DNA from: Pecten maximus
Lineage: Eukaryota
DNA: 64,000 nucleotides
Assembly (NCBI RefSeq): GCF_902652985.1
Contig: NC_047015.1
Span: 42,470,001 to 42,534,000, forward strand
Direction: 5' to 3'
The notes under the pieces are model-generated. The model did no database searches. It saw only the letters and a program-made list of their open reading frames with translations, and was not told the DNA's origin. How positions within the stretch are numbered: the first letter of the stretch is position 1; each line of letters opens with the position of its first letter. The position numbers were made by a program, and so were the translations under genes. This document shows, one piece after another, positions 1-64,000 of the stretch.

Positions 1-1223
1 AGAGGAGGGTTTGATTAAATCATTTAAAACTTAAAACTTTCTTATTGATTGCATTGTTCAAAAGACACACAAGATACAATGTGTATCAGTAGTTCAATGT
101 CGATGAAATTTTGTGTAGGTTAATTCATTATCTCAATTTAATAATTTTATCATTGTTTCTTACGATTACTGTTTAATATGAATTGTCATTATTTTAAGAA
201 GAACGTGAAGTAGATCTACTTTAACATTTACCAATAGGTAAATAATAAATGTCTTCATCAATTATTGATGTACGTACTTTAATTTACCGCTACTGATAAT
301 GATCAGACCTTGATTACAATAAAATGTTCCGGGATATGCCTCTATCAGCTTTTAATTGCGTCCCAGTTATCCTTTGAAATCAATCGAACTATGATATTTG
401 CATTGGTCTAGTCATTAACGTCAGGATCTATTTGGTCGCTCAATTAATACTACAATAGACGATATTTCTAAAGCGTCATCCGTCTTGTTGGAATGGGTCT
501 GTAAACACTGACCCTTTATCATATTACTGCCGCGGACTATGGTTTTGTTATGGTTTAAGTTAGTACTAAGCTCACGTGACTCACCAAATATGCATTTAAA
601 ACACATTTGATCATTGATCATCCCTCTATTTGTCAAATATTTCGTAATATGATGTCAAACAATACTAATCGGTTCTCTATGGATAAAATACATGATATTT
701 GACATACCTTTTCGCACATTCTCTTGTTGATGCATTTGTGAATTTAAAAAAAGGATTATCGTCCAACACTATCGGATGTTACAGTTTAAAACAGTTTGTT
801 TTTCACTGTTTCCCATACGCCCCTTCGTCAGGGCACTACATTACGAGACAATAAAGTAATCTGCTTAAACTTATAGGTAACTGTTTAAGAAAATATACGC
901 CAGTCGCAACTGATATTTTGACTAATATATAACTATCATTCATGTGCTTACACCTTCCTTCCAAAGCGGTATCAAAATAACATTTGTTTTGATGAAGGGT
1001 ATCGCGGCGTAGTACCCAATGTATGTAGATGGATAAGTATTGGTGCCGAATATTGTGGGACGAAGCCCCGACGAGATTTTTCGCAAAATACTTTCTGTTG
1101 TCATTAGTGATTTCTGAAGTGATTTGGTGTCCCGAAGACCGCGAGTTTGCGGTCATTATATACACTAGTGTATGTCATTCTGCTTTTTGATAATTTTTAC
1201 AGCTAGGCGATTTGATATCTTAG

Positions 1224-1693
1224 CTTATAGGGACCACGGAACCAAATGATTTCCCATAGACGGTAATGTTAACGTTTATCACTGTACTGCTTAAATGGAG
1301 TTTTCAACACTGGTCCAGTAGCGATAATTTTGAAGTATGTCATCTCGGAAACCTCTAAATTGAATTATAAAAAATTCTACCAATTTGAACATTTTTTATA
1401 TGGGGGCCGCCATCTTGTATTGAATTCAGCACCAAAAATTCATCTAAATTAACAACAAAATACACACTTACTTAACTCCCCATGACAAAAACAGGCTAGC
1501 AAAAAAATAACTGTTTTTCTATATATTTTACATCTACATGCATTGCCCAACCCACATATTAAAAATTTGGAAACTTCTCTCATCTAAATATCCAATTAGT
1601 AGGCCCCGATGTATTCACCTTCCTATTAAATCTTCTGCCCAAACGGGGAAAACCCACATTCTATTTTTGATTTGGTTCTGTGGTCCCTATAAG
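1224..1693. mobile_element. Probable non-autonomous DNA transposon (MITE-like) remnant bounded by a 24-bp inverted repeat
   Basis: cttatagggaccacggaaccaaat (1224-1247) is the reverse complement of atttggttctgtggtccctataag (1670-1693) with 1 mismatch. No coding capacity between them; true termini uncertain. Confidence 0.5.
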
Positions 1694-2884
1694 TTCACGG
1701 CCCAGACTGAACACGAGTTAAGTATTTCTATTTACACAACTTGATACATAGAAATGTCTAAGTTTTTCCAAAGGTTTAATTTTTGTAGAACCTATTGTTA
1801 TTGTAATTCACCTAATAGTATATATAACTGTTTAAATCTGTTCTATAAATGGTAAATACAGGGTGACAACTGGAATCATTAACACATTGTTATATAAAAT
1901 TTACAATATATATATACTGGTAGTTTTAAGGATTAAACAATAGAAATAAATATGCAAATAACGTAGGTATCAGATGCGGATATGTAAATGTTTGATGCTG
2001 AGAGTGCATGCACCATACGAAATCAAATTGGGAGACTTGTATTATTCTGTTTGGCCTTTTTATTCAATCGTGCCATAATATTCAGTTTGAAAAGTTAAAT
2101 TATTTTTTTTAAGTTTAATAAAAAGACAATATATACAAACAAACTGTAATGGCATCAGACACAGTCAGTTTCCATTATCACTTCTATTCACAAGTTTCTA
2201 AAACGCACTATACCATTATGTCACAGATTCTGCGGATAGGTTTTTATGTTGAAAATGATACTGCTCCAAATGCTCTGTTAAACGAACAGCCGTATCTGAA
2301 GTCATTCTAAGACAAAGACGTGTTTAACCTTAAATATAAATTTTATTTTCATTTTCCACGAAATCGTTATATCATATTATACAGCAAAAAACTGACGACA
2401 CAAGAGTACGATCACGTGGTGGTTTGATTTATTGTATAATCATGTAGACTACTCATTCTTACTTTAACATTATCAGACCCATTATAGACAATTAAACTCT
2501 CAGATATCGATCCGCTGCATTCAACACAGTTGATACACTACCATTATTGTAAATTTGTATTGGAAAATACTCTATCCAAAATTTCACTAAAAGCATCAAT
2601 TTATCATTATGTAATGACGGGTCTGAATGCTTGTGAAACGTATTCTTAACAGCATTACAAAATAGGTTCGATCCTAGGCCTTATTTGTCCTGAATATTTA
2701 CATAGATATTTAGTAACCTATTGTCATTATAATTGCGTTTCACCTACGATATCATTGCGGGGTAGACTATGTTAACATCACAACGTCAACATTTTGCTTT
2801 ATGTGATAGGTAAAAAAAAGGTTAATAATATTTCAAAATATTGCTTATCTGGAGTATCGTTTTATCATATTTCGCCTTCGAATA

Positions 2885-3148
2885 ATCAATTTTGAGTTCG
2901 ATTTACAACTTTGTTCACACATTGAATCAACTTCTGCGTGAATGTTGTAAATTCTTCAACAGAAGTGTTAGTAAGAAATGTCTCTTGTTGGCCCTGTTGA
3001 AAACGCGCCATGGGTCTTTTTATTGGTGGGAACTGGAGTACCCGGAGACAACCACGTGGTCGAGCAGGTGACCCCATACCTTTTCACCTCGATCGGGAAA
3101 TCGAACCCCGGTCACCTAAGTGAAAGGAAAGTGTGAATACTATTTGTG
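2885..3148 (-). mobile_element. tRNA-derived SINE with V-domain-like core
   Basis: Minus strand has B-box-like GGTTCGATTTCCC followed by GGTTGTCTCCGGGTACTCCAGTTCCCACC (V-SINE-like core) and an AT-rich tail. Same family as 41860-42035 and 47245-47420. Confidence 0.65.
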
Positions 3149-3159
3149 ATGATCCTCTC

Positions 3160-3263
3160 GAACCCGGGTAAGGCGTAAGATCAGTAGTGATATTACGTTG
3201 TTATAGGAACCCGTTTGTGTGGTGACAAAGAGCTGACACATACTTTCAGGATGGCAGGTCCAT
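3160..3263 (-). pseudogene. 5' remnant of a Cys-loop receptor paralog (start codon, signal peptide, first helix), truncated next to a SINE
   Basis: Aligns with the 5' end of 9093-10262. The frameshifted translation LFVTTQTGSYNNVISL matches HFVKTQAGSYDNMVSL. ATG at 3263; upstream promoter homology includes a 17-nt exact match to the gene 2 TATA block. Confidence 0.75.
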
Positions 3264-6200
3264 AAATAATGATTTCAGCGTTTATACGTACCTTCGATGT
3301 CTTGGCTAGTATCGTCAATATTAATACTGGTCTTTATATTCATCATCGGTCTGATTTAGTTCAATACACTATATCTATTACAATAACAATTTGTTTGGTT
3401 GTTGTACATCGCATCTGGTCATCAACTGTGTATGCAACAGGGACAAGATCAACTGAACGCTAAGTGTAATATCTCGTTGTTTGCAATGACTTCTACAAAC
3501 AGAAGTGTACCTGAAAGTATGTACTAAAAATAGAAACCATTAACATTACCTCATGACGTACATCATATTAGAGATGTAGTTATTGCTACCAAGAGACATA
3601 TGTTCCATCACATACTCTCAGTATGAGCCCGTTATTAGGAAGTTGTATTGGTCAGGCGTACAGGCACTTTATATTTAACGGAACTTATGGACAACTTCCG
3701 AATGGTAGTGTGTATGGAAGTATAATCTAATTGCGTGTTTTCCGATGGTTAGGTTTATATACTTTGCTATATTTTACCAGTGAATATTTTGAATGTCCAC
3801 TTAGCTAAAAACTTCATGACATGACTAGAAATGAATATGACGTCGAAAATTATGCTATTGATTTCCACGCTAGATTCTTTTTCTTCATTGTCTTTAAAAA
3901 AGCAAAACGTATGGTCCAGCCAATATTAAATCTATACATTGCATTTGTATGTCACAATATACCGATATTTTCTTTGAAATCATTGATATTCTGCTATACT
4001 CTAAAACCATGCAATATCGTCTTTGACGTGATTAATTATTACTGCAAAACTTCACGCAGCATTGTAATAGTGTAATTGTGATACCTAGAGAGATATACAT
4101 ATCTCCTTATTGTTCTACATGGTTATGGCAATATCAAAGAATATTTCTCCCATGTAAAGTAATCATAATAGTATAAGAACATGCAGACATGTCCTGAAAC
4201 TGTATACTATTAATTGTGAATGTAATTTAGTCACGGATACATGCATATCTACGATTTTATTATATGGACAAACGCTACATAGAAACATCTTCCTGGCTCT
4301 AATCTCAACTCGGGGAGAGATAATCAACGTGTCTTAACGATATCGGATATCGATTCCAAGAAAACATACAACGTTGTAAGTACTAGCAGCGTGAAGAGCT
4401 TTTTCGGTCAATTGTTTCTATTTCTAAGCCGCATTTAATTATGACACCTGGCAGAGTATTTGACGTAGCATACTGTAGATATGTTTAACATACAAATAAC
4501 AATGTCTGGTTCGAATGATTCATTGCATCTCAACTTTGGTGTAGCCAAACTTAAATTGTAATCGATATGTGAATGATTATCTGTTAATTAAAAAAATCAG
4601 TAATTTGAGAAGTCAAAATACCTTCACTCTTCTTAACATGAACGTATTGTACAGACAAATTGATGCAAACATTCTCAAACATATCTTTTATCTCTGAAGT
4701 AACCAAATTATCATAAAGCCTCTTCTACAAATGTGATTCATCATTCCAAATGTCCGTGGTACCGATATCCTGTGACACACGCGGTAAAACCTAAGATAAG
4801 ACAATCAATAGAATTTACTGACTGAATCAAATAACTGTCAAGGGACTCAATGCATGTTTTAGTTTAATTTGTTATTCCTCATTAGAAGTGGAACATAAGG
4901 TTTATGGCTAGTAGGTTCTACTCCTTGGTAAGCATTGGTGTTTTTTAAATTTTATTCTAATGGTCTTGCTGTTTGCAGAAAGCATTGATGGCAATGTAAA
5001 ACGTTCTGTAGTTCATTTTTACATGTTTTCCCTTATTCTTTTGATATCAGCTAGCATTCTGTAATTAACACAGAACAGTTCACCAGTAAATGCTAATGCA
5101 CAAAACTACGGATTTTACTTTTTTTGTCTAGGTTATCTGTGATAACTATCATTTTGAGGGATTGTGGCAAGAGTTCGAGGTGGTTTGAATGAACTTGAAT
5201 CTTGCACACAAATTATTCACGGAGTATAAACGGTAGCTGAATTGTGACACAAAAAGGCGATGTACGTCAACAATAAAGCAAGGTGGGGGAGGGGAGGAGG
5301 GGGGGGGGGGGGGGGTATTATAACGTTGATCTAATCCGCGAAAACAATGGACACCATGTAAACTAAGTTACTGTAACTTTTGTTATTTTTATTTATATTT
5401 ATATTGCGTTGTTTATACACATGTCTGACAACAACTATCAATGTCTTTAAAACTTGTCTGTAAGTGTTTAGACAAAGTTCAGAATACACTGTTAACAAAC
5501 GCTACAGGCATGATAACGAAACCATAATTCCTATTCAAAATCAATATCAATAACACAAGGCATAAATAAGAATAAATGTATTTCTACCACAATATATGCA
5601 TTTTATTCAACTCCCAAGGCATTAAATAATCATTACAACTGTTGAATAATATTACGTTTATACCACACTTGGAATAAACCCTTAATGCGTTTTGATTAGT
5701 TAACACGGTGACCTTTGAACGGGACTATAATTTATTCACGTGATTCAATGCGATCTGATTGGCTAACACTTGAAAACCGCTTCACGATGTCCCAGAAATG
5801 ATAACGCACAAGAAGTAGTTCGCAGGTTTTTTTTTTGTGTGTGTTATTTTCCCTGAAAAAATATATATTTAGACTAATATGCTATACGGTTATTAAATTA
5901 GAAGACATGGACACAAGATCACTGTAAGTGTTTTTGTATTTATTATTTTGTATCGATCAGTCATACACATTTCAAGCTGTAGTGCTACACAATGATTGAA
6001 AGCCACGAAGAAAACATTTTATATCTAACTTCGTATTTAAAAATGATTTTCATACACTTACATTTTGTAAAAACCATTAAAGCAGAACACATAGCACTTT
6101 TAAGGTTTACTTGAATATATATCATTACAAACAATGAGGGCCATCCTTTAGGGACATGAGCTGCCGTTACAGATCTCAGTGCTTAAAAACTAATTGGCGT

Positions 6201-6387
6201 ATAATATTCCGAAATAAATCGATTGGTGATATTTACTCTACAGATAAACATTGACATCGATCTACACACAATGCATGAAAACCTTTTCTCACTACCGCAA
6301 TTTTGTCAATGTTTTAAATACTCAGAATAGTATGATGTTTGCTTTTTGGTTAAAAGCAATGCTTGTCATTTATTATGATTTCTTCTG

Positions 6388-6722
6388 ATATATCGATTAA
6401 ACGACACATGTAAGGCATTCATATAGCGATTAAACGACACAGATAAGACATTAATATATCGATTAAACGACTTAGGTAAGGCGTTCATATATCAATTAAA
6501 CGAGACAGGTAAGGCATTCATATATCGATTAAACGACACAGGTAAGACATTCATATATCAATTAAACGACTTAGGTAAGGCATTCATATATCGATTAAAC
6601 GACATAGGTAAAGCATTCATATATCAATTAAACGGCATCGGTAAGACATTCATATATCAATTAAACGACACAGGTAAGACATTAATGTATCGATTAAACG
6701 ACACAGATAAGACATTCATATT
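6388..6722. repeat. 33-bp minisatellite, ~10 copies
   Basis: Unit approximately tatcgattaaacgacacaggtaagacattcata, in tandem with substitutions. Confidence 0.95.
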
Positions 6723-9092
6723 TTCGAAGTATACGCGTCGTCAATATAATTTTCACTGTATTATTTCACATTAAAATCACTTCCGAAATGTTACCCTATA
6801 TATGAATACTTTGGAAAGTACAATGAAAATATATGTATTTAAAAGTGGTTGTTATTGACACAAACGAGTTGACTAATACAAATACTTCTTTCTGATTAAT
6901 GGTTATTTACTTACCATATAGAGTATCATTTCACCCCTTCGTAGTATATTGAATGGAGGGTCAACAATATGTTAAATGACTTGGCTTGATTTTGTCTTGG
7001 CTTACAATCTTACAAAAACTTTGTTGAGTATAGTGATAACCGTTTTCCAGCAGACAATTCGCATACTAATAGGAACAAACCAAGCTATTTAAGTGCTGAT
7101 GTATTATAGGAATGTATTCCATGTATGTTTCCAAGTAGGAGTGAGCTAGGCATCCACACACTTGCTCCAAATGAGATAGATTTCAAAATTTAAGCAAGTA
7201 GGTTAGAGTGTAGCAGGCCCATTTCAAGATAGAAAACTAGAAATATTTCCACGGCCACAATAATGATCTTAGTTTGGTCTTAATGATTACATCAGATGGT
7301 CAACTGGAAATCATCGAAACGAAACCAAAAAAAAACCAAAAAAAACCCAACCACCAGAAAATACCAACATGTTAAGATACCTTCATTTTAAGTGAGAAGC
7401 GAGGACAAAACACGAAAAAAATATTTTAGGCGGAGTCCCTTGAATAATACCAGGAGCTCCGGGGGTGTAAGCGTCCTCTGCTTCAACGATACCCGTCATA
7501 TGTAAATCTACGTTGGATCGCGGTTAAATAATATAAATCACCTCCTGAAAGCGAAAAAAAGTGGTGAAAACGGACCAACCAGGTATATAAACTAGAATTA
7601 GTTTTTCCGTCTTTTGTCGACATCTGTTACCGAAACACCATATCTTTGGGGAATATTTTGATCGCTATGACATCATTTCCTGTATGGACACTTTGTCATA
7701 GTATCGCCGATGTCAACTCCACTGCTATGTTTGTACTTCGTAGTATACCAATGCTGTTTTGCGATGATGACAGAATGTCTTAAGTAACAAACACATGAGC
7801 ATAATGAAGTGCAACAAATTTAGTATTTTACGAGAAAAAGTGTTATAATTTATGTCACAGACGAGTTATATATTAAAACAATATACAGTGTATAGTATAT
7901 CACCATAATGGGCATGACATATTTCATAAAACAGAGAAATCTTTTTTTTGAGACAATGATTTTCAGAAAATTAAATGTGTACAGCTGTTGTATGGAAAAT
8001 GTGCAGTTTTCCGTGCTTGTTATTTATATTCTTATAATAATGTGAAAATTGTTATTGGTGTAAGACCATATTGTATTATTGTTAACGATGTATCTATTAC
8101 ATGTACTTATAGACGTATAGACTTGAGATTTGAGAAGCACACTTAAATGTGAATTTATTATCCATACAGTGTATGATGAGTTACGAACAAATGCAGTATT
8201 GCTACACAATTCACTACTCACAATTACGCAGATATCTATTGATGTATTTCATAAATTTGATACTCTTTTAGTTTTTTTTTTCTAATTCATAACATTTATT
8301 CTAATCATGCGATATACGAAACGATGTCCAAAGAGACATACTTGGTCTTCTGTACCCTTTCGTTCCGGAGTAAACATAGTACATGTATTATTAAATAGTA
8401 CTGACACACATGCATTTGGTAACCTGTCCTGTTATTTCTAACATTTAAAGAATTTTACAATTTAAATAGTTGTCATTTACAATAGGTATAATGTTGTCGT
8501 TTTATTTTGGAACGCTGTATCATCAAATCAGATATCAGTAAGTAGAAGATGCTGGCTCTGTCGGAGCACCTTGTCTTAGTCTTTTACTTTTTACAAAAGT
8601 TTCCATACAAATCTATAGATCTTTTACATGTATACATTTAGCCCCCTTTTCATCGAATTTTAGGTTGAATAATGTTTTTGTTGTTTCTTTGCTATTTCTG
8701 TTGACTAAAACTTTAACATTTTCGACAGACATGTCAATGTTTAAGATTCGATGACCATTGTTTATATGTAATCCATCGGTAAATGAAGCAATATGTCTAT
8801 GATGTACTTTAATGATTTTATATGTTATCTTCCTCGAAATGCTCAATTTACAAATAAAACAAAACGTTCTCTGTTGAAATAAAACACGTATAATTATTTG
8901 AAATTCAGATAGAACATTACAACTTGCAAATAAAAACAGAAAATATATGTCAATCTTAATTGGTCTCAAGATTGATTTCTTACACTCTCCTAAAAGCTCC
9001 CTTTAACTTATTTACAAAATAATTACCATGAGCTCAGTCGATGTCTATACATCAGATACTTAAATGAATAAGTGTCAAGACAATGACGTACA

Positions 9093-10262
9093 TCATAGTC
9101 GGTAGGAAATTCTCACAACATTGACAATAGTCTCAGTAAGGGTAGCAACAGAATAGAAAACAACGAACGCAACGTCCAAACGCTTCCCTATATGTAGCCA
9201 GGTAACAACATTATTTTCACCAGGTAATTGCATCATATCCGCCTCGTTCTTCTCTGCCTCCACTCGTCTCGGCTGTAGTTTACAACAGTATAGTAACCAG
9301 TAAGGGATTGGTTTATCTTCATTGTTTTTATAAGCGCACAGAGTTATAATCACGGACAATACAATCAGAGCGCTGATGATCAATCTTACCATTAAAGAAA
9401 TTGTAAAAATAGACACCGGGTCACTTGTGTTTGGGATACTGTCCGACATTATAGTCATGTACATTGTCAGGGTTAAAAGCATTGTTGTTGCGAAGGACAC
9501 TCTCTCCCCGGAATCTGCTGGCAGAAAAAACGCCAGTAGGGTAACGAAATTCAACAGACAAACGGGCAGCATGATTGTGTATAACAGGTATGTTGGTCGC
9601 CTCTCAACAGAGTATGATATAACAATGGTTGCAGAATAGTTGCCGGGAATATATTTCCAAATTCCTGTTCGCGATACAATCCAAAACAAATTTTCAGTTA
9701 AGTCCAAGTTTTCGGCTTGAGGATTTATATTCAAGTCAATAACTGTATACGGCTCCATTACTGTGAAATATAAGCTACAGTTGTGAACATCGTACGGGTA
9801 GTAGGTGATATCCGGTGAGCATGAAGATGTCAAAATTTTATTGTAAATAGCAGCAGAATATCCGGAACTGTAAGTAGTGATAGATGATGTCGCTGTTATC
9901 AATTCACTGTCTACACCACTGGACAAGACAATGGCCGGGCTCCAAACCTGAGATGTAGAGAAATAAGATGTTTTGATGTTGTCATAATTGGCAGGATTCC
10001 AATATAATTTTCCGTCCAACCATCCTAGGTAGATAGACGCCAGTACAGTGAATTTTCCCGCAACTGCGTCGAATTCGTGAAAATACGCCGTCGAGTACAT
10101 GAATGATATGTCCATGGCGTTGTCCTGATTTTGTACAGGGCGTATGTTCTTGCTGTAGTTTGAGAGAAGATCGGTATGGAGTGATACCATATTGTCATAA
10201 GATCCCGCTTGTGTTTTTACAAAGTGGTGCCAAACAAATACTGCCAGGATGTAGACTTCCAT
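9093..10262 (-). CDS. Single-exon Cys-loop ligand-gated ion channel subunit, nAChR-like non-alpha type (array gene 1, intact, 389 aa)
   Basis: Signal peptide; RP motif; WxD and VWSP motifs; Cys-loop CSPDITYYPYDVHNC (C-x13-C); ERRP pre-M1; M2 SGERVSFATTMLLTLTMYM; short M3-M4 loop; M4. No loop C CC. Confidence 0.95.
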   Translation of the reverse strand: MEVYILAVFVWHHFVKTQAGSYDNMVSLHTDLLSNYSKNIRPVQNQDNAMDISFMYSTAYFHEFDAVAGKFTVLASIYLGWLDGKLYWNPANYDNIKTSYFSTSQVWSPAIVLSSGVDSELITATSSITTYSSGYSAAIYNKILTSSCSPDITYYPYDVHNCSLYFTVMEPYTVIDLNINPQAENLDLTENLFWIVSRTGIWKYIPGNYSATIVISYSVERRPTYLLYTIMLPVCLLNFVTLLAFFLPADSGERVSFATTMLLTLTMYMTIMSDSIPNTSDPVSIFTISLMVRLIISALIVLSVIITLCAYKNNEDKPIPYWLLYCCKLQPRRVEAEKNEADMMQLPGENNVVTWLHIGKRLDVAFVVFYSVATLTETIVNVVRISYRL

Positions 10263-10354
10263 AGTTAGTTCCTTCTAAATACAATCCACGATTTACCCAC
10301 GAAGTTTACCGCAAGTGTCACAGACGTTATGTCGACCTGACTGCCGCACTAGTG

Positions 10355-10360
10355 TTTATA
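10355..10360 (-). promoter_or_regulatory. Putative TATA box of array gene 1
   Basis: TATAAA on the minus strand 93-98 nt upstream of the ATG. Positionally matched TATAAA upstream of genes 2 and 3 and the 3.2-kb remnant. Confidence 0.5.
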
Positions 10361-10819
10361 CGATACATCACTTATGATAGTCAATATTTAAGCATCGGTT
10401 AACATCGCCTACAATAGCACTGAACTCTGACTGTGTAGTACCTATTCCTTGCAAAATCAACGCAACACCTAATACAATACATCGTTGTTTGCAATAGTCA
10501 TTATAATTTAAACGGGTCCAAAGCCTTATTACCGATATTGATGTACACAGCACGATCTACATAGCCGTAGTGGTATGTTCTTATCTCTGCAGTATAATGT
10601 GTATCTGAAATTCACATTTATTACCATTTAAAAACATAAAACATACACTACAGCCTTACCGATTATAATACTCTTTGACCAAACAGGAACTCCTCGAAGT
10701 TTGAATCATAATAGTTTATACTTCTCTGTTGGCAATGCTAGGATTTAGGTTATTTTCTATCAAATATATATTTATCTACTTAACAAATAAGACCACATAA
10801 GACAAATGTCTTTGAAAGA

Positions 10820-11055
10820 TCGGGGTTTTAACGGACGTTTTAATAGTATCGCACAATAAATGTCATGCACTAGACACGTTAGTCCCGAGCCGGTCAAATT
10901 ATAAACTGACAACGGACAAACTAGTCGTCACCGCCAACCTAACTCAAACTGGACATCAAACAAGGCAAACCATCAAATATGACATACCTTGGTTAACCAC
11001 TCAGTCTGGATACAGAACCCTAAACCCGCTTGCAGGGGCGAACGCCCAACTAAAG
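10820..11055 (-). mobile_element. Degenerate SINE-like repeat
   Basis: tRNA-like head on the minus strand (plus strand reads ...gatacagaaccc...caggggcgaacgcccaact). A related head fragment lies on the plus strand at ~16999-17050. Confidence 0.4.
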
Positions 11056-13044
11056 CATATATCGTAAAATGCGACTAAAAGTGTGATTCCTCCGATGGCT
11101 TTTCCTCAGGGGAAATCGGCTAACCTAAGAATAAGGTTTGACGTCTCCCAACATATTTCGTTGAATATGTAACCAACATAGATTTGCTAGTCCCATTACT
11201 AGATTTGGAATTTTTATCTTTTACAATCTCTCTTATCTTTTCCTTTCTGTGCTCTTCCATTGAATTTCTTCTTCATATTGTCCTTTTTCTTGGAATTTGA
11301 ACACCGTAAAAGGAAACAAACAGATTTTATGCAGAAAGGAACTTATTTTAACGCATACGTAATGTAAACCATTACATATAGTATAATGGCTATGATCTAT
11401 TGATGTAGGCACTTTGAACTTTTATTACATTGAGCGACGCTTAAAAGCTAATTGGCGTATAATATTCCGGGTGGAGCCTACGTTAGCTTTGCATAATGCC
11501 GGGATGATTCTTTGAAATAAATCGAAAGAGAATACACATGGTCTTATCCATTAACATTAGAATCGATCTAGACAAGCACAACATTAACGATTATCTCGGC
11601 GTGATCGTCAATACGCTATTTATGTAGGGATCTACAAACAATTTCTTATGACCACCGTTTTGTCAGTACTTTTAGTGCACGTTTACCTCAGAATATCGTA
11701 GTGTTCTATCTGTCTGAGCTTAGCAAACATGGTGAATAAAATTAAAAACATAAGAAACGTGATCATTTGTGATTATTGCCTTTAATTCAATTGACATAGC
11801 TTTGCTTTGAAATGAACAAAATGTTGAATGGTTGTGCGATATGTTTGGTCGTTTTACCCATGACACTCGAGATAATCAGCAATATTGAACTCAAGACAGA
11901 AAAGGATTTCGTGGGAACATATCCTTCTAAGGCAGATGGAGCGCTTCCCTTGTAGTTTTTAATTTCGTCGTTTTTTGTTATGTCCGCACGGTATGTTTTG
12001 CCCATAGGTGTGCCTTGTGAAGTTCACAACTAACCAGTTTCTCGCTTTGATCAAGTAGCATATTAAACTTAACTAAGATTTGCAGGGTGTGTGTCGTCAA
12101 AGAAACACTTCTTGGGATCCAAAACACTAGGTTTTACTCGTGTTTTTACGTATCAATTTATTTTCTCATTAAGACTTTATATTTTTGCGTCGCCTTGTTT
12201 CGTAGATGTAAAAAAATCGACAAAAGTCTATTTGTAATGTCGATGTTATTTCTCTTTATATAAATATCCTAGGAATCAAAATATTTTTATTCGAATCTGG
12301 TAGTAATGTCTGATTTTCTACTTTATTTTTTCATAATTAATATTTAGCATCTTAAAGAGGAAGTTTCAGTATAACTCTCATTGCCTTGACATCCAATTTT
12401 GAAATAAATTGATATACTGATAGGGTTTGATTGATTTATCGATGTACAAACACAAAGGCTTACCTATAACAAGATTGAATAAAAATGAGAACATTTTAAT
12501 TTGTCAATAGATGTATTTCCGTTAATACATTATTATGTTGTGCTATAAAAGCAATGTGCAGTGTAACTGAATTTGCCGCTACCATTTTTTCCCATCCGGC
12601 GGTTTTCAATTTCCATGATAAGATTTAAACCTCATGTTTGAAGATCTAAATTACTTTTAAATTTCCACTATTTAAAACAAAAGTGAACAATATTGTAAAA
12701 GTCAATGCATTGACAGTTATTTTGAAACGTCCTGTTTGAAATGGTAAAATCCTTCCGTACAACAAGCAAAACCATACTTATAAACAGATATGATTTAAAT
12801 GATCATTAAGGTTTTTAAAATATTTGAAATTTCTGTAACAAGATGCAAATTATAATGGTATGCCAATTAAAAGTGGCCATGCGGATCTTTATGTATTTTG
12901 AAATTTCCGATAAAAACTCTCTTTGAACTTAATCACCATGTAATTATTATGACCAGTCTTTGTTCCTGTATTTCATACTTCATTAAAGGCAAATGCAAAG
13001 AAGATGTTACATCAAAGTCGAAGATACAAAGAAGAAAAGTTACA

Positions 13045-14215
13045 TCACAAACGGTAAGAAATCTTCACAACATTTACAACAGTCTCAGTAATAGTCACGA
13101 CAAGGTACAAAATAAAGAATGCTATATCCAGGCGTCTCCCTAGGGATCGCCAAGTGGCAACAGTACCACGTAAGCTCAACTTATCATTAGTTTACATCGT
13201 CCTTCTCTCCCTCCACTCGTCCTGGCCTAAGTTTGCAGCAGTATAGTAACCATATAGGGATAGGTTTGTCGTCATTAGTGTTGTAAACGCACAGAGTTAT
13301 AATCACGGTCAACACAATCAGAGCGCTAATGATCAGTTTAATCATCAGAGAAACCGTGAGAATGGACACTGGGTCACTGGTGTTTGGGATACTGTCCGAC
13401 ATTATGGTCATGTACATTGTCAAAGTTAAAAGCATTGTAGTGGCGAACGACACTCTCTCCCCGGAATCCGCTGGCAGAATAAACGCCAGTAGGGTAACGA
13501 AATTCAACAGACAAACGGGCAACATTATTGTGTATAACAAGTATGTTGGTCGCCTTTCGAATGAGTATGATATAATTATATTTGAAGAGTAGTTGTTCAG
13601 AATGTGCTTTTCTATTCGATTCCTCGATGATACCCAAAGCAAGTTATGAGATCTGTCATTGTTTTCGCCCTGTGGATCAAGTTTAAGGTCAATGACTGTA
13701 TACGGTTCCATTACTGTGAAATATAAACTACAGTTGTGGACATCGTACGGGTAGTAGGTGATATCCGGTGAGCATGCCGATGTTACCATTTTAGAGTAAA
13801 TAGCGAAAGAATATCCGGAACTGGCAACTGTGATAGATGATGTCGCTGTGATAATTTCAGTGTCTACACCACTGGACAAGGTAAGGACTGGTGACCATAC
13901 CTGAGATGTAGAGAAATAAGATGTTTGGATGTTTCCGTACTTGGAAGGATTCCAGGTTAATTTTCCATCGAACCAGCCAAGATAAATAGCCGCTAGTACA
14001 GTAAATTTTCCCGCGACTGCATCGAACTCGTACAAATACGGCATAGTGTATATAAACGTTATACTCATGGTGTGATCCTGATTTAGTATAGGACGAATAT
14101 TCCTGGAGTAGTTTGACAAAAGGGTGGTATGAAGGGACGCCATGTTGTCATAGGATCCTGCTCGTGTGCTTACGAAGAGGTGACATAAAACTACTGTCAT
14201 GAAGTTATTTGCCAT
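13045..14215 (-). pseudogene. Single-exon Cys-loop subunit (array gene 2), one frameshift in the M3-M4 loop; recent pseudogene or assembly error
   Basis: The 342-aa ORF closely resembles gene 1 and stops at 13187. An intact M4 (TWRSLGRRLDIAFFILYLVVTITETVVNVVKISYRL*) continues in another frame to TGA at 13045. Confidence 0.9.
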
Positions 14216-14318
14216 AATTGCTACGTTCTAAACACCACATACAAATAAAGATTCACCTAGAACGTTTGCTGTCAAAGTCGTCAAAAGCAGTGATGTCGAT
14301 CTTAATTTGATACTGGTC

Positions 14319-14324
14319 TTTATA
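14319..14324 (-). promoter_or_regulatory. Putative TATA box of array gene 2
   Basis: TATAAA 104-109 nt upstream of the ATG, inside the 17-mer atactggtctttatatt shared with 3324-3340. Confidence 0.5.
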
Positions 14325-17300
14325 TTAACACCAATATCAATACGCTTTATCACTTACGATGTTAAAGAATGGGATATTGGTATACACCGCAGACAATTGA
14401 TCTGAGGACAGACAATATAAGTATACCGTAAAAAATCAATTCAACTCCTGAAATGCCTCCGAAACAGGCACCTTCGATGGTAATTAGCAGCAACAACGAA
14501 TTGTACCTCATAACATAATAGGTTTTATTTTGCAATTTAAAGGGATAATATCGACGAAATCGACCAAATTATCTATAACGTAAAAGACTGTCAGTGCGTG
14601 TAACCTAACAATAATTGAAGTTGTAATTAGCAGGATTAATGATTGGTCTTAGATCGTTATGTTTTGACAACAAAGGTATACGATAGACGTGTGTACACAT
14701 AAAAAATGGCGATCTGAAGATAAACTGTACATCCTGTTCGAGTGTGTTAGATACGTTTCATTTAATTACAATCAACATATATAAAATTATATTAGTGTAT
14801 TGAGTTATTTTCGTGTACAGAAAATTTGTACATAATGTACATAATGTACCTAAGGCAGTATCATACTAAGGTTTAACTTTCAAAACGGTCGTCAAAATAG
14901 AACTATCAGTAGTTTATTTGCCTTTAGATCTTCGGTTAATCAGCAATAATCACCTCATTAACAAAAGATTTTAATTGATAGACCTAGGCAGATTTTTTCA
15001 TTTACGAATCCTAATAGAGCAGAAAATAAACCAAATATTTTTTCATACTTACGACTTAGTACGTAATCAATTTCACAAACTCGCATGCATACATCAATAC
15101 CACTCACACACTGACATACCAATAGAAATTGTGAGTTAGATACAGTAATAAAAATAAATTAAAAACAAAAAGGATCCACATGTAGCACACCGCAGTTTTT
15201 CCCTCATACTTAACCTTATTATTATTCCATGCGGAGACAAGATGAAAATAAAATGTGGTGGCAGCGAACAACTACATAGAAAAATAACATACGAGGACAC
15301 GTGTTACAAAGACCACCACCACGCGGAGTCGAAACAAAGTACTCTGGAGGTTAACGAATTGCTGTTACATTTTATGTTGTTTCTACAGCTTTCCCTACTC
15401 TCGACCGACCTTCAACCCCTACTGGGGACATTGGCAAAACCTTAGATAAACGCCTGTTCTATACCGCTGGATGTTTACCGTGGGAGGCGACTTAAAGTGT
15501 GCCCCCTGCAGAACCAGGGTTTCTTGTGCCGTCTGTTTTCAGTGACATTAAACAGTCCAACATAATGCCGATACATGTATGCATCACTTAGGACCTTTGA
15601 TATTATTTGTTCGCTCTGTTCTTTGTTTTCTTCCGTAAGAAATAAACAAACAAAACAATAAACAAACACACAAACAGTTGTACGTATCCTATCAACGTGC
15701 GGGAGCTAACTTCAGTTGGTACTTTCCACAAACTGTTTAAAAAACAAACAAAAATTATAATTTATTTAGTAGTTTAGAGCTTGTCTGTTCTGACAAGATT
15801 TTCTAAACGATTGTAGTTTACAAACAAACCAGAGTTGTTCGAAAGATAAACAATAAGTAAGCACCTTAAAATACCAATTTAAGATTTAGATACAGGAGAG
15901 TAACAATGAACTAAACAGCACCATTTAGCTGTTTCATTCTTCTAGGACTCGCCAGTGATGCTACCGGCCAAAAGAGATGATTCCTAGCATTGGACTAAAA
16001 CAGATCGATGGAAATGTCCAAATCTAGATAGGGAAATGTTATAGACCTGTTATTTAATAGCTTTGATATTTCCAATATTGGATTTCCAAATATCGTCAAA
16101 TAAATGTGCATATTCCGAGCTGTGTAACTAGTTAAATCAATTAGTGTGTGACATACAGTTTACAGAAAACGTTTGGCACTAAGCAGGGTCTACTTCCTTT
16201 TAGACTGGAAAATGAGAATTACTCAAACGGAATATAATAACTTACTTACTCTAGTAATGTCATACCGTGAGGTAAGCATTTTATGTTATAAGTAAGTTAA
16301 ATGTCATCATTACGTCTTTTTGCTAAAATATATCGTAAATAGATATTTGATTGGAAGGATATAATATCGTGTCCCTTCCATATTCTGTCTTTAAACAACA
16401 ATTACTAGGAAAATGACATCGTAATTTCATCGTTGCTGTTATTATATATATCTATATGTCAATTTATACATTTTTGAGAAGCTCTGTAAAAATCAATATC
16501 AAAGATCAATCTTATTGGTAATAAATTCTTTAGTTGTGTTAAAAACATTCATAATTTGCACAACTAATTCCTAAATTGATTTGTACGTGTGTATTGTATT
16601 AAAATGTAATAGTTTGATATTCGATTGAACTATTTTCAGAAAAGATAATGAAAATGGATAATTGATAAAAATAGAAATGATCAGATACATTAAAAGAAAT
16701 ATGCATATAAACTATGTGTATAAGATAAATATATTTCGTCAATATGATTCAGGTGTTATACCAAATTGATCACTGATTTGCGACCCTAATCTTTATTGTA
16801 AAGCTTCAGTGATTCTTCTATGAGTACGTAAAATATATTGTAATTTGCATTAAGGGTCAACAAATATTAATTCTTAATGCCAAACGAACCTACCGTCCCA
16901 ATTGCAATATTCGAAAGGGACGACTTATTTTGAACCCCTTTCTCTTCTTACTACACATATTTTTCTTCTATTTTCTCCATTACTACTCTTTCATCATTTG
17001 GCCTTTAGCTGAGCGTTCCCCGCTCTGAGGGAGGTCATGGGTTCTGTATCTGTTTCTGTCTGCTTGTTGTGTATCTATAAGGATTGAAAAAAAGATAATT
17101 CGATCTTAGTACCTTTCAATCAAAAAATTAAAGGATGATTTAGTTGACCGAAATGAATGAAACTGTATCAAGTAGCCGTTTTGTTCTCCTAGGACTCATC
17201 AGTCATGATGAGGGCCTAAACATGACAAAGACACATAGTGATTTAATAATTGTTTTCGCATTAGTATTTGTATTCTGAATATGTAAAATAATATACCATT

Positions 17301-17424
17301 TATCTTGATGGTAAACAAAGAAGAATTCTGAATACTAAACGTTACAGCATATATGTACCAGCTGTATAACACCCCCCACCCCCCCCTGGCAACCGTGACA
17401 CTACCTCAAGTTTAGTCATTAATT

Positions 17425-17700
17425 GCGCGCTCACATCTGTTAGCTAGGTTACGGATTCATTCTCCTGGCCAGGACAATGCAATGTCTACAAAATTGGTTC
17501 TTGCTACTCCCTGCTTGACATTCGGCTACAAACCTGTGTGTAGGGATTGGTTCGCCGATATAATGTGACCAGGTTAAGTGTAATGCTACAATGTCCAGTT
17601 GTGTGTATTTCAGTGTGACGGCACTTTTTATTGGACCATATGTCGTTATTTAATTACCTGATTGTGTTATTAGGTCGTAAAACAACGCTAAACAACCAAA
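17425..17700 (+). mobile_element. Degenerate SINE-like repeat
   Basis: Contains aaattggttcttgctactccctgctt...gattggttcgcc...tataatgtgacc...tttcagtgtgacggcact, which resembles conserved central domains of invertebrate SINEs; highly diverged. Confidence 0.35.
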
Positions 17701-17786
17701 ATCATGCGTGATCATAATTTAGTGGAATATTGTCAGTGTGAACTCCTTTGAAACAAGACTACCACTGAACTAGACAGGTCTCACAA

Positions 17787-18882
17787 TTGGTAGATTTAGA
17801 CGATATGTTATTCCTACTATATTAACTATTGTCTCATTAACAGTCTTCACACTGAACTGAACAATACGGAAAACAATACATCAAATCGTCTCCCGATGGA
17901 AGGCCAGGTAGCGACCTTACTATACGATCCAATATGTCTACGGGGTGTTTCCTCTCAGGCTCCACCTTTCTATCACCGATAACTTCTTGTTGCTTCCCTA
18001 TTTTATAGCAGTAAACCGACCATTGTGGTACCGGTTTGTCATCGCTTGTATTATATATACAAAGCGTCGTTATCTCTGCCAGGACAATAAAAGCGCTGAA
18101 GATAAGTTTAATCACCAGGGAAATCGTGAGAATGGATACCGGGTCACTGGTGTTTGGGATACTGTCCAACATTATTGTCATGAACATTGTCAATGTTAAA
18201 AGCATTGTAGTGGCGAACGACACTCTCTTCCCGGAATCCGCTGGCAGAATAAACGCCAATAAGATTGCGAAATTTAGCAAGCAAACTGGTAAAATGATTG
18301 TATATACCAAATATGTCGGTCGCTGCTCTAAAGTAAATGACGCTTCTACAGTTGAGGTATAGTTTATAGTGATGTAACCATTTCGTTTTAAACTCCAAAA
18401 CAAATTTCAATATATTGAACATCTATAACTTGTGAATGAAAATTGACCAGAGTATACGGGTTCATCGCTAAAACTATAATTGAGCAATGATGGACGTCAT
18501 ATGGATAGTAGGTTATATTCACCGTACAGGACGAGGTCACGATCTCAGTAGCTATAGCTAAGCAAACCCTGAAGAAAATACAGTGATAGATGATGTCGTT
18601 GTAAGAACCACGTTGTCCACACCACTTGCTGCAGTTATAACAGGAAAGGAAAACAAACACCAATGTTGTACATTTGCCTGCAACTGCGTCAAAATCTTGA
18701 AAATATGTCATCGGGTATATAAACGTCATACTCATCGCATTGTCCTTGCTTTGTATAGGACTTATGAACCTGGAATAGTTAGAAAATAGATCGGTTTTGG
18801 GCCTTGCCATGTCGTCATAAGACCCAGCATATGTGCGCACAATGATGCCCAATAACACCATTACTAACGTGCCATTCTTCAT
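17787..18882 (-). pseudogene. Decayed Cys-loop subunit (array gene 3)
   Basis: Signal peptide plus GSYDDM start, Cys-loop CTVNITYYPYDVHHC, M1-M3 and M4 are all recognisable. It carries an internal ECD deletion (WxD...VWSP segment missing), several frameshifts (~18640, ~18560, ~18406, ~17945, ~17850) and a -1' E-to-K change (SGKRVS). Confidence 0.9.
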
Positions 18883-18984
18883 TCATATCTGAATGCTGTA
18901 ACTCAACCACCACTTTCAAGTAAAGAGTGTCACACTAGAAATGGGGGAATGTAAATACTAGGTCGTACACATTGTTTCTCTGAC

Positions 18985-18990
18985 TTTATA
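18985..18990 (-). promoter_or_regulatory. Putative TATA box of array gene 3
   Basis: TATAAA 103-108 nt upstream of ATG 18882. Confidence 0.45.
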
Positions 18991-19138
18991 TGGTCCCCTT
19001 GTTTCAACTTTTAGTAAAGGGTGCATGTACATAAAAAAAACAACACTTTAAACTATTTGCAATACATCTTCCATGTTATCCTTGATTGAGCGAAAAGAAA
19101 GTTATCAAATGTCATTAATGTGCTTCAGGAAATTTTAA

Positions 19139-19230
19139 GGGAAGGTAAATAAAGTCGTTCTCGCCACAGATAAAATCCAGGAAAGTTGAAAGGAAAGTAA
19201 ATAAAGTCGTTCTCGTCACAGATAAAACCC
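19139..19230. repeat. Two-copy direct repeat (52-bp period)
   Basis: ggaa(g/a)gtaaataaagtcgttctcg(c/t)cacagataaaa occurs twice. Confidence 0.85.
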
Positions 19231-19889
19231 TTGACAAAGAGAAATATCAATGACGACATTTCTGAATTACAGGTCTTTCACAGAGCATTCTAAGCTTAAT
19301 GTAAATATATGTCCATGAAAGGTAACTCTAGGATCCAGACGTAAGCCACTGCTTTTACATCCTCCGGGTGAAGTTTTTTTCACATATCGAATGGTGCTAG
19401 ATCGGCTGATGGCGTCTGGTACCTTTGTGTTAACTAACAATATAGATTCAAATTGTGTAAATATGTAGTTTGTGGGTCATTAATGAAATGAGAACATTAA
19501 TGTTGTATCAGCAGCATGCTATTAGCCTCATTTCAATATGTTAGTCAGTATTTGGTACTTCTGTTGTCTGCTAGGCAATTACAGTAATCTACATCTCAAC
19601 ATAAAATCTATGGTATACCATATGTTATAGAATGATTCCTGTGTCGTTGTACAATATATTTGACAATCAATAATTATCTTAAATTTACAACTACCTATCG
19701 GTCAGTCAATTCAGAGATATTTCTGCGCCAAAAAGAACCAACCAACGCATTAAAATGGGATCGTATTCCAATTACTCATATGATCTTATTCCAATTACTC
19801 ATTTTCCAGGTCATTTGATATTCAATTTGATCGCACCGTTCAATCATACGACATCTGAATTGATTGTGCAAATGCTAGCTTTTCACGCC

Positions 19890-20260
19890 AACAGAACAAT
19901 GACTACAGTCGATAAGACGGAAATTAGCATTGGTTGTAGTCATGTAAACGGTAAACCAGTAACAAACTAATCCCGTCAAAACATTGACTACAATCAGTGA
20001 GGCGAAACCTAGGACAGAACCTAGACAGAACACTGACTAGAGTCAGTGGGAAGAAACCTAGAAATTGTTGGAGTCATGTAGGCGATAACCAGTAACAAAC
20101 TAATACCGACAGAACATTGACTACAGCCAGTGAGACGAAACATAGAAACGGTTGGAGTCATGTAGGCGGTAAACCAGTAACTATGTACCGCCGACAGAAG
20201 ACTACAGTTGGTGAGACGAAACCTAGTAATGGGAATGTAGGGGCGGTAAACCAGTAACTA
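19890..20260. repeat. Degenerate tandem repeat, ~85-bp unit, ~4-5 copies
   Basis: Recurring acagaacattgactacag...gagacgaaacctag...gtcatgtaggcggtaaaccagtaac blocks. Confidence 0.8.
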
Positions 20261-20474
20261 ACTAAATGCTATTATCAGATCATGAAGAGTTAATATGTTT
20301 GTTGGGAAAAAAAACAGAAAAAAAAGTATAAACATTACAATTTATGAAGTAATATAGTTCAGATTGCAAAGGAGGAACCATTTAAATCGAAGGGAAACGT
20401 TAAACATGTTGTATTTGAGAATATTTACGTCATTTAAATAAAACATGAGTTTGGATTGTTAATACCGCCTGAGT

Positions 20475-20634
20475 TTGGTAGATTTAGACGATATGTTATT
20501 CCTACTATATTAACTATTGTCTCATTAACAGTCTTCACAGAACTGAACAATACGGAAAACAATACATCAAGTCGTCTCCCGATGGAGGGCCAGGTAACGA
20601 CCTTACTATACGATCCAGTATGTCTACGGGGTGT
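20475..20634 (-). pseudogene. Orphan M4-coding fragment, near-identical copy of the 3' end of gene 3
   Basis: 160 bp matching 17787-17948; translates KVVTWPSIGRRLDVLFSVLFSSVKTVNETIVNIVGITYRL. Confidence 0.9.
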
Positions 20635-22141
20635 AGATTTGCTAAACTATGCTCTCTGGAGCAATGAATGCCCCCCCACCCCCCTTCAGAAAATTCTTTA
20701 ATGACAAATAGTGTCAGGTTATTCTTAAATCGCCAAAGAAAATCGGAAGGATCTCGATTGAGGATCACTGATTAGATATTAAGAAGTACCCATTATTGTA
20801 TATCAATGTGTTTATGATATTGATTTGCCTATTGTTAATTGATGATTAGGAAATTTAAGAACCGCCAAAAAAGTGTCATTGTATGTATATACATATGATG
20901 CAAGATGTTATTGCTGTTTTACAAAGCACGTAATGCGAACAAAATACACTGTATGCACTTCATAAGTACACTGATACAATCAATCAATCTGTTTATTAAA
21001 GTACCATATATCAGAATATCATTGTACAAGTATATAGTTACAAAGTATATCTAACCAGTATAAAATACTGATATGCTAAAAAGAACTGTTACACTAAGTA
21101 TTTTTAGATAAATAAATCCAATCACAAATTATAATCCAGAGAGCAGGTGAAAGATAATATGTTTATTTGGTTTTAAATGTATGTACATGTATTGTTTTCC
21201 CCCTTGGTTTTAATATTTTCATGTCAATCATTTAACAGTACACTGATACAAATAATGTTCATATTGCATATTGCAAAAAAAAAAAAAAAACAGAAATCTA
21301 TTCCCAATAACAATGCCCAATAAGTGAGGATAAACACTAGTTTTTTAAGTATATATCACTACTTGAATAAAGGAAATATGGAAATGGCTTCCATTGTCTG
21401 ATGTGTTTGTTAAGTTATCGAGCGAACTGATGTCATTCAGCATTGATTTCTGTGATCCTTGCTCTATATTTACACACATGAAATGTTATCCACTGTGGGT
21501 TTCCGTGCAACACAATATATTTTGCTTTACTAAAGGCGGTATGTGTTAGAATTGGTAATATGTGCGAAGATGATGAAACAAGTTTTGTTATAAACATTCA
21601 TCTTGCTTTCCTCATTAAGTTCATATGGAATCTTGTCAAAACGTTATTATTGTAACATTATCTAGATTGTATTCATATTTCTTTGAATATAGGAGATCAC
21701 AAAGGAATCTATTTGGTTATATAACAACACCCTTTCAATGCACGTATTATTGTTTCGAATATACATTTTTCTTTGTGCTGCTTTGATTTAAATCTTTGAT
21801 AAATGAAGAATAAAACAATGTCAAATCCATGTTCCGTACTTCTATTAGTTAAATCGATATATATACATAATATATATCATACCTTGAGATATTGCATAAT
21901 TTAAACAGCGTATCTGAATTTCATATACGCATCCTTTCTAGTAACAAATGAATGTCGGTCACGTGACTGGGGAAACAATCGAGTTATTTAGCTGCCAAGA
22001 AAACTGCGAAATACTGAACTCCGAAGTAGGAAAGTCTGAAAAAAATGGGCTGGTGTACTGCATAGCAGCCCCCTACAAGACCACATACAGAAAATAACTT
22101 CAAATTCGGCGGATACACGGCGTAATCAGCGTCGGAGAACA

Positions 22142-23200
22142 ATGGCGGCGTCCCTAGAAACGCACAGCGAAAGACCCGGGGAAGACTTCCTGGATCAAAA
22201 AGCGGATCTAAAACTAATCAGGAACCACTGTCAACAGGCTCTGACTTCGCCACCAACTTTAATTTGCCAACAAATAGCGATGAAGAGGATATCGGATGGA
22301 CATGCAAGGATTGTAGCACCCTCTTTGACGACCCGAAAGCCGAAATGCTAGAATGCGAACGCTGTCGTTCCCACCACTGCATTGGATGCTTAGGGAAGTC
22401 AAAACAAGAATACAAGATTCTGCAAGACTCTGACTACATGTGGTTTTGTAGTGCTTGCATACCAAAGGTCAAGAAAAATATCGTTACGGATATGAAAATT
22501 GAAGAGCTGTGCCAAGCTATCTTGGAGAAATGTGAGAACAGGATATCAGAATTAGAAAGAACGATGAAAACAAAATGCGATGAGGATACTGTGCGTAAAT
22601 TAGTGAAGGATTTGAGAGGCTCGGATCAGGTAAACCCAGTCGAATGGCCAAGGCCACAGGAAGCAGGAGCGACTAAGTCGCAACCAACTTCAAACATTAC
22701 AAATATAATGTCCGAAATCAATGAGAGAAAATCTAGGGAATGTAATATTGTAATATATGGCATTCCAGAACATGAATCCTCAAACAGGGACGAAAGAATA
22801 GCACACGACAATGGAGTTGTCAAAGATATTCTTAGTACATGCGACACCAACATCAATGAAGGAGAAACTGTCAAGTGTTCCCGACTTGGCAAATACAACA
22901 AAGAATGCACAAAGGAAGAACGAAATCATAGACCTGTGCTGGTATCGCTGGGTAACCTGGAAACCAAAAAATCAATTTTCAAAAACATGAAGAACCTAGC
23001 TAAAGAGGAGAAATTTAATAAGGTGAAACTAAGCAATGATTTAACAAAAGCTGAGCGAGAACAAGAGAAAAAACTATGGGAGGAAGCTAAACAGAAACGT
23101 CAACAGAACCCGTCGGGGGGGATTCACATACAAAGTTCGGGGCCCACCCTGGGCCAGAAAAGTCACAAAAGTGAGGACCCCAACAGGCCAACACGACTAA
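22142..23200 (+). CDS. LINE ORF1 (PHD finger, coiled coil, RRM-like domain), frameshifted
   Basis: CKDC..CERC..HCIGC..WFCSAC PHD pattern; NIVIYGIPE and RPVLV motifs. ATG 22142 is 1 nt out of frame. Removing one G from the G7 run (23115-23121) restores the C-terminus FTYKVRGPPWARKVTKV...* (TAA at 23198-23200). Confidence 0.8.
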
Positions 23201-23250
23201 CAGAATCCAACAGCCACAAAAAACAAACTTCAATTGAGAATCTTAAATGT

Positions 23251-26127
23251 ATGTACACCAACGCCGATCAACTGAAAAACAAAATGTCGGAACTAAACAT
23301 CAGGGTAAATGTGATAAAACCAGATATAATAGGTATCACAGAGGTAAAAGCAAAAACTAGAATACAAAATATGAAAGCTTCAGAATACTTTTCAGACGAA
23401 AACACGAACTACAAACTGTTTAGCAAGAACATTGAAAATAAGGAGGGCAGAGGACTGATATATTTCATAAACTCGAAACTGAAAGCAGAGGAAGTAAACA
23501 TGGAATCATCATTCCAGGAAAACCTTTTCGTCGAAATAAGTATAAACAAAAGCACAAAAATCCTAGTAGGTCTCATTTATAGATCGGACTCGGGGACCGC
23601 GGAAAACAATAAGAAATTACAAGATCTAATAGAAGAGACAACACAGAAAGGCTATGCAAAAATATTATTAATGGGAGATTTTAACTACCCAGGAATAAAT
23701 TGGGAGACATGGAACACGAGAGGAGAAAGTACCGAAACACAGGAATACAAATGCATGCAAAAGCTACAAGACAATTTCTTTTTCCAACACGTGCAAGAGC
23801 CGACCAGATGGCGAGGAAAAGATAACCCACATATCGTTGATCTTCTTATAACAAGAGATGAACACTCGCTCTCAAGTATAGAATACCAAAGCCCACTCGG
23901 AAAGAGTGGCCACTGTGTCCTAATTTTTAATGTAATATGCAATATAAAAGTAAAACTAAGGAGTAAAAAGAAAATCTGTTATAAAAATGCTGATTTCGAT
24001 ACTATCAACAATGAATTAAACAAGATGAATTGGGATGAAGAATTACAGAGTTCAGGAAACATAAACGAAAATTGGATTATATTCAGAAAAATCATAAAAG
24101 AAGCAGAGAATAAACATGTACCGACAAAAATAATCACAGTTGGGAGGAACAACAAACATAGCTTTCCTGCAGACCAGGCAACACTGGAGGCCATCAAAAA
24201 GAAACACTCCCTTTTTCGAAAGGCGGCATCAAGTAAAGACATGGAAGTTAGAAACCAATATAATAAAGCCAGAAATAAAGTAAGGAAATTAACCCGTAAT
24301 TCAAGGAAAGAGTATGAAAAAACATTGCATTAAAAGCCAAAACGGATCCTAAAGCAGTTTGGAATTATATTAAATCTAAATCAACAACAAAGTCGGAAAT
24401 CGGAGATTTGTATACAAAGACCAACGACAAAACCTCAACAAAAGTATCATCAGATATAGGGAAAGCGAATAAATTCTTCAGTAGTGTATTTGTAAAGGAA
24501 GAAGTTGAAGTAACTCCACAACTAAACCAACGGGAAGTTATTGAGGAAATGACAACTCTGAATAATACAAGGGAGAAAGCATTTAAACTACTGATCAACC
24601 AAAAACCGGAAAAGTCATCTGGACTGGACGAACTCCATCCAATGTTTCTCAAAAATACAGCCTCGTCATTATCAGGCCCTTTAACAATAATATTCAATCA
24701 ATCACTATCAACAGGAACTCCCAGACGATTGGAAAAAATCCCGTGTGAGTGCTATCCATAAGAAAGGCGATAGAAGTGAAGCAGGCAACTACAGACCAGT
24801 CAGTTTAACATCAGTGGTATGCAAAATTCTGGAGACATTAATAAGGGAACATTTAACCAAATTCATGAGATCCAACAAATATTTTTCGGATAAACAATAT
24901 GGGTTTATATCTGGAAGATCAACAAGTCTTCAGCTTTTGGAGGTTTTGGATATATGGACAGAAGCCCTGGATAAAGGACAGGTTGTAGATTGTATTTACA
25001 TGGATTACCAGAAGGCATTCGATACAGTTCCACACAATAGACTCCTCAATAAACTAAATTCATACAACTTCTCCAACCAAATAATCTCTTGGATAGCAAA
25101 ATTCTTAAAAGGTAGACAACAAAAAGTAACTGTGAATGGTGCAGACTCTGACTGGACTGAAGTCACATCAGGAATTCCTCAAGGCTCAGTGCTAGGACCA
25201 TTAATGTTTGTCATCTTTGTAAATGACCTCCCTGAAACAGTTCAATCGGATATGTACCTTTTTGCAGACGATACCAAAGTATTCAAAATAATAAAAAGCG
25301 AGCACGACAGTGCAGAGCTTCAAAAGGATCTGGACACAATGTGTAAGTGGAGTGATACATGGCTACTTAAGATGCACCCAGACAAATGCAAACATATGAG
25401 AATAGGCAAGGGTAAAGGAAGAGGACATGATGAACCCGAACCGGACTACCATCTCAACGGGAAATACCTGCAGAAAACCAAACAAGAGAAGGACATAGGA
25501 GTAATCATCGACTCCGAGCTTTCGTTTGACGAACATATATCTGAAAAAGTTAAGAAAGCGAACTCTATGTTTGCACTCATCAGAAGGACTTTCCAGTTTA
25601 TGGACACCAGGTCTTTTATCCCATTATATAAATGTCTGGTAAGATCCCAACTGGACTACGCTAGTCCTGTGTGGGCACCTCACTTACAAAAACACATTGA
25701 CAAGATAGAAGGGGTTCAAAGAAGAGCAACCAAGTGTCTCCCGGGAATGAAGGAATTGACCTACAGCGAGAGGCTGGAAAAACTCAAACTACCAACTTTG
25801 GCATTCAGAAGAATTAGAGGAGATATGATAGAACTGTACAAAATAATAAGCGAAATATATGATAAAGAATGTTTTAATGGTATCATTTTATGGAAGAATG
25901 CTGCTGAACGCAACAGTACCAGAGGACATACCAAAAAAATATTCCCTAGACTATCCACAAATATGCTAAGAAAAAACTACTTTTCAAACAGAACAGTGTC
26001 AATCTGGAATAAATTGCCAGAACAGGTTATATCAGCATTAAATGTAAACTCCTTCAAAAACAAGCTAGACGATCACTGGAAAAACCAAGAACTTTTCTTT
26101 AATTACAAAGCATCAATTAAATCATAA
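23251..26127 (+). CDS. LINE ORF2 (APE endonuclease plus reverse transcriptase), two frameshifts
   Basis: YTNAD, ITE, GDFN and SGH (for SDH) endonuclease motifs; NYRPVSLTS, DYQKAFD, GIPQGSVLGP and FADD RT motifs. Frameshifts at the A-run 24317-24322 and at ~24716; start position uncertain. Confidence 0.92.
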
Positions 26128-27741
26128 ACAATGTATAGTAGACCGGACAGAAGTACTATATCAATCTCATGTATTATTTTGAGTCTGGTATAGAGGACTT
26201 TAAAAGTCCTGAACCAGAAATAAACTTATCTTATCTTATCTTATTAGAATAGTTAACAAAATAACACAACATATAAGCAATTTAACGCATAATGTATTGA
26301 ACAAAATATAAATATGGACAAAAGTCAGCGGTCTATACATTTATCCTTATAAAATGTACAGCAACAACAGATATTAATACTTCTCGTTAGGTGTATAGTG
26401 TTACAGCTGTTATGTCAATTGAACCAACGATCTGCAACTAGTCCAGTAATCAATAACATACGACCAGTAACGCAAATAATCAATAACAGTTAAAACATGA
26501 TTATTTGCTCTTGCATAATATTTTGTCCAATTTTTTCATGTTAAATCAATAGATTGTCGAATAAATACATTTCAAAAGGATGAATCTATCTAGGAAATGT
26601 AACATATGATTTCTTTGAAAATATAATATTGAATTAGTTCCAGTTGTACATGTAGAAAACAAAATAGCATCAAATATATAATTTAATCGATATATACTGT
26701 AGTTAATAGAAATGACATACAACACATATTTATGATTATGTAATCCTGAAGCTGTCTTTTAAACAATCATCTCTGTTTTCCAAAGTTGTACACTATCATT
26801 ATCTTTACATGAAGCAGGAAGATTCCGTATATTGTCGTTAGGTGTCGTAAGTTGTCCAGTATAAGAAAGAGTTGTTTCGGAAAGTTACGGTGATTGGTGG
26901 GAAAAAAAAAGATGATGTGATATAAATTTATATGCAACCCCAGATAGATATAATAAATATTTTTCGATCTTTTCAGTGTAGCTTCTTGATGACGTAATTA
27001 AGAATTCTTGCACACATAACAAATTTTGCAGAAACTTTTCAAAGTGAACGTCGAGGCCAAAAATAGTATGGATTGATAAATTAAGGATCTTTAAAAGGAG
27101 GGGATGTAATATGAAGTTTATCAAACGAGTTCAGTAATTTGATGTGTCTCTAAGCAAGTCAATGTGAAACTATTGAATATAATTTCATAGATCATTTGTC
27201 TTACTTTTTTATATGCTTCAGGAGTTAATTGAAATTAAAATCGTGATATTTGGTGTCTTTCGACTTCTTTTGGGTATTCATTCTTGTCCTTAAACGAATG
27301 CCAGACAACATTGAATATTCTCTACAGCAGCACTGAATTTGTTCTAACAACGTTTGACTCTATTAGCAATACAAATTCGGTATTGTTATATAATGACCGT
27401 ATTACCAATTATGTTCGTGATCATGCAAATTGGTTCGTCAATGATTCAAATGACGTCCAATTCATAAATGTTGTTCTTCTAAACTTTATAAATTCGATTC
27501 TAGCGTTACATAAAATGCTTAAATTAGAATTGTTTGAAATATTTACAGTAGATATGAAATATTTACAAATACCAATTAGATAATATACAAATACGGGGCA
27601 AAAAAAATAAAATAAAAAAATAAATAAAAAAAAAAACACATCAAAAAGAGGAAAGTACGAACCAGGCACATCTATGTATCTATGTATCCTGTGAGTTACT
27701 CCCACACAGTCCCTCAATTCTAAATAAAGACATTTCTCAAA

Positions 27742-29049
27742 TCAACCTATTTGACACATTATCCTTACGATATTGAAGATGGTCTCTGTAATTGTCAGTA
27801 AAGTAAATATAACCAACATTACGCAATCCAAGGATCTTCCGACCTCTGGCCACATGGGAGAATACTGTTTCCTTATTTCCTGTTCACTTCTATTGTCAAT
27901 TGATTCTAGGTTATTAGTATGCCCTGGCTCAAGATCAGTCACTTCCAGCTTATGTTCAGACGTAGAATCCCTAATTCTGATTTTCCTGTATAAACATAGA
28001 ATGCGTAATAGCCACAAAGGAATGGGTTTGACGTCACTGAGTCGGTTAATATATAACGTCATGATTACCGTGAAAACTATAAGACTGCTAGTGATGAGCT
28101 TGATCATCAAAGAAATTGTGAGAATGGACACAGGGTCACTGGTGTTTGGGATACTGTCCGACATTATTGTCATGTACACGGATAGGGTCAGTAGTATTGT
28201 TGTGGCGAACGACACTCTTTCCCCGGAGTCCGCAGGCAGAACAAATGCCAGCAGGTTAAGGAAATTCAACAGACATACCGGAAGAAGAAAATTGCACATC
28301 AAATATGTTGGACGTCGCTCTATCATTAATGCAACTTCAATGAATGTATTTGTGCTTTCAATGTTGTAAGTACGGATTTCTGAAGCACCGAGTTTCCACA
28401 ATAAGTTACTGTCTGCTCCAGGTAATATATATATGGTGATCAAATACAGACTGACCTCATTCATCGGTTCCTGTGTTGTAAATTGGAGAATACATTTGTG
28501 GGCATCATAAGGATAATAAGTGATATCTGGATCACAATTTGTGGTCATCACACCACTCATAAGAAACGAAGCCATCCCTGTATTGTCGTACAAAATGGAC
28601 AAATCTCCATTTTTTATTTTATTTATATAAATGTCGTCGGCACCGTTCGCAACTACAAACGTCGGCGCCCATACAACAGTTTCACGCATTCTCACCTTCT
28701 CGATGTCACCATAGTCTGAAGGAATCCACGTCATCATTTCGTCCCTCCATGTGACAAAGAGAGACCCCGTGGTCACCATCCTTCCATTTACAGCATCAAA
28801 ACCATTCAAAGACGTAAGGGTGTATATTACCTTGATCTCTAGTACATTGCTCTGGTTCTGCAACGGCCGTATATCTCGATTGTAATTCGCCAATAAATCA
28901 GAATGAAGTTTAGACATGTTTCCATAGGAATCAGCATACGAATACCGAGTTATAAAGCCTATCATGAGAATGACTTGTACTGTGAAACTAAGTCGGCAGA
29001 AATTACACTCGGAGTGATACCAACAGTGACAAACTCCCATTATGGTCAT
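27742..29049 (-). CDS. Single-exon Cys-loop ligand-gated ion channel subunit, nAChR-like non-alpha type (array gene 4, intact, 435 aa)
   Basis: Cys-loop CDPDITYYPYDAHKC; VWAP; ERRP; M2 SGERVSFATTILLTLSVYM; four TM helices; no loop C CC. The start may be the second ATG (29040). Confidence 0.95.
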   Translation of the reverse strand: MTIMGVCHCWYHSECNFCRLSFTVQVILMIGFITRYSYADSYGNMSKLHSDLLANYNRDIRPLQNQSNVLEIKVIYTLTSLNGFDAVNGRMVTTGSLFVTWRDEMMTWIPSDYGDIEKVRMRETVVWAPTFVVANGADDIYINKIKNGDLSILYDNTGMASFLMSGVMTTNCDPDITYYPYDAHKCILQFTTQEPMNEVSLYLITIYILPGADSNLLWKLGASEIRTYNIESTNTFIEVALMIERRPTYLMCNFLLPVCLLNFLNLLAFVLPADSGERVSFATTILLTLSVYMTIMSDSIPNTSDPVSILTISLMIKLITSSLIVFTVIMTLYINRLSDVKPIPLWLLRILCLYRKIRIRDSTSEHKLEVTDLEPGHTNNLESIDNRSEQEIRKQYSPMWPEVGRSLDCVMLVIFTLLTITETIFNIVRIMCQIG

Positions 29050-30567
29050 AACTATCTCGCACTTTTACGTCGATTATTGTACGACATTCATCCAACTTCT
29101 TGATTAAACATAACGCTATCACCACTTTGTGTGTTGAACACAATATTTACACTGTCGCAATGACAGCTAATGCACAGGATGATTTCATGTATGGTCCCCT
29201 TCGGGTGGAATACGTATCCTCTTGATATACTCGGATTGGACAGACAGGCATTATACAAACAACCCTTTACGTCAATATTGCATGAAATCGATAATCATAA
29301 TATGTTGTAGAATCTAGTGTTATTTGTAGCAACCTCAAAGACAACCCAGGGGCCTGGGCTATGGCCTACTTCAGAAGTGTACCTTACCTTAAGGTACACT
29401 TTATAAAAACTATCAAAGCAATGCTGTCAAATGATCTTATATCCTCAGGAGTAGAAATTGCTGCAAATTATGAGCTCAAAGATGTAGGTAAATCAATCAA
29501 TATGTACCATAATCTCAAAAACATGTTAAAATTTGAGGCACTTTCTTTTAGCTATGTCAATAGTTTACGAAAGTGATATAAACGTACCTACATGTAATTT
29601 TGGTTCTTGTACACCGAAACTATTCAGTAGAACAATTGTTTGTGAAATTTTGTGTTGAGTAATGATTGTCAAAATAAATAGATAAATAAAACACAAAAAA
29701 ACCAAGTTGCAGGATGTATGAAGGTCTATTTTTAGAAAAACCCAACAATTATAGGACTATGGTCGTTTTTGATAAATAAATACCAAGACCAAAGTAATTA
29801 ATTTTCAAATCTGTTACATAGTCATCAGTTAGGTCCGATGTTTTTCTTTTTTAAATTAATGAAAAAATTAACACTCCAGTTGTCACACGAGCCATATTCT
29901 TAAACCCTTCATTTGGGTGTGTTTTGTTGTGTTTCTGTTTGTTTGACCGGAATAGCCGAGCGGAAAGCCGGATGGAAGGGCAGGTCGAATGCTATTTTAG
30001 CTGAACGACCGGTCGTACCGAACGGAGCAGACAGTAACTTTCGGGAAACAACCAACCAATTGAAAAAATAGACTTTTGAAACATCCCTTTTGTATGGAAA
30101 GTTGAGCCAGGGATACAATGTCTGGCAGCCACTGATTGGCCAGTATGTAATGAAGTTACAAAATAGATATGTAGCCTGATAGGTAACTAACCATAAGAAA
30201 TATTGATGTAAAGTCCGATTGATTTGTGTTTCAAAAGTTCATGTCATAATTATTAACAGGTAAACATTTCAGATTTTTGATAATTTTAACTGCGAAATTC
30301 ACTCATTTTCAAAATGGCTACACTGGAAAAAAAATTGAACTGAAGGACCCAACTTTTTTTTGATTAAGTGTTATATGAGACCCTAAACCTTTGTTATAAA
30401 CCATAATTGCCATATGGAATTCAAGAATTTTAATGATATACTCCAAAACGTTAACACTAAAGTCTATGGAAAAAAAAAAGGTTGGTTGTGCCCTAAAGGC
30501 CGGCCGGAGCCGGACGATGACCAAACAGAACCCGACGCTGGCCGGACGCTGGCCGAACGGTTCGTAA

Positions 30568-30670
30568 GTGGATACTTCCTCTTGTAATACACTCAGATTG
30601 GACAGGTATGCATTATCTCAACAATCTAACAATTAATATTGTATGAAATCGATAATCACACACGTTGTCA
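30568..30670 (-). repeat. Orphan duplicate of the gene 4 upstream region (29204-29310)
   Basis: gtgga..tac..tcctcttg..ata.actc.gattggacag....gcattat...aacaa......aatattg.atgaaatcgataatca is shared between the two sites. Confidence 0.8.
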
Positions 30671-31868
30671 TTATTTGTTATATTATGGGAGTTGCTGGAG
30701 AAGATCAAAGCTCGGATTGTGATGATTTATCTGGATATTGATAGAACTGCATACAAAATTTAAAACATAAGTCTGATACACTAAAATAATAATTAATATT
30801 AAATTAAAAGCAAATTCAATGAGTCTCTTTGGGTCTCAACACATAAACAAAATATTGGTAATATGGGAATTCTGCATTTTGCTAACACTCACATCATTGC
30901 TTTATCGTATTGATCCGATATTTATTTTAACCTGAACTATGCACTGATGTACCGAAGTAGACTAAACCAATGAATAAATCGAAGAAAAAATCATTTTAAT
31001 CCTCATGAATATGAAAATTGTTTTCAGCAGATTATATTCAACCACCTTATCAACGAAAGGTGGTGAACAAATGTAACGTCTTTTGGTTTGGTTTTATATT
31101 GTTTAACGTCCTGCCAACAACTTGGGTCATTTAAGGACTGATACCTTTTCGGAATCTTAGAGGATATAATTCCATATAGTGCTTCAACTTAATGATTCAT
31201 CGAGACAGTAACTTTAACCGTAAGCACCTGAAGCTACTGTCACAATGATAAAGTCACTATAAAACCCAGATGGGATTTGTACTTATAAGGTTTCGATGAC
31301 CTGATCAGTATTGACATTCAAGTGGCGTTTCGAACTAAACCAAGGTTACAAACATAACAAACAAAGATGGCATAATGTTTACACAACATTTTAATATGTG
31401 TACGTACTTATTCTGTCGTGAAATTTAAACATAAACCGATCATCTCTGAGTTAACATTGAAATCATGTACAGTCGTTACATATTTATAGTAAAATAGGAC
31501 CTACTTAGATCATATACCCGTATGCATATTTATTGGAATAATCTTAGTGAATTTCGGACATTAGAAACTCATTTCTCTGATCTCATGAAATTCTTTATAA
31601 ACAAATGTACTGTATATATTTAGTACTAGTAACATAACTTACATCTTATTCTGAGAGACCGAATGGTCAAATATATCGGTGATAACGTAAATTGGTCTCA
31701 CCAATGATTAAAATGACGTCAAATTCAATGATATTTTCAACTGAACAAATACGTGTATAATATTGATATCAGAAGCTTTCACAGAATGTTTACAGCGTAC
31801 ATATAGTGTTTATCAACGTTTACAATATATATCTATATATACAAGGGCCTGCAATAGCTCAGACCCTG

Positions 31869-31900
<32 letters not shown>

Positions 31901-32229
31901 AACAACAACAACAAGCAAACAAAAACAACAACAACAAAACTAAAACAAATATACACAACAGCATATTATTACATTCAAGACAAAACGTAATAGCAATTGT
32001 AGGCCTAGACATTATACATAACATAATATCCTAACTAATGGATGTTTGGACACTGTTAATTATCTTGTATCATATATAATTGGTACACTGGACACAAACG
32101 GGTAGTATTAACACTACAGCGTCACGTTTTAGGGGAGATCAATTCATTTACTACACCAGGCAACGGCACCTCTAAACATAGAAAAAAACCCGCATTGTCA
32201 ATCCAATCATACGTTCCAAAATTATCATA

Positions 32230-33530
32230 TCAACCTATTTGACACGTTATCCTAACCATATTGAAGATGGTCTCCGTAACCGTCATTAAGGAAAATATAC
32301 CCAACATCATGTAATCCAGAGACCTTCCTATCTGTGGCCATGTTGCAGCATGCTGTTTTCCTGCATCGTGGTCAATGTCATCGTTACTTGTCGCGGTTTC
32401 TTTAGGATGTTCAAATTCAATATCTGATACTTCAAACACGTTGTCTGCTTTCGAGTCTTTAAGTGTGATTTTTCTGTAGAAACAGAGCATGCGCAACAGC
32501 CAAAGAGGAATTGGCCTGATGTCGCTGAGTCGGTATATATTTAAAGTCACGATTACTGTGAAAACTATAAGACTGCTAGTGATAAGCTTGATCATCAGTG
32601 AAATCTTAAGGATGGACACAGGGTCACTGGTGTTTGGGAATACTGTCCGACATTATTGTCATGTACACGGATAGGGTCAGTGGTATTGTTGTGGCGAACG
32701 ACACTCTCTCCCCGGAGTCCACAGGCAGAACAAATGCCAGCAGGTTGATGAAATTCAACAGACATACCGGAAGAATAATATTATACATCAAGTGTGTTGG
32801 TCTTCGCTCAACAGTTAAGGTAACTGCAATAAATGTATTTGTATTATGAACGGTGTATGTCTGGATTTCTGAATTGCCGAGTTTCCACAATAAATTACTG
32901 TCTGCTCCAGGTAATATGTAAATATTGGTTAGATAAAGTCTGACCTCATTCATCGGTTCCTGCGTTGTAAATTGGAGAATGCATTTGTGTACGTCGTAAG
33001 GATAATAGGTGATGTCTGGATCACAAGTTGTGGTCATCACACCACTCATAAGATACGAAGCTATTCCCGTGCTGTTGTACAAAATGGACGAATCTTCATG
33101 TTTTATTCCATTTATATAAATATCCTCGGCACCGTTTGCTACTACAAAAGTCGGCGCCCATACAACAGTTTCACGCATTCTCACCCGTTCGATGCCACCA
33201 TAGTCTGATGGAATCCACGTCATCATTACGTCCCTCCATGTGACAAAGAGAGACCCCGTGGTCACCATCCTTCCATTTACAGCGTCAAAGTCGATAAAAG
33301 ACTTGAGCGTATACAGTACATTGACGTCAAGTGTATGACTCTGGTTCTGTAACGGACGTACATCTCTGTTGTAGTTCACCATTAAATCCGAATGAAGTTT
33401 AGACATGTTCCCATAGGACTCACCATTGGAATGCTGTACTAAAATACCAATAACTAGGAAGATTCGTATCGCTATATCAATTCGAAAAGGAGTACATCCG
33501 GAGGGATACCTGTTGCGACAACGTTTCCAT
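32230..33530 (-). pseudogene. Single-exon Cys-loop subunit (array gene 5, close paralog of gene 4) with two 1-nt insertions
   Basis: Colinear with gene 4. One extra base just after ATG 33530 (run 33524-33526) and one at ~32640 in the M2-M3 loop; also an L8'P change in M2 (TTIPLTL). Confidence 0.9.
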
Positions 33531-34899
33531 TCTGATCACCTCTATCTCGCATTCGCATGTCGATTAGTTTATTACATTCATCCAATTCTTGTCTATACAT
33601 TAATTAGAAAATGCTACAACCATTTGTTCATTTGAGCATGATATTTGCACAGTGGCATAAACATCTAATACGCGGGATTCTTTGATGGTGAGATTCCCTG
33701 GAGAAATACCCATTCTCATGACAGACAGGCGTTATCTAAACAAGTTTATAGATTTATAGTACATCAAATCAATCAACACAATGCACAACATCAATATGGA
33801 CATACCATGTAGCTTGAAGAATATGGCAGATCTGATTTTGACAACATACCCATAAGATGATGATATACATATAGATGTACAAAAGCACCTTAAATTATTG
33901 CAGTTTGAATCTTAAAGAGAAAAAGGATTAACTAAATGTTAAAACAGTGTCACTAATATATGACTAACGGTTATATATCACATGGACTACTACAGAACCA
34001 AAGAAAAAATCTTAGAAAGAATGTTTAAGCCCCACAATCTCCCCATGGTCTGAACTTAGAATCAAACAAATCCTACACACCAGAATTGGCTCGATTTTAT
34101 TATTATATTGATCATTTATGATTTTAAGATTGCTGATATAGGGGGTTGGGTTGGGGTTGGGGGCAGACGTTATACGCTCAATTAATGTTCTTCTTTATTA
34201 CATTTATTATTGTGTATTCAAATTTTGACAAAACTTTAGTTAATGTTTCAGTGATTAATCACGCGCATTTAACTATTTAACACTTTATATGTACAATGTA
34301 TACGTGTCAATGTACTTACATGCTTATAAACATAAAACTTTATCAAGCTAAACTTCATAATTCCTAATGGATTGATCATCAGTTAATTTAATATGGATTT
34401 ATCATCATTTAATTTAATTCAAACCTGCTCAGTTACGTCAACAATTCAATCGTTAAGTGCAATTAACATCTAAAATTAGAAAATGAACTAACCTTGCGCG
34501 CGCGCCGAGCTACATCCCTGATGACTAGCAGATGAACATGAGTTTGTTTATCAAATGATGATTCAATAGTTTAATAGTGTATCTTTAAGTTTTCGATCTG
34601 AAGCCTTATGGCTCATTATTATGTAGATAGAAACATCAATTTCAGCAACATATTTACAATATGTAAATTAGGAGATTGGTAAAACTGTAACTGATGAAAG
34701 GAATATATAGAAACATTCAACAGCATATATACAATTTACAAGAGAAGTTAGTGGATAGACAAAGCAATATATATAACTGGAGATGAATACATAGAAATAT
34801 TATTTTCAACAGTAAATAAACAATTTTAAAGAATAGGGAGGGGCTGGACAAAACAATAGGTATAATTGGAAATAAAGACATACAAATATGATATTGATA

Positions 34900-36060
34900 T
34901 ATACTAAAGGTTGGAATCTCAAACGTATTAAACAGCTTAATTGCGAATACTTTCCAAGATTACATAGCTCTTTTTAATACGAGCAGATAGCAGATGGATA
35001 TTTTTAAATGAAGAAGGGCGGTTACAGCAATGTTTAATGAGCCTTTCACGAATATCAACATAAAGAGGCCAAATAAGAGCAAAATAGAACTCGTCCTCTA
35101 CATGGTATTGGTTACAATAGCGACATAACCTATTCGCCCTTGTGATATTGCGATACCGGCCATCTTCTATATAAACTTAATGCGATTAAAGTCGTAGATT
35201 CGAAATAAGTCTATGTAAAGTTGTCAACAATGAATATATATAAGTAATATATACATGACATTTCAATAAATTCATTTCTTGCTTGAATAAAAACATCGAT
35301 CAAACTCTGCGCAAATCAATGTAAAAATACTCTTCCGTTATCAACCAGACATAACCCAAACCAAAAGACAACAAAAACTTTTAACTTGACAACGCCAATT
35401 ACAATTTCTATGCTTACCATTCCACATGTCTCTATACACTGACTTTAGAACAATATTGTCGCATTTAATCAATTTTAATCAAAATTTGGTTATCCGACAT
35501 TTACTAATGATATGTAATGGCAAAAGACTTCATTCCGAATAAATCATAAAATATGGTGTGCTGGTTTTAACATTTAAAAAAATCCTTCTCAAAAGTCAAC
35601 ATGAACCTTTTCTAATTTGTCTAAACCCCATGTTTCGCAACCGTTATCAAGAATAGAGGAGATGTAAACATAAAAAACCATTCAGTTTAGATTATACGTT
35701 AAGAAATTGTCAACACATTATACATGCATTTACGGCCTTGTTTAGCAATATCAACTTGAGTTTTTGTGAACTAGTTAAACACCACATCTAAGTAGTTGAA
35801 TCGATCAACAATCACTATTTCGTTGCCATGGAAGTAAAATCTTTCAATAGCTCGCAATCTTCCGATTTTACGAAATACAGCTTCTTTTCAGCATCGACTG
35901 TCAATCGCCAACTGCCGCTATATTGTTTTAAGGAATAAAACATTTTCTGTAAGCTAGAGGCAGATTCTAAGAAAATGACAGTGTCATCTGCGTACACAAG
36001 AAGAAACAGGGAAACATCTCTTAAGAATAAAGTGTCACAGGAGGAATTGATTACCTTCAG
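34900..36060 (-). mobile_element. Decayed 5'-truncated LINE (RT C-terminal half)
   Basis: LFLLVYADDTVIF RT motif near 36000. C-terminal IEDGRYRNITRANRLCRYCNQYHVEDEFYF zinc-knuckle-like segment at ~35040-35170. Many stops and frameshifts. Confidence 0.85.
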
Positions 36061-36489
36061 TTCATTATCAAAGCTGATAATTTTCCCTGTTAATTCATGA
36101 TAGATAATGTTGTGATTCTATCCACTCCTTTTGTTTTCCTTCGCCTTTGGGATTCAGATGCATGGCTTTGATCGCCAGTCCTGCATCCCCCAAAACAAAA
36201 CAGTTTGAGCATGCGTGTAGAACTCATTTTCCATGGTTTATTAAACAGAGAGCGGAGCACCGCGTCAGAGATTCCCCGTAATCAGTAGATAGTGTCCCCG
36301 GTTTGTTGATTGTAGTTATGAAAACTATGGTATTGATTCTCATATTATCATCAATAAGGTTTATGATCTATCTAACATATTTTGTTATTTAACCTTATTT
36401 TTTGAAGTTACGAAAACATATACGGCCTAGTCATTACTATCCTTTATTTACTGTAGATATTCAGTAAACGCAACATAACCTTTTCCTAA

Positions 36490-37734
36490 CTAACCTATGC
36501 GGTACAAAATACGAACCAAATTATATATGGTTTCTACAAGGGTAATACCTGTAAATACTATAAAGAATATAGTGTCCAAACTTCGCCCGATAGAGCGCCA
36601 CGTGATAGAAGATGTGTCGGTTGTCTTTGTTAGGATTGATTTGTCCAAATCTTCCTTTTCTATCACATCTTCGGCCGGACGATCTTCACAGTGGCTTCGG
36701 TCTTCTTTGTTACCAACTCTATTCCTGAATCTTGCGATACGCAACAACCACTTTGGAATAGCTTTGCGTTCATCAGTATGGTTCAATTTCACACTTAAAA
36801 CCACTGCCAGCACTATCATACCACTGTACACAAGTTTGATCAGCAATGAAATCGTGAGAATGGACACCGGGTCACTGGTGTTTGGGATACTGTCCGACAT
36901 TATAGTCATGTACACGGACAGGGTCAGTAACATCGTGATAGCAAACGATACTCTTTCTCCTGAGTCAGTCGGCAGAACAAAAGCTAGAAGGTTTGAAAAA
37001 CTCAATAAACAGATGGGGGTAAGAATATTTAAAATGAGGTAGCTAGGGCGCCGTTCAATGGTTACAGATATTTCGATATATGATACGCCTATTTCTGTAA
37101 AGTTCCTGTATTTAAAATCGATAATGTTCCATAGTAAATTCAGCTGCGCTGCAGGGTACACCTCTTTGGGATTGATTACGAATTCCACCTCGCGGATCGG
37201 TTCTTCTGTTGTCAATGTTATCAAACAGACGTGGACATCATATGGGTAGTACGTGATATCCGGGTCACAAGTTGTCGTCATGACAACCTTGATAAAGTAC
37301 TTAGCCATCCCGTCAGCAGTGAACGCAATCGAGGTATCCCCAAACCTTGAAGTTCTCGTGTTAATATCGTCTGCACCATTAGCCACAAATACCACCGGGG
37401 CCCACACGTCCGACTCTGGAAATGTCACTTTCTCTATATTTGCGTGGCGCACCGGTTTCCATTTCATTTTCTCATCCTTCCATGTCAGGTCAAGTAACCC
37501 CATCGTTGTCATTCTCCCATTGACTACGTCAAAATTGTTAAGTGATTTCAATGTGTATCGTACATTAACTAATAACTTTTTTTCCTGGTTTTCAAGAGGA
37601 CGAACTTTCCTAGAATAACCTGCCAAAAGGTCGGACTTGAGGTTAACCATATCTCCATATTTGGCAGCGGAGACACTTGTGAAGAGCATCGACCATACCT
37701 GTATCAGTAGGATTTTCTTACGAGTATAATCCAT
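36490..37734 (-). CDS. Single-exon Cys-loop ligand-gated ion channel subunit, nAChR-like non-alpha type (array gene 6, intact, 414 aa)
   Basis: Signal peptide; Cys-loop CDPDITYYPYDVHVC; ERRP; M2 SGERVSFAITMLLTLSVYM; four TM helices; no loop C CC. Confidence 0.95.
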   Translation of the reverse strand: MDYTRKKILLIQVWSMLFTSVSAAKYGDMVNLKSDLLAGYSRKVRPLENQEKKLLVNVRYTLKSLNNFDVVNGRMTTMGLLDLTWKDEKMKWKPVRHANIEKVTFPESDVWAPVVFVANGADDINTRTSRFGDTSIAFTADGMAKYFIKVVMTTTCDPDITYYPYDVHVCLITLTTEEPIREVEFVINPKEVYPAAQLNLLWNIIDFKYRNFTEIGVSYIEISVTIERRPSYLILNILTPICLLSFSNLLAFVLPTDSGERVSFAITMLLTLSVYMTIMSDSIPNTSDPVSILTISLLIKLVYSGMIVLAVVLSVKLNHTDERKAIPKWLLRIARFRNRVGNKEDRSHCEDRPAEDVIEKEDLDKSILTKTTDTSSITWRSIGRSLDTIFFIVFTGITLVETIYNLVRILYRIG

Positions 37735-40700
37735 GTTCTGCCAGAATTAAACTGAGCTCAGTCTCCAGAACTATGGGTGATATAACCAGTAATTGAAATA
37801 TTTTATCGTCCAAGAATATTGGGGCTGGATCAAGTGATAGATTTAATATCACATTGATACTTACGTCAAAGAGAGTTGTCTCATTTTACACTGTCGTATT
37901 TGTATCGTTATAAGATTGTCCACAGTATGTATATACCCTGTTAGCTTAACGAGAAAATGTCAAAATTTCATTTTAGTTTTCTTTTTTCAAATCTCGCGGA
38001 AAAAGTGTGTTTTTAAATTTTTTTTTTTTGATTCAGTTTGTTGAAATCTTAGAACGGTAGAACGTGATAGTAATATTAAAGGACAGTTTATATTACCAGT
38101 ATCATGTTGAGTTGAGGAAGCTGCAAGACAGATGGAGATAATAATTCACGAGTTACCACTTATCGGCATAGACCAATCAATCGTGAACTTTATGTTAATA
38201 GATTGTGCAAACAAATTTATAGCATCATTTAAAGTTTAAGCACATGTAAATGGTCAGAATTAATAGTTCGGTGCCAATGTACGTAAACCCATGATTCGCT
38301 AATGGACATCGTTACAACTGCCAAGGAGAGGCGTCATTATTTCCGAAGATACGAATCGATGTAAATATCAGATCTAGATATTATCTTAGCCTCCTAGTGC
38401 GCGTGTGTCATCCATATAGATCGTGGGATGAGACATGTGAATTTCTACAGAAACATTTCATAATTTAGCTAGAATGAGGCTTTGTTGGATTGACCAATCA
38501 GTAAATATCTGGAAGATTTCTGTATTGTTAATGTATAGCACACTACTTTTATAATGTGTTTTAATATTGATCTTTAAGACAAAACAGGGACAACTTGGTC
38601 TGCAGATCGCATGAAAACAATCCCCAGGATGACTTTATATCAAACCACTCCCATGTGTGATAAGGCGCACACAATTTATTAACCAAATTCTATTTTTTTC
38701 ATTAGATTGAGGATTTATTATAGAATATAAAGGTGTATCATTGCCGCCACGGTTTCATCAATATTCCCAAATTTAAAGATGCTACAGCGCCGACAGAGAA
38801 TAATTATGCTCGAATGAAAACAAGAATGGAATGTTGCATATTTTCATAAAATACCCAAAGTTACATACTTTATGCTATGTCCACCCTCATAAAGTCCAGC
38901 TTTTGATTGTATCTTTTGAATTCAAAATGGAAAAATTATTCGTGCTCAGCAGCTACCAACTTGTCCCTTTTCGAGGGATATGTATAAAGTACATGTAGGG
39001 GAGCCCGCACTAATCCAGTCTCAATTTAGGAAAGTGGCAGTTTATACATGACTTATGCAGATAGACCTCTGAAGAATGTATATTTAATTAAAACAATCAC
39101 TGACATACATGTATATAGTTGTTACTGGCTATGTCTTGTTAGGTTTCTTGTGACCCACAATTTTCTGAAAAATGAAGTTATATGAAGATGTGGGAATACA
39201 CTTAATATCAAATTAATTGTGTAAACCTCTTTAATACTAAAACTTTAATCATGTATCGTTAATGATTTAGTATCAGATATATAGCAATGTAACCCGGATT
39301 TATAGTTCAAAGAATAATCCTTAGGACATTATGACAATGGTTACATCAAATAGAAACGACAGACAATTACAAAACAAATCAAAAGATTAAATGATTGAAA
39401 TAAAGAAGCGCATAACTAGATTTTAGCAGATAACTCAACTCCAACTACTTTTATACCTTTTTTTTGTCAAACGATATCAGCATACATAATCAGTTCCATA
39501 AGTTTGTATATACAGTCTACTGGGCTGTTCCAAGGGAGATAACTGTTTTGTAACATTCACTTAAGTATGGTTGGTCGAAAGTTCGTGATCATCAATGGTA
39601 ACAAATATATCACTGAATGATAAGGTTAACTACAATAAGTCTCACGATAAATTTGACAGAGGCAACTTGAAAAGAGATTAAAAAAAAAAAGATTTTTAAT
39701 GTTAAGTGCAATAAATGACATGATAGCTAGCAAGCCAGCCAGCCAAACAGACAATAATCGTCATTTTAAATTTGACAGATAGACCTAGTTAACTTGAAAA
39801 GAGATTTATTTTTGTTGATTTGTACCCACATGACATCAATCGTGTACTCTAAAAAATAATTAATAAATGCTGGTAGGCTAGTGTTCCTCCCCATTCTTAC
39901 CAATTATGACTAAATAGGACAGCTTTTGAGAAGATCGTTATTCTATTACATTAAAGCTGTTGTCATTAAGTTTTATAGATGGTCGCTGTGTCGAAGTTTT
40001 ACTTCACTTTTTCAGTTAACCTGATGGTGTCGTTAGTTCAGTGTTTTGAGTTTCCCAGTTATCACGGATAAGTTGAACATGTCATCGCTTTAATACCCGC
40101 ATTTGTGAATCCTTTAGAAAAGGCCGATATTGTTGTCACGAAGCTCCGCCTTTAAATGATCCACTATTGTTCATCTTAACAGGATGGCGTTGTAAGCAAC
40201 AGGATATTCAAATATTTTGTGTATATCGATATAGTATAAAGCATACATATGTCTTTCTACAAATACAAATGTATTACATATAAATCCAACTTAATAGTAT
40301 AGAACACTATTACTTTAGTATATACAGATGTAGATCAGGACATGGCACTGTCTGTGTACACTATGAAGGTAATCAATTCATCAAATATATTTACCTGGTG
40401 TGTACATACAGCTGCTTGGAAACCGACAAACGTGTTTTATAGAACTCACCTGGGGACACAAATCTAACTGTTTAATCCGAGACGTTTTCTGTCGCGGCAT
40501 TTAATAATCTTCATTCAGAAGTAGGTAACAGGTTACTGCGATTCACCTAGGTCATTATTCTTACAGTGATCGGCTCACAATTACGACAAATTATACATGT
40601 ACCTGTAACGGGACACACGCTCCAACAAGTCTTAGATTCGAACTGGTAATCACCTTAGCGGGACATCTCGTATTTATAACGCAGTCTATACATATATGTA

Positions 40701-40786
40701 TGCAGTTGGAAAATGACTCTTTTGATAATATGAGTGATACAGAAAAGTTAAATTGTATAATGCAGAGTGCAGAGCCACATTTTCTA

Positions 40787-41590
40787 GCATCTACCATTTT
40801 TAACATGTACAATCGCAGGAAAAATATGCCAATAGCATTGTTATAGTATATGTATCATACTGCGTGAACCCTGGTATGTTTAATTCTTCTAAAAGTAATA
40901 TCTTGCATGTTGTAATATATGAGGGTTAGCCAGAGACTAACAATGTTCTACACTACATGATGGTTTTTGTGGAATTAATCAATTACTAAGTTGAGCAATT
41001 TGCTCGTTAATATACGGTACAATTATGGTATTTACTTAATTCAAGGCTGATGTATGTTGCCTGATAATACCATTACCGACTAATGTTAGTCTCTGAACCT
41101 CAAAATAAGTGTGATATTGATAAAATGATAATCGATAGATTTTAATAATTGTAGATATCAATGATAATGGATAGCATTTCTGATAGCTTATATTAGCAGC
41201 TACCATTTTTAATACGTGCAAATGCAGGAAATATATACCAACAGCATTGTTATAGTATGTTTAATTCTCCTGAAAGTAATATCTTGTATTTTGTATATAT
41301 GAGGGTTGGAGACTAACCATGTTCTACACTATAGGATGGTACAGTTGTAACTTTCATATATCCAGTGTGAAATTTAATTAATTATTAAGATGAGCAATTT
41401 GCTCATTAATATGCAGTACAATTATTTACTACTTAATTCAAGGCTCATGTGTAGCCTGATAATACCATAACTATTACAGACTAGTGTTAGTCTCTGAACT
41501 CCAAAAAATAAGTATGTGACATTGATAATCTATATATTTTAATCATTGTATAATTTAACAATAACGGATAGCATAATTGATAGCTTTTAA
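40787..41590. repeat. Diverged tandem duplication of ~410 bp non-coding sequence
   Basis: 40787-41190 and 41196-41590 are colinear (ctaccatttttaa...gcattgttatagtat...gagcaatttgctc...acttaattcaaggct...gttagtctctgaac). Confidence 0.9.
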
Positions 41591-41715
41591 TAGATTTTGT
41601 TCGTAATTAGTGTCTCATAAGCCAATAATGGCTGGATGTCAATATGTATTTTATTGTTCTTATGTACATTTTTTAATCAAGTATTGTATTGACATGTGAC
41701 ACTCAAATAAAATAA

Positions 41716-41743
41716 AACTTGAACTTGAACTTGAACTTGAACT
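41716..41743 (+). repeat. (AACTTG)n microsatellite, probably the 3' tail of a LINE fragment
   Basis: About 4.5 copies immediately after AATAAA motifs, an arrangement typical of CR1/L2 3' ends. Confidence 0.6.
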
Positions 41744-41859
41744 ATATGTATTCGTCAATTCCTCCCCCCCCCCCCCCCCCCCCCCCCCGCCCCCTCTCTA
41801 GAACAGAAAAAAAGGTTTTATTTCTTTAACATTGATTGCGAAACAAGATGTATCAAATT

Positions 41860-42035
41860 ATGTCAATCTCACTTGCTGGTCCAGAGGGAAGCAAGTGAGG
41901 AGTCCTAGTGTGGGAGAAAACCGGGGGGGAAAACCGTGGTCGGTTAGGTGGCCACCGTACCCTTATCACGTCCGATCGGGGAATCGAACCCCGGTCGCCT
42001 AGGTGAAATGCGAGTGTATTACCACTGTTTCCCCT
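41860..42035 (-). mobile_element. tRNA-derived SINE, same family as 2885-3148
   Basis: gatcggggaatcgaaccccggtcgcctaggtgaaa matches the 2885-3148 copy; minus strand has CAGTGGTAA (A-box-like) and GGTTCGATTCCC (B-box). Confidence 0.7.
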
Positions 42036-43331
42036 TCCTCCTCTCTTCTCCCACTCTCATCAGTGTTATCAGTTATCGTTATCTTCTCTACCTTTCCTCA
42101 ACTCTGCTCTCCTCAATGTCCCCCATACATACCCCCCACACGAAAAACATACACCTCTGTTACAAACGAAAAGCACACACACCTCTGTTACAAACAAAAG
42201 TATCTGGATCCTACAACATCATAGCTTTATGTTTGCTGTTCCGTCATCTATCCATCTAATTATGGAAATTGAAATAGTCCGCTCTCCTTTAAGCGGATAT
42301 ATGGATTATATACATGTAAAGTATCATTATTAGTGTAATTTTTGTGTATGACGTTTAAAAATTATATCGTCGGGAGTAAAATCTGCTGGAATTTAATATT
42401 GATTACTTTTGAATGTTTTAATAATCCAATTAACACAATTAATCTGTTGTATTAACAAAACACTTATTACGTGCCCCCTCCAAAAAAATCACCGAACCGT
42501 TTTTATGACATTTGACATTTCACTGATGTTTGATGTACCGTAAATCTGTTAAATCTATAAATTTATATATTATATAAGTATGAGATAAACACCTGTGGCT
42601 TACAACTACAAACTTACTAACTCAAATACGTAACCTGTAATACGATTCCTTATTGGATAAAGCATTACATTAAATGTAACAGAATAATCGCCTTTATAGC
42701 AGACCAAATAACCAGTGGCAATGTACACAGTTATATAAGTTAGGGTAATCCCTCCGCTCAAGCATGAACATTACAGGTAAAAACTAGCATTATACCAAAG
42801 TAGGTATTTAAAACATTATTGGACTATTCATCGCTTTTAGGTATTTGGGGCGATAGATTGTCAGATTTCAATACTAAAGCTCAGTAAGACGGCTTACTTG
42901 TACTTTTGGAGGTTTATGTATTGTAGGTATACAGTTTGTACAGTGACATGGCTGGTGTTCAGTAAGCCACTATTGTTATTACAGGGCAGGCGATTTGTAT
43001 TGTGTGAGCCTAATTACCTGTATAAACTAATATACCTGTATACTAATATACGTGTACTACTGGGATAAAACAATCGGCAGACTACGGCCGGTATGAAACC
43101 TGTGTACCCATTTGTGATACTGGCAGAACTTATAATATAACATATAATAATACTGCTGAACAGCGCTAGTTCGTTTACACAGCGACCCTCCGGAGATGTT
43201 TACTCCAGTATGTATGCATAATTCAGGTAGAATTTGTTATTAACTTACCGTGGATATATATGGACCTGTTCTCATACGTGGGGAGTACGTGATCGGATGA
43301 ATTAGATCGTGAGTCGAACAGGTAGCTAGAT

Positions 43332-45008
43332 ATGGCGGAAACCAATGGACATGTGGTCCCGGTTCTGCGAGAAGATATTGGAAGTCGGGGAATAGACAGA
43401 CGGAAGGACATACGCATGTGTAAACGCCATACGAAGAAAAAAGTCAGATATGTCTGTGAATCGTGTGGTGGTGAGAAAATATGCAAAAAATGTTTAAAAT
43501 CTACCCACAAAGATCATCAGATTGTTAGTGTGTCTAAGCCAAAAAAGAAACGTCGCCAAGCTGGATCGAAGACTCTAGAGGATTTAATTGGAAGCAGTGG
43601 TGGTGATTCGGAGAAAGTCGTGGATATTGGTAAACAGGACAATGAAGATACCACGGCGATAGACTTACTGGAGAACGCACAGAAGACGATTGAAGATATA
43701 GACGTGAAAGTAAAAGAATTCACCAAGGCGAGGAAAGATTTAAAACATGCCACGCATGTAGAAGTGGAAAAGGTGAGAGACAGGGCCGCCGCTCTGAAAC
43801 AGCAGGTTGATGAACTCGCAATGAAGCTAGAGAGCAGGCTACGAGACTTCCGGAAAACGAAAGATACGATTTTCAAAGATCACGAACGAGCTCTGAAGGA
43901 ATGTTCAAAAAATTTAAAAGACTACTGTATAAAATGTAAATCTACGCAGAATGAATCCTCCAGTGATTCCGGATTACACGTCGAGAAAAGTTTTGACATT
44001 CAACATGAAATAGAACAGTTTCTCAACAAAGAGCAGCACTTAGATATTCCAGTGGCCACAATGGACGAGTTTGTCCCGTGTACTACCTCACTGGAGCACA
44101 TTATGAAGGTGTTCGGTGATATGGATTTGCAGGAAAAGACCAATGTGTTAAGCAAGAGAAAGAGTAGTATCGTACCAACATGCTTGGAATTTACAGAAAT
44201 TTCAGCCTTTCAGTTCGAGGGTGAGGTAATGCGGTCCATCTGTCCGACACCGGAAGGAAGTTCGTGGATCGTGCGCGAGACAAACAATATGGTTTATACA
44301 GACATACAGCATGTGACTAACGACGGGGAAGTAGAATCGTCGAGCGTTTTTGGGGCAGGTGTCCTTGACATTGCTTCGAACATGGGCGACTTGACACTGG
44401 TCAGCTGTACCGACAACACTGTCCGAAGAGTGCTTCCAGATGGTCAGTCTTTTGTCCGGTTTCGAACCGAGGCTAGACCAGAAAGTATTTGCTTCCAGTC
44501 CAATAACAATGTGGTCGTGTGTTTCTTTAAGAAAAAGAAAGTTGCCGTGTTTAACCTTAAGGGGAGACAACTCCTGTCTTGCACGGATGCAAAATCGGAA
44601 GCGGATTTCATAACGCATCCCTTTCGAGTTAGGTCGAACCGGAAGAATGACGACATAGCTGTTCTCAATGCCGATCCGTATTCATTGGTGGTGATGGACA
44701 AAAACCTCAATCTCAAGTTCATCTACAATAGTTCTACCTACTATCCCAAGGATATCCAAGAAGGCGGTTTAGCTCAAGTGGCGCACCCAAACTTCCCTGT
44801 GCTTCCTAATGACGTGTGCTTTGATAACAGACATAATATTCTGCTCTGTGACGCCGCCAGCAAGTGCATTTTAACGCTTGATTCCAACGGTAGTATGCTC
44901 AGAGCAATCTGTCCTGAAAATGACCTACCTTCGTCCCTATCGTTGGATATAAATAACTTCCTATGGGTCGGATACCACAATGGACAGGTGAAAATAATCG
45001 AATTTTGA
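43332..45008 (+). CDS. RING-less TRIM-like protein: B-box type 2, coiled coil, NHL/beta-propeller (558 aa, uninterrupted ORF)
   Basis: CKRH...CESC....ICKKC....HKDH B-box; heptad-rich helical middle; C-terminal NHL-like repeats (PESICF, HPFRV, PNDVCFD..HNILLCD, LWVG). Confidence 0.88.
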   Translation: MAETNGHVVPVLREDIGSRGIDRRKDIRMCKRHTKKKVRYVCESCGGEKICKKCLKSTHKDHQIVSVSKPKKKRRQAGSKTLEDLIGSSGGDSEKVVDIGKQDNEDTTAIDLLENAQKTIEDIDVKVKEFTKARKDLKHATHVEVEKVRDRAAALKQQVDELAMKLESRLRDFRKTKDTIFKDHERALKECSKNLKDYCIKCKSTQNESSSDSGLHVEKSFDIQHEIEQFLNKEQHLDIPVATMDEFVPCTTSLEHIMKVFGDMDLQEKTNVLSKRKSSIVPTCLEFTEISAFQFEGEVMRSICPTPEGSSWIVRETNNMVYTDIQHVTNDGEVESSSVFGAGVLDIASNMGDLTLVSCTDNTVRRVLPDGQSFVRFRTEARPESICFQSNNNVVVCFFKKKKVAVFNLKGRQLLSCTDAKSEADFITHPFRVRSNRKNDDIAVLNADPYSLVVMDKNLNLKFIYNSSTYYPKDIQEGGLAQVAHPNFPVLPNDVCFDNRHNILLCDAASKCILTLDSNGSMLRAICPENDLPSSLSLDINNFLWVGYHNGQVKIIEF

Positions 45009-45181
45009 TTTCAGTTACAATGATATGTGCATAAAAGTATTGATACTTTGACGATGATCCTCGAAAATTATAATTAAAGATGATCGTCCGGAACTTTTAG
45101 AAACGTTCTGTCTGTGATAATATTGATATAGTCACCTAGAATCTATTGTATGGTAGAATTGAGTTTTATTTATCACGTATC

Positions 45182-45216
<35 letters not shown>

Positions 45217-47244
45217 CCTTTAATTCCACACACCTTGAATATTTTCAAACTTATCGTTTATTAATTGAAGACAGTTTTGTCTACATATATTTAGTAAAGG
45301 GCTTCGTTACATTTGATTTCATTACTAACCTTGATCAATACAGGAAACAATGTACATGTATGTCCAGCTGGTAGGAAGGGAGATAATTCTATATTACCAC
45401 CCGGGACAGTGGCCACGATGTTTGGCTTTAAGCTCCATTGCCTTGTGATGTTAATTGTTGACTCTTATTTTATGCACAAGTCTGGACGATCAGGCGTTAC
45501 ATTATATTTCAAGCATCAACGACTATTAAGGTGGAAACAGATTGTATAAAAGAAATAAAACATAAATTTATGATGAGCGTTTTTTTACTACCCCAGAGGG
45601 ACTATACGCCGTTAAAGAGAGAATGTAATGACCCAAGAGGTTTGTATATAATTAAAACACACACTCACACATATATATATATATATTGATTGATTTAAGC
45701 GTGTTCGATCTGTGTCAGAAATTCGATCAAAGCAAAAAGCTCCCTAAGCTTAGTCATGAAAAATACGAAAGAAAGAAAGAAAGAAAGAATGCAATGCGTG
45801 ATGTTTTTAAGCTTACAAGAGATAATGTCTTTATCTTGATGTGTATATCACTGTATATACGTACCTTATACATACGTTTTTAAATATATCAGATATCACC
45901 TACGTCGACTACAATACTCGCTGTCCTGTATACAAACTACATACATTGTTTTCGTACGTGTTTATAGCTAGTGTATAACTACCAAACATTGGTAACCGTG
46001 ACATCGATAAATACGGCACAATGGCACTCTTTACAACTTCGACATCCAAGGGTTCTGCTGTCAAAATACACTTATCCCACCCATAGTTTGCAGCCTTTTG
46101 ATTGGTTCCAGTTATAAAAAGCAGGCATATTTGTTACATAAAATGTTCATATTGAAGGAGCTATAACCATTATAACATTGATCTGACACTCTACTTATTT
46201 CGCATTTATCACATCAATGGTATACATAATTCCTTAGCGATCTATATATCAGGCTAGGAGTTTTGCTATATGTTGTTGTTTACGTGGTAGTGCTGCACAT
46301 CCCCATTGATATAAAGGGGTCGGGGTAAAGCATTTTAAAGAAATCAAGTGAAAATGTTGAAACTAATTTGAATCTGGATATTATGAATTGATGTCAAAAT
46401 GAAATTGCTAAAAAAATGTTGAGACTGGAAGCTAGAGTATTGAGCCTTTAAATGTTACTACCTATTGTAGTAAACGACATATTGACCAGGTGTGCGATAG
46501 AGACGTCCACAACTTGTGACTGATAGGGTTTATCATTTAGTCTTAGAAAAGACGACCACTTTGATGTCAAAGATTTAATTAAATGTCATACATGTATATA
46601 TAGAATGATTCTGCGTTATTGGCCATATGAAATATCAAACATCGTTTGGTCTAAGGATATCTACATATACATCATAGACGATTTTCAATTTATATGCTAT
46701 ATCACGCACGTGTCTTGAACCCGGAGATTTAAAAGGCGCCGATTTGTGAAGATTACAATAAGTTATTGTCTGTAAAACCTTACAATGTATACTCGGTAGA
46801 GACGAACTCATAAACTCCAGTTCTGACTACCCTATGTACAATGTGGTGTATTGTTAAACAGAGGGATGTGTATGACATATTAATGATTGCAAACTTTGGA
46901 ATACAAACAATAATTTCTAAAGAGCATGTAAATAAGAAAATACGCGGGAATCCCAATTAAGATATGGACCTTAGCGCTCTAGACGGATAAGGTGTTATTA
47001 TAATTGTATGTAGTTGGTCATAATGTGATGTTGTATCACAGAGGTGTGAACACTGATCATATCTGCCATTACTGGTACATTTTCTGCACAGAGTCAAAGG
47101 ATATATTCATTATTCAAAATACATGTACATCAATACAGATAAATAAATAAGTAAATAAACTCTGATTACGAAGCTATTCCTTTTGTATTATTCAGTTTTG
47201 AATAAATACTATTTTTGAAAACAACAAATTTTAGGTAAATTTTG

Positions 47245-47420
47245 GAGGTGTGGCGTAGTGGTAGGTGTAACGTACTCGTCTTCTACCTAAAGGTGTATGG
47301 GGTCACCTGTTCGACGACGTAGGTTTTCCCTGCTTCCATCCTGGTCAACAAACCTGCTTAATATAAGCTGACATAACTTTTCGCAATTGAAGTGAAATGG
47401 ATAAAAATTGATAGTTTTAC
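47245..47420 (+). mobile_element. Internally deleted SINE copy (family of 2885-3148)
   Basis: TGGCGTAGTGG A-box, then aaggtgtatggggtcacctgttcgacgacgt matching the reverse complement of 3055-3085; the B-box segment is missing. Confidence 0.55.
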
Positions 47421-47740
47421 TAGTAAATTCTGATTATATTACTTCCTTAGCGATAGATTACCGGAAGTAACTGAACAACACTCCGTTCCGTCACCCTTCA
47501 GTGGTTCTACTATTTATTGATATGATATTAATGGTTATACAGAAATACTGTTTTTACTGCTGCTTTATCACAATCATAGTCCGTATGGTAACTTGAAAAC
47601 GCTATAACACTGTTATATTTGCCCATAGTCCATACTTTGACATAACTTGTGCACACTGTTTCTATTACTCGTATATGTTTACAATATTACATATCATTCT
47701 GTCACTATTTAACGTTCACTATTACATGTATACGTGTGCA

Positions 47741-48806
47741 CTTATAAATGTACAGATACAAACTTATACATGTAGATACAAACTTATACATGAACATTTA
47801 TAAGCTTATACATGTACAGATACAAACTTATACATGTACAGATACAAACTTATACATGTACAGATACAAACTTATACATGTACAGATACAAACTAATACA
47901 TGTACAGATACAAATTTATAAATGTACAGATACAAACTTATACATATAGATACAAATTTATACATGTACAGATACAAACTTATACATGTACAGATACAAA
48001 CTTATACCTGTACAGATACAAACTTATACATGTACAGATACAAACTTATACCTGTACAGATACCAACTTATACATATAGATACAAACATTTACATGTACA
48101 GATACTAACTTATACATATAGATACAAACTTATAAATGTACAGATACAAACTTATACATGTACAGATACAAACTTATACATGTACAGATACAAACTTATA
48201 CATATAGATACAAACTTATAAATGTACAGATACAAACTGATACATGTAGATACAAACTTATACATGTACAGATACAAACTTATAAATGTACAGATACAAA
48301 CTTATACGTGTACAGATACAAACTAATACATGTACAGATAAAAACTTATAAATGTACAGATACAAACTTATACATGTACAGATACAAACTTATACATGTA
48401 CAGATACAAACTTATCCATGTACAGATACAAACTGATACATGTACAGATACAAACTAATACATGTACAGATAAAAACTTATAAATGTACAGATACAAACT
48501 TATACATGTACAGATACAAACTTATAAATGTACAGATACAAACTTATACGTGTACAGATACAAACTAATACATGTACAGATAAAAACTTATAAATGTACA
48601 GATACAAACTTATACATGTACAGATACAAACTTATCCATGTACAGATACAAACTGATACATGTACAGATACAAACTTATACATGTACAGATACAAACTAA
48701 TACATGTATAGATACAAACTTGTACATGTGCAGATACACACTTATAAATGTACAGATACAAACTTATACATGTACAGATACAAACTTATACATGTACAGA
48801 TACAAA
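47741..48806. repeat. 22-bp minisatellite (ttatacatgtacagatacaaac), ~49 copies; one more unit at 55096-55117
   Basis: Direct inspection; 20-bp variants are interspersed, and the array is cut by the transposon at 48807. Confidence 0.98.
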
Positions 48807-49509
48807 GGACTAAGTGCACTATAGGCTATTTTTGGCTCCACATCCGATATAATTGATTATCACACACAACATAGACCTAGTGTTAGTATTTGCAAAAATG
48901 CATGATTTGAGGCGATCGCCTTTTTCGTTGCCTAGCAACGGTCCCTAACAACCATGTAGTCATAGTATGCATATTTGCTATATTTTGAGAAAATTTTGTC
49001 TGACATAGCCTTGTAATGTACGATGAAATTCTGATAAACACTTAAAGTAATACATGTATTGTAAGTAATCAGGAAAAAACTGTTATACAACAAAAACATG
49101 CATTTCTTCCATAGCAACAGTTTTAAATCCCTAGCAACCACAAGCTAAATTAATATTTTTGCGTGAAAATTAATTATGGAATCAGTATAAAGTGCAAAGA
49201 ATTGAGTTTGCAACTCATTTTTATGAACTATGTTGGATTAAATCAGTACATTGAAAAAGAAACCAGTTACATGTATATGATGTGCAAATAATGCATTTGT
49301 AATGGAGTATTGCATAAGAATTAAAACAAACCTTGAAGTCAGGAAAGACAACAGACTGTTAATAAATAAACATTTAGGCATTAAATTGTGTCAGATTGTG
49401 AATCGTTCATTGGCAAATAATAAAAACAAAATGAGGAAACATAAAGAAGAAATATAGTTCATTGTATGTTCAGAAAATATATAAATCATAGTCATTCACA
49501 GTGCAATCT

Positions 49510-52500
49510 TCACTCCTCCAACGGATCGTTACTAGAGAATGTTCCTGACGAAGACGAAGCATTTAAACAAGATGAAGCTAGTCCAGGTTTTCCCAATTGA
49601 TCCTCTGGCAAATGTCGTTTCCAGCCAAGAAACCAAAGGACACTGGCAACATGTGCACAACACCCAACAACTCTGGCGCCTACTTTACACGTACAGTACC
49701 AGCCCCGAATATTCCCAGTGTCTGAAGTGTACTGAATCCAGAGGGTGTGGATCGCGTTTTTGGAGTGTCTGGACTGTATCTTTACTCTCAGCAAATCTGC
49801 AGAATAAACAAGAAATTGAAATTATATCTGCCGTGTTCCTTGTGACTGAAGTAATTATAACCCACCATGGCCACAATATTTATACTATCAAAGATGTTAC
49901 CCTGTTTTAATATTGCATGTCAAAGACTATGCTTACTATGTCACAGTCGCGGGCATTGATCATCGGAAGACAAACTTGGAGCAAAATATTAAAGGATTTC
50001 AAAAGTAATCAATGCATTACATTGTCAAGAATGTTCGGCTTTCAACGACGTGCACAATTATATTTCACATTCATGCAAATATTGCTGCTTTTATATAGTA
50101 ATGATGTAAACATGAGTGTTTATATAAGTAATAGAGATAGTCTAATCACTACCTACCGGGAAAGTCACGGCATGCCATCAGTTCATATCCCCCATCATCA
50201 TCAGTGTGCTCCTTGGTGTATGCTGGAGCCTGTTTCACCTGGTAAACACCCATGGTTATATTCCTAAGGTCATCTAATGATAGGTGAGGAAAGTCATCCA
50301 GGTCTGTAGAGGAAGTTCCGTCCAACGGTTTATAAATCGACCTCTTGTTCAACAAGCTATTCTCTTCTATCAGTACCTGGACGCTGTTAATCTTTCCTGC
50401 TCTCTCGAGCATCTGCACGGCAACGGCCTGCGTTTCTGGATCCATGCTGGCAAGGGGCTTTTTGTACCGGTTGCAAATGGCACACACAATCTTGACAAGG
50501 TCTCCAACATGAGGGACAAGTGTATTTGGCAACACTTTGTCAAAGAGGCGGAATTGCTTCAGTCGCCCATTGACACTTTCCACAACCCAACGTACCTAAA
50601 ATAAGGAAACAAAGATGTTCTATTTACTTTCTAGTACTTTTTTTTATTAACAATTAAATGCTTTGCACAATGTTCAATTGTCATGATGAACGCAGCATGA
50701 TTAACTTGAATTATGTTAAACAGCACGGCATCAGGTGAACGCGAGATCAAACAACTGACTAAGTATACAGACAATTAACGAAGTACATGGTACATATTAT
50801 GTAATCACTGATAAAGGCTATTTCAACATTTTCACACACGTATTGTTGACAAATGTTATCTAAAAATGTTAGTATCCAGTAAAAAATGTGTTTAAAACCT
50901 GAATACTTTATCAGTTGCCATTCATCGCAAATTCTTCAACAATTTACCTTTGTCACCAACCGGGACAAGTTGGACTCTTCCGTAGTGTGTTGTTTTTTCC
51001 CTTTGGCCAGATAAGCGGGCATTTCTACCTTCAATCCGATCTTTTCCAAGTATTCCACAGCGTCTCTGAACCCACGGTCAACAATGAAGACGTCATCTTT
51101 CTTCAACCATGTCCGAATCTCTTCAAGGTTGTGGTTCAGTACATGCTTGGTGATGCTGGCGTCGTTGTTGCCGTAGTCAGCCAGGTATGGACCCAGTACA
51201 CTCAGGATGTATCCATCTGTTCCTACCACCATCATAGGCTTTACCAATGGCCTGTTCTTATGTAGTGAGTAGGACATCCTCTGGAATTTGTAGTCCATAC
51301 TCTTTTGTATGTATAGGTATGTCCCTAAAACAACATAAATAATATACGTATATGGACATGGTACTAATTTTACGGTTACATTTTAACGCATCATTCATTT
51401 CAAACAGATGTATCATATTACAAATGAATAATAGGTTTTTTTTTCAGACACATATTCAATGGTAAATGAAGAACTTACATTTACAATTACACATATGTAT
51501 AGTTCTACTGTGTTAACTGACCGCATACTATGGTTGTTAATATTTAACATTTATCCTTGAATTTCAGTACCAGATATATTATAGTGTTAAGATAACAGTT
51601 TCGTGGAAAAACATACCATCGAGTACAAGGACGGCTTCTTTTCCTGTCGTAAACAGCTCCTTGGCAATTGTCGTCGTGTGTTTTTCAATAAAGTCGTTGT
51701 GGGCTAAATGGCCAAATCCAAGGTGTGTCGGCACAAGTGTTTCCATCAAGCATTGTCGTACGCGAGGAATAATTCTCTGAACCTGAAAAACCCACCAATG
51801 TGCACTAGAATAACAACTAGGTCTTCCAAAATTGTAGTTTTCATAGATTATATAATAGTTTGTCATATTATTCACATCGCATTAGATATAAGAGACAAGA
51901 ATTGGTTCATTTCATTTTAACAACCATGGTCATTTATGGGCGTGCTGGTTTTTGGAGGTGGAGGAAGACCGGAATACATAGAAAAAACCTGACGACCTAC
52001 CGTCAGTATAGAGGACCTACTATCAGTACCTGGTAAATGTCCAATGCGGGTTTAGAACTCACAACCCATAGGTGGAGATCTTATAGTGATAAAGTGTCGG
52101 GACACCTTAACCACTCGGCCAATGCAGTAGCTACAATTGACTGTTCAAGACATAAAGAAAATATCGCTGGGATAGTGACATCATAGTGTGAAATAAAATG
52201 TCTAGGTATAGCTTTCGTTAAATTATAGAAAAATATAGATAATATACCTGTGCAGTATTCAAGTTGAAAATTGTCCCTAGGATGGCATTGGGTAATCCAG
52301 TTTTCATCTTTGCCATGAAAATAGCCAAGCAGGTTCTGGAGGAGCGGTTTGAATTGTTCCTTACGGATGATGTCAGTTGTCCTGCCAAGTCATGAAACTG
52401 GTCTTTGGACAAGCCAGTGATGTTGGTGTATTCCTCCGTAGACAGAGCCGCTGGGTTGTCGAAATCTATATGTCCCTTTGCCTTCACGTTATCTCGGATA

Positions 52501-53006
52501 CCATTCATCAGCGCTGTTATATCCGTTCTTGAAAAAAACTCACTTTTCTTGGTTGCTGAGAGTTTTGTTAGAGCATCTGTGGTGAAATACGACCTTTGCA
52601 TGTGTTCCCTGCAGCAACGACTTTGGGAGTTTATGTAGACGCCTTTATCAATAAAGGCTTGAGAAATGGCAGTTGACCCTACACGGGTGAGATTTTTTGA
52701 CTTTTTACAGATTACACATCTTTTATTGTTACGTGGTGTTGACTTTATATTGAGTTGAATATTCTGTGGACTCTTCAGGGTTTCCTTTACAGTTACGGTC
52801 TGTTTATCTTGATCGTCTCCAGAGGAAGTGGTAGCCTGCTTTTTGGAACGTAAAGCCTTCAAGCGGCACTTGGAACATATTTGGTCGTCTGATGTAACCT
52901 GACGACATATCAGTTTTGATACTATTTTCTTGGACGCCTTTGGAACTGGTCGCCTATCCCTTGGGTTGACCCTCTTCCGACAAACAATGCAATCATATGC
53001 CTTCAT
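49510..53006 (-). CDS. Spliced transposase, 675 aa: N-terminal Zn fingers, HTH, DDE (DDE_Tnp_4-like) and C-terminal SWIM finger. Exons 53006-52248, 51782-51617, 51324-50948, 50595-50157, 49796-49510
   Basis: All four introns are GT-AG with consistent phases; the joined CDS is 2028 nt with no internal stop. Catalytic VLDGTY, IVDRGF and RWVVESVNG motifs; SWIM YCTCKVGARVVGCCAH. Confidence 0.9.
51903..52130 (-). mobile_element. tRNA-derived SINE nested in transposase intron 1
   Basis: Minus strand: TGGCCGAGTGGTTAAG A-box, GAGTTCTAAAC B-box-like, TTTTTCTATGTATTCCGGTCTTCCTCCACC V-like core and a tail. Confidence 0.7.
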
Positions 53007-53454
53007 TTCCTTCTGTTTAACAAAAATTAAAAACATGTACAAGCCAATATCGATTATCAAATTCTTAAATGATATTCCCTACAACGTTGATGCATGTACA
53101 TTGTATATAGTTATTGCTTCGCTTTATTATTGATACCATTCTTAATTTATTTTTATCTAAGCTACTATCACATATTTGAAATTCTTGGATACAGAAATAG
53201 TCATTTGAAATTAAAAAGAAAACGGAGAAGAAAGAAGCTTACAGGTGCTGAGAGATATAATACATTGTATATCTAAAGCAAATTGGAATAAACAATTTAT
53301 TTTAAAATCTCACTTACTGTTAATTCAGTGAAAAAATACAGAATTTAAGATGTTCATTGATATTATAATTTGTATATATCAGTCTCAAAATACCCAGATC
53401 TGGATGGTCTAAGAATTAAAAATCTAGTTAAAAAAATAAATAAAAATAACATTT

Positions 53455-53520
53455 TCCGATATTCGAACTCGTGACCTTCCATTAACAAGTCAAGACTTCT
53501 ACCTGTTACGCCACAGGGGC
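53455..53520 (-). other. tRNA-like (SINE head) fragment upstream of the transposase ATG
   Basis: Minus strand TGGCGTAACAGG ... GAGTTCGAAT with tRNA-like spacing; the acceptor stem does not pair convincingly. Confidence 0.4.
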
Positions 53521-56333
53521 TTTCATTTTCATTGCAATGCAAAACATGTATATAAACAAAAACTTAATGTGTATTACATTCCGTCGAGTGACGTAATACG
53601 TTCTATTTTTAACGCATGGTCAACTTCTTTTCACTGAAGAAACGGGATTTAAAACTTTTTACGGTGTTATTTTTAATTGGTTTTCTTTTCACATAAACGC
53701 AACGTAACAAAAAAGCAAAGACGACCATAAATATACAAACATTTATAATGCAGGATGCCATTTTGTTGACGATAGTGACATGAACACGGGCGGGGCGGGT
53801 CGAGTGGCAGACGATCGCGACCATTGACACAGTTCAAAAGGGAATTTGATTTCCTCGGGGAGAGCACGACAGAATTTCTGTTGTTATTCTATATATTATT
53901 TTATAAAAAACATTCATGACACGATTTGATCACCGCACACTTATATAGCCTAGTTGGGTCGAACTGTCTCGGGCCATAATAATCTCTTGAAATGTCGCGA
54001 TCGAAATAGCATGTTTTGTCGGCATTGTCATTGTGTCGACCGCGGAACAAGTCAGTCAGTGTTGGTTTTTGTTGTTTTGAACAATGAACATCGATTGTAG
54101 ACATCTGCCCCGTTTTCAAAATGATAACAAGAGTTTATTTTCTTCATAACATGATGGACAATAATCCCGATTTTATAACTTATCGACATATAATAAAGGC
54201 CAAACTAGGCACGTTAACGTTAGTTCTGTCCGCGGACAGTAAGCTTAGTCTTATGTAACCGTCGGGTTTTTCAGCAAGATTTCCCCCCAAGATTTATCAT
54301 GATCACATTTATAATCAATATTTTCAAAATTGATTAATTTCACTTACCTTTTTTTCAAATTATCTTATCATCCATAGGTTCTTGAGTGGTGTCTTGACAA
54401 TTTCCAATCCACCTATAAGTAGCATCAAGATGACGTTGACGTTGTAACTAAAAAACGGCGTTATTACGGATATAATCTGGTTAATCTTTTATTTTTTTTA
54501 AACATGAGCGCATGCATGTCCCATCTTAAGATATATGTTAATATTTTCCTTAAGATTCATGTTTATTTATGTAATTTTATTTTGATGGGACATACATGCG
54601 CTCTACTTCGTTTTCATGTGTGAATGTGACCACCAACCAATACTCATATTAGTGCCGTTAAAAAATTCCGCCAGCGTTTGTTTACTTTTAAGTACTGCTC
54701 TGATCATTACCAGTATTATTTGCAGACTTATTTCAGTACAAATGTTTGTAAAAAACAGCTTTAGACAGGAAATGAGCTGAAATTTCGTATTGGTATGTTT
54801 GATTTTTGGTTAGTGCTGCAAAGCTGCAATAATTTCCATCTGAAGCGTGTATACATGCAATATAAAAGCAAAATGACGTTGTCCCTTTCTACTGGATTGG
54901 CCATATATCGGCAATAATTAATTGCATTTACAACTATGCTTTAAAAATATTTCGTGGAAGAAATCAAACAAAAGACACTACAAACATGTATTTCAGATCA
55001 ATCTTTATTGAATAGATTCTACAAATCAAACTTTTCTCTGAAACAAAATTCTGACAAACTATGGAGCATAAACCAGCTGTTAGTGCATTTAGTCCTTTAT
55101 ACATGTACAGATACAAATGTAAGTACGATAAACTTTGTCACAACTTATTTATAGTCATCAGTTTCACAGAAGCGGCTAAGTTTAGTGTCAACTAAATAAT
55201 TTTTTTCAAAGTCTCTCGAGATTATATCACACCTGCAGTTTGACTAAGTATTATTAAGTATCTAATATAGATTAAAATATCATGACTAAGTTGAACTTAA
55301 ACAGATAAGTTAGATAGTTAACGGATTTGATATAGAACATTACATATATAATACTCCCATTGAAATTGATTAGATAACAGGGTGCGTATGTCAACTATGG
55401 CCTGTTTTATTTCTTTGGAAAGTAGTTAACCTAGGTCAGAAATAGCAAAATACGAGCCTTTTACCATTACGAGGTACAGATTGTTAGACGGCTAGATGAA
55501 AAAAAAAGTTTCGTTCATAATTTGACAAAAAAAGTTTATGACATTCGCAAACGTTGTCAGAAAAATAGATTATGAATTTATGTAAAAAGATAAATGTCAA
55601 GCCATATGAAATTTGATGAGTTACACAAAACACCAAAATTAGATAACCATCTTTAAAGTGTCGTCTCCTACGTATGAACGACACCACCAGGAAGTATTTA
55701 GACTGGGTCGTCAAACTAACATTTAAAACACTTACATTTTTATGCGGAAGGTTCGTACTCGGATGTACTTCAAAATGTAATGAATAAGAAATAATACGTT
55801 ACCAAGTATGTACAACTTGTATGCATACTATACGCGTAAGCATTAATATATATACTCGCGAAATATACCTAACATTCAACCGAGAACTATGGGGTATAAA
55901 TAATTGGATATATCACCAATTGATGAAATAATCATAAAAATATTCAAAAATAAATAAAATAGCCATCGATAAAATATCGTCCTTCTTTTGAAGGACACCA
56001 TAAGGAAGTATTCTGACTGATTCATACCGGACTTTTATAAGATTAAACTTAAAGTTAGACACTTTGTTACAACAGTCTGGTTCTTAGCGGAGTTCTTCCT
56101 GGTAATTGTCCTAATTATACTTTTAGTTCATTCTATCACTTGGTCTGCATGTGGCCGGTACGGAAGTGTTTCGTCATTATTTCCTCCTTAGTACAACCAG
56201 CCAATTTTTATTGATCATAAGATCGGTTCGACAGCTGGTGTATTATAGCGTAGGAAATGAAGGCCAATCTGCTATCTTAATGGAGGATTCTTATTAAGAC
56301 TTTCATTTGGGAATTATTGCAGCAGTAGTATTC

Positions 56334-58730
56334 ATGATCATTCCGAAAAATCCAATGGAAATGTGGATAAATATTTTTCTGTGTCTGTGTGGAATATCCT
56401 CACTACACGGCGGAGGGTGGGGTTACACCCCTCCGGAAGGCATTGGGGCGATGTGTGCCGCTAACGTCACCAGAGACACCAGTGTACCATGTGACTACTC
56501 CTCACGACGTGAACAATATTGGAGGACCAGTGTCAATGATGATCAACCTTGCAAACTGAAAATTAAGAAAAGATCTCTTGATAATTTCCAACGAAAATAC
56601 ACACATCTCAAGTTTAATTTTGCTCAACTACTCCTGAAGTTTAGGATAAATGATACGGCGGTATCGGTTTCCTCTACGAAATGTGTAATTCAACCCCTGA
56701 ATTGGGCATGGACCCACAGAGGACAAAAAGGCGCGTACAAAGCTCTTTTCTGGCCACGTGATTATTCGATATTATCTCTAGGAACGCTAAAAAGAAATTT
56801 TTTCGGTCCATACTGTGTGTTCATTGACATGCAAGGCAATTGTTCTTCTTTTGTAATTGGAGAAATGAATACAACACTAGCGATAGTTCATGCACTTTCC
56901 GAACTGATACCTGAAAAGAAAACGGACCATCTTCCGTTCGGAATGGTGGAAGATACCAATATGTGGTGTTATACGAAGATGGTTAATATAACCGACACAA
57001 TGCGTTCCCTATGTCGATATACCATTTGTCCACAGAACACGGTGGGCTATTCCTGCTGCAAACACGACTTCCATACTAAATCCCTACATTGTAACGGAGA
57101 GCCGTTCCGGTACTTCAAGTTTTGGTGGGAACTACCGTATGTTATTGGTAGCGTTGTATTCCTATTTTTCCCGCTCTTTTTTATTGCAATATCGGATAGG
57201 CTATATCGGATATTGAGGAACCAAAAATCAATGAGTTACAAACCAAATGAACAAGAGGGTTACGAATGGATCTCGGAGAACCATGTGTGTTTCAGCGCGG
57301 CTCTGTTCTCCCCGTTTCAAGGTCTTGTCATCCGACACATGGTTGCCGTGTCGAGATTTGTCAGGTTCGCATTCTCATTGTGCACGGTGTTTATAACCGC
57401 TATTTACCTAATCGTGGTATGGAAGACTTACTCTCTACGTTTATTTCATATAGATCTTGTTAAAAACCACGTGACAACTGACGTAAATTCTATGCTTTCT
57501 GGTTTCGAGATGAGTCGCCAGAACTTTCTGACGCTGTTTGGTGGTCCATATGTTGCGTTCAGCATGTTCTTACTTCTCTTTGCGGCGCTGTTATCAGTCC
57601 CGAAAAGTTTGGCAATTTTATTAGAGTCAGGCTTACCAGATCCCTCTCCGGAACACTTATCTCCTCTATGTGTAGACATGAACACTGTATCTACTCTAGG
57701 GTCTACACAATCTCTACATACAACCATCGGCTACAATAAAATATATAGAACTTTACTGGCCCAAATGGCAATGTTGTTCAATCCAGAATTCTGGAGATTC
57801 GTTCTGAAATGCCAGATAAAGAGATGGATAAGTTTCAGTGAATATTCATCCCCGTGTAAATTTCGCGTGTTTCTAGTGTACTTCGTCACACTTCCGGTAT
57901 TCGCGGTGACGTGTGTGCTGGAATGGATCACTTGCATTCTGTATTACGGACTTCCGATAGTTTTTGTAAATGTAATAGTGTATAGAGCTTATTGCTCGAA
58001 CATAAAACGGTATTTGCGTAGCACCAATGGAAGTATCACAAAACATTTTACTTTTCTATTCATATGTTTGATCGCGATTGTTTTGTTGTACTGTTGCTAC
58101 ATCTTACATATATTATTTGTGTATAGTTTTGTATTGGTAGCTCGCACCGCCATATTTACGTACACTGGTTTCGTAGCCTACCCGGAACACTACCGTAACT
58201 ACCTTATATGTTATCTTAGCGTCGCCATATACATCGTGGAGTCCATTCGATCCATGAAACTCACGTACGACGAGCTGTTTGATCAAACCAAACTGGTGTG
58301 TGATATTATGATGGACGACGTTATGTACAATGGTTCAAGCATCATAAAGACAGTAGAATCGAAAATCTTTATTCCTCAGCGTTTATTCAATTTTGTTATC
58401 AGCCATCAAAAACCTTTGAGAATTGAAACTTTCTTAATGTTCTTCAGACTGTTAATTACTATCATGGTGATCTATATGTCCGTAGTAATGCTGGTCATAT
58501 TTGACACGTTTGACCACATGAACGTGTTGACCGAAATTGGAACAACGGTTGTCATCTGTATGGCGCCTAAGGTTTTACGAAGTGCCTTTAAATGTTCCGG
58601 ATATAGTAATGAAGTGGAGGAGCGACAGACCATCAAGCTATGGGTGGTTGACTACCTGAATGAATTTACATCCAATATGGATAGACATGTACAGGAAAGG
58701 GATAAATCGATGTCTCTTGCTGTTTTGTGA
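56334..58730 (+). CDS. Uncharacterised single-exon multi-pass membrane protein (~798 aa): signal peptide, Cys-rich glycosylated ectodomain, ~9-10 TM segments
   Basis: 2.4-kb uninterrupted ORF in AT-rich DNA. First ATG 56334 (alternative 56355); hydrophobic N-terminus; many Cys and N-x-S/T sequons in the first ~260 aa, then many hydrophobic stretches. Family not recognised. Confidence 0.85.
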   Translation: MIIPKNPMEMWINIFLCLCGISSLHGGGWGYTPPEGIGAMCAANVTRDTSVPCDYSSRREQYWRTSVNDDQPCKLKIKKRSLDNFQRKYTHLKFNFAQLLLKFRINDTAVSVSSTKCVIQPLNWAWTHRGQKGAYKALFWPRDYSILSLGTLKRNFFGPYCVFIDMQGNCSSFVIGEMNTTLAIVHALSELIPEKKTDHLPFGMVEDTNMWCYTKMVNITDTMRSLCRYTICPQNTVGYSCCKHDFHTKSLHCNGEPFRYFKFWWELPYVIGSVVFLFFPLFFIAISDRLYRILRNQKSMSYKPNEQEGYEWISENHVCFSAALFSPFQGLVIRHMVAVSRFVRFAFSLCTVFITAIYLIVVWKTYSLRLFHIDLVKNHVTTDVNSMLSGFEMSRQNFLTLFGGPYVAFSMFLLLFAALLSVPKSLAILLESGLPDPSPEHLSPLCVDMNTVSTLGSTQSLHTTIGYNKIYRTLLAQMAMLFNPEFWRFVLKCQIKRWISFSEYSSPCKFRVFLVYFVTLPVFAVTCVLEWITCILYYGLPIVFVNVIVYRAYCSNIKRYLRSTNGSITKHFTFLFICLIAIVLLYCCYILHILFVYSFVLVARTAIFTYTGFVAYPEHYRNYLICYLSVAIYIVESIRSMKLTYDELFDQTKLVCDIMMDDVMYNGSSIIKTVESKIFIPQRLFNFVISHQKPLRIETFLMFFRLLITIMVIYMSVVMLVIFDTFDHMNVLTEIGTTVVICMAPKVLRSAFKCSGYSNEVEERQTIKLWVVDYLNEFTSNMDRHVQERDKSMSLAVL

Positions 58731-60975
58731 AGTACTACATCACCTGGACACTGCTATTGGTATTTTTTATTATAGCATTTTTACCAGTGAATTATCGAAA
58801 ATTATTCATTCTATAAAAGTGATATTTTTAACTAGTGAAAAATATCACCTTTTTTCTGATTTGATCAATTAGAACACTGCTTACAAATGACAAATTTTAA
58901 AAGATTTGCATATAGCTCTCCGTCATTTTCATGACGTCATAATGCAAGATAATATATATTACGTCACGATTTGGCGTACATTTGTGAGCCGTTGACAGGG
59001 GACCGCAATGATTTTGGGAGAGATTGAGCTGCCTCAGTGTATTTTGCTTTAAAATGTAATAAACAGAGTATCTAACAGTATCATCAGTAACACCAAATAC
59101 ATTTCACTCGTGTGGCTAATATTTTATATTACTGAAGACACTGTTAGATATCCTCTCTATCTTTTGAACTGTGAATAAATATACACTATAGACAGTCTGA
59201 TAACTGAATATTGGAATGATTTAATGATATGGACATTACAATTTTAATATGTTTACTTGTACTTCGTGTTTTTTATATTATGCCATTTATCATGAATGTG
59301 TTATATGTCATTTATTTTACCATCAATGCTACAGTGTATGTGGAGAATGTATCGCGTTCGGTCTTCACGAGGTCGGATATCTCTATGTATACCACCATGA
59401 ACTATTGGCTATTGTATAGATGCATGTCTGCTTTTGGAGTAAGATTCTGTGTAATCGGAACTATTCTCTTTAAGTGTTCATAGAAATCTCAGTGAACACG
59501 ACTGCATTGATGAGAGTTACCTCTCTTTGCTGATTGCACTCAAAGAGGATGGGGGCGAAAAGGGCTCTGGACCTATCAATGTAGTTTAAATCTTTAATTG
59601 TTTTCTGTCAAATGGCACATACATTTCTTGAGTAGGTCTCAGGAGTGATATCAAGGTTGGTATTTCCACGTAACCCATTGTATTTTAACACTCTATCTCT
59701 TTTCTCTGTTGATAACACTGTTTATTTAACAAAATTTAAATAGAAAAAAAATCGCCAGGCTACCAAACATGAAGAGAAAATTTCCATATTTAATACGAGT
59801 TATCTCCCTTCATTAGCAGTAATACAAGTATAATAAGGCATACGGTAATATAACTACGTATATACAGTTGTAAGTTATAGGTATGGTATCCGGGCCATGT
59901 CCTTGTAACCCACGTGTTTGATTAGAAAGGGCAGATTTGTTATTTACCGTTAACTGTTCCAAACATATGTAAGAGCTAACTCCGTGATGTAGACAAATGC
60001 TCCGCTTAGGCCAGAAATAGTCGCACGTTAGTTATATATATATAGGGTCTAGAAAGTAATAACGACTGTGTGTTCCAATATAGGTACTGGATCCTAGCAA
60101 ACAGATGTTCGCGGGATGCGTTTTACTAGAAATAGATAATTGGTCATGTTGAAGTAACGTCAGTACAGACAAGTAAATTGTCGTATGTAAGATATATAGG
60201 CACGAAGTACACAAGTTCAATGTGAATTATGAACGTTTTTGTGTTCAATGGGAATGTTACCTTGGTAACCACGTTTTTTCAATTTGAAAGCCACGCACCA
60301 TTTCGCTTATCCTGCGTGCTTTTAATTGTTCATATATTGATTATCCTATATTAGATCATGCTATGATAACAACAATATCTATGATTTATAAGAAAAAAAA
60401 TATGTATTGTTTTTTTGGCACTCATATGTAAATAAGCCTCGTTTTCTATCTATAGAAGTAAAAAGAACCTAACTGAGTCCCTTTCACGTGACGTCACAGG
60501 GCGTGGGTTTATACAAAATATAACTACACTATAGTTCTATATATTTAATCACTGCAACCTTATTTTGGATTCAAAATTAGAATAATTTATACTCCAAGAA
60601 TGTTTGATTTCTCCTTTTCTCTATTATGTTTAAATAAAAAGGCGCATATTAAAATATTTGATAGAGAAAAAGTAGTACTATGCTTTCAACCCATTCTTTC
60701 CAGCATACTGGAATATCATACAACAACATTGCCCACGCTGCAGGACTCTCAAGCATGGTGACCAGACTGCTGGTCTATAATGATTGATTAAAGGGAACTA
60801 ACTCGTTTAATCTTACAACCGACTACGATGCGTTGATAGCATTATACCATATGGGCATCAGAACGTAGTTAAACTTGGTAATTTTGCTATTAATCGTTTG
60901 GTTATAATTTGAATAAAGTGTCAACAGAGAACGAGTTATACACAATGTCAGGTTGGGGTAGTCTATATAACAATA

Positions 60976-63220
60976 GGGTTACAATAGTATCTGTGTGACA
61001 AGGGGGTTACAATAGTATATGTGTGACAAGGGGGTTACAATAGTATATGTGTGACAAGGGGGTTACAATAGTATATGTGTGACAAGAGGGTTACATTAAA
61101 CAATAGTCGGGTGGGGTGTCTCTGTGTGACAAGGGGTTACAATAGTATATGTGTGACAAGTTGGTTACAATAGTATATGTGTGACAAGTGGGTTATCTTA
61201 AACAATAGTCGGGTAGGGTGTATCTGTGTGACAAGGGGGTTACAATAGTATATGTGTGACAAGGGGGTTACAATAGTATATGTGTGACAAGGGGGTTACA
61301 ATAGTATATGTGTGACAAGGGGGTTACATTAAACAATAGTCGGGTGGGGTGTATCTGTGTGACAAGGGGGTTACATTTGAAAAATTGTCGGGTGGGGTGT
61401 ATCTGTGTGACAAGAGGTTACATTAAAAATAGTCGGGTGGGGTGTATCCATGTGACGAGAGGGTACCAATAGTCAGGTAGGGTGTATCTGTGTGACAAGG
61501 GGGTTACAATAGTCGGGTGGGGTGTTTTGTGTGGCAAGGGGGTTAAAATAGTCGGGTGGGATGTATTTTTGTGGCAAGGGGGTTACAATAGTCGGGTGGG
61601 GTATATCTGTGTGACAAGGGGGTTACAATAGTCGGGTGGGGTGTATCTGTTTGACAAGGGGGCTACAATAGTCGGGTGGGGTGTATCTGTGTGACAAGGG
61701 GGTTACAATAGTGGGTGAGGTGTATCTGTGTGACAAGGGGGTTACAATAGTCGGGTGGGGTGTATCTGTGTGACAAGGGGGTTAAAATAGTCGGGTGGGG
61801 TGTATCTGTGTGACAAGGGAGTTACAATAGTCGGGAGGGGTATATCTATATGACAAGGGGGTTACAATAGTGGGGTGAGGTGTATCTGTGTGACAAGGGG
61901 GTTACAATAGTCGGGTGGGGTGTATCTGTGTGACAAGGGGGTTACAATAGTCGGGTGGGGTGTATCTGTGTGACAAGGGGGTTACAATAGTCGGGTGGGG
62001 TGTATCTGTGTGACAAGGGGGTTACAATAGTGGGGTGGGGTGTATCTGTGTGACAAGGGGGTTACAATAGTGGGGTGTGGTGTATCTGTGTGACAAGGGG
62101 GTTACAATAGTGGGGTGTGGTGTATCTGTGTGACAAGGGGGTTACAATAGTCGGGTGGGGTGTATCTGTGTGACAAGGGGGTTACAATAGTGGGGTGTGG
62201 TGTATCTGTGTGACAAGGGGGTTACAATAGTGGGGTGGGGTGTATCTGTGTGACAAGGGGGTTACAATAGTGGGGTGTGGTGTATCTGTGTGACAAGGGG
62301 GTTACAATAGTGGGGTGGGGTGTATCTGTGTGACAAGGGGGTTACAATAGTCGGGTGGGGTGTATCTGTGTGACAAGGGGGTTACAATAGTCGGGTGGGG
62401 TGTATCTGTGTGACAAGGGGGTTACAATAGTCGGGTGGGGTGTATCTGTATGACAAGGGGGTTACAATAGTCGGGTGGGGTGTATCTGTGTGACAAGGGG
62501 GTTACAATAGTCGGGTGGGGTGTATCTGTGTGACAAGGGGGTTACAATAGTCGGGTGGGGTGTATCTATGTGACAAGGGAGTTACAATAGTCACGTAGGG
62601 TGTATCTATGTGACAAGGGAGGTACAATAGTCGGGTGTGGTGTATCTGTGTGACAAGACGGTAACAATAGTCGGGTGGGGTGTATCTGTGTGACAAGACG
62701 GTAACAATAGTGGGTGGGGAGTATCTGTGTGACAAGGGGGTTACAATAGTCGGGTGGGGTGTATCTGTGTGACAAGGGGGTTATAATAGTCGGGTGGGGT
62801 GTATCTGTGTGACAAGGGGTTACAATAGTCGGGTGGGATGTATCTGTGTGACAAGGGGTTACAATAGTCGGGTGGGGTGTATCTGTGTGACAAGGGAGTT
62901 ATAGTAGTCGGGTGGGGTGTATCTATGTGACAAGGGGGTTACAATAGTCGGGTGGGGTGTATCTGTGTGACAAGGGATTACAATAGTCGGGTGGGATGTA
63001 TCTGTGTGACAAGGGGTTACAATAGTCGGGTGGGGTGTATCTGTGTGACAAGGGAGTTATAGTAGTCGGGTGGGGTGTATCTGTGTGACAAGGGGGTTAC
63101 AATAGTCGGGTGGGGTGTATCTATGTGACAAGGGGGTTACAATAGTCGGGTTGGGTGTTTATGTGTGACAAGGTGGTTAGAATACTCGGGTGGGGTGTAT
63201 CTGTGTGAGAAAGGGGTGAT
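60976..63220. repeat. G-rich minisatellite, 40-bp unit (gttacaatagtcgggtggggtgtatctgtgtgacaagggg) with 28-bp variants at the left end
   Basis: Exact 40-bp periodicity at 61861-62520; the shorter gggggttacaatagtatatgtgtgacaa unit occurs at 60976-61320. Confidence 0.98.
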
Positions 63221-64000
63221 ACTATTTATACATGGATGTTTCTTGTTTTACGTGAGAACGGCAGTAGTTTAAAGACATCAGTAGTTCAACGGTTGCTGTC
63301 GTTGATACTTATTACGAAATTGGGAATAAAATATCGGATGAGGTTGTTGATGTTATAAAACGGATAGACATTTTACCCTTATTGCTCTAAATCGCATGCT
63401 ACGGGCCTCTCGTATCACTATAGCGCGGGGCGATTAACCAACCATCCAAACAAACAAACATTGGAATGACTCAGGGGAGTGGTTTTGAGATTTGAAAAAA
63501 AAAAATTGTTTGCATCTGAAAGGTGGTAAATGGTGACATGAACTTGATAACAATGTACCCGGATGAGGACCGTGGCCAAACGAGCTGTTAAGGCGAGAGC
63601 TTGAAAAAAGCTGTGTTCCATTACTTTTAATAATTCTATTGGAATTTCAAGAAGAGATGAAAATAAATTATCATTTTAATTTAATGAAATGCCACTGATT
63701 TCATATAGATCATAACAAGGTGTGAACTGTCACTGGGGTCTAGGTATCATAGTATATTGTCTACGACAATGGCTAGTTAATTACTAAAACATCATTTTAA
63801 CAATACAACGTGACATTTATGGAATTTGTTTCTGTCATAAAATCGTCGTAGCGTCGGTGAAGTGTGAACATTGCTCTCGAGAATGTCATTTCTATCGCAT
63901 ATGAATTCATGTTTAAGTCCTATAACCGAAAAGAATTCGCCCACTTCTGTCTATCTCGAGAAATATAAGTGTGAACGTCATTTCTGTTTTCATCAAATGA

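What the first reader, a model, noticed from the sequence alone, without database searches (positions are those of the whole stretch)
3160..37734. Tandem array of intronless, probably acetylcholine-blind Cys-loop channels: candidate bivalve chemoreceptor system paralleling cephalopod chemotactile receptors
Seen: six co-oriented single-exon paralogs plus remnants, with diverged extracellular domains and a nearly invariant pore. Aligned by eye to nAChR alpha7, the ACh aromatic box is dismantled. The loop A Tyr is absent (WSPAIVLSSG, WAPTFVVANG), the loop B Trp is replaced (TVMEP, TTQEP, TTEEP), the loop D Trp is absent, and loop C is short with no vicinal Cys-Cys. M2 keeps -1' Glu, 9' Leu and 20' Asp, the cation-channel signature. 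Established: octopus and squid chemotactile receptors (CRT1, CRB1) are clustered, intronless nAChR derivatives that lost ACh binding, and bivalves are known to have expanded intronless nAChR-like genes of mostly unknown function. Inference: this cluster is a sensory receptor repertoire for external chemicals, probably evolved in parallel. I cannot tell from the sequence alone whether it has been described.
Basis: partly seen in the sequence, partly recalled or inferred. Interest (0 to 1): 0.9.

Follow-up and report, generated by a model that had tools for sequence, protein, structure and literature searches.

The report
Scallop orphan nicotinic-like channel gene array
This is a tandem array of intron-free, nicotinic-receptor-like ion-channel genes in the king scallop that have lost the acetylcholine-binding residues; it is one more case of a gene expansion already described in bivalves, and what these channels sense is still unknown.

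Summary
The window (Pecten maximus, chromosome piece C1) carries six co-oriented single-ORF Cys-loop genes on the minus strand plus two remnants. Three are intact. Two have single-base homopolymer frame breaks, and for one of these other individuals' contigs read an intact frame. One is a true pseudogene. Three more intact members lie just left of the window. All lack the loop A Tyr, loop B Trp, loop D Trp and loop C Cys-Cys of acetylcholine sites. All keep the Cys-loop, -1' Glu, 9' Leu and 20' Asp/Glu.

The genes form a scallop-only clade with orthologues in three other scallop genera. They are under purifying selection (omega 0.12 in the pore, 0.35 in the binding loops).

The array is not unusual. 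At least 101 single-ORF paralogues exist in this genome, and all 26 sampled also lack loop A Tyr and loop C Cys-Cys. Intronless tandem nAChR-like expansions in bivalves were described in 2019, and a non-cholinergic or chemosensory role has been suggested in print.

The chemoreceptor reading is plausible but untested here: tissue expression could not be established, and no tree with cephalopod chemotactile receptors could be built.

Verdict: a new member of a known kind, of moderate interest.

The parts
3185..3241 (-). Remnant: about 19 codons matching the signal-peptide/N-terminal end of the array's genes
Evidence: tblastn of gB residues 11-29, 53% identity, E = 0.003 in a 9-kb search.
9093..10262 (-). 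g9k: intact single-ORF Cys-loop subunit, 389 aa (subfamily iii)
   Evidence: ORF. PF02931 5e-28 and PF02932 4e-13. Loop A Ser, loop B Met, loop D Ser, no Cys-Cys, -1' Glu, 9' Leu, 20' Asp.
13045..14215 (-). g13k: Cys-loop subunit with one frame break between M3 and M4 at an AAA run near 13190; otherwise full length
   Evidence: 342-aa ORF plus an M4 piece in another frame. dN/dS against g9k is 0.09-0.31 in every domain, M4 included, so it is probably a live gene with an assembly or allele indel. Not checked with reads.
17797..18882 (-). g18k: pseudogene copy
   Evidence: At least three frame changes, loss of the loop D-loop A segment, and -1' Glu changed to Lys.
20485..20673 (-). Remnant: M4 and C-terminal end only
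   Evidence: tblastn with g9k residues 350-389, 63% identity, E = 1e-8.
27742..29049 (-). g27k: intact single-ORF Cys-loop subunit, 435 aa (subfamily ii)
   Evidence: ORF. PF02931 2e-27 and PF02932 1.5e-13. Loop A Ala, loop B Gln, loop D Ser.
32230..33530 (-). g33k: sister copy of g27k. The assembly has two homopolymer frame breaks (33524-33526 and 32639-32640). The gene is intact in other individuals' contigs.
   Evidence: Two ORF pieces. Contigs of X1-X3 leave out one base at 33524 and one at 32639 (table 4, and the loose end at 32639). With these the ATG at 33530 and the conserved SDSIPNTSDPVS motif come into one frame. dN/dS against g27k is 0.22-0.34.
36490..37734 (-). g36k: intact single-ORF Cys-loop subunit, 414 aa (subfamily i)
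   Evidence: ORF. PF02931 2e-29 and PF02932 7e-15. Alignment to alpha7. AF2 model with pLDDT 89.3 and pTM 0.80 shows a canonical subunit. Best structural matches are muscle and alpha7 nAChR. The Ylistrum orthologue is 65% identical.

Best explanation
WHAT IT IS. The region is the right-hand two thirds of a roughly 64-kb tandem array on Pecten maximus chromosome piece C1. The array holds about 10 copies, of which 8 are probably live. It encodes a scallop-specific clade of the intronless nAChR-like Cys-loop subunits known to be massively expanded in bivalves.

SHOWN.
- Each live gene encodes a complete subunit: signal peptide, beta-sandwich ectodomain with the Cys-loop, M1-M4, and a short intracellular loop.
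- The pore has the cation-channel rings (-1' Glu, 9' Leu, 20' Asp).
- The coupling elements are intact: the YYPYD Cys-loop, the pre-M1 Arg, and a near-invariant M2-M3 loop.
- The canonical ACh site is absent on both the principal and the complementary face.
- The genes are kept by purifying selection.
- Three subfamilies with distinct ectodomains predate the split of scallop genera. Later local duplications, one decayed copy and two remnants fit birth-and-death evolution.

INFERRED.
- The subunits assemble into homo- or heteropentamers.
- These are gated at the subunit interface by one or more non-cholinergic ligands that differ between subfamilies.
- They pass cations, probably including Ca2+.

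NOT DETERMINED. Whether the ligand comes from outside the animal (chemoreception) or from inside it (a transmitter, modulator or metabolite). I put external chemoreception at about one in five.
For: Domains and fold.

Binding-site and pore residues.

Invariant gating residues across 92 relatives (R228, P240, E260, L270, P284, C156, C170).

Selection. Nei-Gojobori dN/dS is 0.14-0.28 in the ectodomain and 0.06-0.23 in M1-M3. ML omega is 0.345 in binding loops, 0.185 in the scaffold, 0.124 in M1-M3.

Phylogeny. A clade of 19 scallop sequences has 100/99 support and three subclades, each with orthologues from other scallop genera (Ylistrum balloti for all three, plus Argopecten irradians and/or Mizuhopecten yessoensis for two). 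Ectodomain identity is 62-69% between close cross-genus homologues in the three subclades and 32-49% between subfamilies.

Synteny. Adjacent single-exon copies occur in Ylistrum and Argopecten.

Extent. The array continues left of the window. At least 101 single-ORF paralogues exist genome-wide.

Literature. The same architecture is described for bivalves in PMC6896357.

Other individuals. Contigs cover g33k and g36k and give g33k an open frame.
Against: - No functional or tissue data. ACh-insensitivity is inferred from residues only, and non-canonical ACh or choline binding is not excluded.
- One loop C aromatic residue (the alpha7 Y195 position) is kept as Tyr or Phe in g36k, g27k and g33k.
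- The subunits could be silent structural partners of canonical alpha subunits rather than ligand-binding ones.
- Transcription is only suggested. The holder runs are of unrecorded type, cover the spacers as well as the genes, and show no splice joints.
- The lower synonymous divergence in M1-M3 (for example 0.42 against 1.47 for gB-g9k) suggests that part of the pore's uniformity within the genome may come from gene conversion.
Confidence: 0.75

Rival explanations
1. The array is an exteroceptive chemoreceptor repertoire, expressed in mantle tentacles, gill, palps, foot or larvae. It detects waterborne or contact chemicals and evolved in parallel with cephalopod chemotactile receptors.
For: It shares hallmarks with CRs: intronless genes, clustering, loss of the ACh box, a kept cation pore, a short intracellular loop and a protein of about 400 aa.

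The binding loops evolve about twice as fast as the scaffold. Loop C shows 8 non-synonymous and 0 synonymous changes between the youngest pair.

Distinct ectodomains are kept for a long time.

Most runs with the same species label hold next to none of the stretch. If they are RNA runs, this fits restricted expression.

Published work reports that bivalve nAChR-like genes are most highly expressed in gill, which lacks ChAT (PMC6896357).
Against: No tissue or ligand evidence.

Mean omega is well below 1. Loops against scaffold is not significant in any pair (Fisher p = 0.47-1.0). The loop C signal does not survive correction for 24 post-hoc tests.

The same residue losses occur in all or most of the sampled intronless paralogues (loop A Tyr and loop C Cys-Cys in all 26; loop D Trp in 24 of 26; loop B Trp in only 6 of 26). 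They therefore do not single out this array as sensory.

There is no special similarity to CRT1.
Confidence: 0.2
2. The subunits are receptors, or accessory subunits, for an endogenous signal. This could be a non-ACh transmitter or modulator (amine, betaine or choline, peptide, proton or metal). They would work in neuronal or epithelial signalling inside the animal, for instance in the control of gill cilia, in development, or in immune and stress responses.
For: Orphan nAChR-like channels lacking signature residues are widespread in lophotrochozoans, and some resist de-orphanisation (Alpo4, PMC10338036).

Some expanded bivalve nAChR-like genes are expressed before the nervous system forms. 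Others respond to infection and stress (PMC6896357).

Strong conservation of the pore and gating loop across four genera fits a conserved physiological role.

Orthologues are stable across genera rather than turning over rapidly.
Against: Loop D Trp is missing as well, so the subunits cannot supply a canonical complementary face to an alpha subunit.

Several maintained paralogues with ectodomains only 32-49% identical are more than one conserved endogenous ligand would seem to need.

No expression data.
Confidence: 0.45
3. The copies are retrogene debris: non-functional, or in the process of decay.
For: One clear pseudogene and two remnants lie in the window. There are frame breaks in two further copies as assembled. 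A LINE has inserted within the array. PMC6896357 reports that more intron-poor than intron-rich genes have no or low expression.
Against: dN/dS is 0.06-0.35 in all domains and pairs, including the two copies with frame breaks.

Both breaks of g33k are absent from other individuals' contigs.

Orthologues with open frames exist in three other genera.

The gating motif is near-invariant across the clade (identical in most members).
Confidence: 0.05

Closest known systems
Intronless, tandemly arrayed nAChR-like gene expansion of bivalves and other lophotrochozoans (Jiao et al. 2019, BMC Genomics 20:937, PMC6896357)
   Same: Single-exon genes in co-oriented tandem arrays. Lineage-specific clades. 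LBD-NTM architecture. Most members lack the alpha-type Cys-Cys and the principal ACh residues. Pseudogenised copies lie within arrays. The scallop Mizuhopecten yessoensis was counted at 138 genes. The paper suggests that diverse ligand-binding domains bind diverse ligands.
   Different: This particular scallop-only clade and its Pecten maximus array are not described there. The clade goes one step further than most paralogues by also losing the loop B Trp, which is kept in 20 of the 26 sampled paralogues. It has a near-invariant MTIMSDSIPNTSDPVSI gating motif.
Cephalopod chemotactile receptors (CRT1 of octopus, CRB1 of squid; van Giesen 2020, Allard 2023, Kang 2023; PDB 8eis, 9e6b)
   Same: Intronless, clustered nAChR derivatives of about 400 aa. 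They do not have the ACh-binding residues, keep a cation-channel pore, and have a short intracellular loop.
   Different: Membership of the CR clade was not shown. CRT1 scores lower than alpha7, 5-HT3A and muscle subunits against these proteins (100 against 121 bits). It drops below the top 60 with the family profile. The nearest relatives are scallop genes only. No evidence of sensory-cell expression or of hydrophobic ligands. CRs are reported to be under diversifying selection in the pocket (PMC11526382), whereas mean omega here is below 0.35.
Alpo4, orphan nAChR-like receptor of the annelid Alvinella pompejana (eLife 2023, PMC10338036)
   Same: A lophotrochozoan nAChR-like subunit without the loop C Cys-Cys. 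It is not gated by ACh or serotonin and its ligand is unknown. That study's family tree already included Pecten maximus sequences.
   Different: Alpo4 keeps the key aromatic residues, including the loop B Trp. The scallop clade has lost them. Alpo4 is an isolated lineage rather than a tandem array.
Vertebrate alpha7 nAChR (best sequence and fold match among solved structures)
   Same: Overall fold, Cys-loop, the LPADSGE(K/R) intermediate ring, 9' Leu and 20' acidic ring. Identity is about 22-23% over the aligned length.
   Different: No Y93, W149, Y188, C190-C191 or W55 equivalents. Loop C is shorter. The M3-M4 loop is much shorter. 13' is Met and 16' is Thr, against Val and Leu in alpha7.

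Membership tests
Cys-loop (pentameric ligand-gated ion channel) superfamily, cationic nAChR/5-HT3 branch | Neur_chan_LBD plus Neur_chan_memb domains | tested here: met
   PF02931 at 1e-25 to 1e-29 and PF02932 at 1e-11 to 1e-15 in all four ORFs scanned (the three intact ORFs and the 342-aa piece of g13k).
Cys-loop (pentameric ligand-gated ion channel) superfamily, cationic nAChR/5-HT3 branch | Cys-loop disulfide pair 13 residues apart, with the aromatic-Pro-aromatic-Asp core | tested here: met
   C156 and C170 of g36k are invariant in 92 relatives. The core reads YYPYD.
Cys-loop (pentameric ligand-gated ion channel) superfamily, cationic nAChR/5-HT3 branch | Beta-sandwich ectodomain followed by four transmembrane helices | tested here: met
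   AF2 model with pLDDT 89.3. Helices at 230-252, 260-282, 292-318 and 379-411. Foldseek E = 1e-29 to nAChR chains.
Cys-loop (pentameric ligand-gated ion channel) superfamily, cationic nAChR/5-HT3 branch | Cation-selectivity signature in M2 (-1' Glu, no Pro-Ala-Arg type motif, 20' acidic) | tested here: met
   PADSGER...L(9')...D(20') in all live copies. Ion selectivity itself was not measured.
Acetylcholine-gated nAChR subunit (alpha type, agonist-binding) | Vicinal Cys-Cys at the tip of loop C | tested here: not met
   No Cys-Cys in loop C of any copy.
Acetylcholine-gated nAChR subunit (alpha type, agonist-binding) | Aromatic box: loop A Tyr, loop B Trp, two loop C Tyr, loop D Trp | tested here: not met
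   Loop A is Ala or Ser. Loop B is Glu, Gln, Met or Leu. Loop D is Leu or Ser. The first loop C Tyr is Thr in g36k. Only the second loop C position is aromatic, and only in some copies.
Bivalve intronless tandem nAChR-like expansion (Jiao et al. 2019) | Coding region without introns | tested here: met
   Full-length single ORFs. In Ylistrum and Argopecten the called gene range equals three times the product length plus the stop codon.
Bivalve intronless tandem nAChR-like expansion (Jiao et al. 2019) | Co-oriented tandem array produced by local duplication | tested here: met
   Ten loci on one strand over about 64 kb. Sister pairs gB/gC and g27k/g33k are neighbours.
Bivalve intronless tandem nAChR-like expansion (Jiao et al. 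2019) | Lineage-specific clade within molluscan nAChR-like genes | tested here: met
   A clade of 19 scallop-only sequences with 100/99 support. Outside it, the best representatives are at most 39% identical.
Cephalopod chemotactile receptors (CR) | Phylogenetic membership of the CR clade | tested here: inconclusive
   No CR sequence could be obtained, so no tree was built. As a proxy, CRT1 scores below alpha7, 5-HT3A and muscle subunits. The literature places the CR clade as predominantly cephalopod (PMC13174522).
Cephalopod chemotactile receptors (CR) | Intronless, clustered, ACh-binding residues lost, cation channel | tested here: met
   These features are shared with the whole bivalve expansion, so they do not diagnose CR membership.
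Cephalopod chemotactile receptors (CR) | Expression in peripheral chemosensory cells | not testable with these tools
   The holder runs are of unrecorded library type and coded sample. They are contigs only, and cover genes and spacers alike.
Cephalopod chemotactile receptors (CR) | Activation by environmental (hydrophobic or bitter) compounds and not by ACh | not testable with these tools
   Needs heterologous expression and electrophysiology.

The most novel reading that the evidence does not exclude
The scallop-only clade is a true exteroceptive ionotropic chemoreceptor family. It has lost the loop B Trp on top of the other ACh-site losses. It has three long-lived ectodomain types on one conserved cation pore. 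It would have arisen independently of cephalopod chemotactile receptors from the same nAChR stock. Scallops could use it in mantle tentacles, gill or larvae to detect predators, food or settlement cues. My own suggestion, from general knowledge, is starfish steroid saponins, which trigger the scallop escape response. This would be a second, convergent recruitment of nicotinic receptors into chemosensation within molluscs.
Probability: 0.17. Interest if true: 0.75.

Novelty: new member of a known kind. Interest (0 to 1): 0.35.

Why it matters
Bivalves carry one to two hundred nAChR-like genes whose ligands are almost all unknown. No bivalve chemoreceptor family has been functionally defined.

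This array offers a compact and tractable test set:
- three anciently separated ectodomain types on an almost identical pore;
- open frames and orthologues in four farmed scallop genera.

If any member is de-orphanised, it would show what the bivalve expansion is for. It would also show whether the move from neurotransmitter receptor to chemoreceptor seen in octopus happened more than once.

As it stands, the finding adds a well-annotated example and some assembly corrections. It does not add a new principle.

Tried and rejected
1. TREE WITH CEPHALOPOD CRs. Two word-indexed protein searches, one with a single gene and one with a 32-sequence alignment, returned scallop proteins only. The exhaustive representative search gives unnamed proteins. 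Cluster look-ups named only scallop entries. No CR sequence could be referenced, so the tree was left out. PDB score ranks were used as a weak proxy.

2. TISSUE EXPRESSION. The single run search found four holders from one 2015 study, with no library record and coded samples. The single read-laying run showed near-continuous contig cover from 32100 to 37707, spacers included. Contig depth figures are lower towards 38000 (no contig beyond about 37800), though the tool warns that a contig's depth cannot rank parts of a gene; there were no canonical splice joints. The runs total only about 90 Mb of contigs at depth 5-33, which argues against plain whole-genome DNA. Transcription is still not shown and the tissue is unknown. 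The supplement of PMC6896357 gives per-gene expression for oyster and pearl oyster only.

3. POSITIVE SELECTION. Domain-level and loop-level dN/dS are all below 0.35. Loops against scaffold is not significant. Site models (PAML, HyPhy) are not installed.

4. Only a 19-aa remnant is there.

5. PSEUDOGENE READING OF g33k. Rejected, because other individuals' contigs lack both extra bases.

6. ESM Atlas look-alikes and the Foldseek search added nothing beyond 'nAChR-like'.

7. EXACT-SEQUENCE LOOK-UP of the window's proteins found only g36k in the public collection. It could not be used to find transcripts.

8. No complex prediction was run.

Full report
WHAT IS THERE

The window is Pecten maximus. 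The assembly has 918,306,378 bases in 3,983 contigs, and the window sits at C1:42470001-42534000. A paralogue on the 33,254,064-base contig C18 is named P. maximus by NCBI.

On the minus strand there are six Cys-loop receptor loci and two remnants.
- Three are intact single ORFs: 9093-10262 (g9k, 389 aa), 27742-29049 (g27k, 435 aa) and 36490-37734 (g36k, 414 aa). Each carries Neur_chan_LBD and Neur_chan_memb well above Pfam's thresholds.
- g13k (13045-14215) is full length but for one frame change at an AAA run between M3 and M4.
- g33k (32230-33530) has two frame changes, both at homopolymers.
- g18k (17797-18882) is a true pseudogene. It has several frameshifts, a deletion of the loop D to loop A segment, and -1' Glu changed to Lys.
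- An M4-only remnant lies at 20485-20673.
- A 19-codon N-terminal remnant lies at 3185-3241.
- A LINE (endonuclease plus reverse transcriptase) sits on the plus strand at 22264-26127, inside the array.

The array does not end at the window's edge. Three more intact genes lie to the left. Two of them, gB and gC (392 aa each), belong to g9k's subfamily. The third, gA (413 aa), is about 33% identical and sits outside the clade. In total there are ten loci over about 64 kb.

ASSEMBLY BREAKS

I laid the contigs of four public runs on 32100-38000. Runs X1-X3 come from other individuals, with many single-base differences. In all three, one base is left out at 33524 and one at 32639. A contig's loose end at 32639 reads straight on into the sequence one base further along.

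With those two changes, the ATG at 33530, the N-terminal hydrophobic segment and the conserved SDSIPNTSDPVS motif fall into one frame down to the stop at 32230. So g33k is open in other animals. The reference has either two homopolymer errors or a private null allele.

The g13k break is of the same kind but was not covered by reads. Its M4 still shows dN/dS of 0.15 against g9k.

THE BINDING SITE AND THE PORE

HMMER aligns g36k to human alpha7 without gaps across loops D and A.
- Loop D: alpha7 W55 (precursor W77) meets Leu80.
- Loop A: Y93 meets Ala118.
- Loop B: W149 meets Glu177.
- Loop C: Y188 meets Thr. C190 meets Ile and C191 meets a gap. The loop is three residues shorter than in alpha7.
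- Only the Y195 position stays aromatic.

Across the paralogues:
- Loop A is Ala or Ser.
- Loop B is Glu, Gln, Met or Leu.
- Loop D is Leu or Ser.
- No copy has a Cys-Cys.

M2 reads E(-1')RVSFATTMLL(9')TLTMYMTIMSD(20'). The LPADSGER ring is like that of alpha7. 13' is Met and 16' is Thr.

The Cys-loop (YYPYD core), the pre-M1 Arg, the M1 Pro and the M2-M3 Pro are invariant in 92 relatives.

The AlphaFold model of g36k is confident (pLDDT 89.3, pTM 0.80). It shows a standard subunit with a two-residue loop C tip and a short M3-M4 loop. Its best structural matches are muscle and alpha7 nAChR chains.

EVOLUTION

A careful ML tree was built from 53 sequences: the array, 18 homologues from the protein searches (17 from scallops, 1 unnamed JGI protein), and 27 single-ORF paralogues fetched from other chromosomes. 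It puts gB through g36k in a clade of 19 scallop-only sequences with 100/99 support.

The clade has three subclades: g36k; g27k with g33k; and gB, gC, g9k and g13k. Each contains sequences from other scallop genera: Ylistrum balloti in all three, Argopecten irradians in two (ii and iii) and Mizuhopecten yessoensis in one (ii). The three ectodomain types therefore predate the split of these genera. gB/gC and g27k/g33k are later local duplications.

In Ylistrum a g27-like and a g36-like gene are adjacent and single-exon. In Argopecten two members lie 10 kb apart.

Ectodomain identity is 62-69% between close cross-genus homologues but 32-49% between subfamilies. M1-M3 identity is 79-93% and 66-76% respectively. 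The 17-residue M2/M2-M3 stretch MTIMSDSIPNTSDPVSI is identical in most members across four genera; a few differ at one position. Selection, and not only gene conversion, therefore holds it.

Pairwise dN/dS is 0.14-0.28 in the ectodomain and 0.06-0.23 in M1-M3. ML omega on a fixed tree of seven genes is 0.345 for the six binding loops, 0.185 for the rest of the ectodomain, 0.124 for M1-M3, 0.351 for the intracellular loop and 0.153 for M4.

The loops therefore evolve about twice as fast as their scaffold, but under net purifying selection. The loop-scaffold contrast is not significant in any single pair. Loop C has 8 non-synonymous and 0 synonymous changes between gB and gC (Fisher p = 0.005). 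That is one of 24 post-hoc comparisons, and the pooled young pairs give p = 0.06.

Synonymous divergence is lower in M1-M3 than in the ectodomain (0.42 against 1.47 for gB-g9k). This hints at some gene conversion.

HOW SPECIAL IS IT?

Not very. A six-frame search of the genome with g36k returned 101 scored matches out of 251 candidates, a lower bound. Nearly all are single open frames of 350-520 aa, in many tandem groups on at least 13 chromosome-scale contigs plus two small scaffolds.

Of 26 sampled paralogues outside the clade:
- none has a loop C Cys-Cys or a loop A Tyr;
- only two have a loop D Trp;
- 20 keep the loop B Trp;
- all keep -1' Glu and 9' Leu.

Among the 144 single-domain proteins of the best 150 representatives in a 1.84-billion-protein library:
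- none has a Cys-Cys;
- 68 have the loop B Trp;
- 140 have -1' Glu;
- all have 9' Leu.

That library holds 728 representatives at E of 1e-30 or better.

The loss of the ACh box with a retained cation pore is thus the common design of a very large family. This clade differs only in having also lost the loop B Trp and in its fixed gating motif. Another first-stage note in this genome describes a similar three-gene cluster elsewhere.

WHAT IS KNOWN

Jiao et al. 2019 (PMC6896357) described the following:
- massive nAChR-like expansions in bivalves, with 138 genes in the scallop Mizuhopecten;
- genes that are mostly intronless or intron-poor, in tandem arrays, arising from retroposition followed by tandem duplication;
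- few members with conserved ACh sites;
- the highest expression in gill, where ChAT is not expressed;
- responses to stress and infection.

They proposed that diversity of the ligand-binding domain supports binding of diverse ligands.

The Alpo4 study (PMC10338036) included P. maximus sequences in a lophotrochozoan tree. It drew the parallel between orphan nAChR-like channels and cephalopod CRs.

A 2026 preprint (PMC13174522) resolves a predominantly cephalopod CR clade and a wider 'CR-like' clade that includes bivalves. It raises the idea that divergent clades are ionotropic chemosensors, and calls for functional tests.

A 2024 study of bivalve tentacles states that CRs are known only from cephalopods and that no bivalve sensory gene repertoire has been characterised (PMC11682238).

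Nothing in my searches tests it for scallops.

RELATION TO CRs

As a proxy, g36k scores 121 bits to alpha7, 114 to 5-HT3A, 114 to a muscle alpha subunit, and 100 to octopus CRT1. With a profile of 92 family members, alpha7 scores 300 bits and CRT1 falls below the 60 best (under 253 bits).

Together with the scallop-only clade, this fits an independent expansion. It does not exclude a shared ancient non-cholinergic ancestor.

EXPRESSION

Only four runs, from one 2015 study, hold the stretch. Their library type is not on record and their samples are coded.

Their contigs cover 32100-37707 almost continuously, spacers included. The depth figures of the contigs laid are about 33 at g33k's 3' end and about 5 over g36k, with none beyond about 37800 (a contig's depth is one figure for the whole contig, so this cannot rank genes or parts of a gene). 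There are no canonical splice joints.

Each run totals about 90 Mb of contigs, a tenth of the genome. Depth of 5-33 on this stretch therefore argues against plain whole-genome DNA and for RNA with read-through. This is an inference. The tool itself warns that RNA is a guess.

The twenty other listed runs with the same species label hold next to none of the stretch. Transcription is suggested and tissue is unknown.

VERDICT

- three of the six copies, not all six, are intact as assembled;
- at least one broken copy is an assembly or allele artefact;
- the array extends beyond the window.

The best-supported account is a scallop-specific, selectively maintained clade of orphan, cation-selective, non-cholinergic pentameric channel subunits. 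It belongs to the known bivalve intronless expansion.

A non-ACh ligand is inferred. Whether that ligand is environmental is open. I give the chemoreceptor reading about one chance in five, and an endogenous-signal role about 45%.

Novelty: a new member of a known kind.

Noticed in passing
window 32639-32640, 33524-33526 and about 13190: Single-base homopolymer length differences break the frames of two otherwise conserved genes in the reference. For the two sites in g33k, contigs of three runs from other individuals carry one base fewer and restore the frame. These are probably long-read assembly indels, which would affect gene counts for this family genome-wide.
   Followed up: partly
window 22264-26127 (+): A LINE-type retrotransposon lies inside the array. 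One ORF has an endonuclease/exonuclease/phosphatase domain (689 aa) and a second has a reverse transcriptase (460 aa). They are separated by a frame change.
   Followed up: partly
G000:C1:42443857-42468620 (left of the window; loci L001-L003): Three further intact members of the array lie here. gA (413 aa) is divergent, and its Ylistrum orthologue is annotated '5-HT3A-like'. gB and gC (392 aa each) are 86-97% identical per domain.
   Followed up: yes
array genes, M1-M3 against ectodomain: Synonymous divergence is two to three times lower in M1-M3 than in the ectodomain for several pairs (gB-g9k 0.42 against 1.47). This hints at gene conversion, or at synonymous constraint, confined to the pore-coding part.
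   Followed up: no
window 35060-36084 and 34991-35040: Some contigs of X1-X3 skip 1023 bases (ends TA..TT) and 48 bases in the spacer between g33k and g36k. The ends are non-canonical, so these are probably insertion/deletion polymorphisms and not introns.
   Followed up: no
window 43332-45008 (+): A single 558-aa ORF with a B-box zinc finger and faint NHL/SGL beta-propeller signals. It is a TRIM-like intronless gene next to the array.
   Followed up: partly
window 56307-58730 (+) and 52218-53060 (-): Long ORFs of 807 aa and 280 aa with no Pfam family above threshold. Their nature is unknown.
   Followed up: partly
window 61383-63217, 60976-61328 and 47740-48806: Satellite arrays. A 40-bp G-rich unit occurs in 46 copies (92% matches), with a related 28/102-bp array beside it. 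These explain the strong GC skew of the last 4 kb. A 22-bp unit occurs in 49 copies at 47.7-48.8 kb.
   Followed up: partly
protein P0002 (Mizuhopecten yessoensis, 701 aa): The annotated product matches the query in two stretches and is about twice the normal length. It is probably two adjacent array genes fused by the annotation.
   Followed up: no

Follow-up and report, generated by a model that had tools for sequence, protein, structure and literature searches.

A short patch of synonymous identity among diverged nAChR-like genes in a scallop cluster, a likely footprint of gene conversion

How can some 60 nt of coding sequence remain almost identical, down to its synonymous positions, in neighboring receptor genes whose ligand-binding domains have diverged deeply? 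The question arises in a pectinid scallop, where eight intronless nAChR-like genes form a tandem cluster. The window analyzed here, a 64-kb stretch of Pecten maximus contig NC_047015.1, contains six of them, while two extra members, gA and gB, lie 1 to 12 kb to its left. All six genes in the window are encoded on the minus strand, and three (g2, g3, and g5) have frame breaks:

9093..10262, minus strand: g1, clade A; intact, intronless, and nAChR-like, an open reading frame with PF02931 and PF02932 and with start and stop present
13045..14215, minus strand: g2, clade A; reading frame broken near 13190, in the M3-M4 loop, with M4 resuming in another frame
17797..18882, minus strand: g3, clade A; probable pseudogene with an 86-nt deletion in the extracellular domain (ECD) and several frame breaks
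27742..29049, minus strand: g4, clade B; intact
32230..33535, minus strand: g5, clade B; one extra base within the patch and a Leu-to-Pro change in M2, a pseudogene or, in part, an assembly error
36490..37734, minus strand: g6, clade C; intact, 414 aa (P0001)

Both the Neur_chan_LBD and the Neur_chan_memb domains were found in all five window ORFs tested, and the best solved relative is the alpha-7 nAChR (E 3e-36). The cluster alignment shows a C-x13-C Cys-loop and a Glu at −1′ before M2 (GER/GEK), a motif whose meaning is established for nAChR-like cation channel subunits; in g3, Lys replaces this Glu. When aligned to alpha-7, g4 has neither the vicinal Cys-Cys of loop C nor the Trp of loop B, both of which mark an acetylcholine-binding alpha subunit. 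Single-exon ORFs in a tandem array are what the intronless tandem nAChR expansion of bivalves leads one to expect, and the P. maximus genome gave at least 150 matches. Contigs of run X6, which we guess to be RNA, gave a few low-depth pieces over g4 and g5 when compared with positions 27700 to 37800, which do not amount to evidence of expression. The first-pass annotation put ECD identity at a third or less; this is correct for A-B and A-C pairs (31 to 33%) but not for g4/g5 versus g6 (48%).

The patch is present in every gene of the window:

9403..9463, minus strand: patch copy in g1; six differences from g2 in 61 nt, one of them in the core
13356..13416, minus strand: patch copy in g2; core at 13371-13405
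18126..18186, minus strand: patch copy in g3; core differs by one substitution
28118..28178, minus strand: patch copy in g4; core at 28133-28167
32606..32667, minus strand: patch copy in g5; one-base insertion at 32639/32640
36854..36914, minus strand: patch copy in g6; core at 36869-36903

The 61-mer beginning at 13356, 28118, and 36854 has only two variable positions among g2, g4, and g6, and its 35-nt core lies exactly where the first-pass annotation had placed it; the single core change ascribed to each of the other three genes is a substitution in g1 and g3 and the insertion in g5. Alignment to alpha-7 places the patch at the end of M2 and in the M2-M3 loop, in agreement with the location first proposed. 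Synonymous retention had been put at about 20 codons; the retention is real, but the number is 15 of the 17 degenerate codons that have their third base within the 61 nt. The patch coincides with the longest cluster-invariant peptide, 18 codons unchanged in six scored genes and altered once in the seventh, gB; the next longest has 9. The 18-codon peptide is nearly invariant across all scallop homologs. The nucleotide sequence is confined to the cluster, with seven matches in the genome and none elsewhere; g5 was missed in this search because of its one-base insertion. The cluster also has a distant ninth gene, in which nothing of the patch is seen (4 to 7 synonymous differences per 5 to 8 scored codons).

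Among g2, g4, and g6, degenerate codons for identical amino acids are themselves identical at 15 of 18 sites inside the patch versus 21 of 94 outside; codon usage by itself predicts 2.1 of 18. Synonymous identity was permuted within degeneracy class, in a scan that allows for picking the best window: P was 4e-5 for that window (18 sites) and 2e-4 for the longest run. In five further trios with one gene per clade, the window statistic gave P values of 0.001 to 0.006; the run statistic was not significant in the two trios with gB (P = 0.53 and 0.79). Between clades, the synonymous difference is 0.45 to 0.77 in M1, M2, and M3 and 0.58 to 0.61 in the ECD, falling to 0.19 to 0.28 in the patch and 0.00 to 0.08 in its core. 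Eight of the 14 between-clade pairs are individually significant, and in 12 of the 14 the best tract falls in the patch. Thus, neither observation named in advance as fatal to the first-pass reading, a patch dS no lower than that of M1 and M3 or a codon bias sufficient to produce the identity, was made. With synonymous differences at 2 to 3 of 18 to 19 sites, as against 35/151 and 32/162 at the youngest duplications of the cluster, the patch is by this measure younger than those duplications. Its GC3 is raised in g2, g4, g5, and g6 (11 to 13 of 18 to 19, versus about 0.40 to 0.44) and is not raised in gB, gA, and g1 (8/18).

We compared the cluster with the rest of the family. Of 141 noncluster matches we took 117, leaving out small contigs, stops, and short frames; 105 of the 117 had an ORF of at least 900 nt, and L123 was dropped as misaligned. 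The control comprised 111 genes, without g3, and 3,192 of the 6,105 pairs were testable; the null was calibrated, with P < 0.05 in 135 of 2,876 distant unlinked pairs. At a transmembrane identity of at least 72%, 25 of 46 linked pairs carried tracts, as did 6 of 38 pairs far apart on the same contig and 2 of 34 whose members lie on different contigs. The significance of this dependence on linkage in a Fisher test is overstated because the pairs are not independent. Significant tracts were found in 11 of 21 other clusters (Bonferroni correction within cluster); of the 30 linked tracts, 20 overlap M1-M3; GC3 exceeds the control in 10 of 20 family tracts, and the tract DNA varies from cluster to cluster. 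Two clusters display the opposite pattern, a homogenized ECD (L043/L047 and L132/L142). Within runs of at least 12 identical residues, the synonymous difference inside versus outside was 0.55 versus 0.62 in 121 different-contig pairs, 0.34 versus 0.53 in 42 linked pairs, and 0.29 versus 0.56 in 18 pairs of this cluster; long invariant peptides by themselves are insufficient for synonymous homogenization. On the other side, among pairs with an outside difference of at least 0.5, the other linked pairs were not significantly apart from different-contig pairs (22 versus 120; P = 0.29). At a transmembrane identity of 60 to 72%, P was below 0.05 in 6 of 7 pairs of this cluster versus 3 of 19 other linked pairs: this cluster is extreme within the family.

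Between the three deep clades, synonymous sites are homogenized in the patch only. Longer tracts around it link the closer paralogs g4/g5, g2/g3, and gA/g1. Of alleles bearing the letters of a paralog, the short-read contigs gave indirect hints at most. The end of M1 and M2 in g3 is g2-like, with 3 differences in 72 nt versus 20 in the 72 nt directly upstream, and one tract in the g4/g5 pair runs from M1 to the patch:

28126..28311, minus strand: g4/g5 tract; 51 of 52 synonymous codons identical versus 78% over the whole gene (P = 0.0005, the floor of 2,000 permutations)

Separate trees for the ECD and the patch had been suggested, and together they give a mixed picture. The patch tree separates gB, gA, and g1 from g2 to g6 (100/99), a split that follows chromosome order and cuts across the ECD clades. 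The patch rejects g1+g2 (AU test, 8e-5), yet protein trees of the ECD join these two at 87/92 to 97/90. Against a conflict, clade A is not rejected by the patch (AU, 0.17) and gB+gA+g1 is not rejected by ECD DNA (AU, 0.10). Runs of discordant sites in quartets gave weak P values of 0.025 to 0.039, uncorrected, in three of six quartets, and placing the relative P0014 within or outside the three clades gave AU values of 0.42 and 0.47. The idea that the patch seeds crossovers that swap ECDs was not borne out: clade membership is the same in ECD and post-M3 trees (21 rows each), with no ECD-swap chimera between clades among the 21 proteins.

Other scallops offer a hint at the protein level. Within the linker joining M1 to M2, directly upstream of the patch, all five Argopecten clade-A proteins read PAES, whereas all five P. 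maximus clade-A genes and Ylistrum P0010 read PADS. A single clade of the four Argopecten clade-A proteins with an ECD is rejected (AU, 0.0012), and three changes in the D/E state are needed on that tree. Argopecten paralogs thus share a species-specific residue across lineages that predate the species split, which hints at homogenization within species, although so conservative an exchange as D/E could also have come about independently. Named homologs are XP_069125528.1, XP_069125529.1, and XP_069125531.1 in Argopecten, XP_060071528.1 in Ylistrum, and OWF48659.1 in Mizuhopecten. A metagenome scan with the cluster alignment returned 44 pattern matches and no relatives. A search of sequencing runs with 221 nt of g2 (20 words) found words in 5 of the 24 runs listed, all under one species label, and no RNA run holding g2 words was among these 24; with 20 words, the search lacks the power to demonstrate that other scallops do not have the sequence.

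These results support a model in which linked paralogs have repeatedly undergone gene conversion over short tracts, with the patch as its likely footprint. Of the two causes put forward by the first-pass annotation, conversion is the better supported, by linkage-dependent tracts and a local synonymous drop, shorn of its ECD-swapping part. The trough in synonymous difference is local, and the dependence on linkage and the cluster-specific tracts are as conversion would leave them, if weaker in the most diverged pairs. Conversion would start where the copies are most alike, in M1-M3. Tracts that ran into the ligand-binding domain, where the copies have diverged, or into helix residues that differ by clade would not form or would be purged by selection; tracts within the 18-residue invariant peptide (pore mouth and M2-M3 loop) would alter no residue and so could become fixed. 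The regained DNA identity would then keep the door open for the next conversion event, and one common gating-coupling segment would be kept beneath different ligand-binding domains.

An exact match of 35 nt falls below the length of homology that recombination in animals is generally considered to require. Since the tract is unusually short for genes so diverged, we kept as a rival the other cause first proposed, purifying selection on an overlapping nucleotide-level element (a DNA-binding, small-RNA, or RNA-binding-protein site) that fixes the synonymous sites. The tightness of the core, shorter than a typical conversion tract, the constant location in 12 of 14 deep pairs, the confinement of the sequence to this cluster, and the extremity of the cluster all fit such an element. 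However, seven RNA folds revealed no stable structure (z, −0.40 to +0.76), the covariation term was +0.67 with compensatory change in 1 of 17 pairs and no covarying structure, and Rfam gave no match in 8000-40000 at E ≤ 1. A 22-mer searched on both strands with up to two mismatches found seven matches, all of them cluster copies (control, 5). The codon-aligned antisense frame is shut after 26 to 59 codons in g1, g2, g4, and g6, and a long antisense ORF shares the third positions of the gene and so cannot hold them. The intact genes gB, gA, and g1 carry synonymous changes within the patch, which are evidently tolerated, and the tracts of other clusters are unrelated to it in sequence and position. 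Selection on an element alone is thus unlikely. It is unlikely, too, that the patch combines a conversion footprint with a putative exonic element, such as a protein-binding site coordinating gene choice in the array, spread by conversion; if so, a cluster-wide regulatory code would lie within the sequence that encodes the pore in an array of orphan Cys-loop receptors. CTCF-like exonic sites occur in protocadherin exons; a CTCF-like site, compared by eye, was a poor fit here.

Tracts of other origin were also weighed. The long tracts of close paralogs (g4/g5, L075/L105, and L141/L144) could be crossovers as well as conversion, and frame breaks in half of the window genes can be long-read errors. 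Yet the clades are the same on either side of the patch, an outcome that a single crossover would not produce; short-read contigs of three samples enter the patch copy of g6 and end within it, as they must at a genuine shared repeat, and in X3 two contigs jointly cover it; and a local mutation cold spot would not track linkage, as the tracts do. Chimeras formed by unequal crossover, a cold spot, or an assembly artifact are together quite improbable. Strong protein constraint with local codon bias or chance, and no exchange, could draw on the near-invariance of the peptide, the post hoc choice of the patch, and a GC3 of 0.7 to 0.8 in some M2 tracts of another subfamily, where bias may contribute. 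But the scan statistic already corrects for the choice of window, the codon-usage prediction falls far short, and ATA/ATC/ATT and TCG/AGT/TCC all occur in the patch, with several of these codons rare (0.07 to 0.13). Moreover, the equally invariant Cys-loop peptide differs by 0.62 (A-B), 0.70 (B-C), and 0.36 (A-C), and different-contig pairs with invariant runs of up to 35 codons stay near background. This reading is largely refuted, and we consider it very unlikely.

Conversion of this kind is known from other tandem families, of the protocadherin and TLR1/2 type; for these channels, we did not find it in print. Regional conversion is described for the clustered protocadherins of fugu (PMC1852091, citing Noonan 2004 for zebrafish and human). 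As there, tandem single-exon units diverge at the specificity end and are synonymously homogenized in another region, with a subcluster-specific sequence. Unlike the converted protocadherin region, which by that account spans several domains, is >99% identical, and has a raised GC3 in all groups, the patch is ~60 nt shared between deep clades at 31 to 48% ECD identity, with GC3 raised in four of seven genes. In birds, TLR1A/TLR1B and TLR2A/TLR2B are tandem receptor paralogs in which, as reported in PMC6107061, the ligand-binding region escapes conversion and the rest is homogenized; those are gene pairs with a long converted and a short protected region, whereas here eight mostly diverged genes share a short island. 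Selection also acts on conversion tracts in the red/green opsins (review PMC3924837), deciding where conversion is fixed and leaving uneven divergence along duplicated genes. The opsins, in the account given there, have a divergence peak in a homogenized gene; our case is the reverse, a saturated gene with a trough.

By their intronless, tandem organization and their LBD and membrane domains, the cluster genes are members of the bivalve nAChR expansion described by Jiao et al. 2019 (PMC6896357), who counted 138 nAChR genes in M. yessoensis. The main text of that paper invokes no more than retroposition and tandem duplication to account for the family, and the terms "gene conversion," "concerted," and "synonymous" do not occur in it. 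Gene conversion itself is a textbook process, one that seems to be at work in further clusters of this family in the P. maximus genome as well. If our reading is true, conversion persists through a ~60-nt opening between near-saturated flanks, a natural case for the question of minimal homology. The bivalve nAChR expansion, with more than 100 genes per genome, would then evolve as a mosaic, with diverging ligand-binding domains but with pore and gating segments that the members of a cluster have in common. Trees built from whole genes, and the dates of duplications in the family, would be biased, and cluster neighbors would be predicted to retain compatible pore interfaces.

Cys-loop ligand-binding and membrane domains were found in six single-exon, minus-strand genes of the window (g1 to g6, nAChR-like). 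Beyond the window's left edge are two more cluster members, gA and gB, at 1 to 12 kb, and a ninth, distant gene at about 25 kb. Reading frames are intact in g1, g4, g6, gA, and gB and broken in g2, g3, and g5. Aligned to alpha-7, g4 contains the Cys-loop and a GER motif of the cation type, but the loop C Cys-Cys and the loop B Trp are missing. The closest protein relatives of the cluster genes are from Mizuhopecten, Ylistrum, and Argopecten. By ligand-binding (ECD) sequence, the genes form clades A (gB, gA, g1, g2, and g3), B (g4 and g5), and C (g6), each of which is also represented in other scallop genera and therefore predates them. The window also holds the following features.

6388-6721, tandem array of 33-nt units
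20485-20673, minus strand, isolated M4 end of a clade-A gene, similar to the g3 3' end
22126-26124, plus strand, LINE-type retroelement between g3 and g4 with several broken frames (cysteine-rich N-terminus, endonuclease PF14529, reverse transcriptase PF00078)
about 30050-30500 and 31090-31140, repeats of very high copy number in the g4-g5 interval (contig depth reaching 3e5)
43326-45005, plus strand, TRIM-like ORF of 560 codons with a B-box zinc finger
47740-48806, tandem array of 22-nt units
49513-53078, minus strand, DNA transposon pieces (weak DDE_Tnp_4 match, under the curated cut-off)
56298-58727, plus strand, open frame of 810 codons with apparent hydrophobic stretches and no Pfam match
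61383-63217, tandem array of 40-nt units

The first-pass annotation described a 61-nt patch as nearly identical in g2, g4, and g6 (starting at 13356, 28118, and 36854), and indeed only 2 of its 61 bases vary. In alignment to alpha-7, the patch corresponds to the last part of M2 plus the M2-M3 loop. For codons specifying identical residues, clades differ by 0.58 to 0.61 in the ECD; the comparison of silent sites that had been called for gave 0.19 to 0.28 in the patch versus 0.45 to 0.77 in M1, M2, and M3, with 0.00 to 0.08 in an 11-codon core. Degenerate codons for residues identical in g2, g4, and g6 are themselves identical at 15 of 18 positions inside the patch and 21 of 94 outside (P = 4e-5 by permutation corrected for best-window choice; P = 0.001 to 0.006 for five other trios). 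Codon usage alone, which predicts 2.1 identical codons of 18, is insufficient to account for this. All seven genome matches (918 Mb) to the 33-nt core at up to 3 mismatches lie inside the cluster. Short-read contigs from three samples enter the g6 copy and end within it, as a real shared word would cause, which excludes an assembly artefact.

An overlapping nucleotide-level element had been offered as one explanation. Seven folds of the patch gave no stable RNA structure (z from -0.40 to +0.76), its alignment fold had no covariation support, positions 8000-40000 had no Rfam match with E up to 1, and no partner for a central 22-mer was found outside the cluster on either strand (up to 2 mismatches). 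Long plus-strand ORFs do span the TM region; their third codon positions coincide with those of the genes, and they therefore cannot hold the synonymous sites. In codon-aligned register the antisense frame is short, and synonymous changes inside the patch occur in intact genes. A DNA-binding site or a short small-RNA site is a less likely alternative to conversion. The patch is the longest invariant peptide across the cluster genes (18 codons, gB excluded; the next longest is 9). Across the family, long invariant peptides alone do not yield silent-site homogenisation: in such runs, synonymous difference was 0.55 inside versus 0.62 outside for 121 different-contig pairs, and 0.34 versus 0.53 for 42 linked pairs (P = 0.004). 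The homologous protein P0014, whose ECD is as distant from clades A, B, and C (32 to 41% identity) as these are mutually, differs from them at 4 to 6 of 20 patch residues, most clade members differing mutually at 0 to 2; the patch peptide is thus not fixed in the whole subfamily, with P0014 placeable either inside or outside the three clades (AU 0.42 and 0.47).

The other explanation was ongoing conversion between paralogs. Conversion as such, at whatever time, fits the local, nested, and linkage-dependent tracts; the accompanying tree conflict is only suggestive. Closer paralogs share longer tracts around the patch: g4 and g5 have 51 of 52 synonymous codons in common from M1 to the patch, g2 and g3 have 3 differences in 72 nt of the M1 end and M2 versus 20 in 72 immediately upstream, and gA and g1 are identical over 53 nt. 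Codon comparison with the cluster genes showed no DNA-level sharing of the patch by the ninth gene. The patch tree splits gB, gA, and g1 from g2 to g6 (100/99), in chromosome order and cutting across clade A, and rejects g1+g2 (AU 8e-5). The conflict with the ECD grouping is suggestive because the patch tree is compatible with clade A (AU 0.17) and ECD DNA with gB+gA+g1 (AU 0.10). Separately, a second low-divergence patch occurs within clade A, in the Cys-loop (codon columns 187 to 200 of gB, gA, g1, and g2), with 11 of 72 synonymous differences versus 0.37 in the ECD and 37 nt exactly alike in gA and g2.

On the basis of local homogenisation, its nesting, and its linkage dependence, we consider repeated short-tract conversion between linked paralogs the probable cause of the patch. 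Tracts would start in the region of highest similarity; between deep clades, fixation would be restricted to protein-neutral tracts, and the regained DNA identity could sustain further exchange. Patch synonymous differences among g2, g4, and g6 are 2 to 3 of 18 to 19, and ECD divergence is 35 of 151 for g4/g5 and 32 of 162 for gA/gB; if these sites are neutral, the last exchange among the three would be younger than both ECD divergences. The ECD-swapping crossovers that the patch was proposed to seed were not seen between clades among 21 proteins. Argopecten P0008 and g5 both have Lys at the right patch edge (SILK), and the post-M3 tree joins them (86/91), whereas ECDs place g4 nearer g5; g4 and g5 may have exchanged ECD sequence at an earlier time.

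Other species were compared at the protein level. The M1-M2 linker reads PAES in all five Argopecten clade-A proteins and PADS in all five P. maximus clade-A genes and Ylistrum P0010. A single clade of the four Argopecten ECDs tested was rejected (AU 0.0012), and the D/E state requires three changes on the ECD tree. Such a species-wide residue across older lineages is what conversion would predict; the D/E change is conservative and lies upstream of the patch. Among the matches listed, g4-like contigs have two synonymous changes, linked to each other, at positions 28186 and 28189 in three of three DNA runs and T at 28132, the letter of g2, in two of three. In all three runs the g6 contig begins at 36892; the reference alone would place that start at 36885. 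The simplest reading would be a g4 allele identical to g6 over at least 30 nt, which hints weakly at segregating tracts.

As a family-wide control, 117 of 141 other family matches in the genome were fetched, 104 intact ORFs were aligned with 7 cluster genes, and 3192 pairs, which are non-independent, were tested for silent-site tracts; the test was calibrated, with P < 0.05 in 135 of the 2876 pairs that are distant and unlinked. Where TM identity reached 72% or more, tracts were present in 25 of 46 linked pairs; the counts were 6 of 38 for distant pairs sharing a contig and 2 of 34 for pairs split between contigs. Of the 21 other clusters, 11 passed within-cluster Bonferroni correction, and 20 of 30 linked tracts overlapped M1-M3; tract DNA differs between clusters. 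L048 and L052, with 42% ECD identity, share all 15 synonymous codons in M2. At the deepest divergence, other linked pairs were indistinct from unlinked ones (22 versus 120 pairs, P = 0.29). GC3 showed no consistent rise in tracts. Two clusters have the reverse pattern, with the ECD homogenised and TM diverged (L043/L047 on C4, 101 of 111 synonymous codons; L132/L142 on C19, 102 of 107). For these reasons, together with the non-independence of pairs, the window's cluster stands at the extreme of a tendency seen across the family. Short M1-M2 tracts with diverged neighbours and GC3 of 0.62 to 0.82 were seen for L048 with L051/L052 (C18), L058/L065 and L063/L066 (C17), and L079/L096 (C1), and may reflect GC-biased conversion or local codon bias.

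Conversion has reportedly been found in hybrid scallops (PMC2818637). We found no literature on conversion among these channels, most subscription journals being outside the scope of the search; the main text of PMC6896357, which treats the family, does not mention it. Published cases of regional conversion are fugu protocadherins (PMC1852091), avian TLR1/TLR2 (PMC6107061), and opsins (PMC3924837), and it has been suggested for cephalopod protocadherins (PMC9068888). The patch is a real feature and most likely another instance of known regional conversion, distinguished by how short the shared island is and how deeply the paralogs diverge.

Follow-up and report, generated by a model that had tools for sequence, protein, structure and literature searches.

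A young, intact Spy transposon with a spliced, SWIM-bearing transposase in a satellite array of Pecten maximus

The window analysed here, a stretch of 64,000 nucleotides from Pecten maximus, contains a whole Spy element of 6289 bp (48807..55095, no strand assigned) inserted in a host satellite array. The TIRs, which an earlier note made from the sequence had described as 34 bp long and imperfect, are confirmed: at 34 nt each they match at 26/34 positions, including 14 of the first 15. The TIR on the 3' side of the gene (48807..48840, + strand) starts GGACTAAG and the one on the 5' side (55062..55095, - strand) starts GGACTAAA, and both fit the GGANNNNG TIR-start motif of Spy (PMC4122938). Transposase and TIRs form a single unit that recurs at three loci, and the objection that the gene belongs to a separate element nested within a carrier fails.

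The transposase gene lies on the - strand and is organized as five coding exons with four introns, all GT..AG, whose spliced product of 675 aa has no internal stop, reproducing the gene structure first proposed. Exon 1 (52248..53006, aa 1-253) codes for two Cys/His fingers and most of an HTH, exon 2 (51617..51782, aa 254-308) for the catalytic D308 (51618-51620), exon 3 (50948..51324, aa 309-434) for D391 (51077-51079), exon 4 (50157..50595, aa 435-580) for E440 (50578-50580), and exon 5 (49510..49796, aa 581-675 and the stop) for a SWIM finger (49651-49695). The introns, also on the - strand, are of 465 nt (intron 1, 51783..52247, phase 0), 292 nt (intron 2, 51325..51616, phase 1), 352 nt (intron 3, 50596..50947, phase 0), and 360 nt (intron 4, 49797..50156, phase 1); intron 2 directly follows the first catalytic Asp. 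Intron 1 harbors a high-copy repeat of ~200 nt (51917..52121, - strand) that is tRNA-derived and SINE-like by eye, with >30 genome matches at 72-77% and very deep RNA contigs; neither ARAGORN nor Rfam finds an RNA gene in it. Introns 2 to 4 were considered as inserted elements, and a search skipping common words gave no match outside the family. An alternative intron 4 donor 4 bases further in, giving a frameshifted product of 618 aa, was rejected, and RNA uses the first donor. No second gene is evident, in agreement with the earlier reading: apart from the transposase exons, stop-to-stop frames reach no more than 77 aa (5' part) and 70 aa (3' part), and neither a YqaJ exonuclease ORF nor a Myb/SANT gene is found within the element.

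The catalytic triad and all three fingers that had been ascribed to the protein can be located in the translation. D308, D391, and E440 are spaced as D(82)D(48)E, and the Cys/His sets are C6/C9 with C44/C47, C97/C100 with C132/H135, and C615/C617/C627/H629. The Pfam SWIM profile scores 18.5 bits, just below its cut-off of 19.6. The HTH_Tnp_4 profile is present in a close homolog (P0002) and in 46/61 homologs and has no match on the separate exon pieces of the window, where intron 1 splits the HTH. The predicted fold of P0002 (pLDDT 89) has a DDE core, an HTH at 190-267 with a sigma-4-type match, and a SWIM region resembling ZSWIM8 (Z 8.1, rmsd 2.9, 94 aligned). Finger 2 is C2CH-like, with an hhalign probability of 3.8% against two THAP sequences and an Atlas TM of 0.39, and Pfam THAP has no match. 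A PDB sequence search gave no match, and fold searches returned generic DDE matches only.

There are only three full-length copies in the genome, at unrelated loci. The two besides the window element (99.5% and 99.3% identity) keep the ORF and the GT-AG splice sites; over 6.29 kb, C12 differs by 16 and C4 by 39 substitutions. The full-length copies diverge by <1%, and the family is young. C10 is a deletion derivative of 1.7 kb and C3 a MITE-like copy of 342 bp; the partial copies C18 and C19 are older and free of indels in the exons, but show 44 and 17 gap columns in introns. Six other loci in the genome (6/22) have AAA/GG..CC/TTT ends.

The insertion target is a 22-nt host satellite of 49 units (47740..48806, no strand assigned), and the element sits in the last-but-one unit. 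The host AAA that forms the left half of the target lies at 48804..48806 (+ strand; placed by the unit tally, the family ends, and the empty sites), and the host TTT with the remainder of the last unit lies at 55096..55117 (+ strand; unit tally and family ends). The array reads AAACTT in 33/47 units and AAATTT in only 2/47, and the element therefore occupies a rare AAATTT variant. The claim that removing the element restores the satellite unit holds in terms of period (22 nt) and length, whereas the consensus unit is not recovered. A chance AAA flank is excluded because the host AAA lies outside 12/12 true family ends versus 0/15 seed-only matches. Empty sites were compared as paralogs of the C12 and C10 sites, and 13/14 and 9/11 of them, respectively, read AAA^TTT with nothing gained or lost. 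The C12 insertion lies in a LINE-type endonuclease ORF, the frame of which continues through the empty site; C10 lies in a palindrome whose other arm is ambiguous as an empty site, and paralogs were used in its place. Neither the AT target duplication of ISL2EU type nor the 3-bp TWA duplication of PIF/Harbinger type is present at the paralogous empty sites of C12 and C10. TSD-less insertion of Spy type at AAA^TTT is thereby upheld, and TSDs or different termini at other copies, which would have spoken against it, did not appear.

The longest spliced RNA contigs span 49321..53606 (- strand) and include an unspliced 5' leader of ~600 nt with 14 ATGs, of which an in-frame one at 53036 would extend the protein by 10 aa. 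The leader of the main contig shows no splice as far as 53606; a 5' non-coding exon proposed from a loose RNA end at 53272 proved to be a chance short match to an unrelated locus on C11. Runs X1-X7 and X12 were examined for junctions, all presumed to be RNA except X7, for which this is given. Individual contigs of X1 and X2 (one study) span all four junctions, and X12 (a different study) confirms introns 1, 3, and 4; X7 also crosses intron 1 with a 29-nt side and X3 crosses intron 2 with a 28-nt side; firm bridging of intron 2 is confined to one study. No splice junction was seen in X4, X5, or X6, X3 and X6 contain unspliced pieces, and runs X13-X24 have next to no family sequence words. The NCBI model P0001 has introns 1 and 2 spliced and ends inside intron 3. 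RNA thus bears out all four predicted junctions, from the sister copies as judged by variants: X1 equals C12 at 6/6 variant sites and X7 shows four C4 variants, whereas the window-private base at 51671 (Thr291, with Pro in all four other copies) is absent from all four runs listing that site. The transcripts thus match C12 and C4 and do not carry the window copy's variants. Position 291 is variable among homologs.

Zinc fingers are stated to be absent from most Spy transposases by Han 2014 (PMC4122938), and the suspicion that this finger architecture might be uncatalogued was to that extent well founded. However, three Spy proteins from that same paper (Spy-1_CGi, Spy_AEc, and Spy_MMo), in the portion of its material considered here, have the C-terminal finger, so the absence of a zinc finger cannot separate Spy members from non-members. 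The SWIM finger is present in 106/109 relatives, and 59/61 full-length homologs share the architecture of the window transposase; Spy transposases carry a C-terminal SWIM domain as standard. It looks unreported, as no printed mention of SWIM in Spy or ISL2EU was found in the open literature (Repbase, Dfam, and subscription journals being outside its scope), and the main text of PMC11304231 mentions neither zinc fingers, SWIM, intron/exon structure, nor excision. What most resembles the Spy SWIM finger is the SWIM domain carried by the YqaJ partners of ISL2EU, and the domain is possibly derived from the partner gene of these closest relatives. Some Spy relatives carry an added Ulp1 protease, and no Spy-YqaJ fusion protein occurs among 30 long relatives scanned. 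We tentatively propose, with more doubt than confidence, that Spy is an ISL2EU in which the partner's SWIM domain was fused to the transposase end and the YqaJ exonuclease discarded, that the domain helps one protein to find AAATTT and join blunt without duplication, and that Spy genes record repeated intron gain.

Intron number in the Spy families of the scallop genome varies from 0 to 5, with eight positions in use, a pattern suggestive of repeated gain within one genome and apparently unreported; the window introns have no similarity to those of other families, and the four were probably gained in the scallop lineage after the split from intronless Spy families. The opposite history, an intron-rich ancestor from which the intronless families lost introns, has a precedent in CACTA transposases, for which the part of PMC4158355 consulted gives loss as prevailing. 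Intron position 435/0 is common to the window gene and the distant family L040, and 498/0 occurs in two families whose clade also includes intronless relatives; yet the eight positions are spread across the tree, with five limited to a single small clade, L036 and L037 as the most distant two rows have one open frame over about q43-585, and published Spy are single ORFs, making wholesale loss unlikely. A lineage distinct within PHIS, as the earlier note had tentatively raised, is very improbable indeed. It would be defined by three fingers and four introns against a Spy definition that specifies a single ORF without zinc fingers, but the C-terminal finger of the published proteins removes that distinction, and intronless families 44-50% identical and with the same ends occur in the same genome, with the window element nested among them. 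A tree of the DDE core separates 14 Spy-type rows from the genome's 25 other DDE_Tnp_4 rows with an SH-aLRT of 100; this tree and the one showing the nesting are quick searches without bootstrap and contain no published Spy or Harbinger sequence. Within the known Spy group, the window element is an ordinary one.

On the basis of DDE biology and the Spy literature, TIR binding would fall to the HTH and the N-terminal fingers, and release of the element at the terminal GG to the RNase H-fold D308-D391-E440 core; the two 3' ends would then be joined to directly opposite bonds at the center of AAATTT with zero stagger, so that no gap would need fill-in; the SWIM domain probably assists complex assembly or target holding. 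It is quite improbable that the cut is staggered and the element carries flanking bases along, leaving a net AAA^TTT junction that only looks blunt: at a fixed palindromic target the two would look alike, and the sister group ISL2EU cuts A/AT/T with a 2-nt stagger (PMC4482050, in part), but cgSpy leaves no TSD in human cells even though only about 60% of its sites are AAWTT (accessible text of PMC11304231), and blunt joining was proposed by Han 2014 (PMC4122938). As for mobility, the window element is very probably a young, intact Spy member with precise, duplication-free AAA^TTT copies, and it is likely still capable of cut-and-paste via its single spliced transposase. That the family was once recently active and is now immobile, as young relics or with only C12 and C4 making working enzyme and the window copy silent, is less probable, though a possibility of some weight. 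Just three full-length copies exist, transcripts agree with C12 and C4, the window copy has its private Pro291Thr change and a satellite location, and the leader holds many upstream ATGs; against this, no full-length copy has a broken frame or splice site, residue 291 is not a constant one, and divergence is below 1%.

Spy are TSD-less cut-and-paste transposons now tried for gene delivery, one of the two working ones being bivalve-derived, and the window family contributes a further candidate that is young and expressed, has a verified spliced coding sequence, and would escape ORF-only surveys. The description of the group is corrected in that the enzymes carry conserved zinc fingers, and the SWIM domain offers a way into two questions, the mechanism of TSD-less joining and the loss of the second gene in Spy. 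If the fusion reading is true, SWIM would contribute to AAATTT finding and blunt joining by one protein, and Spy genes would document in nature how a mobile element gains introns repeatedly.

The nearest published counterpart is Spy-1_CGi of the Pacific oyster (ISL2EU-4_CGi in Repbase), which likewise has AAA/TTT flanks, a short TIR starting GGA, and one gene (PMC4122938). In the supplementary material consulted, its protein is 682 aa, versus 675 aa here, with the same D(82)D(48)E, the same two N-terminal Cys/His sets and C-terminal CxC..CxH finger by eye, and a core that aligns gap-free (48/82 identical between the two Asp, by eye). It is drawn as one ORF in 3622 bp, whereas the window element has 6289 bp, four introns, and the SINE-like insert; the quoted Spy D-D spacing is 79-80 (PMC4122938), versus 82 in both. 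According to the accessible text of PMC11304231, cvSpy and cgSpy likewise belong to young multi-copy families with transposases of ~700 aa and AAA/TTT targets, one of the two having a bivalve host, and the cvSpy TIR is similarly short (27 bp), but their transposition is demonstrated in cells (oyster Spy transposes in HeLa, where 3/5 intact-looking Spy transposases were inactive, and cgSpy leaves no TSD), whereas the window family is described from sequence and RNA; Table S1 of that paper lists a Pema-Spy of 7586 bp with no TIR found and 372 aa. ISL2EU, under which Repbase classes Spy (PMC12730594, in part), is the sister group and shares the DDE_Tnp_4 core and GG termini, differing in its AT duplication and second YqaJ gene, and apparently also in its THAP finger (PMC4482050, in part). 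In the scallop genome, ISL2EU elements are mostly D(74)D(45-51)E, versus D(82)D(48)E. PIF/Harbinger, Pangu, and Nuwa have the PHIS core motif D-K-D-D-P-R-E also present in the window protein (spacings 22, 31, 27, 19, 24, and 3) but make 3-bp duplications and carry an additional gene. Mutator (MuDR) and Zisupton transposases have a SWIM finger C-terminal to the DDE core, as in Spy, but belong to another catalytic family and make long TSDs (9-12 bp for Mutator).

The element at window positions 48807 to 55095 sits where a 49-unit, 22-nt satellite ends and represents a real, young, and expressed Spy family. The imperfect inverted repeats that the earlier note saw at both ends are confirmed, with matches at 26 of 34 positions overall and at 14 of the first 15, and translation bears out the gene described there: five exons, separated by four GT-AG introns, encode a spliced product of 675 aa with a D308, D391, and E440 triad and three Cys/His sets. 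Pfam recognizes parts of DDE_Tnp_4 in exons 3 and 4 and, in exon 5, SWIM; all of these matches fall narrowly below their cutoffs because the exon pieces are short. Excision in silico restores a satellite unit, as claimed, although it is a rare variant and not the consensus; at the target position AAATTT occurs in 2 of 47 units and AAACTT in 33, and insertion at the AAATTT variant agrees well with target choice. About 65 nt of the 5' leader (53455 to 53520, minus strand) is tRNA-like by eye, with A and B boxes, and drew no ARAGORN or Rfam call.

The window also contains long, single-frame ORFs for ligand-gated ion channels, arranged as a tandem cluster and bearing Neur_chan_LBD and membrane domains (9096 to 10274, 13190 to 14227, 27745 to 29064, 32627 to 33535, and 36493 to 37746, all minus strand), with a further piece at 17840 to 18406. 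On the plus strand are a LINE whose endonuclease and reverse transcriptase occupy two frames (22126 to 26124), a 560-aa B-box ORF (43326 to 45005), and an 810-aa open frame (56298 to 58727) with no Pfam match at an E value of 0.001; the stretch from 60976 to 63217 holds G-rich tandem arrays, with periods of 28, 40, and 102 nt, and is strongly GC-skewed.

In the genome (G000), with 40 of 1535 candidates scored, the full-length unit is present at the window copy (C1), C12 (99.5%), and C4 (99.3%), the latter two with an open frame, every splice dinucleotide kept, and three amino acid changes each. C10 has a 1.7-kb internal deletion and C3 is a 342-bp, two-ended copy. C18 (L012:4206-4606) and C19 (L011:4186-4948) are partial and both broken within the intron-1 repeat, C18 with its right end inverted at the break and C19 with exon 1 replaced by 763 bp of another repeat. 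A 13-nt TIR seed has 27 matches (a control pattern has 23), and 12 of them, in which 20 or more of the next 27 bases also match, were counted as family ends. AAA lies outside all 12 of these ends and none of the other 15 matches. C12 is inserted in a repeated LINE-type endonuclease ORF, and its empty site is a gap-free AAA^TTT in 13 of the 14 best paralogs, the remaining one ending short of the site; C10 is inserted in a palindromic repeat whose empty sites read AAA^TTT in 9 of 11 paralogs, with local indels in two. The AAA and TTT therefore belong to the host, and the target is neither duplicated nor shortened, in agreement with the proposed TSD-less insertion. A 27-nt TIR-like fragment that is itself repeated in tandem (L132/L133; G000:C5:14815673-14815712) has no AAA flank.

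Expression was examined in 8 of 24 listed runs, all assembled contigs and only X7 recorded as RNA. The window family is transcribed and spliced: in X1 and X2, from one study, single contigs starting at 53606 or 53195 and reaching ~49321 cover all four predicted junctions, and X12, from a second study, bridges introns 1, 3, and 4. Contigs in X7 and X3 reach introns 1 and 2, respectively, with 29- and 28-nt sides, below the tool's bar, and no junctions were seen in X4, X5, and X6 contigs. The X1 contig agrees with C12 at all 6 sites where the copies differ, four C4 variants occur in X7, and none of the four runs listing position 51671 has the base that is private to the window copy there; expression is thus established at the level of the family. 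NCBI model P0001, which its source assigns to Pecten maximus, is 100% identical over exon 3, identifying the host as a scallop; the model ends inside intron 3, an end that the contigs contradict. X4 has a deep unspliced contig over 48807 to 49875, with ~1 kb of flank running into the element end, and an X3 joint (49659-53919) is a C10-type deletion junction.

Introns vary among the window family and 22 related loci mapped (L029, L037, and L043 were left out for poor splice calls). Introns of the window family lie at codon/phase 254/0, 309/1, 435/0, and 581/1, and a sister family (L024, L016, and L017) has these four plus a predicted 554/0. Others have 435/0 (L040), 436/2 (L034 and L035), 426/0 and 498/0 (L033), or 498/0 (L038, L039, and L041), and L025, L027, L030, L031, and L032 are single-frame; RNA support is limited to the window family, and the L033 introns agree with NCBI model P0053. 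Introns are known in DNA transposases. Loss prevails in CACTA elements (PMC4158355). In a quick-search tree of 36 rows, intronless families are found in each of the two main clades as well as in the pair that is most distant, which makes repeated gain in Spy the simpler reading of the predicted gene structures; this appears to be a new observation. Many intron sites are AG|GT. The sister element L024 (G000:C10:34715000-34724500, element 1970-7890) is 5921 bp, frameshifted, and flanked by AAA|TTT with similar TIRs; its predicted fifth intron, at codon 554, has a short CAG|GT repeat on either side and is possibly a recent gain.

The zinc fingers are conserved, although Han et al. 2014 describe most Spy transposases as lacking them. 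The C-terminal finger is present in 59 of 61 full-length homologs, in 106 of 109 further representatives (from 145) aligning over the region, and in the oyster, ant, and strepsipteran Spy proteins of Han et al. 2014; the second N-terminal finger is present in 78 of 79 representatives from the set of 145. Some UniRef entries are already named 'SWIM-type domain-containing', and a search outside Repbase entries and closed journals found no published mention of a SWIM finger in Spy; the conserved fingers look new. The Spy C-terminal profile aligns with the SWIM region of this genome's YqaJ ORFs (hhalign 80%, E value of 1.3e-5, 53 columns) and scores 9.9 to 16.7 bits on seven YqaJ-linked SWIMs versus ≤0.4 on four others, with 2 of 199 motif-preserving shuffles reaching 10 bits. 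Atlas structure rows include YqaJ clusters (3 of 10) and a related exonuclease cluster (1 of 10), with TM of 0.65 to 0.72 over 101 to 115 residues, against 0.61 for a generic SWIM cluster. These comparisons suggest that Spy may have retained the SWIM domain of an ISL2EU-type partner and lost the nuclease, but scores are low, there are few controls, and the same fold is found in ZSWIM8; the two ISL2EU genes moreover face each other, such that fusion requires a rearrangement, and no Spy-YqaJ intermediate was found among 30 long relatives scanned. Six of 30 long Spy-like representatives (P0149, P0155, P0168, P0174, P0204, and P0239) have a C-terminal Ulp1/Peptidase_C48 domain and possibly form an undescribed Spy subgroup; a SWIM-plus-Ulp1 layout occurs in Zisupton and some Mutator elements.

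The structure model of P0002 (439/662 identical to the window protein; pLDDT 89) has an N-terminal finger that is weakly ZAD-like (Z 5.9, rmsd 5.0, 67 aligned) and a second finger of C2CH type. A sigma-4-like HTH and an RNase H DDE core (best Z 9.9, rmsd 5.3) follow, and the C-terminal domain resembles the SWIM region of ZSWIM8 (Z 8.1, rmsd 2.9, 94 aligned). The N-terminal half would bind the TIRs, the element would be released at the terminal GG, and the ends would be joined with zero stagger at AAA^TTT; blunt joining is speculation in Han et al. 2014 as well (PMC4122938). Diaby et al. 2024 (PMC11304231) report that cgSpy and cvSpy are active, cgSpy without a TSD, and that three other intact-looking Spy elements are inactive; the word 'excision' is absent from its main text. 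The window element offers a candidate enzyme that is verified, and at the level of the family it opens two leads: the SWIM domain and intron gain.

In Han et al. 2014 (PMC4122938) the defining features of Spy are insertion at AAA|TTT without a TSD, GGANNNNG termini, a single ORF, and an HTH, and one ORF with DDE and HTH is also described in PMC9179366. The family is large; a profile search returned 1577 clusters at E values up to 1e-30, which may include other PHIS proteins. One Spy-type transposase, P0108, is assigned to the MAG of a bacterial symbiont, likely through host contamination. AAA|GG..CC|TTT ends are present in 6 of 22 related loci fetched, and a quick-search DDE-core tree of the genome's own proteins, built without published references, splits 14 Spy-type proteins from 25 other DDE_Tnp_4 proteins (12 of them YqaJ neighbors) with SH-aLRT of 100. 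Compared by eye, Spy-1_CGi (supplement of PMC4122938) has the layout of the window transposase and a gap-free core, in which 48 of the 82 residues separating the two Asp are identical and the Glu follows after another 48; the suggestion of a distinct lineage is therefore not supported, and the architecture is that already present in Spy-1_CGi.
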